This document shows positions 1 to 64,000 of a DNA stretch of 64,000 bases, one piece after another. Below the pieces are notes generated by a model. It had not been told where the DNA came from, made no database searches, and saw nothing but the letters and a program-made list of their open reading frames with translations. A program made the translations under genes and the position numbers. The number at the start of each line of letters is the position of its first letter. Position 1 is the first letter of the stretch. The stretch is from Azolla caroliniana (Eukaryota > Plantae > Polypodiophyta): NCBI GenBank assembly GCA_043228905.1, contig JBHGNT010000015.1, positions 14,694,001 to 14,758,000 of the forward strand, read 5' to 3'.

Positions 1-464
1 TAGGTTGTGATTGGTCCCTCAAGCGTCGCGTTGTGATTGATTTCGATGCCCATAAACTTCTTGTCCCACATGCTCCCCCTATCCCCCACCTTAGCCAAGT
101 CCAGGTGGCCCTTAGTCCACATGAGCAATTGGTCTCCATCCGCCAATTATTAGCTCATTTTCCATCACTAACCCTCCAACCCACGCATGCTCCTACTGTC
201 TCTTTCCCGATACAACATGTCATTCGTACTGCGGAAGCCACTCCGATCTGCATGGCTATCCGTCGACGTTCCCCCCTCGACCACAATCATATCGATGTTG
301 CCATCATCAACATGCTCACCAATGGTCTTATCATTCCTTCCAGCAGCGATTGTCATGAAGAGAACATTTTGGCTTATCAAGAATCGAACCCACGACTTCT
401 TGGTCTATGTGGTGAACCCTTAACAATTGTAATAACATATATGTTGTGTGATTAATAAATGTTG

Positions 465-1594
465 TCTTCATGGCAGGCACCTCCCTTCATTTCATAGACT
501 TAATGACTCATTACAATATTCTAGATCGGATAGGCGTCAATTAGGGGTTAATTGATCTTGGCTAGACAGGATATATGTAGATGATTATTCTAGTGATATT
601 GGAGGAGAAGTTGGGATTATTGGGGGTTCTCTATTTTCTGACCATGCTCCGGTGCTTTTGAAGTTGGTTAGGATTTTAAAAAATAGAAAGTTTTCTACTA
701 AAATTCCTATATCCTTCTTTTCGAATGATATTTTTAGAAGTCAAGTGTTGGGTATATGGAATTATGAGATGGGGGCACAACTATCTAATGTTGCTAAGGT
801 GCAAAAGGCTTTGTATTTAATTGCTGAAATTTTTAAGGATAAAGCGTTGTTGCAATTACAAGAGGCCAAACAAAAGATGCTAGCTTCTAGGCGGACGATT
901 GTTGCTCTTCAAAAACTTCAGGAGAAGAACCCATGGCTTTGTGGGTTGGAGCTGAATTGCATTGAACACGTGCTGAGATGCAACAAATTGAGGATGTTAT
1001 AGCTCAACACAAATTTCGTGCATCCTTAGCGAAATGGTCTCATCTTGCAGATAAGGTTAATGCTGATTTTTTCGTGTAAATAAAATTGGCCGTACTAAGA
1101 ATGTAATGAGGCAATTAGAGAGGGAGGATGGATCATTAACATCGGAGGATGTTGAAATGAGGAGAATTGCCTCGGACTTTTATAAATCCTTGCTAACTAG
1201 GCAGTCATTTACACATGAGCAATCGGCCTTAAGATCTACATTATGGTGTGTTATGAAGAAAAAAGTTAATTTTTCTATGGCTAATGAATTAGTCAAACCT
1301 TTTAATGTTCATGAGGTGTATGCTACAATTACGGCCTTAGGTAAGAATGTATGTCCTAGCATCGATGGTTTTGCTCTTGAATTTTTTCTTTGCTATTGAG
1401 ATCACATTGGAATCAATGTAACGGAAGTGTTACAAGAGGTTTTTACTTTGGGTGATATGCCTTATCAATGAAATGCAAGGTAAATTTTTTTGATTCCTAA
1501 ATTAGAGGGGGTAGTAGTTGACATTAAGAAGTGGTAGTCGTTAACTATTCTAAATACTATCTACAAGATCTATGCTAAAGTCCTTGCTTTATGT
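465..1594 (+). mobile_element. L1/Tx1-type LINE ORF2, 5' part (endonuclease C-terminus and RT N-terminus), pseudogenised; continues at 6899
   Basis: Translations SWLDRIYV and FSDHAPV (APE endonuclease C-terminal motifs, about 557-655), CPSIDGF (RT domain 0) and LTILNTIYKIYAKVLAL ending at 1594; contains stops and frameshifts. Confidence 0.85.
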
Positions 1595-2212
1595 TGTCGT
1601 GAAGATTTTCGGCAACGGTGTGAAATTTGCATGAAATGTACAAAATCAAGTGTGGTTCTTCACACACAATATGAAACAATAATAGTGAAGATACTACTTT
1701 ATACTAGTTTAATATCTTGGTACAAAAAGATGGAGGTCCTCAAGAGCTTCCGAATGTACTTTACTACATTTGAAACGGACAACTAAATGTCAAGTTATGT
1801 GAATGTGAAGTTTGAGAAGAAGAAAACAAAAACAAAAACGGTGAGATATCCCACATATATAGGACAAATCAGGATCCCACAGTATATAACCAGAGCCAGA
1901 ACTTATTATTTTTTGTCTATGAGTGGAGCATAGAATGTTCTTGGGCTAAACTGTGTCTTAACTACTCATAATGGTTTTGGAGGAACCGGAACCAACGACG
2001 GAGCTAGAACCAACACCGGCACCGGATGACAACGGAGTCGGAACCGAAATGGATGGACGACGACGAAACCGAAACCGACATCGGAATCGGAATCGGAACG
2101 GATAGACCGGATCGGAAGCGGACCAGATATACGAATTGATCGGATAGGTTGATCGCGACAATTTCGTGTGAAACGAACAAAATCATCTACCTATTAAAAA
2201 TTTGTAATCAAA

Positions 2213-2285
2213 GGGATGCAACCAAGGCTTGAACCTTGCACCTCCAAGATAGGAGGCAATAAACTTACCACTAAGCCAAGTCATG
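2213..2285 (-). promoter_or_regulatory. tRNA-like A-box/B-box (Pol III type-2 promoter-like) inside element A
   Basis: Minus strand reads TGGCTTAGTGGTAAG ... GGAGGTGCAAGGTTCAAGCCTTGG, with a CAAGG/CCTTG T-arm-like hairpin. Confidence 0.6.
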
Positions 2286-2854
2286 TCTTTAGAAATATTT
2301 TTACTATGATTATAGTTTCACATGTAAACTTTCATGTTAGAGCTCGATTGAGTGACATGGTTATCATGCATCACATGTAATACATGAGTGCCATGTGGCA
2401 AACATGCATCTCATGCATGTCTTGCACCCTCATAAGCATCATATGCATGGGGGCATCTACAAAAGAATGGATGGAGAGGGAAAACGGGCTAGGTATTAAT
2501 CAAGCAAGTTTTGTACTTTATATCAAAATTAATATTAAGAAGAAAATTCGTTATCCTTTTGATGATATATCTTGTTCTTCAAATCTAAAGTCAAGAGTTC
2601 AATCTTAATCTCTCTTTCTATTTCAATAGTTCTGAATCTATTTCAAAATTGGAATCTTAATCTCAATATCTCTCTCTTAGTGGTAGTAACTTACAATATC
2701 GCAACTTAGTGGTAGTATTACCGCAGTACAAGCTCGTAAAGAAATGCGCAAGATGACACGTCGTAAGAGACAAGCATGGGAGACATCCCAATATTGGGAA
2801 CTCTACCATATGCTCATGAGTAGCGATTGTGCCACTGCATGGAAGAGATTACAG

Positions 2855-3599
2855 TGTCATGCCTTTCAGCTTCGGATCGTTGCGTGAGTCAGGTGGGAAC
2901 CACCGGGGTTTTGGACTAGGAGGAGGAAGAATTTGAGGCTAATCTAGTTATGAATATGAATATGTTGTAAGAAAGAGTTATAGCAAACTCGTGAATCCCA
3001 CAAGTGTATTGTATTAGATTAATCAATATGAATATAAGAATATAAATTTGGGTTGAAAGAGAATGATATATAATCCTCGTGAATCCCACGAGTATAGTTT
3101 ATTAATTGGTGTTTTTTAGAAACATATCCAGTTTCCAAATATTTTTCACACCCCTATTACATTGAGCTCCCCATCCTTATATGGTGATGAGAGAGTCTTA
3201 GCAATCCATGCTTTTTCTTCTCTAACTATAGACTCCATGCTTTTCCTATAGATAGACTATATGCTTTATCTAAAGTGATCATGCTTTTTCTAACTTGTGC
3301 ATTTTTTATCAACTATAGCGTTCATGCATGCTAGATGTGCATGTATAGCTTTTTCTTTTAGCATGCGTTTTCTTTTAACTAAAGTTTATCCTAGGTGAAC
3401 TAACCTTTCTATGTGGAACATCTATTTTTTAACACTAATGAAATGCTAGTGCAATGGTAAGACATTACATTATTAACATGGAGGTGCAAGGTTCGAATCT
3501 TGCCCTATGCATGTTATATATATTTTGTATTATTTATTCATATTTATTAAATTGATACTTTATAAGTTTTTCACGTAGTGTACGAAATACACTACGACA
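2855..3599 (-). mobile_element. Solo-LTR-like element B (745 bp), same family as element C (51562-52376)
   Basis: Termini TGTCATG...CTACGACA; flanks ACAG (2851-2854) and ACGG (3600-3603); removal restores the LINE frame AWKRLREPRPQ; colinear similarity to 51562-52376; TATA-like box on the minus strand near 3180. Confidence 0.85.
3445..3510 (+). promoter_or_regulatory. tRNA-like A/B-box inside element B
   Basis: TAGTGCAATGGTAAG ... GGAGGTGCAAGGTTCGAATCTTGC. Confidence 0.6.
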
Positions 3600-6276
3600 A
3601 CGGGAACCAAGACCACAAACACCCATTGAAGATCCTAAAACTTGGCACACTTATACAAAGAGACTTTACCAAATCCCAAACCAACCACCCATTCCAATGC
3701 CTTCTACACCCTGACCTACTATGGGGACACTCTTCACGACCTCTAAGGTCACGAAGGTCATAAAGAAATTACAACATAGGAAGTCCATGGACCACACAGG
3801 ATTGTGAGCAGAACACATCATATATGCAAGAGAGTGCCTAGCTCCCTTGCTAACTCTAATCTTCAATCGCGCCCTCGTAGAGGGTTTTCCACCACAATGG
3901 ACCATGAACACAGTGGCCCCCATACATAAAGGGGGGGACCCCATGAACCCAAATACTTATAGGACCATTATGATAGGTCATACCCTTGCTAAATTATATG
4001 GTGTAGTAATGGAGGCAGAGCTTAGAAATTATATGGAGCCTTCTCCATATAATGGAGGCAGACCTTAAATCTTCGTGCACCTGAACAGGCTAGCTTTAGA
4101 CGAGCCTTCTCCACTATAGATCATATCTTCACACTTAGATGCTTAATTGACCAAACTAAGGCTTGCAAGAAGAAATTATATTGTTATTTTGTGGACTTCC
4201 GCAAAGCCTTTGACACGGTCCCTAGAGAGCGGTTGTTTGATAGGCTTAAGAGCTTGAGGATATCAAATGACATGGTTTGGGCCATCTACGCACTATATGA
4301 ACAAGTGTCTGGGTGTGTTCGATGCCCAGGTGGCCTATCCAATTGTTTCACTAGCACTATTGGTGTAAAACAAGGTTGCTCCCTATTTCCAACTCTTTTT
4401 GGGATCTACATTGATGAGATCACAAATTTTATTGTTCATAAGGGAGGCAATGGAGTAGTCCTTGGGGATACGCAAGTGCGTATCTTGCTCTATGCAGACG
4501 ATATAGTTTTGCTCTCTGAATCCGAACACGGCCTACAAAGGCACCTTAATGCCTTAGATGACTTTTGCGCACAACGAGGATTGGTAGTGAATCTAGGGAA
4601 AACTAAAGTCCTTATCTTCCACACGTCGGCCCAAGTTCAAGCTAAGTGTCACCTAACTATCTCCCATAGCCCAGTTAAGGTGGTTGGATCATATGTCTAT
4701 CTCGGAGTCATTTTCAGTGCCCGCTCAGGTAAATTTTCGATGACACAAGCAACGAAGGATAGACTTACAAGAGGACATGCATCCCTCCCACTCCTCGAGA
4801 GACAATGCCACCAAGCATACTTCCAAGAGCCATGAACTAAAGGGTGGCTCTTTGACTCATTAGTGACTCTCTCTCTCTCTCTCATGTATGCATCAACGGT
4901 TTGGGCTCCAGGACTACCATCTTTCATGTGGACGCAATTAGAGAGACCATTGGTAATGATGTTATTATGCCAACTCCGAAGCAAATCGTCGGTCCCACAT
5001 GACATTATTAGGGTTGAGTTCACTCTACCCCCTATGTTAGTAGAAGCCCTTTTTCAACTTGTAGTCTTTATCCACAGGATACATAACCAACCACTTGATA
5101 GAATATCCCATCAAGCCTTTAAGGCTTCTCGAGCATTATATGAGTCCAACTATACTAGCTCATGGTATGGCATGATGGTGAGTTGGCTTCTTGCCAACGG
5201 TCTAGACATTAATAACCTCCCCCCCCTTAAGTACGACCACACGAATGATAACACTTTAATCTCTCATGAGGACCGTAATAAAGTGATACGCCAAGAAATA
5301 TGGAAAGTTTATACTCGGTACATATGGATCACCCCACTAGAGCCACTCCTATCTAAAATGTAGTACTATAAGGAACACTTTATGCACTTCTCTAAGTTAG
5401 GTTTTATCACACGACCAAGATATCTAGATGTATTCTTACCACATGCACTAAGGGTTGCCATTGGTCAACTTAGAATATCATCTCACCAACTTGAGATTGA
5501 GAATGGACGTACTAATGGAGACCCTAGGGAGGAAAGGATATGTAGGTTATGCCACATAGAGATAGAGGATGAGTACCATTTTACATGCAAATGCCCCACC
5601 TATGCCGAGATAAGGGCAAAATACCAAGACATACTTGGTTCCTCTCCCACCCTCCCTAAACTATTAGATACACTAGATATAAAGAAATTAGGTAGATACA
5701 TCTTAGAATTGAAACAACACAGAGAGAATAAGTTACAAAACGTTGATAATAATGTTGCTAATGTTTACCAACATGTAACAAATGAAGTTTTTCAGGAACT
5801 GGGGGAGACAATGAATGTCGACACACCTGCACCACTCGAGCTTTTCCTTGATGAAGCATCAAAGCAACTCGACGAGATGTAGAAGCAATAAAGAAAATAA
5901 GGGAACGTGAACTACACCACCTAGAAGCCATGGCTAGGGCACTCTATGCATCGGGACCATGGGTCACACCCACACCAAAAACTTTTGACCTCCCACTTCT
6001 TTTTGAGAGACTTGGGTGGAAATGAGATTAGGCTTAGTGCAAAGTTTTGTACACTACTAGAACTCTCTTAGCTTAAGCTATTTTCTTTTATTTTAGTTTT
6101 GAGGATTGGATAAACACTCATTTTTGTTGTAAACCAATTGTCTCATGGGCCAAATTTGGCCTTAGAAGATGTTAATATATCTTTCTTTCTTTCTTTCTCA
6201 ATCTATCTTAAATCCTTTCTCGTTAAAGCTAGTGCGTACTTCGAGTCCTTCCGGTCCAGAACGTCGGCGGTTCCAC

Positions 6277-6854
6277 TATCATGATGATTTTCGGCTACGG
6301 TGTGAAACCGAGTGAGACAAATAAACCAAGGATGTGCAACATTGCACATGCACTTAGCAAATAAGCCCAAGGCTTAGTGGCACTTGAGTTCATACAAAGG
6401 GGTGCAATCAAGGTTTGAACCTTGCACCTTTAAGATACAAGATGTTTGCCTTACCACTAGGACAACTATCATATAGTGTAAATTTTATGTATTTCCTTTT
6501 CATATACGAATTATAGACAAAATAAACATAGAAAACCATGTGAACAAAACCATGGTTCTAAACCCATGGTTTTGTGCATGAAGAGAGCTATAAAAACCCT
6601 AGTGGAGCTTGTGTAAAGGGGGGCTCAATATGTGATATCACCAACACCATTATCATCAATATAATTATATTCGTCTTTATCTTCTTCATATTTTTCTACT
6701 TCTCAAGTGTACAATCTTTCTTCTTCTCAAGTGAACAAATTTCATCCAATCTTACATTGATCGTCATCTCTTCGATAATTCCGCGAACGTCCTCCCTAGT
6801 CCAAGACCCCGGTGGTCGCTTGAGTAGCACACGCACGCGTGAATCTTCACGACA
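6277..6854 (+). mobile_element. Solo-LTR-like element D (578 bp), nested 40 bp from the right end of element A
   Basis: Left end TATCATGATGATTTTCGGCTACGGTGTGAAA is a decayed copy of A's left end; right end ATCTTCACGACA; flanks CCAC (6273-6276) and CCGC (6855-6858); TATAAAA at about 6589; minus-strand tRNA-like motif at 6399-6467. Confidence 0.8.
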
Positions 6855-6898
6855 CCGCCTCACAATCCGCACATAGTGACGGATCTTCACGACAATGT

Positions 6899-9647
6899 AT
6901 GCAACCTTTACTAAATGATATATTATTCATAAATCACAAACGGGTTTTATGCAAGAGCGTTCTATTTTTTATAATTGTTTCATGTTCTGGGAACTTACAA
7001 CTTTGGCAAAAGAGAATGATGTTGACCTAGTGGTGCTATTATTGGACTTTGAAAAGGCATACGATAGAGTTGATTGGTCTTTCCTCGAGGAAGTTATGTT
7101 ACAACTAGGATTTCCAATGGCTTGGGTAATTGCGGTAAGAGCCTTGTATAAGAATGTGTCTAGTTCTGTATATGTGGCGGGAGAAGTTGATGCTCCCTTC
7201 TCTATTTCAAGGTCGGTAAGGCAAGGATGCCCATTGGCCCCTTTCCTATGCTTATTAATAGCTGAGGCTTTTCATGTGTATTTTAATAATCATGCCTTAA
7301 GGATAAAAGGATTGCAATGGGGAGTCGATAATAAGCAAGTGCTTGATAATGAATTTGTTGATGATACAACTTTATATGTGGATGGGGAGGAACAGAATTT
7401 GCGTAATGTTCAATGTGTGATACAAGAATTTTGTGAGCTATCAGGAGTTATTATAAATTGGAATAAATCCATTGGAATAAGAATGAAGAATAATAGAGTT
7501 TCACATTGGTTGCCGCATCCGGATTTTCAATGGCTTCAACATGGGAGGTCAATACGATATCTTGGTTGTCAAATTGGTGTTGATATTACTCATGATCAAC
7601 TTATTGCCCCCTTATTGATGTCATTGAAGAGGAAATTGTTGTTTTGGTCTTCAAGACATCTATCGTTGGCTGGAAGAATTGTAATTGCTAATCAAGTGCT
7701 TCTGTCTTCGATGTGGTATATCCTCTCATCTTGGTTGTTTTCAAGATCAGTTCTCTCTCAGATACAAAGCCTTGTCCGCAAATTCTTATGGGGTGCATCT
7801 GATGCAAATACAAGATCTAAAGTTGCATGGAAGGTAATAATATCTCCTCCTCATGAGGGAGGATTAGGGTTGATAGACCCAATGTTTCAATGTAGAGCAT
7901 TACTTGGAAAATTTGTTGTGAGAAGTATGTTGTTAGGGAATGAGCCATGGAAATTGTTACTTCATGAACTTATGAAGGAATTGGTTCCATGTAGAGGTGG
8001 ACATTGGAAGAGAAATGTGAGGTGGTGGTTTGTGCATGAGGATATGCCTTTGACTTCTATTTTTACTTCGGATAAATTTTTTAACTCTTTGTTAAGAGCT
8101 TGGAAATGTTTGTTGCCTAATCTTGTGCATAAACATCCTATATGGGAGGACGAGTGGAAAAGGAAACCAATTTGTTGGAACCCCTTGATTAAGGATGATT
8201 ATGGTAATATGTTAGGAAGAAGGACAAGATTAAATTGGGCAGCGGTTGATGAGGCCTTTACGGCTAATCTTGGTACTTGGTTAAACTTTAATCAATCCTC
8301 TAGGGATGTTAAGGAACAAGTTTTGAAATCAATAAGAGGTGGTACTTTAATGTTCCAAGAGATAAGTTATGCTTGTAATAGGATTTTGCCCTCTTCTTTT
8401 AATTCAAACCATGTATGGTACGAGGCATTCTCTTCTTTTAATGTCTTGATTGGAGTAAGAGCTTATACATCTAATGAATCCTTCTTAGCATATATAATAG
8501 TTTCAGAGGGTAAATTGCAATGGGTCTCTATGGAGGATGACCTTCTCAATTTAGTGGAGTGGAAACCTATTAGGGTGGTTGCAAAAATAGGGAAGGTATG
8601 TATTATTGATCCCCATCCTAAAAAAGTAAACCCTTTTTGGGATATTTGGGTTTGTGATAGTAAACTCTTATTGGAGTTAGAGTGGGATCCAACGGAATAG
8701 TGGTGGAGAGATGTTAATGGTAAGATGGTTTCTTTCTTTGAATAATCTGTAAAATTAGGTAGGGAATTCCAACGACGGAGGACTCTAGTTATGTCAGTTG
8801 CATCTAAGGTATGGTTAAATAATAATATGCCTATGCATTCAGTATTGGCATTTTGGAAATGGTTGTGAGCTCTACAAATTCCTCGCAAAATCATTACATT
8901 TAGATGGTTGTGTGTCCACTATGCACTTCCAGTCCTAGAATGGATGCATAGGGAAGAGGGAACCAAAACTTGCTCTTTTTGTGGGCTTCACTTGGAATCA
9001 ATGCAACATGCCTTATGGAACTGTATGGTTGCATGTTCTGTTTGGAAACGTATGTTGCGTCTCATTGATGTTGCATATGGACCTAATGTGATTGCATGGG
9101 GAAATGTCTTTTGGATGGACGTAAATGTGGATAAACATAATTATGAAAGGGAAAAGATATTGTTTACCCTTCAAACTAGGGGAAGGCAAGTTAAGGACAT
9201 ACCATACTCAAGCCCAAATCGGTTGAATGGGCTACGATATCATCTATGGTTCTATGGAATATTTGGATAGGTCAATGCCAAAATGTGTTTTAGCAAATAA
9301 AGCAAAATCATGTTCATTGTGTGAAGGAAATTTGGCCGATGCTTATCTCAATTCTAAAAGGTCAATATAACTCTTTCACAAGTAATGAAGATATGATTTT
9401 TCTGAAACAACAATCCTTTAAAGGCAAATGGAAGGATTTGTTAGTTTTTGTGGAGAGAAATGACAAAATGGAATGGCAATACGTACCCCCGCGATGGTTG
9501 TTCCCTCCATAGGTGGAGGTTGGTTCTAATTAGGACATAATGGGGGATATCTTACCCCCCACTAAATTGTATCATTATAGGCTTGTATTTGCTTATTGCA
9601 TTGGTAATAGAAACTATGGTGTAGTTTTAAAAAAATAAAATAAAAAT
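6899..9647 (+). mobile_element. L1/Tx1-type LINE ORF2, 3' part (RT, zf-RVT, A-rich tail)
   Basis: ORF 6949-8700 with LDFEKAYDRV, VRQGCPLAP, FVDDTT, IRYLG and GGLGL; CSFC...ESMQHALWNC zinc finger; A-rich tail at about 9628-9647. Confidence 0.9.
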
Positions 9648-12600
9648 GGTGTGGTTGTCAAAACATCTTCTAGAATCTAATGATTGCACTACCTCTCTCA
9701 CTCATACAAATTTTTAACTCATTGAGAAAGTGTTCATTCATTGACAAAACCTTAACATTATGCTTAAATTAATCAAGGAATACAAATGAGCAATCTGGCA
9801 TTTTCTATTTGATAATGTATTGATAATACAAGTTCAAGCATAACCTTAATAAAGAGAGACTTTCGCTCTAGATCATAGAATGTGAAGAAGAGGAATGAGA
9901 TTATTCTACCTTTATATTTCTTGCATTGGTGATTATAAAATTAACGCATCAAAAACTCATTGAAAAAGAGTGTATTAATGTTACAATAGGTTCATACAAT
10001 GTTCGACAATCACATGAAATTCCATCAAACAATAAACTTTAATGTCATTTTAAACTTTCTTCTTACAATACCTTATAAAACAATCATTGGTATGATGCGT
10101 CATATTGCGTTCATGTACTTTTTATCATAATAACATGACATGGTCCACCTTCGACTAGTATTTTACTATCATTTTCTCTTCCACCCTTATTTCCTTATCA
10201 AGTTCGGTTGTCTCTCTACCTTCACACTCTTTCCTTGAATATTGGATATCATCACTCATTTACATAAGCATATATTTAGGAATGTAAGCTCATATCTCAA
10301 ACTATTATGCTCTAATAAAACATTTCAAAGTGATTGCCATCAAATTTCATTGTTCCAATAGCATGTGATTAAGAGGAATTTTGTTACGGTAATTTTATTC
10401 AAATTAAATAATGTAAATGTAGGTATAGTAATAATATACGAATGCATCTACTTCCAAGTGAAGATTATTACCCATGTATTCAACAATAAAGCTATACTTG
10501 GCAAGCTAAATCCATTACATTAACAATGCAATCAAGTCATAAAATTAAGCTAAAGATAAAAATAAAATTAGAACGTTGATTATAAATCCCGTAATAATTT
10601 ATTATCACAGTTTCTGGTATGGGAATAAAATTCTTTTGAGCTCCCAAGATGACAATGTCCATGAAGTAACTTCATGTTCTTAGTTTAAGGCTTTCATCAA
10701 AGTATCATGGTCAACGTTTTAGATCTTATCCTATTATTTCCATCGACTAATAACAATGTATAACTATGGGAGGGATTTAAAAACCTTTTAAGGCAAAGTT
10801 CAAGAGTTTGTTTGTTGGATTTACGCAATACTTAGAAATGGTCTCATGATCTTTATCAATAGTGTGCTAAGTTGATGGGTTGGAGGTGTTGAGGCATGAA
10901 ACCGAATTATTTTTAATATCACATCCGACAATGAGAAAAAGAGTTGCATCATAATAAACTAGGATCAAGTATTTCATAGGAGAATGAAGCATCATAATAC
11001 CACAATGTAGAACCTCATCATTGGTATTGTTTGACTAATGACATTTGTGTGAATGTTTAAGAAATTGTTGGTGTGTTAAAAGAAATAATTAACTCCATAT
11101 AAGACTATAGAGACTATATCATTCATGGGAATAACAATTGACAACTTCACTTTGCTTCCTAATTCTAAACTATTTATGCATGACCCACTCATTCTACTTA
11201 CACAAGATGGGAGTATTTATTGACATTCCAAAAATGTGTTCGGCATGTGTTCAACATATTAGAATATTTGTTGTATTTAACCTTGTTTTTATTGTTTGAC
11301 ACCCATTATAATCTATTGTATCGCCTCATAAATTTCAAAAATATACAAATCATAGCCTAATATGGGGTCATCTCTATATGTACCTGCATTTATTATTTCG
11401 TATTCTTTTTGAAAAGGGAGGCGTTTGTCCTAGGGGAAGATTATGTCCCCAACTAGTTTTTGCTCCCTGACCACCATATCCTAATTAGCATAAGATGTAG
11501 TGCCTTATTAACATTACTGCATTTTGTAATATGCAAGTTATCATAAACACTTTGTTTAGTTTAAGTTGATATGGTGGGATCAAATGTAACATGTGTGTTT
11601 GGTATTTCACAAATGCTACTACAAAGCTCATTATGTTTAATGTGGTTTGTATCCATGGATATGCTTGTATATGCAAGACGCAAAACATGGAAACCAATTG
11701 TTTTACCATAGCTCCTCCAATATTATTGGTGAGACTTATGAAAACAAGTAGGACACTAAAATGTGAGAGTTTACATATGTTATGAAGTATTAACCTTTGC
11801 TTGTGCATAATCAAACCACTTCACAGAAGTTTGGAACAATGCCAATGGTATTTAAAGTACAAGAGTGTTTTTAAGTGCATTGCAAGCCAATCCATGGACT
11901 CATTCTCGAGACTTGTGAAAATATAGAATTCTTCATTATAGTCTTTCTTTACTTGAGGCTCCAACCCACATGGATGCCTTTTTGAAAATGACCAGTCCAA
12001 ATGTGCCATCTCATTGAGTTCTCCGAAGAGTCTCTCTTAATAGTACCATATTCATGGTAACAAGTGAAAACACCCACTTGGTGAGTACATCCTAACCAAC
12101 CATGTTGTCATCATCATCTACCTTGAAATCAAAGAAGACTAGCTCAAGTTCCTATGTCAATCCCATGTCCTCGAAAGGACATGTTTGTGGATTGTAGAGG
12201 AGCTTCCCAATACCAACTTAAACAAGATGGATTACACCAACAAAGTAGACAAATAAATGAATATTTGTGAAGGATGCACGATCATTCAAATGTTTCAATA
12301 ACCCAAGACCTAAATGACACTATCACACATTTCAATTCTATGATTTTAGGTAGGGAAACTCTTAAGGTTTTGGTAATTGGTCCCACTGACTTGTCAGATT
12401 TATGTAGTTTGATAATCAATGACAACAAGGAGAATGCTCTAGATAAAGTATTTTTGTTCCTATGTCTCATGTGACCCTAAAGAATGTTAAAATATTAAGA
12501 TCTAATGGTATTATAATGATAATGGGGAGAATGCTCTATAATGTTTTTAGCTTCCTATGGCTCATGTTTATGGGCCAGAATACTGAATCATTATAAGATC

Positions 12601-14026
12601 ATGATAATTGAGTAAGAGATGTGAAGAGTGTATTTTCTCTATTATATTAATATTTAATATAAGGTTTTATAAATTATTTATCACCCTCGATCACCACTAA
12701 GTCATAGGGGAACACTTAGGGTAGATTAACATAAGAAGGCAACTTAGATACCAAAATCATATATCCAATTTGTCGATGAACAAAGCATACATGTGTTTTA
12801 CCATCATGATTCTTTGCCCCTACCACCAACATCCCTTTATATACTTAGATTTGTACTTTATGCAAATGCATCCTTAGTATGTATCTATGCATTTGATAAA
12901 TTCACAAACTTTGAAATATCCATCTTGTCAAGTTGTCAGTAGTCCAATGTACATGTGTACATGATCATATAACATGTGTAGTGAGCTACGACTAAAATAC
13001 TAACACATTTGAGGGGTCATTATGTAGGCATGTTGTTGCATAGAGATGGCTAGATAGTGAGTGGAGAACCATCATGGGAACTAGGTGAAGCTAAAGGCCA
13101 ATTTCAACAATGTCCTTATACGTGGAGACTTGGAGTATGTAGAATATGCATCCATGTCCGTCCATCTATGTAGAAAGTATGTTCAATTTATCCTCCATGT
13201 ATCATAAAAAGGTTATTCACAAAAGCATACCATATAAGATAATGTTGGTTGTTGCTTATAACAACAGAGTGTTTGTGAATGTGATGGGACTATGTGCCTA
13301 AGAGATTCCCCGTGGAGATGAGTTTGTGTAAAGATTAGTCACAAACAACTTAGATTGGCAATTGCACCTTGGTCACGACAAAAAGAGTCTGTTTAGAATT
13401 ACTTAATTGAGCAAATTTATTGGCTACGAAACTCAAAAAATTTGAAACATTAGGCTAATGTTTCAAAATTTAATGATATTTTGGTAGGTTTTTTGAATTT
13501 TACATGTATTATGCTTAACTTATTATAAATTCAGTGAATATTTCAAAGTTGTTCTATATAAAAGATAGCAAAAGTTTTAAGTTTTGTTCAAAGTTAACTA
13601 TTGGGTAGTAAATAGTCATAAAGTTTTCCATGATCTTGGCTTCCTTACACTTAAATATATCATAAAGGTGCACAATAGAAACTAAATCTGTAAGGTATGG
13701 CATGATGCAATTGCATAAAGTCCTAGAACTACATACCTTATTTCAAAGATATTGACATTGTTCTAGAGAAACCTAGGCAGAAGTTCTTCAGATAATTTTG
13801 CATGCATCGGGTGCAACAAATTTAGTCTCATAGGTCTCTTTGACACATCTCACTATATGTAATTTATTATTACAATGTCTTTTCTTTTTTCTTCTAGTTA
13901 TTGGTTATTTAATCATATCTCTCACTTGTGTAACTTATTAGGTCAACTGTACGCTACTTTGGTCTTTAACTAGAGATGTTAAGATAACATATCATTTCAT
14001 TTTATATTTTTGCCTCACCCAATATT

Positions 14027-17000
14027 TTATTTATTATGCAAAGATTGAGGGTTCATACCATAATATTTGTAGTAATCATATTTCTTGTTCTCTTCTTGAT
14101 GCCTAGGCATATATGGTGGTGATTGTTGCCATTGCTTTCGTGGAGGATTTCTATCATGAAACCATTCCCTAGTCTTCATTTTTTTGTAAGGAGGGAGACT
14201 AAGTAGCCTTTCTATTTCCATTTGTCTCTCTTTCTGCATTTGTCTAGCCATGCTGGAAAAACACGCAATCATGTGAGGTTGAATGAGTTTTGAATTAGTT
14301 CACATAGATGCATTTGCACAAATTTAGCATTGGGGAACATCAAAATTTTTAATTGGTAGATTTCCAATTTTGTGAGAGTTGTCACATTTTGTCTTTGCAC
14401 ACATGTTATGTATAATGTGTCATCACCCATTTAACTACATTTCTTAGTGAAAATAAGAACCGTTATTTTGTATTTGTATTTCTTTTAAATATTCATGTAT
14501 ATGTTTTGAATAAGTGGAGGTATTTTTTCAAGCAATAAATGACCTCGGAAATTCTTTTTGGCTGAAGAAGATGGAACAAGTTAATATAAAACCATCCTAT
14601 GCTTGGAAATGAAAGACACCCAATGAATTCTCAACTTGCGACTCTAAGCAACCTACATGTGGATATTGCAAATTTTAAAATTTTCACTTCTTGTAGAAAT
14701 CCAATGGATTGAGCTCATGATTCATAAACTTGTCTAATGGAAGTTGTGTTGAGGACTGGAGACATATAGTCTTATGTAGACTTACATGAAGGCTTTGAAC
14801 TCATGATTCTTAGGTTCACAACTTACATGAATCACATTGAATGCAAATATATGGGCTAAGTTCTTCAGTTTTTTGCCTTACGTTTCATTGCAAAACACAA
14901 GTACAAAGGATAGGTATGTGGCGTTACTAGATTGGATAATACCCCTTCATAGCCTTTAAAGCTATTTTTGGAAATTTGTTTTATCGCCCAATATCATGTT
15001 TAATGCCCCTTGCTTGCCAACTTCGAGACAAGTTTTCTCATTTACATTCTTAGTTTTTTTCCTCCTTTTTAAATGATTTTAATTTCTCTACGGTAATGCA
15101 AATTTACATATGAAATATGAACCACTCCATGTCAAGGTCTTGATAAACTACTTATGAAAATATTTATATATTTACTCATGCATGATGCATTTATGTTACA
15201 ACTCATCAACCATATTTAGAGATCACATTCGTGGTAGACATCCTTAATTTTCACTTAGTTATACTAAAATTGAGGATTTTAAAGAACCTTCTAGACAAGT
15301 TCAACCTCAATTTGGCCTCCTACAAAGTTTTCATAGAAAATTTCTTTTACATTTTCTTTCATATAACCCTATTTCATCCCGTGGGATCTTTAACAATGTT
15401 CACACACTTTTGATATAATTGCTAAATGTGGTAGGGGCTTTGGTTTATCAATATGAATTCTATGATTAAAATAATGGAGACATTGCTTTTACAAGTTGTG
15501 TGTAGGCCCCTCAACTACTAGGGCTCACTAATATCATGTATTTGCACGTTGTTAAGTGAGGTAGAGGGTTTGGTTTATCAAAATGAATTCTATGATTGAA
15601 ATAATGGAGGCATTGATTTTACAAGTTGTTTGTAGACCTCTCAACTATTAGGGCTTACTAATATCATAAATCTGCATGTTGGCAAGAGTGGCGAGGGACT
15701 TGGTTTATCTCAATGAGTTCCACGATTGAAAAAATTGAGACATTTCTATTACAAATTGTGTGTAGACCCCTAACTCCTAGGGCTTATTAATGTCATGGAT
15801 CAACATGTTGAGACTCTTCATGCAATGAATGGCATATCTTCCAACTTATTAGCTTAAAATGTCACACGCAAGACCATGATGAGACATGGTAATGATCTTG
15901 AAAGGTAATTTTACGTTGACATGCACTATTACAATTGCTTGGAATTCCCAAGGTATAGTTTGGTGAGCTTAGATTCTATGGGATTGCAAAACCTTGTCAA
16001 CAATGCATGATAAATGCAATTTTTATGATGTCAAGCACACTTGGCTTGTTTGAAGGCTCATTAAATTATTGCAAAGTAAAATGATCAACCACCAACTAGG
16101 AACCAAGAAGAGATGTTGGGAACTATTTCATGGATGGTGATGAGCATTTGACTAAAAATCTACACCAAATATGATGCTTGGTGAACTAAGAAACCCGTGA
16201 CCCATAACACATCTTGTGAGGGGAACACCGGTTATCAAAAGTGTCATCATTGATAGATCAACATGAAGTGACAGATGGTAACATTGGGCTTGTCAATAAC
16301 TAAATGGAACAAGACTAGGTAGGTACCCTTATGTATAATTACAAGTGACATGAGCAAGAAACTTCCTAACACATAATTAATCGGAAGTGATAATTAACAA
16401 CAAATGGTTCGATGGTCATAGATCATAACCAAAAAGCGATTATTGAGATTGTCGTTGATGATAGATGGATGAACTCGAATGACTTGTACAAAAATGTCAA
16501 TATCAATAGGTCACTGGAGACCGAGTACCCTAATAACCAAAAGGAAGTAAGGAACTAGAATTGCTTGAATACTTGATGATCAACCAAAAGTCATGGTTGA
16601 CCTGCTTTGGAGTGTACTGATGTCAATAGACCTGCTTTGGAGTGTACTAATGTCAATAGATTATGGGGAACAGATTATCGAGAGTGACATTGATGAAAGC
16701 ATTGTTAATAGAGGAATTGAAAATGCTTACATATAGTGTGATTGTGCTATAGAAAATGGACCCGAAATGATTATCCATGCCAGTAAACCAATGACAAGTA
16801 ATAGGAGTGTGGGCATCAACAACTTGGGGGGAAGGTGGCAAAGTGATTTGATGCATTGTGATTTAATTGAAAGGAACGTATATTGACAAAACAAGTGCCG
16901 TTAATGTCAATAGATCAATCAATGGAGGGGTGTGGACTTAAGATACTAAAAAAATAAGTGTCCTAGTAAAATATCGTCGGAGATTGTAGTTTATTGGGAC

Positions 17001-18023
17001 AATGGATACTTCATGTGTGTGAGAGTGGCGAGAGAGATGATCGAGCGAGGGAATATTGATGCTTAATGATTGAATACCAAATGACCTATCGATCGATAGA
17101 TCGTGGGAATATTGATGCGTAATGATTGAATACCAAACGACCTATCGATCGTTCGAGGGAATATTGATGCGTAATGATTGAATACCAAACGACCTATTGA
17201 TCGATTGATGGAATATTGATGCTTAATGATTGAATACCAAACGAACTATTGAGGGAATATTGATGCTTAATGATTGAATATTGATCGATCGATATATAGA
17301 TACTTATTAACGATCGAATATCTCCAAGTAGAGGAAGATGAGACTTACTTCTCGAAGAGAATCTTGGGCTTCAATGGCTTCGGGTTCCACGGAGGAGGAG
17401 GAGGAGGAATCATCTGAAGCTCACAACAATTGCTCCAATTCTGCAAACAAAAAGCCAAATCAATCAATCCAAGCTTTCAAAATTTTGGGGTGGATTAAGT
17501 TTCGGTATGCAAAATCTGCAATGGGGATTAAGTTTCCGTATGGAAAATCTGCGATCCCATTAATTAGTACCTGATTCGGGGTCGTGCAATCGACAGGTTC
17601 GCTCGAGCACACGATTACGTAGTCGACAGGCTCCACATTCCCATGGATCGGATCGACTTCACGATGATGATGATGAGGAATGGCCGATCCTAAATCGTCA
17701 GAATTATAGTCACCATCATCGATCGATCGATCGGGTGCCGCTTCCCCAGGGATAGAGTGGACCCGGGGCAGCTGAAATGATGGATTAGGGTAATTGCAGG
17801 GAGGGAGATTAGGGCTCATCCGAGGATTAATGTTCTGATTAGGGCTCATCTGAGGGTTAGTGTTCTGATTAGGGCTCTGATTCTTAGAGTTGTGATCCAT
17901 GGCAGGATGAGATATGATGGAGGTTATGACAAATTTGCCATACTCGCTGTTGGTGGTGCGCCATCGCGGGTTCTGCAGCCAATCCTTGGGCATTATTAGG
18001 TCATGGCGATGAGGATCCCACAT
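14027..18023 (-). CDS. Putative 3-exon orphan gene, about 256 aa (exons 18023-17571, 17440-17349, 14252-14027)
   Basis: Canonical splice sites: CAG|GTAC at 17571, TTTGCAG| at 17440, AA|GTAAGT at 17349, TTTTCCAG| at 14252. Phases join without stops: MWDPH...CTTPNQ-NWSNCC...PKILFE-NMARQMQKER...LHNK*. No homology recognised with confidence; additional exons cannot be excluded. Confidence 0.55.
15427..15810. repeat. Diverged tandem repeat, about 128 bp x 3
   Basis: Recurring TTGGTTTATC...ATGATT(G/A)AAA...TTACAA(G/A)TTGT...TAGGGCT...AAT unit. Confidence 0.8.
17049..17280. repeat. Minisatellite, about 44-56 bp x 5
   Basis: Unit GGAATATTGATGC(T/G)TAATGATTGAATACCAAA(C/T)GACCTAT... repeated 5 times, the last copy truncated. 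Confidence 0.9.
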
Positions 18024-18169
18024 GATTACTTCCTTTTTTTTCTTCTCTGATGATTCCTGTTGCGATGTTATTTGCACTTAACAGTCTTACAGACACACAC
18101 ACAGATTTCTCACCACAGACACAGACATAGAAACAGAGAGGCATGAAAAGCCATCATCGAAAAGACAAC

Positions 18170-18485
18170 ATCAAATTTCAAATTTCAAAATCCAAAAATC
18201 CAAAAATCCAAAATCAAATATCAATTATCGGAAATTGGAAAACAAAAAGTACAAATTGACCAAAATCTTAAAATCCAAAAATCCAAAATCAAAATCAAGA
18301 ATCAAGAATCAAGAATCAAGAATCAAATATCAATTATCGGAAACTGGAAAATAAAAAGTACAAATTGGAAAAATAGAAAATAGAAAATCAAAATCCAAAA
18401 TCCAAAATCCAAAATCCAAAATTGGAAATTGGAAAATAAAAACTACAAATTGGAAAAATAAAAAATAGAAAATCAATATCAATCC
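18170..18485. repeat. A-rich low-complexity repeat (AAAATCC / AAGAATC units)
   Basis: Seen directly in the sequence. Confidence 0.8.
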
Positions 18486-18798
18486 ACTATAATCCATTGA
18501 TTTATCAATAACTAGCTCTATGATGCGTGGGGAATTTTGGGATTCATACTCCCATGAGAATATCGACTCTAAGGATTTGCCAAAACATTCTGTTCTTCAT
18601 TTATGTTGCACTTATGGTATTTCTCTTAGGGGTTTGGGAGGCAATCTTTTTTGGCATTTCCTCCCGTGCATTTTCGGCATTTTATTTGGTACGACGAGGT
18701 TTCCTCAGTTTCTCTTAGAATCTAGATGGGAAATGCCTAGATTAAGTGCCGAAAGGAGCCCTGTTTTGTTGTAGTGTGTCGAAAATCAATGAAGGATT

Positions 18799-19975
18799 TG
18801 TTAGGAATATAGATCCGAATCGGGATGATTTGGACTACCAACTCAATCAAGACAAATTAAACAATAGGTGAAACCACAAGACGAAAATGAGAGTACACCA
18901 AATTTTTTAACGTGGAAAACCCAAAATAGGGAAAAACCACGGGAACCGTAGGTTCTGAACAACTTCACTATATCTTTGAGTACAACGGAATACAACCTCA
19001 CTAGAGGAGTGTATCTACCTCAAGGCAATGGCCTTGGTTACAACCTTCACCCAATCGGGTGTATAAAATAACAAAAATTACAATTGAGTATAATCTCTCT
19101 AGTTTGGACTAGAGGAAATGAACTAGCCTCAAGGCAACAACCTTGGCTACTATCTTCACCCTATTGGGTGGACAAGACAACAAAGATTACAACTAAGTAT
19201 AGTCTCTCTAGTTTTGAACTAGAGGAAATGAACTAGCCTCAAGGCAATAGCCTTGGCTACTATCTTCACCCTATTGGGTGAATAAATCAACGAAAAGTAG
19301 AGAATAGAAGGGAAAAACAAAGAACGAAGGAACTTGATACAGATGGATAGAAGAGATATGTCACGAACAACCCCTTGCGGATCTCTTCTCTTCTGCAAAG
19401 CGCTCTTGCTCTTACTCTCGTACTCAGGCACAATGTCTCTACGTTTTTTGTTTTTCTCTTTTGGTTCTCTCACTTCTCTGTGTATACCATTGTCTCTTTG
19501 TGTGTTGTCTCTGTACTCAAAGTTATCTCTGTTTTCTCTCTTTCACTCGGTGTCTCAATCTCTGAGTTCTATCTCTGATTTTTCAGCGCTCTCTCTCGTT
19601 TCTTATATGTTATTTTTCTGTTCTCTGTCACGCTGTTTTGTGTCTGCCCCTCTTCCTTCAGCCTTGTAGAGCAACGTCTCTTTTTGTATCTGTATTCACA
19701 CCTGAACATACAAAAAAGACACACAAAAAACAACATAATAAAACATACATACATACTTGTCCACACCTATATGTATATATTTGTAAATAGGTATACTTAA
19801 TTATATCTTCCTTTTTTTTCCCTTTTTCAGCCCAATCGGCACTCAACCAAATCGGCGCTTTGCCTTTAGGTGGTTGTCAGCCGACTCTCGACTTCCTGTC
19901 GATCCTCAGCTAGCTCTAAGTCGGGTCTTCAACCTCAGCCGGTTGTGGGCTCCACTTGAGTGGATAGACCCAACA
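18799..19975 (-). mobile_element. Ty1/copia-type solo LTR (about 1.18 kb) with internal ~108-bp tandem repeats
   Basis: TGTTAGG...CCCAACA termini; flanks GGATT and AGATT; ACGTGGAAAACCC...GGAAAAACCACGGG motif is the reverse complement of the U5 motif in the copia LTR at about 33516-33550. Confidence 0.7.
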
Positions 19976-20447
19976 AGATTGAACATAACTTGGTGTGTGT
20001 TAGATGATTATGGGATGCAACTGTTGAAGCCATGTGTTTCTTCTCTCTCACTCATGTGTTTCCTAGTCTAGTTGTTATTGCTTTGGTGTGTAGTCCCCAC
20101 TTTGTCAGTAGTGTTACTTTCTGCACACTACTTTCTATATAGTCTTACTTCACTCTAGTGCATCTAGAGGTAGAGCTTGATAGTCTTACTTCACTTTATG
20201 CATCTAGAGGTAGGGCTTGTATCTTCCTTGTATTCTCTTTGTTGATAGTGGAATGTTTTGGACTTCAACGAGTCCACTTGTTTTTCTTGCACAAATGTTG
20301 ATTTTGAGGACTTGACTAAAATTTAGTAAGTGTACTTATGTCTGGCCAAACCTGGATTTGTATAAGAGACCTCTAGTGTGTTAGACTAGCATGATAACAC
20401 ACTAAAGGTCTTCGGTTCTAGTTTGGGTTTTGTTACGGGCATGACCA

Positions 20448-21265
20448 TATAATATCCGGTGGTAAGTTATACCGTAGTATTTTACACACGAGGATAATAT
20501 GTGAGCTAGATCCTAACGTAAGCGTATGATAAAGAAAATAATATAAATATAGATAGAGAAGAGAGAGAGAGAGAGAAGGGTGTTAATCCACCCGACCACC
20601 CCCAAGCGAAGGGATCAAGACGGACTTGAGCCTTGATTGGCGTCCCATACCAGAATCGATCGGCCACAACTGGTTAACACGTATACAAATATGGGTGCAA
20701 AGATCGTGAATGACAGTACACAGACAAACGCGAATAGAAATATAGAGACACAAGTGTTTTTACGTGGAAAACCCAAAAAGGGGAAAAACACGAGGGTCCA
20801 CAAACCCCAAGAAACAAATCATTATATAAAGAGAGGATTACAAGGAGACTCACAAGCACCGACCTCGAGCTCGGAATCATCTAACTATCACTCTCTCACT
20901 CTCTCTCACTCTCTATGTCTCAGTTATAGTGGCAACAACCAACTATATATTTTCTACAACTATACAACAATGATCATCGTAACATAATGATTGCCCTAGG
21001 TGTATTTATATTAATACAACATTTAGGGCTATTTACAAATATAGCCCACAAGGGCACGTTAACTATATTTACAAATATAGCCCCGAGTCGGGTTCGACCA
21101 ATTCAGCTATTAGCCGAATCGATTCTGATTCGATTTTCTACCACGATTGAATCGAACAATCGGTTTGATTTTTCGGCCTCGACCAAGTTGCTGTCAATCG
21201 ATTCAGTTCTCCCTTTTCTTCGACTCACGCTCCTCTTCCCATCCGGAAGGACTTGTTTCCTAACA
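20448..21265 (-). mobile_element. Probable copia solo LTR nested in another copia LTR
   Basis: Ends CCTAACA; same ACGTGGAAAACCC motif at 20762; TGACCA on both flanks. The left boundary is uncertain. Confidence 0.5.
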
Positions 21266-21269
21266 TGAC

Positions 21270-21642
21270 CACCACTTGAAGAGGTGGTGGAGACTTAACT
21301 ACCTACTATATATGTGTTGTAGAACTTAATGTTCTATGACACACTAGTTACTATACTAGGAGGTGTGGTGTTCACACACTTGAGTATACTAAAGTGGGTT
21401 CCCACACTAGGGAAGTTGAGTTTGATTCTCAACACGCCCCTTCAAACACAAGTTCTAGTCGTCTGACGGTTGGTTCGGATTGGTCACTAGTCTTCAGGTT
21501 GGCTTTGAGTCAACTTCGGCTTCGGATAGTCGTTCTACTCTGTGTCGGGCGGCTCCTCATCCATACTCCCCCTCAAGCTAAGTTGGTCGGTAATAGAAAG
21601 ACCTAGGTTTGTCGTGAATTGCCGCAACTTGTTGGCCCTCGG
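21270..21642 (-). mobile_element. Copia remnant: part of 3' LTR, PPT and RNase H C-terminus
   Basis: CTCAACA|CGCCCCTTCAA (LTR start plus PPT on the minus strand, about 21432); second PPT-like CTCCCCCTCAAG; minus-strand ANKLRQFTTNLG. Confidence 0.6.
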
Positions 21643-21837
21643 GTAGGAATCAACAACGGTTCGGTTTAGGCTTAACCAGTTTGGCCTTATCCAAGCCAAA
21701 CCGCTTAAGCCTAAACCGTTTAATGGTTCTTAAACCTTAATCAAACCAAACCGAACTGATCCCTAAACCAGTTTGGGAAACGGTTTGTGAACCGGTTTAG
21801 GAACTAGTTTGGAATATTGTAGTTTGATAGTTTGAAA

Positions 21838-22723
21838 CATAGTATGAACCATGCGTACCATTCGTGCATTCGTGTTCGAGAATGATTCAATCATTCGAGA
21901 ATGATAAACACTCTCGAAGAATGATAAATACCATACTTTTGGATAAATGGTTTACTATAAGGTAAACATTTTTTCACGGAAAAAAAATTTAAAAAATTGC
22001 AAAAAAAAAAACATATTACCTTCTTAATAACAATATGTTTTTTTTCGTAAATTCTAATAACAACTACCCAAAATGCCTAGTCTCCAAAAAAATCCTCAAT
22101 GAGGTGTTACATCAAAACGAGCATTCCTAATCTTCATTCAAGGTGATATCATCATCTTCAAAATCATCATCCTCATCTTGTGCATTATCATCAAGATAAG
22201 ACATCACATTGGTGAGGCTCTCATTTTCATCAACTTCTTGTGCTTCTTGTTCATCAATTTCTGAAAGATGAAATTTCAATCAAAATTTCTGAAATTTCAA
22301 TCATCACAGAAATTTCAGAAATTTCACGATGAAATTTCATCACAGAAATTTCAGAAATTTCAACACAGAAATTTCAGAAATTTCAATCATCACTGAAATT
22401 TCGTTGATGAAATTTCGTGATGAAATTTCTGATTTTTCAGCACAGAAATTTCATCACTGAAATTAAAACCATATTTCTACACTAAATATACCTGAAGGTT
22501 GAATGCACTTTGTAGAATCGCAAATCGTTTGAGGCTAGGTTGTAGAGGAGAAGAGAGCGTAACGTTAGTGCAGAGGAAAAGGGAGAAAAGAGGGAAAAAT
22601 TGAAAAAAATTGAAAAAAAAATGAAAAAAAAAAACACACGAATATTTGCATATCATTCGTGTTCGTTTTCCAACGTATGAAAACGAATGATATGGCAGAC
22701 GAACACGAATTTTACGTACTATG
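21838..22723. mobile_element. Non-autonomous hAT-type DNA transposon (886 bp)
   Basis: 8-bp TSD GTTTGAAA at 21830-21837 and 22724-22731; TIR CATAGTA/TACTATG; subterminal ATTCGTG/CACGAAT repeats; inserted into an AACCG-rich, hAT-like subterminal region (about 21643-21830). Confidence 0.85.
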
Positions 22724-22977
22724 GTTTGAAATATGTATTAAAACCTCCTAACCCTAAACCTTACATATGATTATTACCCAATAATAGTTATAGAAAGATA
22801 TTTATCGATCCACGCACCCTTAGTGACCTCTCCCATGGGTGATATAAAAAGATTTCTTTCTACACCCCTACCCTAGTGACATTAGAGGTAGTTGACCTGA
22901 TGAAGAGTCTTAAATCTTCTCACCCATCCATTGTGGGGATAACAAAAGGAAGAGGAGAGAAGAAGGCTTTGGGGACA

Positions 22978-23015
22978 CGGGTATTCTTGTGTAATTTAGA
23001 AGAAAGAAGAAGAAG

Positions 23016-23046
<31 letters not shown>

Positions 23047-23205
23047 GAGGAGAGGAGAGGGGTATCCTTTGTAATTTAGAAGAAGTAAGAAGAAGAAGTA
23101 AGAAGAAGAAGAAGAAGAAGAAGTAGTGAGGAGGGGAGAGGGGTATCCTTTGTAATTTAGAAGAAGTAAGAAGAAGAAGTAAGAAGAAGAAGAAGTAAGA
23201 AGAAG

Positions 23206-23240
<35 letters not shown>

Positions 23241-23341
23241 GAGGAGGGGAGAGGGGTATCATTTGTAATTTGGAAGAAGTAAGAAGAAGAAGAAAGAAGA
23301 AGAAGAAGTGAGGAGAGGAGAGGGGTATCCTTTGTAATTTC
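22978..23341. repeat. Compound tandem repeat (GGGTAT...TGTAATTT plus variable (GAA)n) immediately upstream of SWI3A
   Basis: Five copies of the conserved motif separated by GAA/GAAGTAA tracts of different lengths. Confidence 0.9.
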
Positions 23342-23478
23342 CATTCCTTGCCTCCTCTTCTTCCCTCTTTTCTCTCCTTCTTTCCTTCCTTCCCTCTTCT
23401 TTGGGCTCTGCAGATCCTTGAGGGGGCCTCAAATCCGTCTGTCTCTCTGCTACAGAGCTATCACTGGACCCCGAAACC

Positions 23479-26400
23479 ATGGCTTCTGAAGTGGCCGCAG
23501 CAGCAGAAGCAGCAGGAGGAGGAGGAGGAGGAGGAGGAAGAAGAAGAAGAGACGATGATGTTTCTGCTGCCATTGATGCTGATGCTTATGAAGATGAGGC
23601 TTTTTGCTCTCTCCGAGAAGGAGAAAAGCCTCCCCCTTTCGAACCTCGGCTTGCAGATATCACCTCTTCTCATCTGGGCTTCTTTCCTGGCGATGGAAAG
23701 CAGAAGAATGTGGCAGAACCGCACCATCCTCCTTCCCATTCTCTCTCCGCTTCCAAGCTTCGCGAGCCTTTGAATCGAGAAATGTACCGAATCCCCAGCT
23801 ACGCAGGTAACCAGAAGATACTATCATCTTAAACGCTGTGCTATTTTATTTTTAAAATTATGTCTGTAATAAGTATCTGTGCTTAATGTTTATGTTTTTT
23901 AAATTATATCTGTAATAAGTATCTGAAAGTTGCAGGCTGGTTCTCTTGGGGAAAGATTCATGCGATCGAGCGCCAATCTTTGCCTGAGTTCTTCGATGGC
24001 CGCTCAATTTCAAAGACCCCCAAAGTGTACAAAGAATACCGTGAGTTTATCATCAACAAGTATAGAGAAATTCATCCACGGAGGAGTCTGACCTTTACCG
24101 AGGTTAGGAAGATGCTCGTTGGCGATGTGAACCTCCTTAGAAAAGTCTTTGGCTTCTTGGAGTATTGGGGATTAATTAATTTCCACGTTAACAAGCCAAG
24201 CGAGGCCATAACTTCAGCGGAAAAGAATGTGATAGACCATAATGCCGATTGTTCAGACGTCATGCCACAAGAGACAATCACAGATAGTGTCACGAAGGGA
24301 AAATGTGAAACTGAAATGCCTACAACTCTGGATCCTGATCAGGTATCCAATCATTCAAAATTAGAGACAAGTGTGCTAGAGTCACTGGACAAAGTGGAAG
24401 AAAAGCTGCTAAATAAGGGTGAGGGTGTTTCTCAAAGCTGTGGAAAACAACCGAATGAACCTGTTTCTCCTGTTCCTGATGATTGGACAATGCAAGAAGT
24501 CCTCCGCCTCTTAGAAGGTTTAGCGAAGTATGGAGAAAATTGGAACCAAGTCGCACACTATGTGGCTACCAAGTCGAGGGCAGAGTGTATAACACGCTTT
24601 GTTAGGTTACCATTCGGGGATCAGTTCTTCACAAATGTGGGAATGGAGACTTCTGATCTAGTTGCTTCCAGTGAGAGCATGGCAAAGACAAGTCAGAAAG
24701 AAAACAACGATATGGGTCCAGATCTTATCTCTGATGTGGGCCGTAAAAGTCTTGAAGAAATAGAAGGAGCACGGGAATCACCGTTGAAACGAAGCCGTTT
24801 GACACCATTGGCAGATTCCAGCAATCCAATCCTTGCTCAGGTGTGTTAATGATTTTTTCTATATAATGAATAGTTTTCAAATAGTCTCTTCAGAGGACTT
24901 GGCTTCCTTCTATCATAAGTACCTGGAAATCCTTTGATGAGTAAGTGTTCTTGACAATGCTTTTTATGGTATTTCTTTATTTCTTTCTTTAGGCAGCATT
25001 TTTGTCGGCCATGGCAGGGCCACGGGTTGCAGCGGCAGCAGCACAAGCAGCTGTGGCTGCTCTTTCAGAAGAGGATCCTATCTCAACCCAGCTTCTATCA
25101 TCACTTAACCGATGCAATCATACTACCAATAAGGACAGTTTGACATTGTCAAACCCTCTCCAACTGACACGGTAAATATTGTGACTAGTATCATGTGTTC
25201 CAAATGGGCTATAGTAGTAAAATGGTGAACCAGCCAGTGTGAACATGGATGCCTTTTCTTATATATTGCCACTTACTAATTGGGGCCTTTTTGACACTGG
25301 CTGGCCATGGGTTTACTGATGCCTATCCAAAAATGTCTGCTTAACATGTACTGTATGTAGTTTATTTGAGCAGAGTAAGTAGGTGAAGCTTGGAATTTTC
25401 AAATTTTTTATCTAATATTTTGTATTGGACTGGTGGATTGGCAGGGATGGTGTGAAGTTGGAGAATGGTAGGGATGAGGATGTCATACCAAGTAAGAAGG
25501 GTAAGATAATGCTTTGTCATTGTCCTGGTCTCTAATTTTAGGTATAAAATTTTCCGAATCCCATATTGTTTGGTATAAAATAGGCAATTCACTCAATTAT
25601 CCAATATTATTTGTGTACCTTGAAAATTTTCAGAATCCCTGATTGTTTGGTATAATATACGCAATTCCAATGAGATGTTTATGACGGTCAGTGATCATTA
25701 GTAGAGCGTTAGTTTTCTATCCTATCTCTCTTCATATTAGTTAACTAAGAATGAGATAGTGTTGTTTTGAAAATCTTTTAGGGCTATGAGAAGGATCTTC
25801 CATTAGTTTCCATATCTTCATAACTTTCACAAATGCAAAAACCCAAATTGTGCTGTACCCTTTAAGGAAAAGACTGGGTAATATGACAATATGCTTTGTA
25901 AGGATTGTCAAGTGAATGAATTCGAGCTAGTTTAAAGGTAGAACAAGTAGAAATAAGTATTAAGAAGTAAACATTTTGTCCTAAAGTATGGCTTGGGATA
26001 GCATCGTCAAGTGAAAGAACTCAAGCTAATTTAAAGTTACAACAGGTAGAAGTAAGTACTAAGAAGTAAACATGTTGTCCTAAAGTATGGCTTGGAATCG
26101 AGGGGTTTTGTCCTAAAGTATGGCTTGGATAGCATATTGATAAAAGAGACTTGGTATACAGGAGATCAAGAAAATGGGAAGGGAATTCTTCCTTCTGCTG
26201 TCCGTGTGGCAGACGATATCGATATTGGGGCCATCGTTGCGAATGCAAAGTCATCACTTGACCAGGAGGAGCGTGAAATTGAGCACCTGATGACAGGCAT
26301 AATTGACAATGAGGTATGGGTTTTATTTCTTTTTGTACATTGACAAAAGCTTTGGTGAGTGGTATTGTGGTAACTCCCAAAACCAGAGGTCTATTGTTGT

Positions 26401-26684
26401 AACTGTTGGGGTGTTTTTAAGAGTTGTGCCCGTTTCTTCTTCTTTTGTACTTTCACAAAAGCTTTGATGAGGTTATTGTAAGCATTTGTCTATTGGATAG
26501 GTGAGCCTTTTTTTGTTATCATTTTTTATTAATGCAGTTAAAGCAGCTGTATAATAAGGTGGAATATTTCGAGGAGTTGGAGTTCTTACTTGAGAAGGAG
26601 CTTCTACAGGTGGAGAGAGCACAATTTCAAGTCCTTGCAGACTGGATCCGGTATTCACATTATCATTATAACTCTGGGCCTTAA
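23479..26684 (+). CDS. SWI3A: SWI/SNF complex subunit SWI3A-like (SWIRM, SANT, SWIRM-associated coiled coil), about 588 aa; exons 23479-23806, 23936-24840, 24993-25171, 25445-25500, 26162-26313, 26538-26684
   Basis: SWIRM: [27 protein letters not shown]...KTPKVYKEYREFIINKYRE...VGDVNLLRKVFGFLEYWGLINF. SANT: WTMQEVLRLLEGLAKYGENWNQVAHYVATKSRAECITRFVRLPFGD. Also ADSSNPILAQAAFLS and DQEEREIEHL...LKQLYNKVEYFEELE. GT-AG introns with consistent phases; exon 4 is the least certain. Confidence 0.92.
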
Positions 26685-27419
26685 AAAAGGACAGTTTTTT
26701 GTATGGAGGGATTTTTCATGGTTTCTTGTGAGAAGAGTTGATGCATAAAAGCTCTTTGCATTACTTCAACATCTCTTCAACCTTTGATTTCTTTCACTTT
26801 GAAGCCCCCATTTTGGAAAATAGCAAGGCTTTTCGCTCGAGTTGAAGTAATGACCTCTTCACCAGAAAAAGTATAATGGTTCCCATTTGTGAAGTGGGTT
26901 TTGGCAAAAGTTCAAAATTCATGGCACAAGCCTAGTAGTAAAGTTGGGCATGTATGTAAACTATGTAGCCTAACCCACCTTGACAGCATGCTCATATTGT
27001 GATTATACTGCAGCCAAATTGTAATATGTTACTCCTTGCAAAAATGTTTCTTTTAAAACCAATCCCATTATTGATGGGTTTCTTCATTATCAATCTGATC
27101 ATGATTTTTTGGCAATGGGTGTATTAATGGTTTTGATGTTTACAAGAGCACTTGCTATGTCCATCATTTCATATGCATCTAATATAATGCAAAACCAGAC
27201 ATACAAAGAGCACTTGCTGTGTGCGTCATTTCATATGCTTCTAATATAATGCCAAACCAGAGATACCAAAATGTTATGTATGATATATGTGACATGATAA
27301 AGAAAGCGAGTATCTTTGATGTGTAAGGGGCAAAGTAAAATATGTTCACAATAGAGTAATGGTAAATAAATGACCAATTTATTTCCATGTGATAATGGTA
27401 TTTTGAGTAGACTCAATTT

Positions 27420-29610
27420 CCTCACCTACGTTCAAGTAGATCATGTGGAGCCTAGGGTCATTTGTCAAAGCTTCCCAATAAAAGAGTTGATTGATTGTAA
27501 TCTTGCAAGTATGCTCATTGGAGAGATAGATAGATTATATTATCGTCTTCGGAGGTCAAATATGACCTATGAGACCAAAAATATTACATTTCATGTGATA
27601 CGTGTGAAAATGAGTAGCGACTCTCGATGTTCAAGAACTTTACCAATGAATGTTGCAATTGAGAGTGCACATAGTGGTTGTGAGAGAAATTTGTGCAAGG
27701 ATTGGGCTCAGTCGAAGAGATGTGGAAAACATGGTCGAATATCAAAGGCAGAATATTGTATCAAACTATGATACTCAGACTCTCGAACTTGTTTAGGGCA
27801 GTGTGGATAGTCGGCCACTCTCATCCCTTGTGCTCCAACACCCCATCTCACATCTCAATGCATGTGAGCTAAGTTGCATGGAAACAATGGTTCGAATGGC
27901 AGATAATGGCATGGGCTCTAACATGTATCGATGTGTATGGTTTCCCTGTTCCACGAAGAATATGGTTTTGTAGTTTGGTACAACATGTGTAGTATAACGT
28001 GTGAAGCGTGAGCCACCACATTTGTCCCATGTCATGATACATTGGCATTGCCAAAAGGCCTCATTTACTGAGGAATCTACTGATGCATCATGAAGCAAGT
28101 GTCTTGCATCCTATCTACCAAACCATTTTTCTATAACTTACATCCAACCGAAACACAAAGTTTTGCTTTTATGCGTCTTTTGGATATTTTTGCTTGCTTC
28201 CCATGCAATTCTAGGAAGTCAATGTGAAGGACTTTTTTGAACCTTAAGCATGTATTTAACAACCCTTTCTGTGGCCATGATCTCAATGGGAAGCGATCCC
28301 CTCTCAAGGAGGAGGGTGTAGGGCGTTTGTTTCTTAACTTGTAGAAACTTTGTAAGAAAATGTTTTTGGACATTTTCAAACTCTTTCCACGTAGATTTAG
28401 GGATGCTACCACCCCATAGAGAAGCACCGGTGTCACCAACATGTCAAAAAGGTTCTTGAGGACCCAACACTTAATATCTCCAAGATTGCATGAGTTCTCA
28501 AATGCATAATGTGCTCGCTTTCCCGCCTCTAATCGGCGTGTAACACATTCATTCCATCTATGATTTGAAGGAACTTCAAGGCCAAGATATTTGAAGCTTT
28601 CCACACATTCAAGGAAGGCATTGGAAAAAAATTGCATGCATACTAAAACAAAGATTACGCTTGTGACGAGCCAAAAAATAGATAACCCATGCATGATGTA
28701 TATTAATGAGCCAAAAGCACTACATCGTTTGAATATAGCAAAAGCATAATGACAACATTCCTAATGGCAACTTCTTCAACATATTCTTCCTTTACAAACT
28801 TGGCAATCATTTTTTTCAATTCATCAATGCATAGACCAAATAGTGTTAGTGTTAGTGTGTGTGTGTGAGAGAGATAGATAGATAAATAGATTATATTATT
28901 GTCTTTGGAGGTCAAATATGATCTATGAGACCAAAAATATTACATTTCACGTGATATGTGTGAAGGTGAGTAGCAACTCTCGATGTTCAAGAACTTTACC
29001 AATGAATGTTGCAATCGAGAGTGCACATCGTGGTTGTTAGAGAAATTCGTGCAAGAATTGGGCTCGATCGAAGAGATGTGGAAAACATGGTCGAATATGC
29101 TCAAAGGCAGAGCATTGTATCAAAGTGTGATACTCAGACTCTCAAACTTGTTTAGGGCAAAGTGTGCATAGTTGGCCACTCTCATCACTTGTGCCCCAAC
29201 GTCCCATCTCACATCTCAATGCGTGCGAGCTAAGTCGCATGGAAGCAATGAGCCCTAAACCCTGTTCCGTGAAGAATATGGTTTTGTAGTTAGGTGCAAC
29301 ATTTGTAGTATAATGTGTGAAGCGTGAGCCACCACATTTGTCCCATGTCATGATATATTGGTGTTGCAAAAATGTCTCATTTACAGAGGAATCTAGTGAC
29401 GCATCATGAAGCAAGTGTCTTGCATCCCATCTACCAAACCATTTTTCTAAATCTTGCATCCAACCGGAACACAAAATTTTGCTTTTATGCGTCTTTTGAA
29501 TCTTTGCTTGTTTCCTATGCAATTCTAGGATGTCGATGTGAGGGGCTTTTTTGAACCTTAAGCATGTATTTAACAACCCTTTCCATGGCCATGATCTCAA
29601 TGGGAAGTAA
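27420..29610 (-). mobile_element. RTE-like LINE 3' fragments, tandemly duplicated (about 27524-28310 and 28882-29610)
   Basis: LFGLCIDEL, LLLYSNDVVL and FKYLG motifs; LSSHALRCEMG...LCTLCPKQV zinc finger present in both copies. Confidence 0.8.
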
Positions 29611-29619
29611 GAGAGAGAG

Positions 29620-29964
29620 AGAGTTGACTTCTATCATTGTTGCCCATGCATGTGTCTCCATAGTTTTCCTTACCAGATTCTTGGGAATATGTCCTGAAAT
29701 TGTTGGTAAGTTGAGAAATGCAAAGAGATGTATACCCAACTTCATATGTATGTAAATCTTGGAGAGGTTACCCAACAAATAGATCACAAGCACATGTGAT
29801 CCCTTGCATGCCAAGAATGCACCCTACGAGGAAGCACAATATTGGGATTTATACAGCCTCATTGGCACAACCTTGGCCACTATAGAGCAAATGTATCAAA
29901 GAACCCCAACCCTAATCATGAACCCACAACTATGGTATTCTCAAGCAAAAAGCTTGTATCACGT
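29620..29964 (+). mobile_element. RTE-like LINE fragment (target of gypsy E)
   Basis: YEEAQYWDLY...PQLWYSQAKSLYH resembles WETSQYWELY...PKTWHTYTKRLYQ of the LINE at about 2730-3670. Confidence 0.55.
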
Positions 29965-32571
29965 TGTCGCGGAATTATGGGTGTGTGCGCGAAACAAAGG
30001 CGGAACCATAGAGGCCTCAGACCAAGGAGCACAAGAAGAGAAAGAAGAGAAACGACACACGATTATCAACAAGATAGGTACCAATGATTAATTAGGGAAA
30101 CAAAGTAATTACAACCGGCTCAACTGGGGCTGACCTACAAGCTTTGCGAACAACGCACACACCCACACACCAAGATACCACAGGGAGCCTCTGACGGGAG
30201 CACACGGGCTTCCTACGCGGGCAGAGGCGTCCGTGCTAACAAAAACAAAGTAGAGAGCAGAGAGCGGGTGCTCGGTTCCCAGTCCGACAACACTCTCCCT
30301 AAATGTGCGATCCCCCAACTAAGTCCTCTCTCCCTCCTTTTATAGATCAAGGAGAGAGAGGGTTGTTACATCAAGTAGTCAATCTCTACCATTTCAAACA
30401 GAGATTCGCCTAGATTTATTCATGTGTTTAATTCGTCCTATTAAAGTTTGCTACATCATGCCGACCTAGCCTAGTCCTAGGTTATTTACAAGCATAATTT
30501 ATAATTTGCGTGCATCCGTGCACGATGCAGTTCACACGCCTATGGTCTCCGTTTCTTCTTGTAGCCACTTTTCCCCACTACATCCACCCCCACCAAACCG
30601 CACGTCCACCGGTATGTGTCGAGAGACAAAAATATATATATATGGGGAAGAGCCGGCCATTTATCACTCGTCGTCCTTTGATTCGTCGACCTTCCTGCAT
30701 GCGTTTGCTCTTTCCGAGCTGTCATTCTCGTCTTCGCAACCTGAGTCCTAATCGTCCTTGTACCTTTTCTTGAATGCCTTGATCTGTTTTCTCGCAACTG
30801 GTACCGCCATCTGTGTTCTGCCGAGCTCCGCCTCCTTGCGAATTTCCACGTTGCCTTATGTTGGTTGTCGAAGATGCTGTTGTAAACCAACATCCAGTCA
30901 CATTCCTCGATCTTCTTCGGTCTCAGCCTGTGTGTACGGTCGAACCAGTCCTTGTTCTTCTTCCACGTCGCGTACAATTTCGCCTTTGCCCGTTCCACGT
31001 TCTCCGGCCTCCGCTCGAGCTAGCAAATCCATGCCGCGAATAGCTCCTCCTGGCTCATTTCGTTCACCTAGTCGATTGCCGCCCACGAAGAGATCGTCCG
31101 CTCCATTGACATGATCGGCTTCTGCCTGTACATAAGCTCTGCTGGCATAAACCCGGTCATCGAACTGTGCGTGGTTCGGTCCACCCACAATGCGTAAGGT
31201 AGGAGCCGTGGCCAATTCCCGACTTGCCCCTCGCACGCCCGTACTAACACCTTCACGATCGGCCCGTGTCAGCGTTCCACCTTTCTGTTCGCCTCTGGAT
31301 TGTACGTCGTAGTGAGAGAGAGTTTTACCCCCAACTGGCCGAACAACTCTTCGGCTTCCTGCACATCCAGTTCTCCCCGGTCGGCCACGATCTTCCCCAT
31401 GTATCCGTCTCGGCAAACCACCTCTTCGATTAGGAACCGGCATACGGCCGTGATCGTTTTGTTCTACAGTGCACGGCCGTACACTTGGTTTGTTAGGTCC
31501 TCCTGCACAAACACCAGGTACCGCATTTGCCCCTCTCCCATCGGCATCGTCACTAAGTACACTATCCATTTGAAATGGACGGTCGACGGGTAGGTCGGGT
31601 GCAACTCATCTCTGTGCCGGTTCACGGAATTCATCTGGCAACTTTTGCAAGTCTCACAAATTGATGCGCATCCTGGCACATTCCTGGCCACCAGTATTTT
31701 TCCTTTAGCTTTTCGAATGTGGCCCACATTTCGCGGTGACCGGTCCAAGGGATCTTGTGGTACGCTGACAACAACACCTTCTGCTCTTCCCTTCTTATCA
31801 TTACTCGGACCGGAATGCCGTTATGCTTCTTCGGATGCCTCCATATACTCCCATTCCGCAGGAAGAACCGATACGCCTTCTTCTTGATCCTGTTCGCCTC
31901 ATCCCTCGTCCATGCCGCATCCGACGCCAATGTCCTTAAGAATCTACCTATCTGGAGCCACTCCCCATCGTACTCATTTTCGTTAAACTCATTCAGTCCT
32001 GGAGTGCTCCCCTCTCCTGCTGCTATGCGAGCCGACTCGAAGAAGTCCACGCCGACTTCGTCGTCCTCCGACACCATGCCATCCTCGTTGTCAAACCGCG
32101 TCTTGAAAGCATATCGGCCGTGGCATTGTCTTTATTGGAGATGTGTTGGATCTTCGGGTTTAGGGACTTGATGTACGTGATCCACCTAAGCATAGCTAGG
32201 TCTAGAGTCACGCATCCGGAAACCATACCTAGGATAGGTAGGCAGTCTGTCTCGATTACTACCTCTGTCCCGACCAAATAATCTTTGTCGTCCTTGACTA
32301 CTGAAACGATACCCCAAAGTTCGCGTTTAACCTAGGTGTACTCTCGCTGCCGCTAGCTTAATACTTTCGCTCCGAATCAGATGGGGAGCCTTACGCCGTC
32401 TTTGTCTTCCTGATTGACCACCCATCCAATTCCGGTCGGGTTTGTGTCCACGGTCACGTAAACTGGGCTACCCTTTTTGTAAACCGCTTTCCGGAGGGCC
32501 GGTGCCGTAGCAAGCACCTCCTTCAGCCTTCGGACCGACACCGTGTGATCTTTGTTCCATTCGAATTTGCG
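29965..32571 (-). mobile_element. Ty3/gypsy element E, 3' half (3' LTR 30582-29965, PPT, integrase, RNase H), degraded
   Basis: Minus strand: PPT GGGGGTGGA then LTR TGTAGT...TTCCGCGACA; RNase H region FGAKVL...KRELWGIV...VIETDCLP; integrase GHRE...YWWPGM...CKSCQ; left flank ACGT. Confidence 0.8.
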
Positions 32572-33055
32572 GTGTGTGGGACATTAAAGTACCTGTCTCA
32601 ATCACCCAGCCTAGTACTTTATTAGTCCTATAATATTTACCTACATTTGTACATAAAGACATTTTTGTGTGCATCCGTGCACACCCCCGTTCACGCGCAT
32701 CCAACTCTATTTCCTTCTGCTAGCTGGAATCCTTCACAAAAATAGGGTTCTTGGCCAACTACACGCTACTGATGTTGTCACAATAAATTGGAATCGGAGT
32801 GGTAACTTCGACCCATAAGTCCTGCAACGATCGTCGAAGCCATATAGCCTCACAAGTTGTGATGGTGGCGCCTCGATACTCAACTTCAGTGCTTTACAAG
32901 GCCAGTATTGGCTACTTCTTGCAACTCCAGGCTACAACTGCGTTCCCAAGAGAGAACATGAAGCCTGATGTTGACCGTCGATCCGTGGCATCTCCGGCCC
33001 AACTGACATCAGTATAGCCGACTAGTTGTTTGGCTATGTCATGCCACTACAAAAG
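32540..33055. repeat. Left copy of a 516-bp direct duplication flanking the intact copia (right copy 38340-38855)
   Basis: ACCGTGTGATC...CACTACAAAAG present at both positions with 3 G/A differences. Confidence 0.95.
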
Positions 33056-36000
33056 TGTTGGGATTACGGTCCCTTCGGATGGGATGGTCGGATGTCGGAG
33101 ATGAATGCCGACAAGCCCGGTTTCGGTTTCGGAACCGGATGATGAAGACCCCGGCTTCGGAGCCGGATGACGAATGTACCCGGAGAGAGATCCGGATGCG
33201 GGGACATATCCGTGAATATGTTTGCCAAGGGCCCCTGAGGCTATAGTTGTAAATAGCCCCAAAGTCATATGTGTATAAATATGACTTAGGGCAAACAGTT
33301 TTAATGTTGCTACTCATTTTTCTGTTTTGCCACTCAAGAGGAGTGAAGAGAGAGCAGCCGTGAGAGAGAGAGAGATAGAGCGTGAGAGAGGAAGAGGTGG
33401 ACGCCTCTGTGTATTTCCGCCGCCTGTGGCGAGGACAGCGAGCTCAAGGTCGTCGCCTTGCAGCTCGCCATTGTATACTTCTCTGTGCATAGTATTGGTT
33501 CGGAGTCTTGTACTCCCGTGGTTTTTTTCCCGTACAGGGTTTTCCACGTTAAATCGTGTGTCCGCTTATTTCCCATTTTCTGCCACAACGATTCGTGTGT
33601 TTCCTTGGTTGTGGCCGAGAAGTGACGATTATTGCTCTTCAATTTGGTATCAGAGCGAGCTGCTGCAGAAAATGGAAGGCGGCGGCAGCGGGCAGCCGGG
33701 GATGATGGTGCTGAATGCGCAGAATTACGCCGACTGGAAGATCAAGATGGAGGATCTTCTGATTGTTCGGGACCTGTACGAACCGATTGACAAGTCGGAA
33801 ATACCGAAAGGGGTACTTGAGTCGGAATGGAGGCTTCTGAACCGGAAAGCCGTTGCAACCATTCGGCAATACGTCGACGTGAGCGTTCTACAACATGTGG
33901 CGAACGACACCAACGCATATGAGATGTGGCGGAAGCTGTCGGGCCTCTACGAGAGGAAGAATGCGTTGAACCGGACCTCCCTGATGAGGAAGATAGTGAA
34001 CCTCAAGTACCGGGACGGCGAGAGTATGGTGGAACACGTAAGCACGTTCATGGGATTCGTGAACCAGCTTGCGGCGATCAAGTTCCCGCTGGAGGATGCA
34101 ATGCAAGCCATCATCCTGATGTGTACATTGCCGGAAAGCTGGGAGAACCTGGTGGTGACTCTCAGCACCTCCTGCACCGAAGATAACTTGTCCCTACAAA
34201 CGGTAAAGACAAGTATTTTGAACGAAGAAGCGCGTCGGAGAGATAAAGAACCGGCCTCCGATCCGAAGATGTTGCTTACCGAATCGGATCGGGGAAGACA
34301 ATGGAACCGGAGTCCGCAAAGACGGGAGAAGTCGGGGACCCGGTCGCAGTCAAGAGGAAGGCCCACATGCTTCCACTGTGGGAAGCCGGGGCACTTCCGA
34401 AAGAATTGTCGGCATTACCGAAAAGACAACGGAGCCGACGACACTGATTCGAAGAAGTCACCGGAGAGAAACGGTGCATACCGGGGAGCCACGGACCGGA
34501 GAGGTCCGGATCGGCGAGGGCAGGACCGGAAAGGAACGACGGCACTCGCGGCAAGTGAGGAAGAGATCATGCTCATCACCGAAGAAGGTGAATTAAACAT
34601 TGCCGGCGATGAGACGACCTGGGTGGTCGATTCTGGAGCATCGTTCCACCTGACCCCGGAGAGAAGATACTTCTCATCCTACACAGCCGGTGAGCATGGC
34701 TGTGTTCGGATGGGAAATGAAGGTACGTGCCGAATTGCCGGCATAGGAGACGTGTGGTTGACAACCCCGACCGGATGCAAAATGCTGCTGAAGGATGTCC
34801 GACACGTTCCGGAGGTTCGTTTGAACCTGATTTCGGCCGGGAGGCTAGACGATGAAGGCTACACAGGTAGCATCCGGAACGGTGTAATGAAGTTCAGCAA
34901 GGGGAGCCTGATAGTGGCTCGGGCCCGGAAAGTCAACACACTGTACCTTATGAATGCCTGGTTGTGTCCGGAAGAGTTGAACGTGGCAGCCGACACTGCC
35001 GGTGAGCTGTGGCACAAGAGACTGTGTCACATGAGTGAGAAGGGGATGAAGAGGCTTGCAGAAGACAACCTTATTCCAGTGAAGCATGTGCACCTGGAGA
35101 AGTGCACTGATTGCCTGGCCGGTAAGCAGAACCGAACCTCCTTCCACTCAAGGCCACCGACGAGACGTAGCGCACCATTGGAGTTGGTGCATACTGATGT
35201 GTGTCAGGTAGAAACGAAGTCACATGGCGGAGCCCAGTACTTCGTAACATTCATTGATGATCACAGCCGGAAGCTGTGGACGGCACCGTTGAAGACAAAG
35301 GACCAAGTGTTGTGCGTCTTCAAAGAACTCCATGCGAGAGTGGAAAGGGAATCCGGCAAGAAGCTGAAAGCGATACGAGCGGATAACGGAGGGGAATACT
35401 GGGGGCAGTTCCAGGAGTACTGTCGCTCGAAGGGAATCCGGCTCGAGTTTACTGTGCCGAAGACGCCGGAACTAAACGGGCTGGCCGAGAGGATGAACCG
35501 GACCATAATGGAGAGGGTCCGGAGTATGTTGGCGCATGCGGAATTACCCAAGGGGTTTTGGGCTGAGGCGATGTCGACGGCGACATACGTGATAAACAAA
35601 TCACCCTCAGTACCTTTGGACGGGGACACGCCGCAAAGAGTGTGGACCGGTAGGGAAGTATCCTACCGGCATCTGAAGGTGTTCGGGTGTCTCGCATACG
35701 TGCATGTGGCAAAGGACCGGAGAGGAAAGCTAGATCCAAAGACCCGGCCTTGCATATTCCTCGGTTACGGCGACGATGAGTTCGGCTACCGAGTATGGGA
35801 CCCGGTCGACAAGAAGATATTCAGGAGTCGAGACATCATCTTCATGGAGGACAAGACACTCGCCGACTGGGAGTCGGAGAAGAAGATGAAGAGCTCCAAG
35901 TCGACCGGTGAGGATCAACTCTACGAGGAGCAGTCCCGACCGGCAAGGGACCGGTTAGCACTCGAGGATCCGGCCGAAGACGGTGAAGAAACAGAACCGG

Positions 36001-38339
36001 CCGAAGAAGATGAAAATGATACCGGAACCGGCCCCGATCCCGAAATGGATTCGGATGAAGAAGAATCGGAAGAACCGGTTACCGAAGCTCCGAAACGGAG
36101 ATATCCTCTAAGAGAGAGAAGGGCCCCCCGGAGATTTCCGGAACCAGAGCACGTGCTGCTAACCGACGAGGGGGAGCCGGAGAGCTTTGAAGAAGCAAAG
36201 CACGACACCCAGAGCCGCAGGTGGTTGAGTGCCATGCAGGACGAGATGGATTCCCTGCATGAGAACCACACATATGAACTTGTGGAGTTGCCGAAAGGAA
36301 AGCGGGCACTTCGTAACAAGTGGGTGTTCAAGCTGAAACCGGGAGATGCCGGAAACCCCCCGAGATACAAAGCCAGGATCGTGGTGAAGGGGTTTCAGCA
36401 GAAGAAGGGCGTCGACTTCGACGAGATATTTGCCCCGGTAGTGAAGATGACCTCCATCCGGACGGTGCTGAGCATAGCGGCAAGCATGGACCTCGAGGTA
36501 GAACAGATGGACGTGAAGACGGCATTCCTTCACGGTGACCTCGATGAAGAGATCTACATGCAGCAACCGGAAGGATTCGAGAAGAAAGGGAAGGAGCACC
36601 TGGTATGCCGGTTGAAGAAGAGCCTTTACGGACTGAAGCAGGCTCCCCGGCAATGGTACCGGAAGTTCGACTCCTTCATGACCGACGAAGGGTACCTCAA
36701 AACGCAGTCCGACCACTGCGTGTTTGTGAAGAAGTTCGAAGGAGGAGACTTTCTAATACTCCTCCTGTACGTGGACGACATGTTGATCGTCGGACGGGAC
36801 CAGGTCAAGATACGGATGCTGAAGAAGGCTCTTCACCGAACCTTCTCAATGAAGGACTTGGGTCCGGCGAGACAAATACTAGGGATGCACATCATCCGGG
36901 ACCGGAGCAAGATGCAGTTGTGGCTGTCACAGGAGAAGTACGTGACAAAGGTGCTTAAACGGTTCAACATGTCGGAAGCAAGACCGGTCGGATCGACCCT
37001 CCCGGCAAACTGCAAGCTGTCCAGCAAGCAAAGTCCCAAGACAAAGGCTGAAAAGGAGGATATGATGAAAGTGCCGTATGCCTCAGCCGTCGGGAGCTTG
37101 ATGTACGCCATGGTGTGTACGAGACCGGACATCGGATATGCAGTCGGAGTGGTGAGCCGGTACATGAGCAATCCCGGCAAAGAGCATTGGAACGCGGCCA
37201 AGTGGATACTCCGATACCTGAAGGGCACGGCAAACGTGTGCCTCCGATTCGGCTCCGGTAAGCCCGAACTCGACGGCTTCACCGATTCAGATATGTCGGC
37301 TGATGCAGATACCAGCCGGTCCACATCAGGGTATGTGATGACGTATGCAGGGGGAGCCGTTTCGTGGCAGTCGAGGCTGCAGAAGACGGTTGCGTTGTCA
37401 ACCACGGAGGCGGAGTACATGGCGGCTGTTGAAGCCGGCAAGGAAATAATATGGATGAGGGACTTCATTAGAGAGCTCGGTATCCGGCAGGAGGAGTACC
37501 GACTCTACTGCGACAGACAGAGTGCAATCCACCTTGCGAAGAACGCGGCCTATCACTCCCGGACGAAGCATATCCAGCGAAGATATCACTTGATCCGGGA
37601 AAGGATAGAAGACAAGGAGTTCGTGCTGACGAAGGTCCACACTGACGAGAACGGGTCGGATATGCTGACCAAGGTGCTCACACCCGACAAGCTGGAAGCA
37701 TGCCGGAAGAGGATCGGATTGGAGAGACATCCCATGCCGAAGTGAAGGGGGAGTTTGTTGGGATTACGGTCCCTTCGGATGGGATGGTCGGATGTCGGAG
37801 ATGAATGCCGACAAGCCCGGTTTCGGTTTCGGAACCGGATGATGAAGACCCCGGCTTCGGAGCCGGATGACGAATGTACCCGGAGAGAGATCCGGATGCG
37901 GGGACATATCCGTGAATATGTTTGCCAAGGGCCCCTGAGGCTATAGTTGTAAATAGCCCCAAAGTCATATGTGTATAAATATGACTTAGGGCAAACAGTT
38001 TTAATGTTGCTACTCATTTTTCTGTTTTGCCACTCAAGAGGAGTGAAGAGAGAGCAGCCGTGAGAGAGAGAGAGATAGAGCGTGAGAGAGGAAGAGGTGG
38101 ACGCCTCTGTGTATTTCCGCCGCCTGTGGCGAGGACAGCGAGCTCAAGGTCGTCGCCTTGCAGCTCGCCATTGTATACTTCTCTGTGCATAGTATTGGTT
38201 CGGAGTCTTGTACTCCCGTGGTTTTTTTCCCGTACAGGGTTTTCCACGTTAAATCGTGTGTCCGCTTATTTCCCATTTTCTGCAACAACGATTCGTGTGT
38301 TTCCTTGGTTGTGGCCGAGAAGTGACGATTATTGCTCTT
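33056..38339 (+). mobile_element. Intact young Ty1/copia (Tnt1/Tork-like) retrotransposon; LTRs 33056-33641 and 37756-38339
   Basis: LTRs differ at one internal base plus the terminal CA missing from the 3' LTR; PBS TGGTATCAGAGC (tRNA-iMet) at 33645; PPT GAAGGGGGAG at 37744-37753. Confidence 0.97.
33672..37745 (+). CDS. Copia gag-pol polyprotein, 1357 aa, uninterrupted
   Basis: Zinc knuckle CFHCGKPGHFRKNC; protease VVDSGAS; integrase HKRLCH...CTDC, HTDV, ADNGGE, AERMNRT; RT QMDVKTAFLHG, SLYGLKQ, YVDD; RNase H DSD...TEAEY...SDMLTK. Confidence 0.97.
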   Translation: MEGGGSGQPGMMVLNAQNYADWKIKMEDLLIVRDLYEPIDKSEIPKGVLESEWRLLNRKAVATIRQYVDVSVLQHVANDTNAYEMWRKLSGLYERKNALNRTSLMRKIVNLKYRDGESMVEHVSTFMGFVNQLAAIKFPLEDAMQAIILMCTLPESWENLVVTLSTSCTEDNLSLQTVKTSILNEEARRRDKEPASDPKMLLTESDRGRQWNRSPQRREKSGTRSQSRGRPTCFHCGKPGHFRKNCRHYRKDNGADDTDSKKSPERNGAYRGATDRRGPDRRGQDRKGTTALAASEEEIMLITEEGELNIAGDETTWVVDSGASFHLTPERRYFSSYTAGEHGCVRMGNEGTCRIAGIGDVWLTTPTGCKMLLKDVRHVPEVRLNLISAGRLDDEGYTGSIRNGVMKFSKGSLIVARARKVNTLYLMNAWLCPEELNVAADTAGELWHKRLCHMSEKGMKRLAEDNLIPVKHVHLEKCTDCLAGKQNRTSFHSRPPTRRSAPLELVHTDVCQVETKSHGGAQYFVTFIDDHSRKLWTAPLKTKDQVLCVFKELHARVERESGKKLKAIRADNGGEYWGQFQEYCRSKGIRLEFTVPKTPELNGLAERMNRTIMERVRSMLAHAELPKGFWAEAMSTATYVINKSPSVPLDGDTPQRVWTGREVSYRHLKVFGCLAYVHVAKDRRGKLDPKTRPCIFLGYGDDEFGYRVWDPVDKKIFRSRDIIFMEDKTLADWESEKKMKSSKSTGEDQLYEEQSRPARDRLALEDPAEDGEETEPAEEDENDTGTGPDPEMDSDEEESEEPVTEAPKRRYPLRERRAPRRFPEPEHVLLTDEGEPESFEEAKHDTQSRRWLSAMQDEMDSLHENHTYELVELPKGKRALRNKWVFKLKPGDAGNPPRYKARIVVKGFQQKKGVDFDEIFAPVVKMTSIRTVLSIAASMDLEVEQMDVKTAFLHGDLDEEIYMQQPEGFEKKGKEHLVCRLKKSLYGLKQAPRQWYRKFDSFMTDEGYLKTQSDHCVFVKKFEGGDFLILLLYVDDMLIVGRDQVKIRMLKKALHRTFSMKDLGPARQILGMHIIRDRSKMQLWLSQEKYVTKVLKRFNMSEARPVGSTLPANCKLSSKQSPKTKAEKEDMMKVPYASAVGSLMYAMVCTRPDIGYAVGVVSRYMSNPGKEHWNAAKWILRYLKGTANVCLRFGSGKPELDGFTDSDMSADADTSRSTSGYVMTYAGGAVSWQSRLQKTVALSTTEAEYMAAVEAGKEIIWMRDFIRELGIRQEEYRLYCDRQSAIHLAKNAAYHSRTKHIQRRYHLIRERIEDKEFVLTKVHTDENGSDMLTKVLTPDKLEACRKRIGLERHPMPK

Positions 38340-38499
38340 ACCGTGTGATCTTTGTTCCATTCGAATTTGCGGTGTGTGGGACATTAAAGTACCTGTCTCA
38401 ATCACCCAACCTAGTACTTTATTAGTCCTATAATATTTACCTACATTTGTACATAAAGACATTTTTGTGTGCATCCGTGCACACCCCCGTTCACGCGCA

Positions 38500-39830
38500 T
38501 CCAACTCTATTTCCTTCTGCTGGCTGGAATCCTTCACAAAAATAGGGTTCTTGGCCAACTACACGCTACTGATGTTGTCACAATAAATTGGAATCGGAAT
38601 GGTAACTTCGACCCATAAGTCCTGCAACGATCGTCGAAGCCATATAGCCTCACAAGTTGTGATGGTGGCGCCTCGATACTCAACTTCAGTGCTTTACAAG
38701 GCCAGTATTGGCTACTTCTTGCAACTCCAGGCTACAACTGCGTTCCCAAGAGAGAACATGAAGCCTGATGTTGACCGTCGATCCGTGGCATCTCCGGCCC
38801 AACTGACATCAGTATAGCCGACTAGTTGTTTGGCTATGTCATGCCACTACAAAAGTCCCCGATTCTTCGTGCCGCTTACATATCACAATATTCAATGTCG
38901 CACTGAAGGTATGCGACTATCGATCTCTACATGAACTGACTTATCACACCAACCGGATACTAGCTAAGATCGGGTCGGGCGATGGTTAGATAGATTAGGC
39001 TTCCGACGATTTGTCAGAACCGTTTCTCATCGCAAGCCACTCCCGAGTAAGGACAAAGATTCAGGTTTCTGTCGAGAGGAGTGGAGATGGATCGGCAATC
39101 CGTCATACCGAATATGTATAGCATAATGTGAGTGAGTGAGTGAGCAATATGCCATCAGGGGTGTGGATCACTTTGATCCCGAAGAAGTAATGAAGCTACC
39201 CTAAATCCTTCATCTCGAATGCATCCGACAATTGGGACTTGACTTGGTTAATCTCAGCAAGGTTGGGGCCAGTGATGACCAGGTCCTCCACATACAACAA
39301 TATGCACACTGGACCCTTCGAACCTTTCCGAATGAACAAAGAAGTGTTGGATTTTGATACCTCAAACCCCATCTTTGGCAACCGTTGCGTGATTTTGGAG
39401 TTCCAAACTCAAGGGGCTTGCTTGAGGCCATAAAGCGACTTCCTTAGCCTACATACTTCCCACTTGTTCAACTCCGACTGAAAACAGGGGATTGGACCAT
39501 AAATGCATGTTCTTCAAGGTCGCCTTGAAGAAACACGTTCTTAACGTCCATCTGGTGGAGATGCCACCCCCTTGCCGTTGCGACTGCAAGCATCACATGG
39601 ATTGTCGTCATCTTTGCCACCGATGCGAAGGTCTCATTGTAGTTGATGTTGTGGGTCTACACATATCCTTTGGCCACCAATCGGACCTTGTACCGGTTGA
39701 CCGAACCGTTGACATTGTACTTTATCTTGTACACCCACTTGCAACCGATTGGTTTGCAATGTTGGGGAGGGTCAACCAAGTCCCATGTTTTCTTGGCATC
39801 AAGTGCCTGTATTTATTCCTCCATGGTTGA
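38500..39830 (-). mobile_element. Degraded copia RT/RNase H remnant (RNase H part also duplicated at about 32700-33055)
   Basis: Minus strand: TWDLVDPP, VNRYKVRLVAKGY, ILLYVEDL, FEMKDLG, GYTDVSWAGD. Confidence 0.8.
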
Positions 39831-42800
39831 TATAACAAAGCATTGGAAAGGGAAAAGAGAATTATAGAAAAGGGGTATTCAATCAATAAGAGAAAAGGGT
39901 ATTTTGTATTAATGAGGAAGTATTACATTGGGGCCATTCCCCTAATTTCCAGAAACTAGCTTCCTCTCTCTTGTCATTTCTCTCTCTCTTCCCTCCCCCT
40001 TAAAGTTGAATCCCCTTGGGAGGGGGGTGGAGCCATTCTAGGCACCACCCCCCACCCCACAATGCTTCTCAATGCTTGTTATCTCTCTCACCATCAATCC
40101 CATAACGCACATCATCGTCATCAAACACACCATCTCCCTCACCAATCATCATGACCATTAACCCTAACCCTAAAACGTACAACAATGAAATGTATCATGC
40201 ACCTTGACAGAACTAGGCAATTTTAGCTTGTAAGTAACTCCATTAAAAGTTTGTAGCACTTTATATGGCCTGTAATGACAATGGTTAAATTTAGGTGAGA
40301 GTTGTCTAGGTAAAGGCCAATGAATGGCACTAACGAGGACCAAATCGCCTTTGAAAATTTCGATGTGTTGACGTTTTTTGTTAGCTACCCGAACCATTCT
40401 TTCCTTTGATTGTTGTAATCCTTGTTGTGAAACCCGCATTGTTGCTTGACAATTTGCTAGACAAAGATCGACATCAGGCTCTTTAATTTTATCTCGAATA
40501 GCATGGGAGACCAAAGCCAATAGAGTAAGAACTTGCTTCCTTGTAGCTAATTCAAAAGGAGAAAAACCAGTGGCAGAATGTTTCTAGAAGAGTTATAACA
40601 AAATTCCAGCATATCGATATGATCCACTCAATCTTTTTGATCCACCTGCACATAACAACGAATAAAGTCTTCAAGAATCTGATTTACCCTTTCCTGTTTG
40701 GCCATCAATTTGGGGATGAGCCATGGAAGACATTCGAAGTTGTGTGTTCAACAATTTGAACAGTTCTTGCCAAAATCGACCAGTAAAACACGGATCCCTA
40801 TCTGATATGATAGCCACAGACATGCCATGATATTTAAAGATATGTTTGAAGAACAATTTGGCTACCTAGAGGGCTGTGAGAGGTGGTTTTGTTGGTACAC
40901 AGTGAGCTTGTTTAGAGAAATAGTCGATCACCACCATGATCACATTATAACCTCTTGACAGGGGCAAATCCACTATGAAATCCATGCTCACCACATCCCA
41001 TGGTTGAGCGGGTATTAGCATGGGTTGTAGTAATCCAAATGGTCGTCCATGAGAAATAGTCGATCACCACCATGATCGCATTATAACCTCTTGACACAGG
41101 CAAATCCACTATGAAATCCATACTGACCACATCCCATGGTTGAGCAGGTATTGGCATGGGTTGTAGTAATCCAAATGGTCGTCCACGCCGAGCTTTGACT
41201 TGTTGGCATTTCACACAGGATTGCCCGTAGTATTTTACATCCAAATCCATATGGGGCCAAAAAAAATGTTGTCAGATGTTGGTGAGTGTCCAATGAATAC
41301 CACCATGCCTTGTCATATGTGCTTCTTGCAAAATCAGTGCCTTAATTTCCCTTATATTAGGTACAAACCACTTACCATGTACCATTAATAGACCTTGTTG
41401 CATTTTGAGTGACCCATGGGTCACACATTGCATTGCCATATCGGAAATCAATTGTTGCATGTAAGGATCATGTTGTTGAGTTGTTCGAATGTCTTGTTGC
41501 AAAGAAGAATCAGAGCTTACCAAAATGGTACAAGCATTAGACATTCGACTTAAAGCATCCGGCATAGTATTAAGAGCACCACTTTTATGGTTGATGCAGA
41601 AATCAAATTCTACCAAAAAATCTTGCCAACAAGCTTGTTTACAGGACAACTTCGGCTGCGACTGAAAATACTGCAAGGATATATTATCTGCGAATACTTT
41701 AGTAAATTTATCTTGGACCTAATGACGCCATTTGCGTAAGGCATAGACAATGGCAAACATTTCTTTCTCATGAGTAGGCCACCTAACTTCAATATCTAAA
41801 AATTTCTTGGATTCATAAGCAACCGGATGTCCATCCTATATCAACATTGCACCATAAGCCACATCAGAAGCATCTGTATGGATTTCAAATTATTTAGTAA
41901 AATCTGGTAACTTAAGCACTAGTTGTGAACACACTGCTTCTTTGAGTTTTTCGAAAGCATCTTGTTCTAGTGTTGTCCATTTAAAACCTGTTTTAGCTTT
42001 AGTTAGGTTAGTTAGGGGGGGTGCAATTACACTAAAATGCTTGATGAATTTACGCACATATTGCACGAAACTTATAGATTGTTGGACTCCTACAGTTTTA
42101 GTCAGGATTGTCCATCTTCATACAACATCCACCTTGCTTGTGTCCATGCAAAGGCCACGTTTCCCTACCTGGAAACCTAAGAAGTTAATACCTTGTACTG
42201 CAAACTCACATTTTTCGGGGTTAGCATACAATTTGTTTTCTCGCAGTATATGTAACACCTTCTTATCATGTAACATGTGCTCTTCCAATGTTTTGCTATC
42301 GATGAGCAAATCATCTATGTATAAGATGACAAACTCATCAAGAAAAGCACGAAATAGATCATTGCCCAAGCGGTTAAATGTTCTTGGTGCACCGGTGAGC
42401 CCAAAACTCATAACCAACCATTCATAATTGTCATACCTTGTTCAAAAAGCTGTTTTCTCAATGTCATCTTCAGCAACTCAGATTTGGTGGTATCCCGACC
42501 TCAAGTCGATGCGAGTAAAAATTTGTACCCCCTGCCAATTGATCTAGTAAATCGTCAATGATTGGCAATGGATATTTACCTTTGATTGTTATCTTGTTGA
42601 GTACTCGATAGTCCATGCACATTCGCATTGTTTGGAATCCTTTTTTGCAACAAATATAACGGGTGCCTCGTATGGCGAACTGCTCGGGCAGATAAACCAA
42701 ATGTCTCTAGCTCGATCAATTGCTTCTTCAATTCTGCTAATTGAGTTGCATTCAACTTGTATAGAGCTTTAGCTGGTGGTGTGCTTCCCCATAGTATGTT

Positions 42801-45800
42801 GATTTTGTGATCAATAGCTCTTTAGGGGGTAGTCCAGAGGTAACATGGTTGTTAGCACATCATTAAATTCAGTTATTAGGTGTTGAATTACTGGATTGCC
42901 TTTGTGTCCTTCCAATGTTGTATTTGCTTTCATGGCGGACAATTGTTGTACATAAAAATAATTGTCCTCCTTTTCTAAGTGAACGATTAGCCACTTTGGC
43001 ACTACATAATGCTAAGGGGGGACTGGACTACTCACACGAAATAGATCATTGCCCAAGCAGTTGAATGTTCTTAGTGCATCGCTGAGCCCAAAACTCATAA
43101 CCAACCATTCATAATTGCCATACCTTGTCCGAAAAGTTGTTTTCTCAATGTCATCTTCAACAACTCGGATTTGGTGGTATCCCGACCTCAAGTCGATGCG
43201 AGTAAAAATTTGTGCCCCTGCCAATTGATCTAGTAAATCGTCAATGATTGGCAATGGATATTTACCTTTGATTGTTATCTTGTTGAGTGCTCGATAGTCC
43301 ATGCACATTCGCATTGTTTGGAATCCTTTTTTGCAACAAATATAACGGGTGCCTCGTATGGCGAACTGCTCGGGCGGATAAACCAGATGGTCTCCAGCTC
43401 GATCAATTACTTCTTCAATTCTGCTAATTGAGTTGCATTCAACTTGTATGGAGCTTTAGCTAGTGGTGTGCTTCCCCGTAATATGTTGATTTTATGATCA
43501 ATGGCTCATTAGGGGGTAGTCCAGGAGGTAACATGGTTGTTAGCACATAATTAAAATCAGTTATTAGGTTTTGAATTACTGGATTACCTTTGTGTCCTTC
43601 CAATGTTGTATTTGCTTGATGGCGGACAATTGTTGTACATAAAAATAATTGCCCTCATTTTCTAAGTGAATGATTAGCCACTTTGGCACTACATAATGCT
43701 AAGGGGGTACTGAACTACTCACTTGATTGCACTTGCTTTATTGTTGGGCGATGACGATTTACCACCACCCAATTGTGTCCATCCAAATTGTCCAATAATA
43801 CTTTGTCTATTCTCCTTCCGAAATGCGCAAGAAGCCCAATCCAATCCCAATATGACATAAAATCCTGTCATTGGAACTACTAAAAAATTTACCTTTCCTT
43901 TCCATGCTTTCGCTTCCATAGGAATATCGAACACCAAGAACCCAACATTGGTTGAGCCTTGCACAAAGCTTATGGATATGTCCTTTAATGGCATAGGTTT
44001 CTATCCGAATTTAGTGATGCTCTTAGGAGTGATAAAGTTATGTGTTGCTCCACTATCAATCATGGCATTGCAAGCATCACCATTGATCTTGGCTGCCAAG
44101 TACAAAGGATCAATGTGAGAGACACCCACAACAAAACCAAGGGGTTTTACCTTTGTTGCCCCTGTCGTGACCTCCATTACCCCATCCTCCACCTCATCAA
44201 GAATGTCGAGAGGTTCATAGTTTTTGTTGTCCAATCCCTCATCAAGATCCCTAACATTGGCTTGGGCTACCACGACTTTTGGTGATTTCCTTCAGGGACA
44301 TTCAGATGCTAAGTGTGGACCGCCGCATTCAAAATAGACCCTTCGAAGATTTGGGAGCCTTTCCCCATTTGATGTGGATGCCATGATTTTTTGTGCTCCA
44401 CTACTATCCCCCCAATTATCTTTGGACATAGTAGGTGATCTGTTGAAGACTCTTTTCCCTTCACTACTAAAATCGTGTCTCATAGGGAAGTTGATGGACG
44501 ATTTCATGGCTCGAAATGGTTGTCAAAATCACCAATTCGTTCAGCCAATTGAACTGTCATCTCCAAATTCATCGGTTGTTGCTTTTCAATCTCCATCCTG
44601 ATTTTAGATCTTAAACCAAACAAAAAACCTTGAATTTTAGTCACTTCATGAAAATAAGGAAGCTGAAGCATGAGTTGTCTATACTTGTCGACAAAATTCC
44701 CTCTCCTTACCTTAATTTCCTCCATTCATCCATCAAACAAGTTGTTTCATTTGGTGGGATAAAATATTGCCGCATTAGAGTTGTGAAGGCTTGCCATCCC
44801 ATGAACTGATATGTGTTATCTCCTACAATATACCAATTTAAGGCCGGCCCTTCTAAAAAGTTTGTTGCAGATATGGTCCACTGGTCTTGAGATATACCAC
44901 TTTTTCGAAGAAAGTGTTCTACCTCATGAACCCACCTAATCAAGGCAAGTGATTTTCGTTTACCTGAATACGTCTGTGGTTTGATTGGCACAAACCTTCC
45001 GCCTCCCCCTTCTATGCCCCTATTTGCATTTCTGAGAAGGAGGTCTACTAATATTTCTAATTGATCCATCAGTGGGGCTTGGTTGTGGCCATCATCCATC
45101 TCCACGAATCTTCTAGTTGTCTCTTCTCGTGACTCTAGCCCTTCTACTTCCAACGCTTCATGGAGAGATCCGAATTCTATTCCCGCCATTTCTTCCAAAT
45201 CATGTGAGGTTTGCCCTCTTGGTTGTTCCATTTGGTCACTACCATGCACTAATATTTCTTGTGATTCAAATTCATCCACGATTTCCATATTTCCCCATTG
45301 TTGAAGAGGATGTGGCTCCCTATCCATTCTCCTTCTATTATTCAACATATTTGTAGAAATTTCTTACTTGAGGGTGTGGTTGGTCAAGTAGGTATGTTTT
45401 CGGTCGACTCTTCTTAGCCAATTAGTCGTATTTATTTTGCCTATGATAGGATGTTCATGTTGGCATAAAAGGTCGACTCCTTCCACTTTGTATCCTAGTG
45501 TGAACTCCTCCATATAGTTAGGGCTTAGTATATAAGCGATAACCTAACATTGTAAGATCTTCTTCTTGATTACATATGATATATCGACCCTTTGAGTGAG
45601 AGAGATAGAGAATGTAATAGAGATTCCATTAAAGCTTCAATCTATGTATATCTTTGCTTCTCTTTGTATGTTGTTTTTCTAAGTACGAATTGTGAGACAG
45701 ATCCTCATATGTTTCCGCATACACTGATGCTTCAACTGGTATCAAAGTGATCTGCTACTCAGCGACAACAGACAACAGAAAAGGCTGAAAGAAAAGACTA

Positions 45801-48607
45801 GGTTAGTAAATCTCACTTTTGAAAGAATCATGGCATTAACATCCAGTACACGAGTTGAGATCCGAAAATTCGACAACAAAAACTTTGCCCTATGGAATTA
45901 GATGATGGAGGACGTACTGATTATTCGAAGACAGGTCGAGGCCATTCGACACTCTAAAAATCCTGCTTCAATGTTAGTTGATGAGTGGAGATCATTGGAC
46001 GAAATCGCACTCCACCATTTGAATGCACCTAGCCGAAAATGTCTACTTTAGCATGGCAAAAGAGAAGACAATGTTCTCACTATGTGAGAAACTACAAATC
46101 GTGTACGAGAAGAAGTCCTCATCTTCAAAACTGTTTCTGATCAAACAATTGTTCAACATGAAGATTTGAGAGACCAATCCGGCTACCTCCCACATCATCA
46201 CCTTCAGCCGGGTGTTGTCAGAACTCTCCTCACAAGGGATCAACTTCGAAGAAGAAATGAAAGCCCTTACTCTCTTATCGAGCTTGCCGGTGAGTTGGGA
46301 GGTATTCTGTACGACATACGCCAATAGTCGACCAATCCTAAATCTGGATGAAACGATCGGCCAAGTCCTCACCGAGGACATTTGGCAAAAATCAATGGGA
46401 CTTACCATCGATGAATCAGCAGAAGCACATCACTCGACCAATTGTTCGACCGACAGAGTCGAGTGAAAGAACAAGCTGACAGAACCGGTCGGAATACCAA
46501 CCGATCAAAATTGAGGGGAAACCGACAGCGGTCAAAGTCGAGAACGGGCCGATCATGTGAATTCTGCACACACTGCATGCCGATCTGACTCTGACCCATG
46601 CATGTATATTCGGCAATTGGTCGACGAGTCTAGGATTTATCTGATCCTATATGTGGACGACATGTTGATTGCGGGAAGCAATCAAGCAGAGATCGGAAAG
46701 CTGAAGTCGAGCCTTCATGACAAGTTCGCGATGACGGAACTCGGACAAGCCCATCACATACTAGGCATGAGAATCAAGCGAAATCGGACGACCAAGACTC
46801 TCTGACTCTTCCAATCCGACTATATCCGGAAGGTGCTGAGGCGCTTCGACATACAGAATGCGAAGCCAACACCAACACTGCTTCCGACCTTGATCCGACC
46901 ATCGGACAGAGACTCTCCTTCAACGAACAAGGAGAGAGAGCTTAATGGAAAGATGCCCTATGCATCGGCCGTAGGAAGTATCATGTACGCAATGGTGGCG
47001 ACCCAACCCAATCTAGCCTATGTTGTAGGAGTGGTCAGCCGGTACATGTCAAATTCAGGATGGAAGCATTGGGAGACCGTCAAGCACATCTTCAGGTACC
47101 TGAGAGGGACCGAAGATACACAACTGACTTTTGGTTTGACAACTTTAGCCGAAGTCGAAGGCTACATTGACTCTGACTATGCCGAAAATGCGGACAATCG
47201 GAAGTCAACATCAAGCTATATTTTCACCTATGGTGGCAGTGCGATATCATGGAGGTCGAAGCTTCAAGAGTGCACGGCCATGTCGACCACTGAGGCCAAG
47301 TACATAACAGCATCGGAGGTGGCGAAGGAAGCGATCTAGCTGCATCGACTGTCTGCCGACTTCTCGGCTATAAGCCAAACCGACCAATCTGCGCCAACCA
47401 TCTATTGCGACTCACAGAGCGCAATACACCTCATCAACAATCTTGTCTATCATGCAAAGACAAAGCACATTGAGGTGTGGTATCATCACATTTAGGAGCT
47501 CATAACAGAGAAAAAGCTCGAAGTCCGAAAGATTGACACAGAGGTGAACATCGTCAATTGCCTGACAAAACCACTCCCAGATCAACGATTTGGAGCACTA
47601 AGGACAGAGATGGGACTATAACAAGCAACCAAGCAAGAGAAAAGCCGAACTAATAGCAAAAGGTGAGAGCTAATCAGATCAACCATGACAACACATTCTA
47701 CACCTCTACCGATTCGGCCATATGACGACCAACTTGTAATATAAATTTAGATTAATTTTGTAATCTAGGTTTACGGGGGATATAACCCCAAATACATGTA
47801 CGTGTAGAAAAGAGTAGCCCTTTTACGGGGGATTTTGTTGGCATAAAAGGCCGACTCCTTCCACTTTGTATCCTAGTGTGAACTCATCCATATAGTTAGG
47901 GCTTAGTATATAAGCGATAACCTAACGTATGATATATCGACCCTCTGAGTGAGAGAGATAGAGAACATAATAGAGTTTCCAATAAAGCTTCAATTGTGTA
48001 TATCTTTGCTTCTCTTTCTGTGTTGTTTTTCTGAGTACGAACTGTGAGACAGATCCTCATACGTTTCCGCATACAATGACGCTTCAGTTCACCTCAGTTG
48101 TTGCAGGTGATTGCTTCCTCTAGTGCTTGAGACAAGAAAAATTTGAAAAAGAAAACAGCCACCAATGTAGCCTTCTACTCGATTTCTAGCCACCACTTCC
48201 ACTCTTGGCTGCCACGATTTGAGTTGTTGTTTGCTTCTCTCCTGTGTTGGTTGCTAGATCTTTCCACGCTTCTACACCTTCTCGATGATGCGAAGAACCC
48301 GCTCTGATACCAAGTATAACAAAGCACTGGAAAGAGAAACGAGAATTATAGAAAAGGGGTATTCAATCAATAAGAGAAAAGGGTATTTTGTATTAAAGAG
48401 GAAGTATTACATTGGGGGCATCCCCCTAATTTCCAAAAACTAGCCTCTTCTCTGTGGACACAACATACTTAAATACCCATGGACTCTTTGTTATGTATAC
48501 AAGTGTGAGTGAGGATAAATATGTGTGTGAACACATGCACAATTATGTGCATGTGACAAGAATGTAATGATCTTCTTTTTGTAATGGTCATATTATTAAC
48601 TGTTACA
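39831..48607 (-). mobile_element. Ty3/gypsy element F, degraded; 5' LTR 48607-48315, partial 3' LTR about 39970-39831; two internal tandem duplications and a nested copia
   Basis: PBS TGGTATCAGAGC (48312-48301); gag 45348-44707; protease AMIDSGATHNFI; [29 protein letters not shown]; integrase VSMDFI, HPQIDGQT. Flanks GTTGA and CTATG do not form a TSD. Confidence 0.85.
45458..48086 (+). mobile_element. Internally deleted copia (2.6 kb); LTRs 45458-45734 and 47836-48086
   Basis: TSD GTTCA on both sides; PBS TGGTATCAAAG; gag fragment joined at about 46570 to an RT/RNase H fragment (YVDDML, YASAVGS, TEAKY); protease and integrase absent. Confidence 0.9.
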
Positions 48608-48843
48608 CTATGTACTATATAAACCCCTTATGGGGCATGTAATGAGATATAGAATTTTCCCTCTCATTTTGTGTTTCATTATTTCTCTTTCCCTTTCTCT
48701 TTCACTCCCCCACCCATTAACATTGGCACGCTTGGTGGGGCAGACCTTCCCTTAAGAAGAAGTCTCTCACCCTCCCTCTCCATCACTAATCTCTCTCACT
48801 CTCTCTATGTGTATGTAACCCTTTCCTTTCCTTTTCCTTTCAG

Positions 48844-49150
48844 CTAGAGATCGATATCCTCATCCTCAACTCTACCCTCTTCAATCCCACCCCTTCCCTC
48901 ACTTCCTACAATGCTCTGCACATGAGCAGCAACATCAAGAGCTTCAACCTCGCGGGCATGGGCTGCTCCACCGGCCTCATCTCCATAGGCCTGGCCAAAG
49001 ATCTGTTGAAGACCCACAAGAACTCGTTTGCCTTTGTCATCCGCACCAAGAACATGTATTATGGCAACAACAGAGTGTTCATGGTTTCCAACTACCTCTT
49101 CGGGTGTGCCTATGCAGCCATCTTGGCAACAAAGAAGCCCATTCTGCTCA
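48844..49150 (+). pseudogene. KCS: 3-ketoacyl-CoA synthase (KCS/FAE1 family) internal fragment
   Basis: IDILILNSTLFNPTPSL...IKSFNLAGMGCSTGLISIGLAKDLL...YYGNNRVFMVSNYLF matches the KCS core around the catalytic GMGCS motif; N- and C-termini absent. Confidence 0.85.
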
Positions 49151-49169
49151 TTTCCATTTTCCTAACAAA

Positions 49170-49868
49170 CAACCATCTTGCTTGCACAGGACGCAAGGCA
49201 ATATAAGACTCTGCTCGTTGCCTACTCCCACACCGGAAAATCCTTGTGTGCCGTTTGGGCACCACTTCATTCGCTCCTTCCACATAACTCTAATATCCAT
49301 GGCCGAGTAGATACCGGTGCATCTTGTATGCCCAAGATGCGTAGTTGCTCCTGTCAAGCTTCTCTGTTGGAAGCGAGCTAGCCATTCCTCTGTCCATTTT
49401 TTCTTTTCATCTATTCTTAACTGGGATTTAGGGTTTGTCTGTTTGGAACGCTTGTTGGAAGCAGAGGATTCTCAATCCTCGTGCTCTAATACCATGTAAA
49501 GATTAATATGCGGAAGCTGAAACAGTCACAACCTATTCCGCTGGACAACAAAAGAAAAACAACACAGTGAAGACAATGGAGAGACAAAGAGAGTACACGG
49601 GAGACACAGAGAGAGCAGAAGACTGAAGAAAATTCAATTCAAATTATAACAATTTCTACATACGAATGTGCTCAATGAGCACTTTTATACAAATCCATAA
49701 AGGATGGTTAGAAGTACTAACAGGTACTTCAATGTTCATAAAGCAGCTATTGACACTAACTCCTATTAGACTGGGGACTGGGATCGTAATGTTATGCTAG
49801 CTCACACGGATCCGGCTCACCGATCGATCTTCATCCGATCTGGCCCATATTGAGCTTGCTTCTTAACA
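49170..49868 (-). mobile_element. Truncated copia 5' end (LTR about 49868-49495, PBS, gag start), related to the 50302-56760 element
   Basis: GCTCTAATACCA (PBS on the minus strand) next to an LTR TGTAAAG...CTTAACA; gag start MASSLPTEKLDRSNYASW. Confidence 0.75.
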
Positions 49869-50301
49869 ATGTTGTTACAAGGTGTGCCTTATGTACAGTA
49901 TTGACATTTCAATATATTATGGAGGCTACAATTTAACAATGTTGTTATACCACGTAAGGTTCGCATGGGTGTATGTTCAGTTTGTGCAAGTTTAAAAAGT
50001 ATGGCAAAATGTAGGAAATTTGATGACGAAATAAAAAATTACAAGTTCCCTGTTGAAAGATCATTGTGAGAGTCAAGCATTGGAACATTCTAAAGTTATG
50101 CCAAAGGATATTGGAGATGAATGCCTTGTGTAGATACATTTAGTTGGTTGTTTGTGGTACTCCCAGGAAATAAAGCCACAAGTATACTTAGCCTATCCTA
50201 ATATTCACAATGACCCTAATGTTACAGTCATAGTCATGCAAAGAGTGTTACAATCTTGGCAAAGGATACTCCCACCTATTCTATATCTGTAACTTGACAA
50301 C

Positions 50302-53300
50302 TGTAAAAAGAATAGTGTGCGGAAGCAATAGGAAACCGAACACAGAAAATACGCAGGTTTAATGGAGAGCTTGTATATGCACAGTACAAGGGAGAGACAG
50401 AGAGAGAGAGCACACAGAAATTCAATTCAAAATAATACTCAATCTGTACATACACCGTGCTCAGTGAGCACCTTTTATACAAACCCTGACAATAGGGCTG
50501 ACACAAGTACTAACAGTACTTGACCGCTCATAAATGAGCCTACTACACTAACTCCCAAAATTATTCCTTACGGGGAATATCTTCCCAACGGCCTCGCGGT
50601 TTTCATACCGATACGGCCATGTTATGCGTACCGATTTATGCACCCAGTCTACGCATTGGGTTATGCATCGTGTTACGCACAAATGTTGAGCTTGTCTCTC
50701 AAAACTGCCCCTCAAGCTCAACTTGAGATTCCACCTGCTCCATCGGATCTATGCTCCGGTTCCTTCTGGCTTCACGCCTCACTCGTGCTCCTCGACCCTT
50801 CCGGTCGGCTTGTCGGCTTACACGGCCCTTCTCAGCTTCCTGGGTGTTGCGGTGTTGGCGCCTCTTCTGTTGCCTTCTCTTCCGCTTGGCCCTCGGTTGA
50901 CTCAGCGTATCCGAATCAAACATCTGAACCGACTCGACTTCCTCCGATCAGTTTTTGCTTTCATCTGAGTTGGTTATCTCCAACTCGTCTTCGATCTTCT
51001 CACCCTTGGTTGGCTTCGGCTCTTTCTTTCGACTGCTCCCCTTATGTCCGCTTTCGGAATCTTCCACGGGTCCGCCCTCGGCTTCTTCAACCGATCCGAA
51101 ATCGAATTCGTCATCCGACTCGGCGTCGCGGTCTTCGTCTTCCGGAACTTCTCTCCCTCTTCCGTGGTCATTCGGGACGTCTCTCCCCCTCAAGTTCGGC
51201 ATGCCGAGGTGACGCAACCCAAGCGCACATGAGAATTGTCGCAACTTGTCCAGACCATGTCGGCGGTCTGCCGATCCGTCGAAACATACTGAAGTTCGAC
51301 TTCACTGGAGAGGACACGCTCACAGACGAAATGGTAGTGCACCTCAATGTGCTTAGTCCGAGCGTGGAAGACGGGGTTCTTTGCTAGCTAGATGCTACTG
51401 AGGTTGTCGCAGTAGATTGTCGTTGGATCGGATACCTCTATCTGTAGATCCTTAAGAAGCCGCTTCAACCATATGGCTTCGCATGTCGCGACAGCCACTC
51501 CTCTATACTCAACTTCGGTGCTTGACATCGCAATTGTCGGCTGCTTCTTGCTACTCCACGTTGTCGTGCCTTTTGGCACCAGATCGTTGCGTGAGTCGGG
51601 TGGGAACCGCTTGGGTTTTGGACTAGGAAGAGGAAGAATTTGAGACAAGTTTATAGTTATGGATAGATTATTAGAAAGAGAGATAGAAATCTTGTGAATC
51701 CCACGAGTGTATTGTATTCAATTAATCAATATTTAGATAAGAATATGTATTTAGATTGAAAGAAAGAGATTAAAAAGAATTTGTGAATCCCACAAGTATA
51801 GATTATTTCGTGAATCCCATGAATATAGTTTGTTAATTGGTGTTTTAAGAAATATATCCAATTTCCAAATAATCCACACTCCTATTACATTGTGCTCCTC
51901 ATCTTATATAGTGATGAGAGAGTCTTAACAATCCATGCTTTTTCTATAGATAGACTCTATGCTTTTTCTAAAGTGATCCTACTTTTTCTAATTTGATGCG
52001 TTTTTATCGATTTTGGTGTTCATGCACACTACATGTGCATGCGTAGCTTTTTCTTTTATTATGCGTTTTCTTCTAACTAAAGTTTATCCTAGCGTGAACT
52101 TATCTTTCTATGTGGGACGTTTACTTTTTTAACACTAATGATATGTTAGTGTAATGGTAAGGCTTAACATTATAAACATGGAGGTACAGGGTTCGAATCC
52201 TACCCTATGCATGTAACAATCTTTTCTTTTATTTACAAATTTGTCTCTTCATCCGGTCCTCTTCTCACCAACTCTCACCGGCCTTCTTCATCCGGTTCTC
52301 ACCGGGTACTCTTCATGTCCCATTCGGAGAGACAAAAAATGTGTTTTTCACATTGTGTGCGAATTACACTACAACAACGCGATCGCGACACTCCCAAGAG
52401 AGAACGCGAAACTGGACGTGGATCGGCGATCGCCAGCGTTTCCAGCCCAATCAGCATCGGTGTAACCGACCAACTGTGCAGCAGTATCGGGCCGATATAG
52501 TAGCCCCCGGTCCTTAGTGCCACTGACGTACCGAAGTACGCGTTGTGCGCACTGAAGGTGCTCCTCGGTCGGTCGCACCATGAACTGACTAATCACCCCG
52601 ACCGGGTAGCTAAGATCTGGTCAGGTGATGGTCAAGTATATAAGGCTTCCGACTATTTGTCGGAACCTCGTCGGGTCGTATACCTTTCCGGATTCGGAGC
52701 GAAGCTTGACGGTTCTATCCAGAGGAGTCGAGACGGACTTACAGTCGACCATCCCGAACTTGAAGAGCATATTCAACGCGTAATGACGTTGGTTGATCAA
52801 TATGCCTTCGGGGGTACGGATCACTTCGATCCCGAGGAAGTAATGAAGGTCCCCCAGATCCTTCATGTTGAATGATGCCGCGAGCTGGAGCTTTACACGG
52901 TCAATTTCCTCAAGGTCGGCGCCGGTGATGACCAAGTCATCAACATAAAGTAAAATACTAACCGGTCGAGTCAACCTTTCCGGATGAATAGTGAGGAGTC
53001 TGATTTTGATGTCGCAAAGTCCATCCGACGCAATCGTTGCATGATCTTCGCATTCCAGGCACGCGGGGCTTGCTTGAGTCCGTAAAGGAACTTCTTCAAC
53101 CGGCACACCGCCGAGGCATTCGTTCCAGAGTGAAATCTGGGGGGTTGTACCATGTACACCTGTTCCTCAAGCTCACCTTGCAGGAACGCATTCTTTACAT
53201 CCATCTGATGTAAGTGCCACCCCTTAGCCATTGCTACGGCTAGTAGAACACGCACAGTAGTCATCTTCGTGACAGGTGCGAAAGTCTCGTCGTAGTCGAT

Positions 53301-56300
53301 GTCGTGTTGCTACGCGTAGCCTTTCGCTACTAACCAGGCCTTGTATCGGTTGACCGAGCCGTCAGAGTTGTACTTGACCTTGTACACCCACCTGCATCCG
53401 ATCAGCTTTACACCCTTCGGTGCGTCAACCAGGTCCCAAGTTTCATTCTCTGCCAATGCGTGCATCTCTTCCTCCATTGCGACACGCCAATTCGCGTCCT
53501 TCGCCGCATTTGTGTAGCTCTCCGGCTCACGCACTTCTGCTACACGTGTCATGTACGCATAGTGATGCGCCATGTACTCATTGTATCTGAACCGCACAAC
53601 AGGGTTCTTCGGGGGGGTAGATTGGCGCAATTGCACATTAGCCGATGTTGAGGCTACCTTAGCCGACGCGGACTTCGCTCTCGAAGACCTGTCATCACTT
53701 CCCTCGGGGTCGGACTCGCGTCGATTCGACTCGTTCTTATCCGAGCCGTAATCCGACACCTTCTTCTTCCCTTTTTCCTTGCGCATAAGCCGTCTCCCCG
53801 ACTTCCTGTGCGGAGAATGCATGGCTGAGTCACCACTACTCGCCGGCTCTTCATCAAACTGGTTGAACCGACTCAGTTGTCCATTCGGTCCGCTTAATCG
53901 AAACGAAATCGGACTCTCTTCGCGGGTCCCGATTTCAGGCTCATCCGGAGGCATCTCGGCCTCGTTGACCTCATCGTCAGAACTCGGATTGGAGGTGAGG
54001 TCCGGAGTCGGAGGCAAGTACCAGGACGTGGACTCGTCAAACACAACGTCGCAGCTCACGCGCGCTTGTTTGGTGCGAGGGTTATAACACTTATAACACT
54101 TCTGCTCGTTCGAATAGCCAACCAAGATACACTTCTCAACTTTCGCGTCCAACTTCCTCCATTTCTCCTTCGGCATATGCACATACGCAATGCTACCGAA
54201 AACTCTTAAGTGTCGCAGATTTGGCTTCCATCCGAAATACAGCTCATGCGCCGACACTTTTTCTCCGATCCGATTCTGAATGTACACTGTGGTTTGTACC
54301 GCCTCGGCCCAATAGAACTTGGGCAAGCTCTTTTCCTCCAACATTGCCCGCGCCGCATCCACAATCGACTGATTCTTCCTCTCGGCCACGCCGTTTTTCT
54401 TCGGCATGTATCTACAACTGAATTTGCACCGAATTCCCAACTGTTGCAGATAGCCGTTGAATTGACCGGAAAAGTACTCTTTTCCGCCATCCGACCGCAA
54501 GCACTTGATCTTACGTCCTGTTTCCATTTCCACGAACCCTTTGAGGTCCCGGAAACAGTCGAAGACTTCACTCTTCTTCTCAATGAGATAGATCCACGTG
54601 TGCCGCGTATAGTCGTCGATGAAGGAGACAAAATATCGACTCCCGCCAAGACTAACGTTCTGTGCCGGCCCCCATACATCGGAATGTATCAAGTCAAGCT
54701 TGTTCCAACTCCGGTTACGCTCCTTAGGGAAAGGAAGTCGGTGTTGCTTCCCTAGTTAGCAAGCTTCACAAATTTGTGCCTTCCGGCCACTAAATTTGGG
54801 CAATCTGAACACCACCAGTTTCGATTGCAAGTCCTGAAGTCGTTGATAGTTGACGTGGCCTATCCGCTTGTGCCATAAGTCAATATCCGACTCGACTTTC
54901 TATCCTTTCGCGAACATTGCGGTGCCACCATCACTAGAGTCGAGGATAAACATCCTCCCGTCTTTGCGCCCTTGTGCAATAACTCGGCCTTCTTCTTCAA
55001 TGAAGCACCCGAGATGCGTAAACCGGACTTACATCCCCTTGTCGACGATCTGCCCGACCGACACCAGATTCTTTGTGATTGTCGGGACGTGTAACACGTT
55101 CATGAGTTTCCCTTTCTGCCCGACATGGCTTAGGGGAACTTCACCGACATTCGTGATCAAATGTGGAGTGTCGTCTCTGGTTGCAACTACTCCCAGTTGC
55201 ATCGGTTTCTCAAGGTATGAGAACCACTCCTCGTGGCATGTCATGTGGTTTGACGCACCGGAGTCGACGTACCACACCTCGTCCAATTTCGGGGTGGACA
55301 TCTTCATCGAGTTCGCTTCGTGTCTCGTCACGAAGGCTGACCCTTTTCCGGCTTTTCTGGACCCTGCGGCGTAGTGCGATCGCTACCGATTTCCTTTGTC
55401 GGTTTGTCCGGATCCGGTCCTCTCTGAATCGGCGCGCTTCTTCCAACACTCGCTCTCCTTGTGGCCTTTCTTGCCACAATACCAACATTCCGCAACGGAT
55501 TTCCCTTGCCGGTTCTCGTCGCCTCGACTCCCCCTGTTTCCGGAGGGTCTGGAATGGTTGTCGGCATCACTTCAGTGCCTTCTTCCTTGATCCCATTGGC
55601 CGCCTCCATTGCGCACCGACTCGCCTCGTCCACCACGACCATGGGGCCTATCTCCCTCCGTGTACAGCATCTTGTTGTCGGCATGCGTGCTTGTCGACGC
55701 ACCCGCGTGGTTCTCCTCTATAAGGAGCATCGACTGTAGGTCGAAAAATGACGGCGTATTCTCCCATGTACACACAACAGTTTGGAACGCTCCGAACTTC
55801 GACGTCAGTTCCCCGAGACAGATTTGCACCATCTCGCCTTCCTCGACGTTCACATCGATAGAGGCTAAGGAGTCGCATATTTCTTTGATCTTCGAGGTGT
55901 AATTAGCCACCGACAAGTCGTGTTGTCGTAAATTGCTCAGCTCCTGTTGGAATTGAAGCTTCCTGGTTGTGGTGCTTGCGGCGAAGATCTTCTTCAGATT
56001 TCCCCAAGCATCCTTTGGCGTTTTCGCATCCCGAATATAGCGCAGGAGCTGTTCGCCAATAGAAGACGCGAAGCAGTACAGTACTCTGCTCCCCGACTGT
56101 TCCCACGCCGGGAAATCTCTGTGTGTTGATTTGGGTGATGTGTCATTTGCTCCGTCGACATAGCTCTAGTAACCGTGCCCGAGCAGGTACTGGTGCATCT
56201 TGTAGGACCAAGACGCGTAGTTGTTTTTGTCGAGCTTCTTGGTAGGAAGCGAGCTAGCCATGCCTCTATCCATCTTGTTTTTCCTGTTCTTCTTGGTTAG

Positions 56301-56760
56301 TTTTATTTTCAAGCTATGTCGACTGCAGAGGTTCTCAACCCTCGCGCTCTGATACCATGTAAAAAGAATAGCGTGCGGAAGCAATAGGAAACCGAACACA
56401 GAAAATACGCAGGTTTAATGGAGAGCTTGTATATGCACAATACACAGGAGAGACAGAGAGAGAGAACACACATAAACTCAATTCAAAATAATACTCAATC
56501 TGTACATACACTGTGCTCAGTGAGCACCTTTTATACAAACCCTGACAATAGGGCTGACACAAGTACTAACAGTACTTGACCACTCATAAATGAGCCTACT
56601 ACACTAACTCCCAAAATTATTCCTTACGAGGAATATCTTCCCAACAACCTCGCGGTTTTCATACCGATACGGCCATGTTATGCGTACCGATTTACACACC
56701 TAGTCTACGCACTGGGTTATGCATCGTGTTACGCACGAATGTTGAACTTGTCTCTCAACA
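50302..56760 (-). mobile_element. Full-length degraded Ty1/copia; LTRs 50302-50704 and 56358-56760
   Basis: TSD ACAAC at 50297-50301 and 56761-56765; iMet PBS at 56357-56346; gag, protease YVDSGAS, integrase IHSDVWGP and RSDGGKEY, RT QMDVKNAFL and YVDDL, RNase H; several stops. Confidence 0.95.
51562..52376 (-). mobile_element. Solo-LTR-like element C (815 bp) inserted in the copia RNase H
   Basis: TGTCGTG...CTACAACA; flanks ACGT and ACGC; removal restores LGSVAIAWSSKK; homologous to B; TATATAA on the minus strand at about 51905-51911; tRNA-like motif at 52145-52210 with a perfect B-box GGTTCGAATCC. Confidence 0.9.
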
Positions 56761-58469
56761 ACAACGTGACTGCTAGAGAGAACAAAAACTCAACGGTTTT
56801 TGGTTATTTGAGTATTCTAGTAGAAAAGGGTATATTCAAGAAGATCAAGGTAAACTTCTTGCTCATTGGACATACACATGATCATATAGATCAAATGTTC
56901 AGCAGATTCTCAAAGAAATTAGCACGATGCGATGGCTTCACGCTTCCCATGCTAACCAAGTTGATCAATGAAGCTTACACATCAAACCCAGAAGTACATC
57001 ATTTGAATGAAGTGTATAATTTCAAACACTTCTACAATGTTGGTGATGGGATGAAGATCAAGGTTCTTGCACCTCTTAATAATATTAGCTTTAACCATGT
57101 CTTCCTAATCAAACGAGATGTTATAAGCCACAACACAACTCTATTGTTTGTAAGTTCTTACTTCATATCCCAAATTATGAAATTCATGGTGCTTAATAAA
57201 TGTCGTATGATGATCGTATGAAAATGGCTTTTGCCATCTCTATTGAAGAGCAAAGGATATATTGGGAGAAATGCCTTGAGGACAAAATCAAAAATATTGA
57301 ACAAACGAAGAGGTATGCAAGTGACCAGAATGTTGACTAGTGGGGTATATCTTCTTCTACCACCAACGCACAATTTTACAGAACTATATTGTCGGATATT
57401 GATCACTCCAAATTCCATTCACATGGACTGTTAGTATGCCTTCGAATGTGTCCACTTCTCAGCATCGATTAGTAGATAATATGGCACTCAATAATCTAGT
57501 TCAACCACAACAAAGAGATGTTTACGTGGGACCAAGAACATCACATACAATCCAGGCAAGATGGCAAGGAAATTTACATGAGCTACAAGTTGGGATGTTG
57601 GTTGCAACATTAGCGGGGGATAACGAGTTTGACCATCCATTTTGGGTTGCTAAGATTCTTGAGATAATGAAGAATGAACAAAGCAATCAACTTAAGTCAA
57701 TTGTGATCCATTGGTATCACATATCTTCCCCTGATGTATTTACTAGAAAGTACTATTTAGAGATGGTCAAGGACGTCGAAGGCACTGGCAAAAAGCTAAG
57801 AAGAAAGAATGTACCTGGCATATCAACTCTCATACTTGATTTTGTTGATATACTTGTGTATGACTTCTCTTTAACCAAAACGGGTCATCTGAGACAAACT
57901 ACAATCAAGATAGTAAAAGAGAAGCTCCCTAATGTAGCGCAATAAACAACACAAAGACAAACAAGAAGCATGTCTCATAACCACATTTCAGTTGGCTTGC
58001 AATTGGATGAAGACGATGCATTATTCGCCACTACGGAAGAGGACGAGACTTCACAATGTGCTACAAGTTCATCAGATGGGTCTGAAAATGATGGAATAAA
58101 CTTGGAAAGCAATAGTTTTGACTCATAAACTGTAAATATTGTATTCTAGATTAAACTATCAAATACAGACTATATATAGATTTAGGTGTTAGTCATTTTG
58201 TATACTATTTTGTAAGTCTGGCTTGCCAATTATTTAGGTGTTTTTGGACATGCCACAATTTTTCAATATGTTAAAAATCAATATATCTATGGAGCATTTT
58301 TAAATCTCCTTTAAGCATGCACATGCCCTTCTTGAGAATCAACTTACTTCTGGTCTTTTCTGTCCTCTTTTTACGTGGCATTCTCAAATTGCGACATATT
58401 ACTTGTTTCAAATGTCCCGGTGTTAATTTTTAAAGCAAAGATAGAAAATAAATTATCAAATTATCATAC

Positions 58470-59110
58470 AATAATGGTGAGCTCAACTATTGCTAAGTTG
58501 TATAGCACTATCATGGAGCAAAAATTAAGTGCATAAGGTGAAAGTCAAAACAAATGAGCACTTGGGCAAGCGGGTTTTAGATCAAAACAATCCACATTAG
58601 ATCATCTTGTTATATTAAGGGTAATTATGAAAGAACGTCGACAACAAGGAAAGACACTCTATGGTTGCGGTGACGCAGTGTTCAACCTATAAAGATATTG
58701 GCGCTACAGAGAGTATATAGATACATTAGAAAAGTCAAGAATATGTCAAATCATAGATTACCACATCTTGCTTGGAATGTTGGATGTAAAGTACAAAAGA
58801 ATCACAAGAGCAAAATTCTCTCATCTAGTTGGGTTGTTCACATCAAAAAATGGTTCAAAAGATGGGACATGGAAGATCTCCTAGAGCTTTCAAGTGATGC
58901 TATGAAATATTTCGTTATTGAGGAAAGATTAAGGGACCCACTAAGAAGTAGAAAGATGCTAAAAGGACAAAATTAGAACCTTACATTGCAAACATCAATC
59001 CTAAATGTTGGGTTCTATACAAGGCAAGAAGGCCTACTGATCGTATTCAACCTTACCTCATTACTAAGATGAGTATTATCTCTTGTAGAGCCCTAACACT
59101 CCTTCAAACT
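58470..59110 (+). mobile_element. RTE-like LINE fragment, internally deleted
   Basis: AKLYSTIME, GQAGFRSKQSTLDH and KVQKNHKSKILSS, matching the LINE family at 27420-29610. Confidence 0.65.
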
Positions 59111-60178
59111 CAATCAATATTGACCCATAGGGACGCTAAAAATGATATCTATTTAGTATCAAGCACTAGTTGAAGCATTGTTATCCACTCTCTAATATTT
59201 ACTATTCTTCTCTCAAATCTTTATCTATTGCATAGAGCGTAGTGCAACAATCCTTTTAAGGTATCATGCATTGGTATCATCTCTCTCCTATTGGGAGTGG
59301 AGGATATTTCCATCCTTAGTTCTATCCCTCATTGTTATGAGAAAGCCCAAGCCCAACCTTGTGAAGTAGCCCACCAATACAAAGGCTATGCAACTTCTCA
59401 AATTGTGAAGCATAGACCCTTATTGGAGGGTGTCTACACTTTTAGGGCATTGTAGATTGTTGCACACTTTTAGTCAATAGACATCAAGGGGACGCTCTCA
59501 ATAAACAATCATCATTGGACTATATGCAAAACCATCAAGCAACATTCATCCACACTTTTTGAGTTTCAATAGCTCTTTCATCCAGAGGGAGGAGAACCCC
59601 AAGTGGATAGAACATGCTTGTTTGGCTTTACCTTCTTAGATGATGTTGAGATACATAAGTACCATTGGGATATTTGAACTGCCTCATATTATCATTACAT
59701 GGACCAACTTTAACTTCATAGATGATGTAGGCATGTCTTTCCTTGAAAACAAGAACCTATTGTCTTGAAACATCCAAACAAATGAAAATGGAAGACCCAT
59801 TCAAATGGGGGCTTGATCTACGTTACCCTGTTCATAAGACAATGTTGCGATACTTAAATATCATTGGAACCTGTATATTACATTCTTATACCATGGATGG
59901 ATGTTGCCATTGGGCGTGAAAATGAAACCCTCTATCTTAGAACATCCAAAGAACTGAAATGGGAAACACATTGAAATGGTGGTGAAATACATTCAAAACT
60001 AACTCCAGTAAATTTTAGTTCCTCATATGACCACGATTACATTAAATTTGGCCCCTTTCTGAGCCAGGATGCGCTAAAAAAGGTTTTCCGGTTTAGTAAT
60101 TTTCATTTGACCTCTCCTGGAGAATGTAGATTTTGTTAAAAGACGGACACAGCTCAATAAATAAATATATAAATTAGA

Positions 60179-62723
60179 TTAGAATCTCCTTCCACCTCGA
60201 TGGCCTCTTCCATAGCCACCTCTACCACCACCATATCTTCCACCCCTTCCTCGATTATAATTCTTATTATTATTGTTGTGATGTTGACCTCCTCCACCTT
60301 GGTGCTTACCGATCTTATCATCGATTTGTGCCTTAAGTTCCTCTGGAAGTGGGAAGATGTTATCAACACATTTTCTGTAACTGAAATCATCAGCTGAACC
60401 ATCCTTGCGGATGATGTAGTAGCATCTGCTCGCATATATTGGGTTCATTCGCACCTGAAAAGCCTCAATTCCGACACCTATCTTGTTCTCTGGATCTTGA
60501 TGCCCTTGCTTTATCAAATCCTCGAGCATCAAAAATTCAAACTGAAATAACAACGTGGAGATATTACATCAGATCAACTGTGTCACTCTAAATAAAGGTT
60601 TTTTTTGAGACAAGAGAGAGGTTTGCTTCTCAACAAACACAACATCAGATAAGAGGCCAAGAAAAGAGATTTGCTTCCCAACCGGCATTGACTAATTATA
60701 TTGGTAGGTTTCACATTGATTTGTGTATGCAATATTACATTACCCAGTTCCGTTCTTCAACATAAACAGCATATTGAAACTTTTTGGCATTGATAAAACA
60801 TAAAAACAGGACAGCAACACTGCATTACCAAGTTTACCTGTCACCTTAAATAGCTTAATGAAAGGTTTCACATTGATCACATTACACTTGGAACATTAGA
60901 ATCAAATATAAATGTTCAAACAGCACTTTTTCCAGCAATTCCTTGACCACAAACACTTTGAATGGACTCAATTCAACAGAAGCAAAAATACAGCACAATT
61001 CATCCATCAAAATTTGCTCATACTCCAGTGGAACGTCAATTCCTATATAATTTGTTGCAAATACCCTGAATAATTCGAACAAACACTAACATCAAAACTA
61101 GCACTCAAATCAAATACCTCAAACAGTTGGAATTTCAGAACCCTTCATTAAACAATTTGTCCCAACTCAAAAACATTTGAACAAATTCTACAGTAAATAT
61201 AAGATGGTCAATATTAGTACTGAAATCAAACACCCCAAACAATTGAACTTTGAAACACTTCAAACAACTCTGAACAATTAGTCCAACTCAAGAACATTTG
61301 AGAAAATGCCATTGTCAAAACTAGCACCCAGATCAAACACTGCAAACAATTGAACTCTGAAATACTTTGAACAATGCATCAGATTCAAACTACTCCAGAC
61401 AATTAATTCAACTCAAGAACGTTTGAACAAATGACATTGTCACAACTGGCATTCAAATCAAACGCCCCAAAATTTGAACTTTGAAATGCTTTAAATGATG
61501 CATCACAATCAAACAACCCCCAGCAATTAGTCCAGCTCAACATTTGAACACACCCCTGAGTCAAACTAGAACTCAATCAAATACGCAAACAATTGAAACT
61601 TTGAGCAATGCACCAAAATCAAAAACTCCAAAGTCCAAATCAAGAACATTGGAATAAACACCGAGTCAAAATTAACACTCAAATCAAACACTCCAAACAA
61701 TCAGTTGTAAAGAAAATCAACACTTACACATTTCATAAGAATCAAAAGACTCTGAAAATAACATCCAACTCAAAAACATTTGAGAAATACTGCTGAAAAT
61801 AGATTGATCAATTTGAATTTGTCGATTGAAAACAACTCTCAACAATTCATTAAATGGAAAATATTTTCAGAAATTCATCAAACACAAGATTCTTTTCAAA
61901 AAAATCACCTGACATTAATACTTTCCAAAACAATTTCCAAAGAGGTCATTGATCACAAACACTTTCCAAAACAGTTCTTTGAGTGCAAACACTTTCTAAA
62001 ACAATTCATCGATTGCAAACAAATGATTGATCACAAACACTTTCCAAACAATCCATGGACCATAAGCACTATCAAATAAATGAATCAACGGCAACCTTTA
62101 TCCAGTAAATTCACCAAACATGTCAGATTCTCAAACATTTTAAACAATTTTAACCAAATTATCAGATACAAAGATATCCAAAGCTGCACATAATCCAAAA
62201 TTCCAAGAACAAAATATCACCATTGTACAAACAATAATAGGAATCGCAAAAGAAAGGAGAGAGGGAGAGAAGGAGGGAAGGAGGGAAGGAAGAAAAGAAA
62301 TAGTTTTCTAGATCTTCTTACCTTGTTAACGTTGTAGTTGAGCGGCCATGTGCGAACAAATTCATGGAAATAATTGAGCATATCTAGAGAAGAAGTGAAA
62401 AGCTTAGGTCCAACCTTAGCTTCTTCGACCTTCTTCTTCTTCTCTTCTGGAACAACAACATCTCCATCTTGATTTGAACTCTTTTTCCCTACTTCTTCTT
62501 GTTCGTCCGGCTCAACGTTCTTTCCATCTCCTACCTCATCTTCGTGGATCTTCATGTCTTCGTCTCTTGTTTCTGCTACAATGGTATCCTTCTCTTCTCC
62601 GCCGCCTTCTTCTGCTACTGATACTGCGGGTACTTCTTCTTTGCAAAGCTTCTTTGATGCCGCTTCATCATCTCCGTCTCTCTCTCTCTTGCATCCATCA
62701 TCTGTGGATACAACAGCCTCCAT
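60179..62723 (-). CDS. EMB514: DUF3223 (DCL-family) protein, EMB514/DOMINO1-like, 254 aa; exons 62723-62322 and 60541-60179
   Basis: VGPKLFTSSLDMLNYF...WPLNYNVNK|FEFLMLEDLIKQGHQDPENKIGVGIEAFQVR...SRCYYIIRKDGSADDFSYRKC; acidic N-terminus; RGG-rich C-terminus; phase-0 GT-AG intron. Confidence 0.88.
61085..62060. repeat. Diverged intronic tandem repeats (about 125-135 bp units, then short CACTTTCCAAAACA units)
   Basis: Recurring AAACTAGCAC...ATCAAA...AACAATTGAACT...CAACTCAA...CATTTGA. Confidence 0.7.
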
Positions 62724-62824
62724 CAGACGCAGACGCAGAAGCAGAAGCAAAACCCTAACAGCACCAAGGAAAGAAGAAGAGGAGCAGGAGAACCCTACCT
62801 CCAGTTCTATTTCTATATGTACAT

Positions 62825-63210
62825 ATATTTCTTATTTCTTATTTCTTTGCCTTATTTTATTTATTTTTTATTTATATTTGTTTTTGTTTTCATTTTTTAT
62901 TTTCGATTTTGTTTTTTATATTTTGGGTTTTGGTTTTGTTTTTCAAATTTTGTTTTTACTTTTTATTTTTTATTTTTTATTTTTTATTTTTTATTTTTTA
63001 TTTTTGGGGTTTTGTTTCTTTTGATTTTTATTTTTCTTATTTATATTTTGTTTTTGTTTTCTACACTTTGTTTTTGTTGTTTTGCTTTTTGGCTTTTGGC
63101 TTTTGGCTTTTGGCTTTTGGCTCTTTGCTTTTTGCTTTTTGCTTTTGGCTCTTTGCTCTTTGTTCTTTGTTTTCTATTTTTGGTTTTCGGTTTTCGGTTT
63201 CGGTTTTTTA
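62825..63210. repeat. T-rich low-complexity tract upstream of the EMB514-like gene
   Basis: TTTTTTA, TTTTGGC and TTTTCGG arrays. Confidence 0.85.
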
Positions 63211-64000
63211 GAGTGAAGTTCAGTCAAACTATTACTGCTTGCGCTCCTTCGAAAAGTCCAATACACGATGACGCAGAGAGAGCCCACCAATTGCGCCTCG
63301 GACACCACCCACGAGCCCTTAGTTTGTCTGATTTAATGATCATGCCACACCACTCCTCCCTTGTCGGATTTAGGCTAGGGCCGATTGTTGAAGATGTTGT
63401 GCTTGATTAGGTAATGTCCATATATATGCTCAACAGTGCTTGAAATCTCTCCCATTCCAAAATTGTCTGCACAACCATATTGTGTAATCACATAAGGTAA
63501 AGAAGGGGAGCCGGTTGTCACTTGTTTCTTGCAACCCATGATTTCATCATCATATAGATTCATGTTAGGGCACTTGGATTCAACAAAGGTATAAGAGCAT
63601 TCGTTTGATAGTACCTCATAACCAGAAGGTAAAACATAAGCTCATCGTTTATATAATGCACATGCCCTAATAGCAAGATGTACAAAAGTAGTTGCTCGAG
63701 AAAAAACCCATATAATAGGTCAAGCCTACTTGGGCTCAATCTAGCTTGAACAATGCAAACAATAATTGGATGTATCAACAATTTTAATGTATCATTGATC
63801 AATACTTAGCTCTTCATCTAACCCAACACTAAGTTTGGGCGACACGATCCTATGAGGGGACACTTATGTTGGACTTGTTTATCATACATTTTTGTTGTCT
63901 AATACAAATAAGCCACAACAAACAATTAGTAGTTAGCGTGACATTTCCATGTATCATTGTTTCATCTTCAATAATGTGGATTTACGTCTAAATACTCATA

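What the first reader, a model, noticed from the sequence alone, without database searches (positions are those of the whole stretch)
1591..52380. LTR-element family that appears to target CpG-centred 4-bp sites (NCGN) inside older transposons
Seen: five independent TGT...ACA insertions. A (1595-6894) TSD ATGT/ATGT; B (2855-3599) ACAG/ACGG; D (6277-6854) CCAC/CCGC; C (51562-52376) ACGT/ACGC; gypsy E (29965) single surviving flank ACGT. Host reading frames favour ACGG for B (L-R codons TTA CGG) and are compatible with ACGC for C (I-A-W). For A, L1 proteins usually have Arg at that codon, implying ancestral ACGT. Every deviation is a C>T or G>A change. All five targets are other TEs, and CG is scarce in the AT-rich LINE targets. 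The copia elements here have ordinary 5-bp TSDs with no such bias. Inference: an integrase or tethering domain that selects CpG, possibly methyl-CpG, steering insertions into silenced TE DNA and away from genes. E still has an integrase and is the candidate autonomous relative. The sample size is only 5.
Basis: partly seen in the sequence, partly recalled or inferred. Interest (0 to 1): 0.85.

Follow-up and report, generated by a model that had tools for sequence, protein, structure and literature searches.

The report
Phygy-type retrotransposon LTRs inserting at CpG
The five insertions are real copies (four solo LTRs and one truncated element) of a bryophyte Ty3/gypsy lineage that makes 4-bp duplications centred on CG, but this NCGN preference was already published for the Phygy lineage in 2019.

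Summary
All five insertions and their flanks are in the sequence as described. Host reading frames and paralogues show that the duplications are exactly 4 bp. A, B, C and D are solo LTRs. E is a 5'-truncated element that keeps RNase H, integrase, the polypurine tract (PPT) and a 3' LTR. A is not a 5.3-kb element. It is a solo LTR of about 1.2 kb that later received a LINE, B and D.

External contigs link these LTR types to E-like gag-pol elements of about 8-9 kb. These have a tRNA-Trp primer binding site (PBS) and no chromodomain. I collected 20 independent insertions: 5 in the window, 8 on metagenome contigs and 7 in the liverwort Riccia sorocarpa. Eighteen have CG at the centre of the 4-bp site. 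The other two have TG in both copies. Background CG is 3-8% (binomial P below 1e-17).

So the CpG-centred target is real. However, 4-bp TSD, NCGN, tRNA-Trp PBS and about 8.6 kb are the published signature of the non-chromovirus Phygy lineage (Neumann et al. 2019). The methyl-CpG idea and the idea of steering into silenced TEs are untested. Neither is needed to explain nesting in a TE-saturated window. Small additions from this work are a consensus nearer (A/C)CG(T/G), often ACGT, and the same behaviour in a liverwort.

The parts
1595..6894 (+). A: solo LTR (about 1.2 kb of its own sequence: 1595-~2682, ~6187-6276, 6855-6894) with later nested insertions. TSD ATGT at 1591-1594 and 6895-6898, inside an L1-type LINE.
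   Evidence: Exact 12-bp inverted termini. The first 42 bp match, at 88%, the LTR start that follows the PPT of E-like elements L014-L017. Conserved LTR-end module. No PBS or PPT inside. Host ORF phase.
2683..6186 (+). 5'-truncated LINE nested in A (approximate ends). It is the host of B.
   Evidence: RVT_1 at 4191-4835. LINE-type ORFs. Candidate 11-13 bp TSD at both junctions.
2855..3599 (-). B: solo LTR. TSD on the window + strand is ACAG (2851-2854) / ACGG (3600-3603), which is CCGT/CTGT in element orientation.
   Evidence: 77% identity to C. 72-80% identity to LTRs on ENA contigs, including the 3' LTR of L007 that follows an intact pol. Host frame.
6277..6854 (+). D: solo LTR nested 40 bp from the end of A. 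TSD CCAC (6273-6276) / CCGC (6855-6858).
   Evidence: Its start resembles A's start. Its last 67 bp are 80% identical to the 5' LTR end of L010-L012, which is followed by a tRNA-Trp PBS. Alignment A3 supports a single ancestral CCGC.
51562..52376 (-). C: solo LTR inside the RNase H region of a minus-strand copia (50302-56763). TSD on the + strand is ACGT (51558-51561) / ACGC (52377-52380).
   Evidence: 93% identity to L004.
29965..32550 (-). E: 5'-truncated Phygy-type element. It comprises the 3' LTR (29965-30583), the PPT (about 30584-30620), and degenerate integrase and RNase H (30828-32550). The surviving 3' flank is ACGT (29961-29964).
   Evidence: Integrase_H2C2. Frames with stops. 75% nucleotide identity to L001 and 69% to L010/L014 pol. 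PPT and LTR start fixed by alignment to L001 and by the PPT search.
351..440 (+). F: doubtful sixth LTR start (TGTCATGAAGAG) with flank CGAT. Not counted.
   Evidence: Matches 10 of 12 terminal bases but lacks the conserved 33-bp LTR-start module. No BLAST similarity to any LTR.

Best explanation
A-D are solo LTRs and E is a truncated copy of several related families of one non-chromovirus Ty3/gypsy lineage of bryophytes. By every structural criterion I could test, this is the Phygy lineage.

Structure of the full elements: LTR (0.4-1.9 kb), tRNA-Trp PBS, gag (DUF4100), PR-RT-RH-IN, G-rich PPT, LTR.

Proposed mechanism: the integrase joins the two LTR ends (TGTCGTG... and ...CGACA) to target strands 4 bp apart. 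It strongly prefers sites whose two central bases are CG, with consensus about (A/C)CG(T/G) and often the palindrome ACGT. Because the CG sits at one exact position on the dyad of the staggered cut, the most likely mechanism is direct, two-fold symmetric read-out of the target DNA by the integrase in the target-capture complex. TG/CA is tolerated at low frequency. This last step is inferred, not shown. After insertion, the duplicated CpGs decay by C>T or G>A, which explains most TSD mismatches.
For: LTR identity and structure:
- On L007, an intact 913-aa RT-RH-IN ORF is followed by the PPT and a B/C-type LTR.
- The PBS is complementary to the tRNA-Trp 3' end, 4-5 nt after the LTR, in L002, L010-L012, L014-L015 and L021. 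I recognised the tRNA-Trp sequence from memory.
- L010 has a 1.5-kb LTR plus 5.75 kb internal, about 8.8 kb in all. L021 is 7.9 kb with LTRs 97% identical.
- Pfam finds no chromodomain.
- The window holds no PBS and only E's PPT, so A-D are solo LTRs.

Target sites:
- There are 9 complete TSD pairs, all 4 bp: 4 identical and 5 matching at 3 of 4 positions.
- 18 of 20 insertions are centred on CG. P is 3e-18 even with an 8% background, and 6e-13 against the share of CG among pyrimidine-purine (YR) steps.
- The outer half-site base counts are A 32, C 19, G 6, T 1.

Literature: Phygy is described with 186 elements, 4-bp TSD in 100%, NCGN, 8628 bp average length and tRNA-Trp PBS in 81%.

The closest solved structure by sequence is PFV integrase, which also makes 4-bp TSDs (the TSD length is from memory), followed by Ty3.
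Against: - I could not place the pol in a REXdb or GyDB tree, so membership rests on structural signatures and host group.
- Two sites (A and L006) have TG in both copies, so either the preference is not absolute or both copies decayed in parallel.
- Direct read-out by the integrase is inferred only from the base-pair precision of the CG position. No residue was identified.
- The species of the window is unknown. The named relatives are from Riccia, not Physcomitrium.
- Seven of the 20 sites are from Riccia and eight from metagenome contigs of unknown, probably related, bryophytes.
Confidence: 0.85

Rival explanations
1. One reading: the integrase, or a tethering module, recognises methylated CpG. 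New copies are therefore steered into silenced TE DNA and away from genes.
For: All window insertions whose host could be identified lie in TEs. TSD mismatches are mostly CpG-decay transitions, so these sites became methylated at some time. Nesting of Phygy in other TEs is reported in P. patens (PMC6911290).
Against: - No methylation data are available.
- The decay happened after insertion and says nothing about the empty site.
- The pol has no methyl-binding or extra domain, only an acidic C-terminal tail.
- NCGN occurs about every 32 bp, so the motif alone gives no regional targeting.
- The window is almost entirely TE, so nesting is the null expectation.
- A chromatin tether sets regional preference, not the position of a dinucleotide within the staggered cut.
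Confidence: 0.1
2. The preference is only for a flexible pyrimidine-purine step at the centre of a 4-bp stagger, as described for spumavirus integrase. On this view CG is not specifically selected.
For: All 20 central dinucleotides are YR steps (CG, or TG in A and L006). PFV integrase is the closest solved relative. The PFV preference for a central YR step is from memory.
Against: Among YR steps, CG makes up only 13-16% of the local background, and TA, TG and CA are each about twice as common. Even so, CG is seen in 18 of 20 sites and TA in none (P about 6e-13).
Confidence: 0.04
3. The short elements are non-autonomous DNA transposons of the Ginger type (integrase-like transposase, TG..CA termini, 4-bp TSD), or TRIM/Helenus-type elements with a tRNA-derived promoter.
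For: 6-13 bp terminal inverted repeats and a 4-bp TSD. A block with a tRNA T-arm-like motif in every LTR. Ginger1 has a 4-bp TSD and TG..CA ends (PMC6839031).
Against: The same sequences occur as the 5' and 3' LTRs of gag-pol elements with a PBS and a PPT. The units contain no internal LTR pair. The tRNA-like block is not recognised by ARAGORN or Rfam. Ginger elements are not reported in plants.
Confidence: 0.01

Closest known systems
Phygy lineage (Ty3/gypsy, non-chromovirus) of Physcomitrella patens, Neumann et al. 2019, Mob DNA 10:1 (REXdb)
   Same: 4-bp TSD, NCGN target motif, tRNA-Trp PBS, about 8-9 kb, polyprotein filling the internal region, no chromodomain, bryophyte host, frequent nesting in other TEs.
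   Different: No defining feature differs. Here the outer positions are also biased ((A/C)CG(T/G), often ACGT), and the same behaviour is seen in the liverwort Riccia sorocarpa. The lineage was first described as specific to P. patens, although it was later annotated in the liverwort Apopellia. Phylogenetic placement was not tested.
Selgy lineage (Selaginella moellendorffii non-chromovirus gypsy)
   Same: 4-bp TSD, short non-chromovirus element.
   Different: About 5 kb, tRNA-Ala PBS, no target motif reported. The elements here are 8-9 kb, have a tRNA-Trp PBS and use NCGN.
Prototype foamy virus integrase (PDB 3OYM, 3L2Q and others) and the Ty3 intasome (7Q5B)
   Same: Closest solved integrases by sequence (E 6e-20 and 1e-16). 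From memory, PFV also makes a 4-bp TSD with a weakly palindromic target and a preferred central YR step.
   Different: PFV shows no strong CG requirement (from memory). Ty3 is positioned by TFIIIB and makes 5-bp TSDs (from memory).
Ginger1 DNA transposons (Bao et al. 2010)
   Same: Gypsy-like integrase, TG..CA termini, 4-bp TSD. A CCGG-centred target, from memory.
   Different: Cut-and-paste elements with TIRs and no RT, PBS or PPT. Not reported in plants. The elements here are LTR retrotransposons.
Helenus / TRIMp3 (Kojima 2024) and Cassandra
   Same: An LTR carrying a small-RNA-like block.
   Different: Helenus elements are non-coding TRIMs of 1.3 kb or less. The only plant case has 5-bp TSDs. 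Here the elements are autonomous, and the block is not recognisable as a tRNA.

Membership tests
Phygy (non-chromovirus Ty3/gypsy) | Ty3/gypsy domain order RT-RH-IN with no chromodomain | tested here: met
   Pfam on the L007 and L010 pol finds RVT_1, RT_RNaseH, Integrase_H2C2 and rve, with no chromo domain. gag carries DUF4100. E has RH followed by IN on the minus strand.
Phygy (non-chromovirus Ty3/gypsy) | 4-bp target site duplication | tested here: met
   9 of 9 complete pairs are 4 bp. Host ORF phase confirms this for A and B, and a paralogue for C.
Phygy (non-chromovirus Ty3/gypsy) | NCGN target motif | tested here: met
   18 of 20 insertions. The remaining two are NTGN in both copies.
Phygy (non-chromovirus Ty3/gypsy) | PBS complementary to tRNA-Trp | tested here: met
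   TGGTGAACCCGACGTG lies 4-5 nt after the 5' LTR in L002, L010-L012 and L014-L015, and TGGTGAACTCGACATG in L021. The window copies have no PBS because they are solo or truncated. The identity of the tRNA is from my memory of the plant tRNA-Trp 3' end.
Phygy (non-chromovirus Ty3/gypsy) | Element length about 7.7-10 kb, with the internal region almost all coding | tested here: met
   L010 is about 8.8 kb (inferred from one full LTR plus the internal region). L021 is 7.9 kb with both LTRs.
Phygy (non-chromovirus Ty3/gypsy) | Placement of RT, RH and IN inside the Phygy clade of REXdb | not testable with these tools
   No Phygy reference sequences were retrievable. The nearest named proteins are unclassified Riccia proteins.
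Helenus / TRIMp3 | Non-coding TRIM with two short LTRs that each contain a tRNA-derived pol III promoter | tested here: not met
   The LTRs belong to 8-9 kb coding elements. The block is not detected as a tRNA. Only A's copy passes ARAGORN at an 80% threshold.
Ginger1 DNA transposon | TIR-bounded cut-and-paste element with an integrase-like transposase and no RT, PBS or PPT | tested here: not met
   The same terminal sequences abut a PPT and a PBS of RT-encoding elements.
Retrozyme | Hammerhead ribozyme in each LTR | tested here: not met
   No Rfam family reached threshold in the window, and nothing at E<=1 in 1-7000.

The most novel reading that the evidence does not exclude
The integrase of this old bryophyte lineage (moss-like and liverwort hosts) reads a CpG, and possibly its methylation state, directly at the dyad of the strand-transfer site. 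This would make it a natural retroelement integrase specific for a sequence, and perhaps for an epigenetic mark. The consensus would be ACGT or CCGG rather than plain NCGN.
Probability: 0.12. Interest if true: 0.7.

Novelty: already known. Interest (0 to 1): 0.2.

Why it matters
The finding is a correct rediscovery, from five copies read by eye, of a published property: Phygy elements integrate at NCGN with 4-bp duplications. Its practical value is for annotation. A-D should be annotated as Phygy-type solo LTRs, and A should not be called a 5-kb element.

The open question is mechanistic and remains worthwhile. Few LTR-retrotransposon integrases show a base-pair-exact sequence requirement. This one appears to be conserved between moss-like and liverwort hosts. 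It is therefore a tractable model for how an intasome reads target bases, and for whether cytosine methylation matters.

Tried and rejected
1. I first took B and C as plus-strand elements and the tRNA-like block as sense. The L007 pol ORF showed the opposite orientation.
2. I first doubted D's TSD, because B and C read GGTGGG at the homologous place. A nine-sequence alignment of LTR ends showed that a single CCGC fits the closer relatives E, L010 and L014.
3. The 'flanks' AATG and CTTG of L003 and L002 looked like non-CG targets. They are in fact the spacer before the PBS.
4. I first guessed the LTR end of L019 from a terminal motif, which gave flank AGGC. Comparison with L023 and L024 moved the end to 15832, with flank CCGC.
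5. Two scans of viral contigs found nothing.
6. A look-up of an ORF lying inside the L010 LTR returned only the same contig.
7. tRNA, ribozyme and other RNA searches: ARAGORN and Rfam were negative.
8. Species identification failed. The SWI3-like exon has an 88% match only to an unnamed ENA protein. Short-fragment searches with E's integrase piece gave only metagenome fragments.
9. F (position 351) was rejected as a countable sixth copy.
10. The Riccia loci L018 and L023 lack a 5' LTR. Their 3' ends were fixed from the terminal inverted repeat (L018, less secure) or from a second copy (L023).


Full report
**What is in the window.**
The sequence is AT-rich, plant-like and almost entirely transposable elements.
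- B (2855-3599) and C (51562-52376) are 77% identical over about 700 bp.
- A and D share their first 30 bp or so, a 70-bp internal block, and the exact 12-mer TGTCGTGAAGAT. This 12-mer occurs only at 1595(+), 6854(-) and 6894(-).

**The duplications are 4 bp.**
- A: the host L1 reverse-transcriptase frame ends on a complete codon at 1594 and resumes with base 6895 as a third codon position.
- B: the host LINE frame behaves in the same way.
- C: the host is the RNase H region of a minus-strand copia. With one 4-mer removed, the peptide has the same length as its paralogue at 32840-32960. The conserved Ala-Trp favours ACGC as the original + strand site.
- D: I first suspected that there was no duplication. 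An alignment of nine LTR ends then showed that a single CCGC restores the conserved module seen in E, L010 and L014.
- One copia (50302-56763) has a clean 5-bp TSD, ACAAC.

**What A really is.**
Positions of about 2683-6186 inside A are a 5'-truncated LINE with its own RVT_1 domain and a C-terminal zinc knuckle. B sits inside that LINE, and D sits 40 bp from A's end. The window contains no tRNA-Trp PBS and only one PPT, which belongs to E. A, B, C and D are therefore solo LTRs. A has about 1.2 kb of its own sequence.

**The link to E and to autonomous elements.**
E (29965-32550, minus strand) keeps a degenerate RNase H and integrase. One metagenome scan with a block conserved between B and C returned eight ENA contigs that carry B/C-type copies at 72-93% identity.
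- On L007, an intact 913-aa RT-RH-IN ORF that is clearly E-like ends at a G-rich PPT and runs straight into a B/C-type LTR. This fixed the true orientation: B, C and E are minus-strand, and A and D are plus-strand.
- Look-ups of homologous pol proteins gave contigs with gag (DUF4100) and pol followed by the PPT and an LTR start that matches A's first 42 bp at 88% (L014-L017).
- Other contigs have a 5' LTR end 80% identical to the end of D, followed 5 nt later by a PBS complementary to the tRNA-Trp 3' end (L010-L012).
- E's pol is 75% identical in nucleotides to L001 and 69% to L010 and L014. Its PPT and LTR start align with theirs.
- All families share a module of about 33 bp at the LTR start and a ..CGACA end.
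- Element sizes are about 8.8 kb for L010 and 7.9 kb for L021. Pfam shows no chromodomain or other extra domain.

**Target sites.**
I collected every insertion whose boundary could be fixed, either by a PPT or PBS on the inner side or by a second LTR copy. All sites are given in element orientation.

| Source | Insertion | Site(s) |
|---|---|---|
| Window | A | ATGT/ATGT |
| Window | B | CCGT/CTGT |
| Window | C | GCGT/ACGT |
| Window | D | CCAC/CCGC |
| Window | E | -/ACGT |
| ENA contigs | L003 | ACGT |
| ENA contigs | L005 | ACGT/ACAT |
| ENA contigs | L006 | ATGG/ATGG |
| ENA contigs | L007 | ACGT |
| ENA contigs | L009 | ACGG |
| ENA contigs | L010 | CCGT |
| ENA contigs | L011 | ACGG |
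| ENA contigs | L022 | ACGT |
| Riccia sorocarpa chromosomes | L021 | CCGT/CCGT |
| Riccia sorocarpa chromosomes | second LTR in L021 | GCGG/ACGG |
| Riccia sorocarpa chromosomes | L024 | CCGG/CCGG |
| Riccia sorocarpa chromosomes | LTR end in L024 | ACGT |
| Riccia sorocarpa chromosomes | L023 | CCGT |
| Riccia sorocarpa chromosomes | L019 | CCGC |
| Riccia sorocarpa chromosomes | L018 | GCGA |

The ENA sites come, and the Riccia sites.
- Eighteen of 20 sites have central CG. The two exceptions have TG in both copies.
- The CG dinucleotide frequency is 3.1-3.7% in these sequences and at most 7.9% in any host element.
- The binomial probability is 3e-18 at an 8% background.
- It is 6e-13 against the share of CG among pyrimidine-purine steps, which argues against a mere flexibility preference.
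- The outer positions are also biased: the half-site base 5' of the C is A 32, C 19, G 6, T 1. The consensus is therefore about (A/C)CG(T/G), with ACGT the commonest single site.
- Four of the five TSD mismatches are C>T or G>A changes inside the CpG. C's mismatch is at an outer position.

**Comparison with what is known.**
Neumann et al. 2019 describe the non-chromovirus lineage Phygy from Physcomitrella patens. They report 186 elements, a 4-bp TSD in 100%, '(NCGN)', a mean length of 8628 bp and a tRNA-Trp PBS in 81%. [quoted passage not shown] Jedlicka et al. 2019 report the 4-bp TSD and frequent nesting of Phygy in other elements. Phygy has since been annotated in a liverwort. Every structural criterion I could test is met here. 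Phylogenetic placement against REXdb could not be done, because no reference sequences were retrievable. The named relatives of the pol are Riccia proteins at 55-65% identity. The species of the window could not be identified.

**Mechanism.**
What is shown: the staggered cut is 4 bp, and the CG occupies its two central positions. What is inferred: because the position is exact to the base pair and the consensus is palindromic, the simplest mechanism is symmetric direct read-out by the integrase in the target-capture complex. The closest solved integrase by sequence is that of prototype foamy virus. From memory, it also makes 4-bp duplications and bends the target at the central step. A chromatin or methyl-CpG tether is not excluded as an additional layer, but nothing here speaks for it. 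There is no extra domain, there are no methylation data, and NCGN occurs about every 32 bp. The two TG/TG sites suggest that the requirement is strong but not absolute. Parallel decay of both copies is possible but less parsimonious.

**Verdict.**
It is wrong about A's structure, and it is unsupported on methylation and on steering away from genes. The phenomenon is already published for Phygy, so novelty is low. The modest additions are the (A/C)CG(T/G) refinement, the conservation in Riccia, and the LTR-terminal modules.

Noticed in passing
window 2209-2279, 3425-3500, 6395-6465, 52135-52210; L010 about 740-810: A conserved block of about 70 bp with a tRNA T-arm-like core (GGTTCGAATC) lies in U3 of the A, B, C and D LTRs, antisense to the element. 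In the L010/L011 LTR it lies in the opposite orientation. It is not recognised as a tRNA by ARAGORN or Rfam. It may be a relic of a tRNA-derived SINE or a captured module.
   Followed up: partly
window 32540-38856: A young copia (33056-38339; LTRs 584 bp and 99.8% identical; PBS TGGTATCAGAGC) is flanked by a 517-bp direct duplication of host copia sequence (32540-33056 = 38340-38856, 99.4%). It has no 5-bp TSD, and its 3' LTR lacks the terminal CA. This suggests a recombination or assembly event rather than a simple integration.
   Followed up: partly
window 351-440: A sequence starting TGTCATGAAGAG interrupts a gypsy PR/RT-like ORF (33-350) and is followed by another T-arm-like motif. It resembles the A/D LTR terminus only over 12 bp, and its flank is CGAT. 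Its status is unresolved.
   Followed up: partly
window 23980-24849: A SWIRM plus Myb/SANT exon (SWI3-like chromatin remodeller subunit) is the only clear host-gene fragment seen. Its best database relative is an unnamed metagenome protein at 88% identity, and named plant proteins reach at most 38%.
   Followed up: partly
window 27521-29505: Two direct repeats of about 0.7 kb, 91-92% identical and 1.3 kb apart, lie next to E's 3' flank. Their ORFs have no Pfam hit, so the nature of the DNA that E inserted into is unknown.
   Followed up: no
L013 1-15654; L001 1-4210: L013 shows pol-LTR-gag-pol-LTR-gag, that is, tandem elements sharing LTRs. L001 shows two E-like elements tail to tail within 650 bp. 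Either could be a real nested or tandem array, or an artefact of metagenome assembly.
   Followed up: no
window 17039-17305, 18158-18474, 61088-61873, 62824-63212: Several short tandem-repeat arrays (units of about 52, 110 and 120 bp, plus T-rich simple repeats) unrelated to the finding.
   Followed up: no
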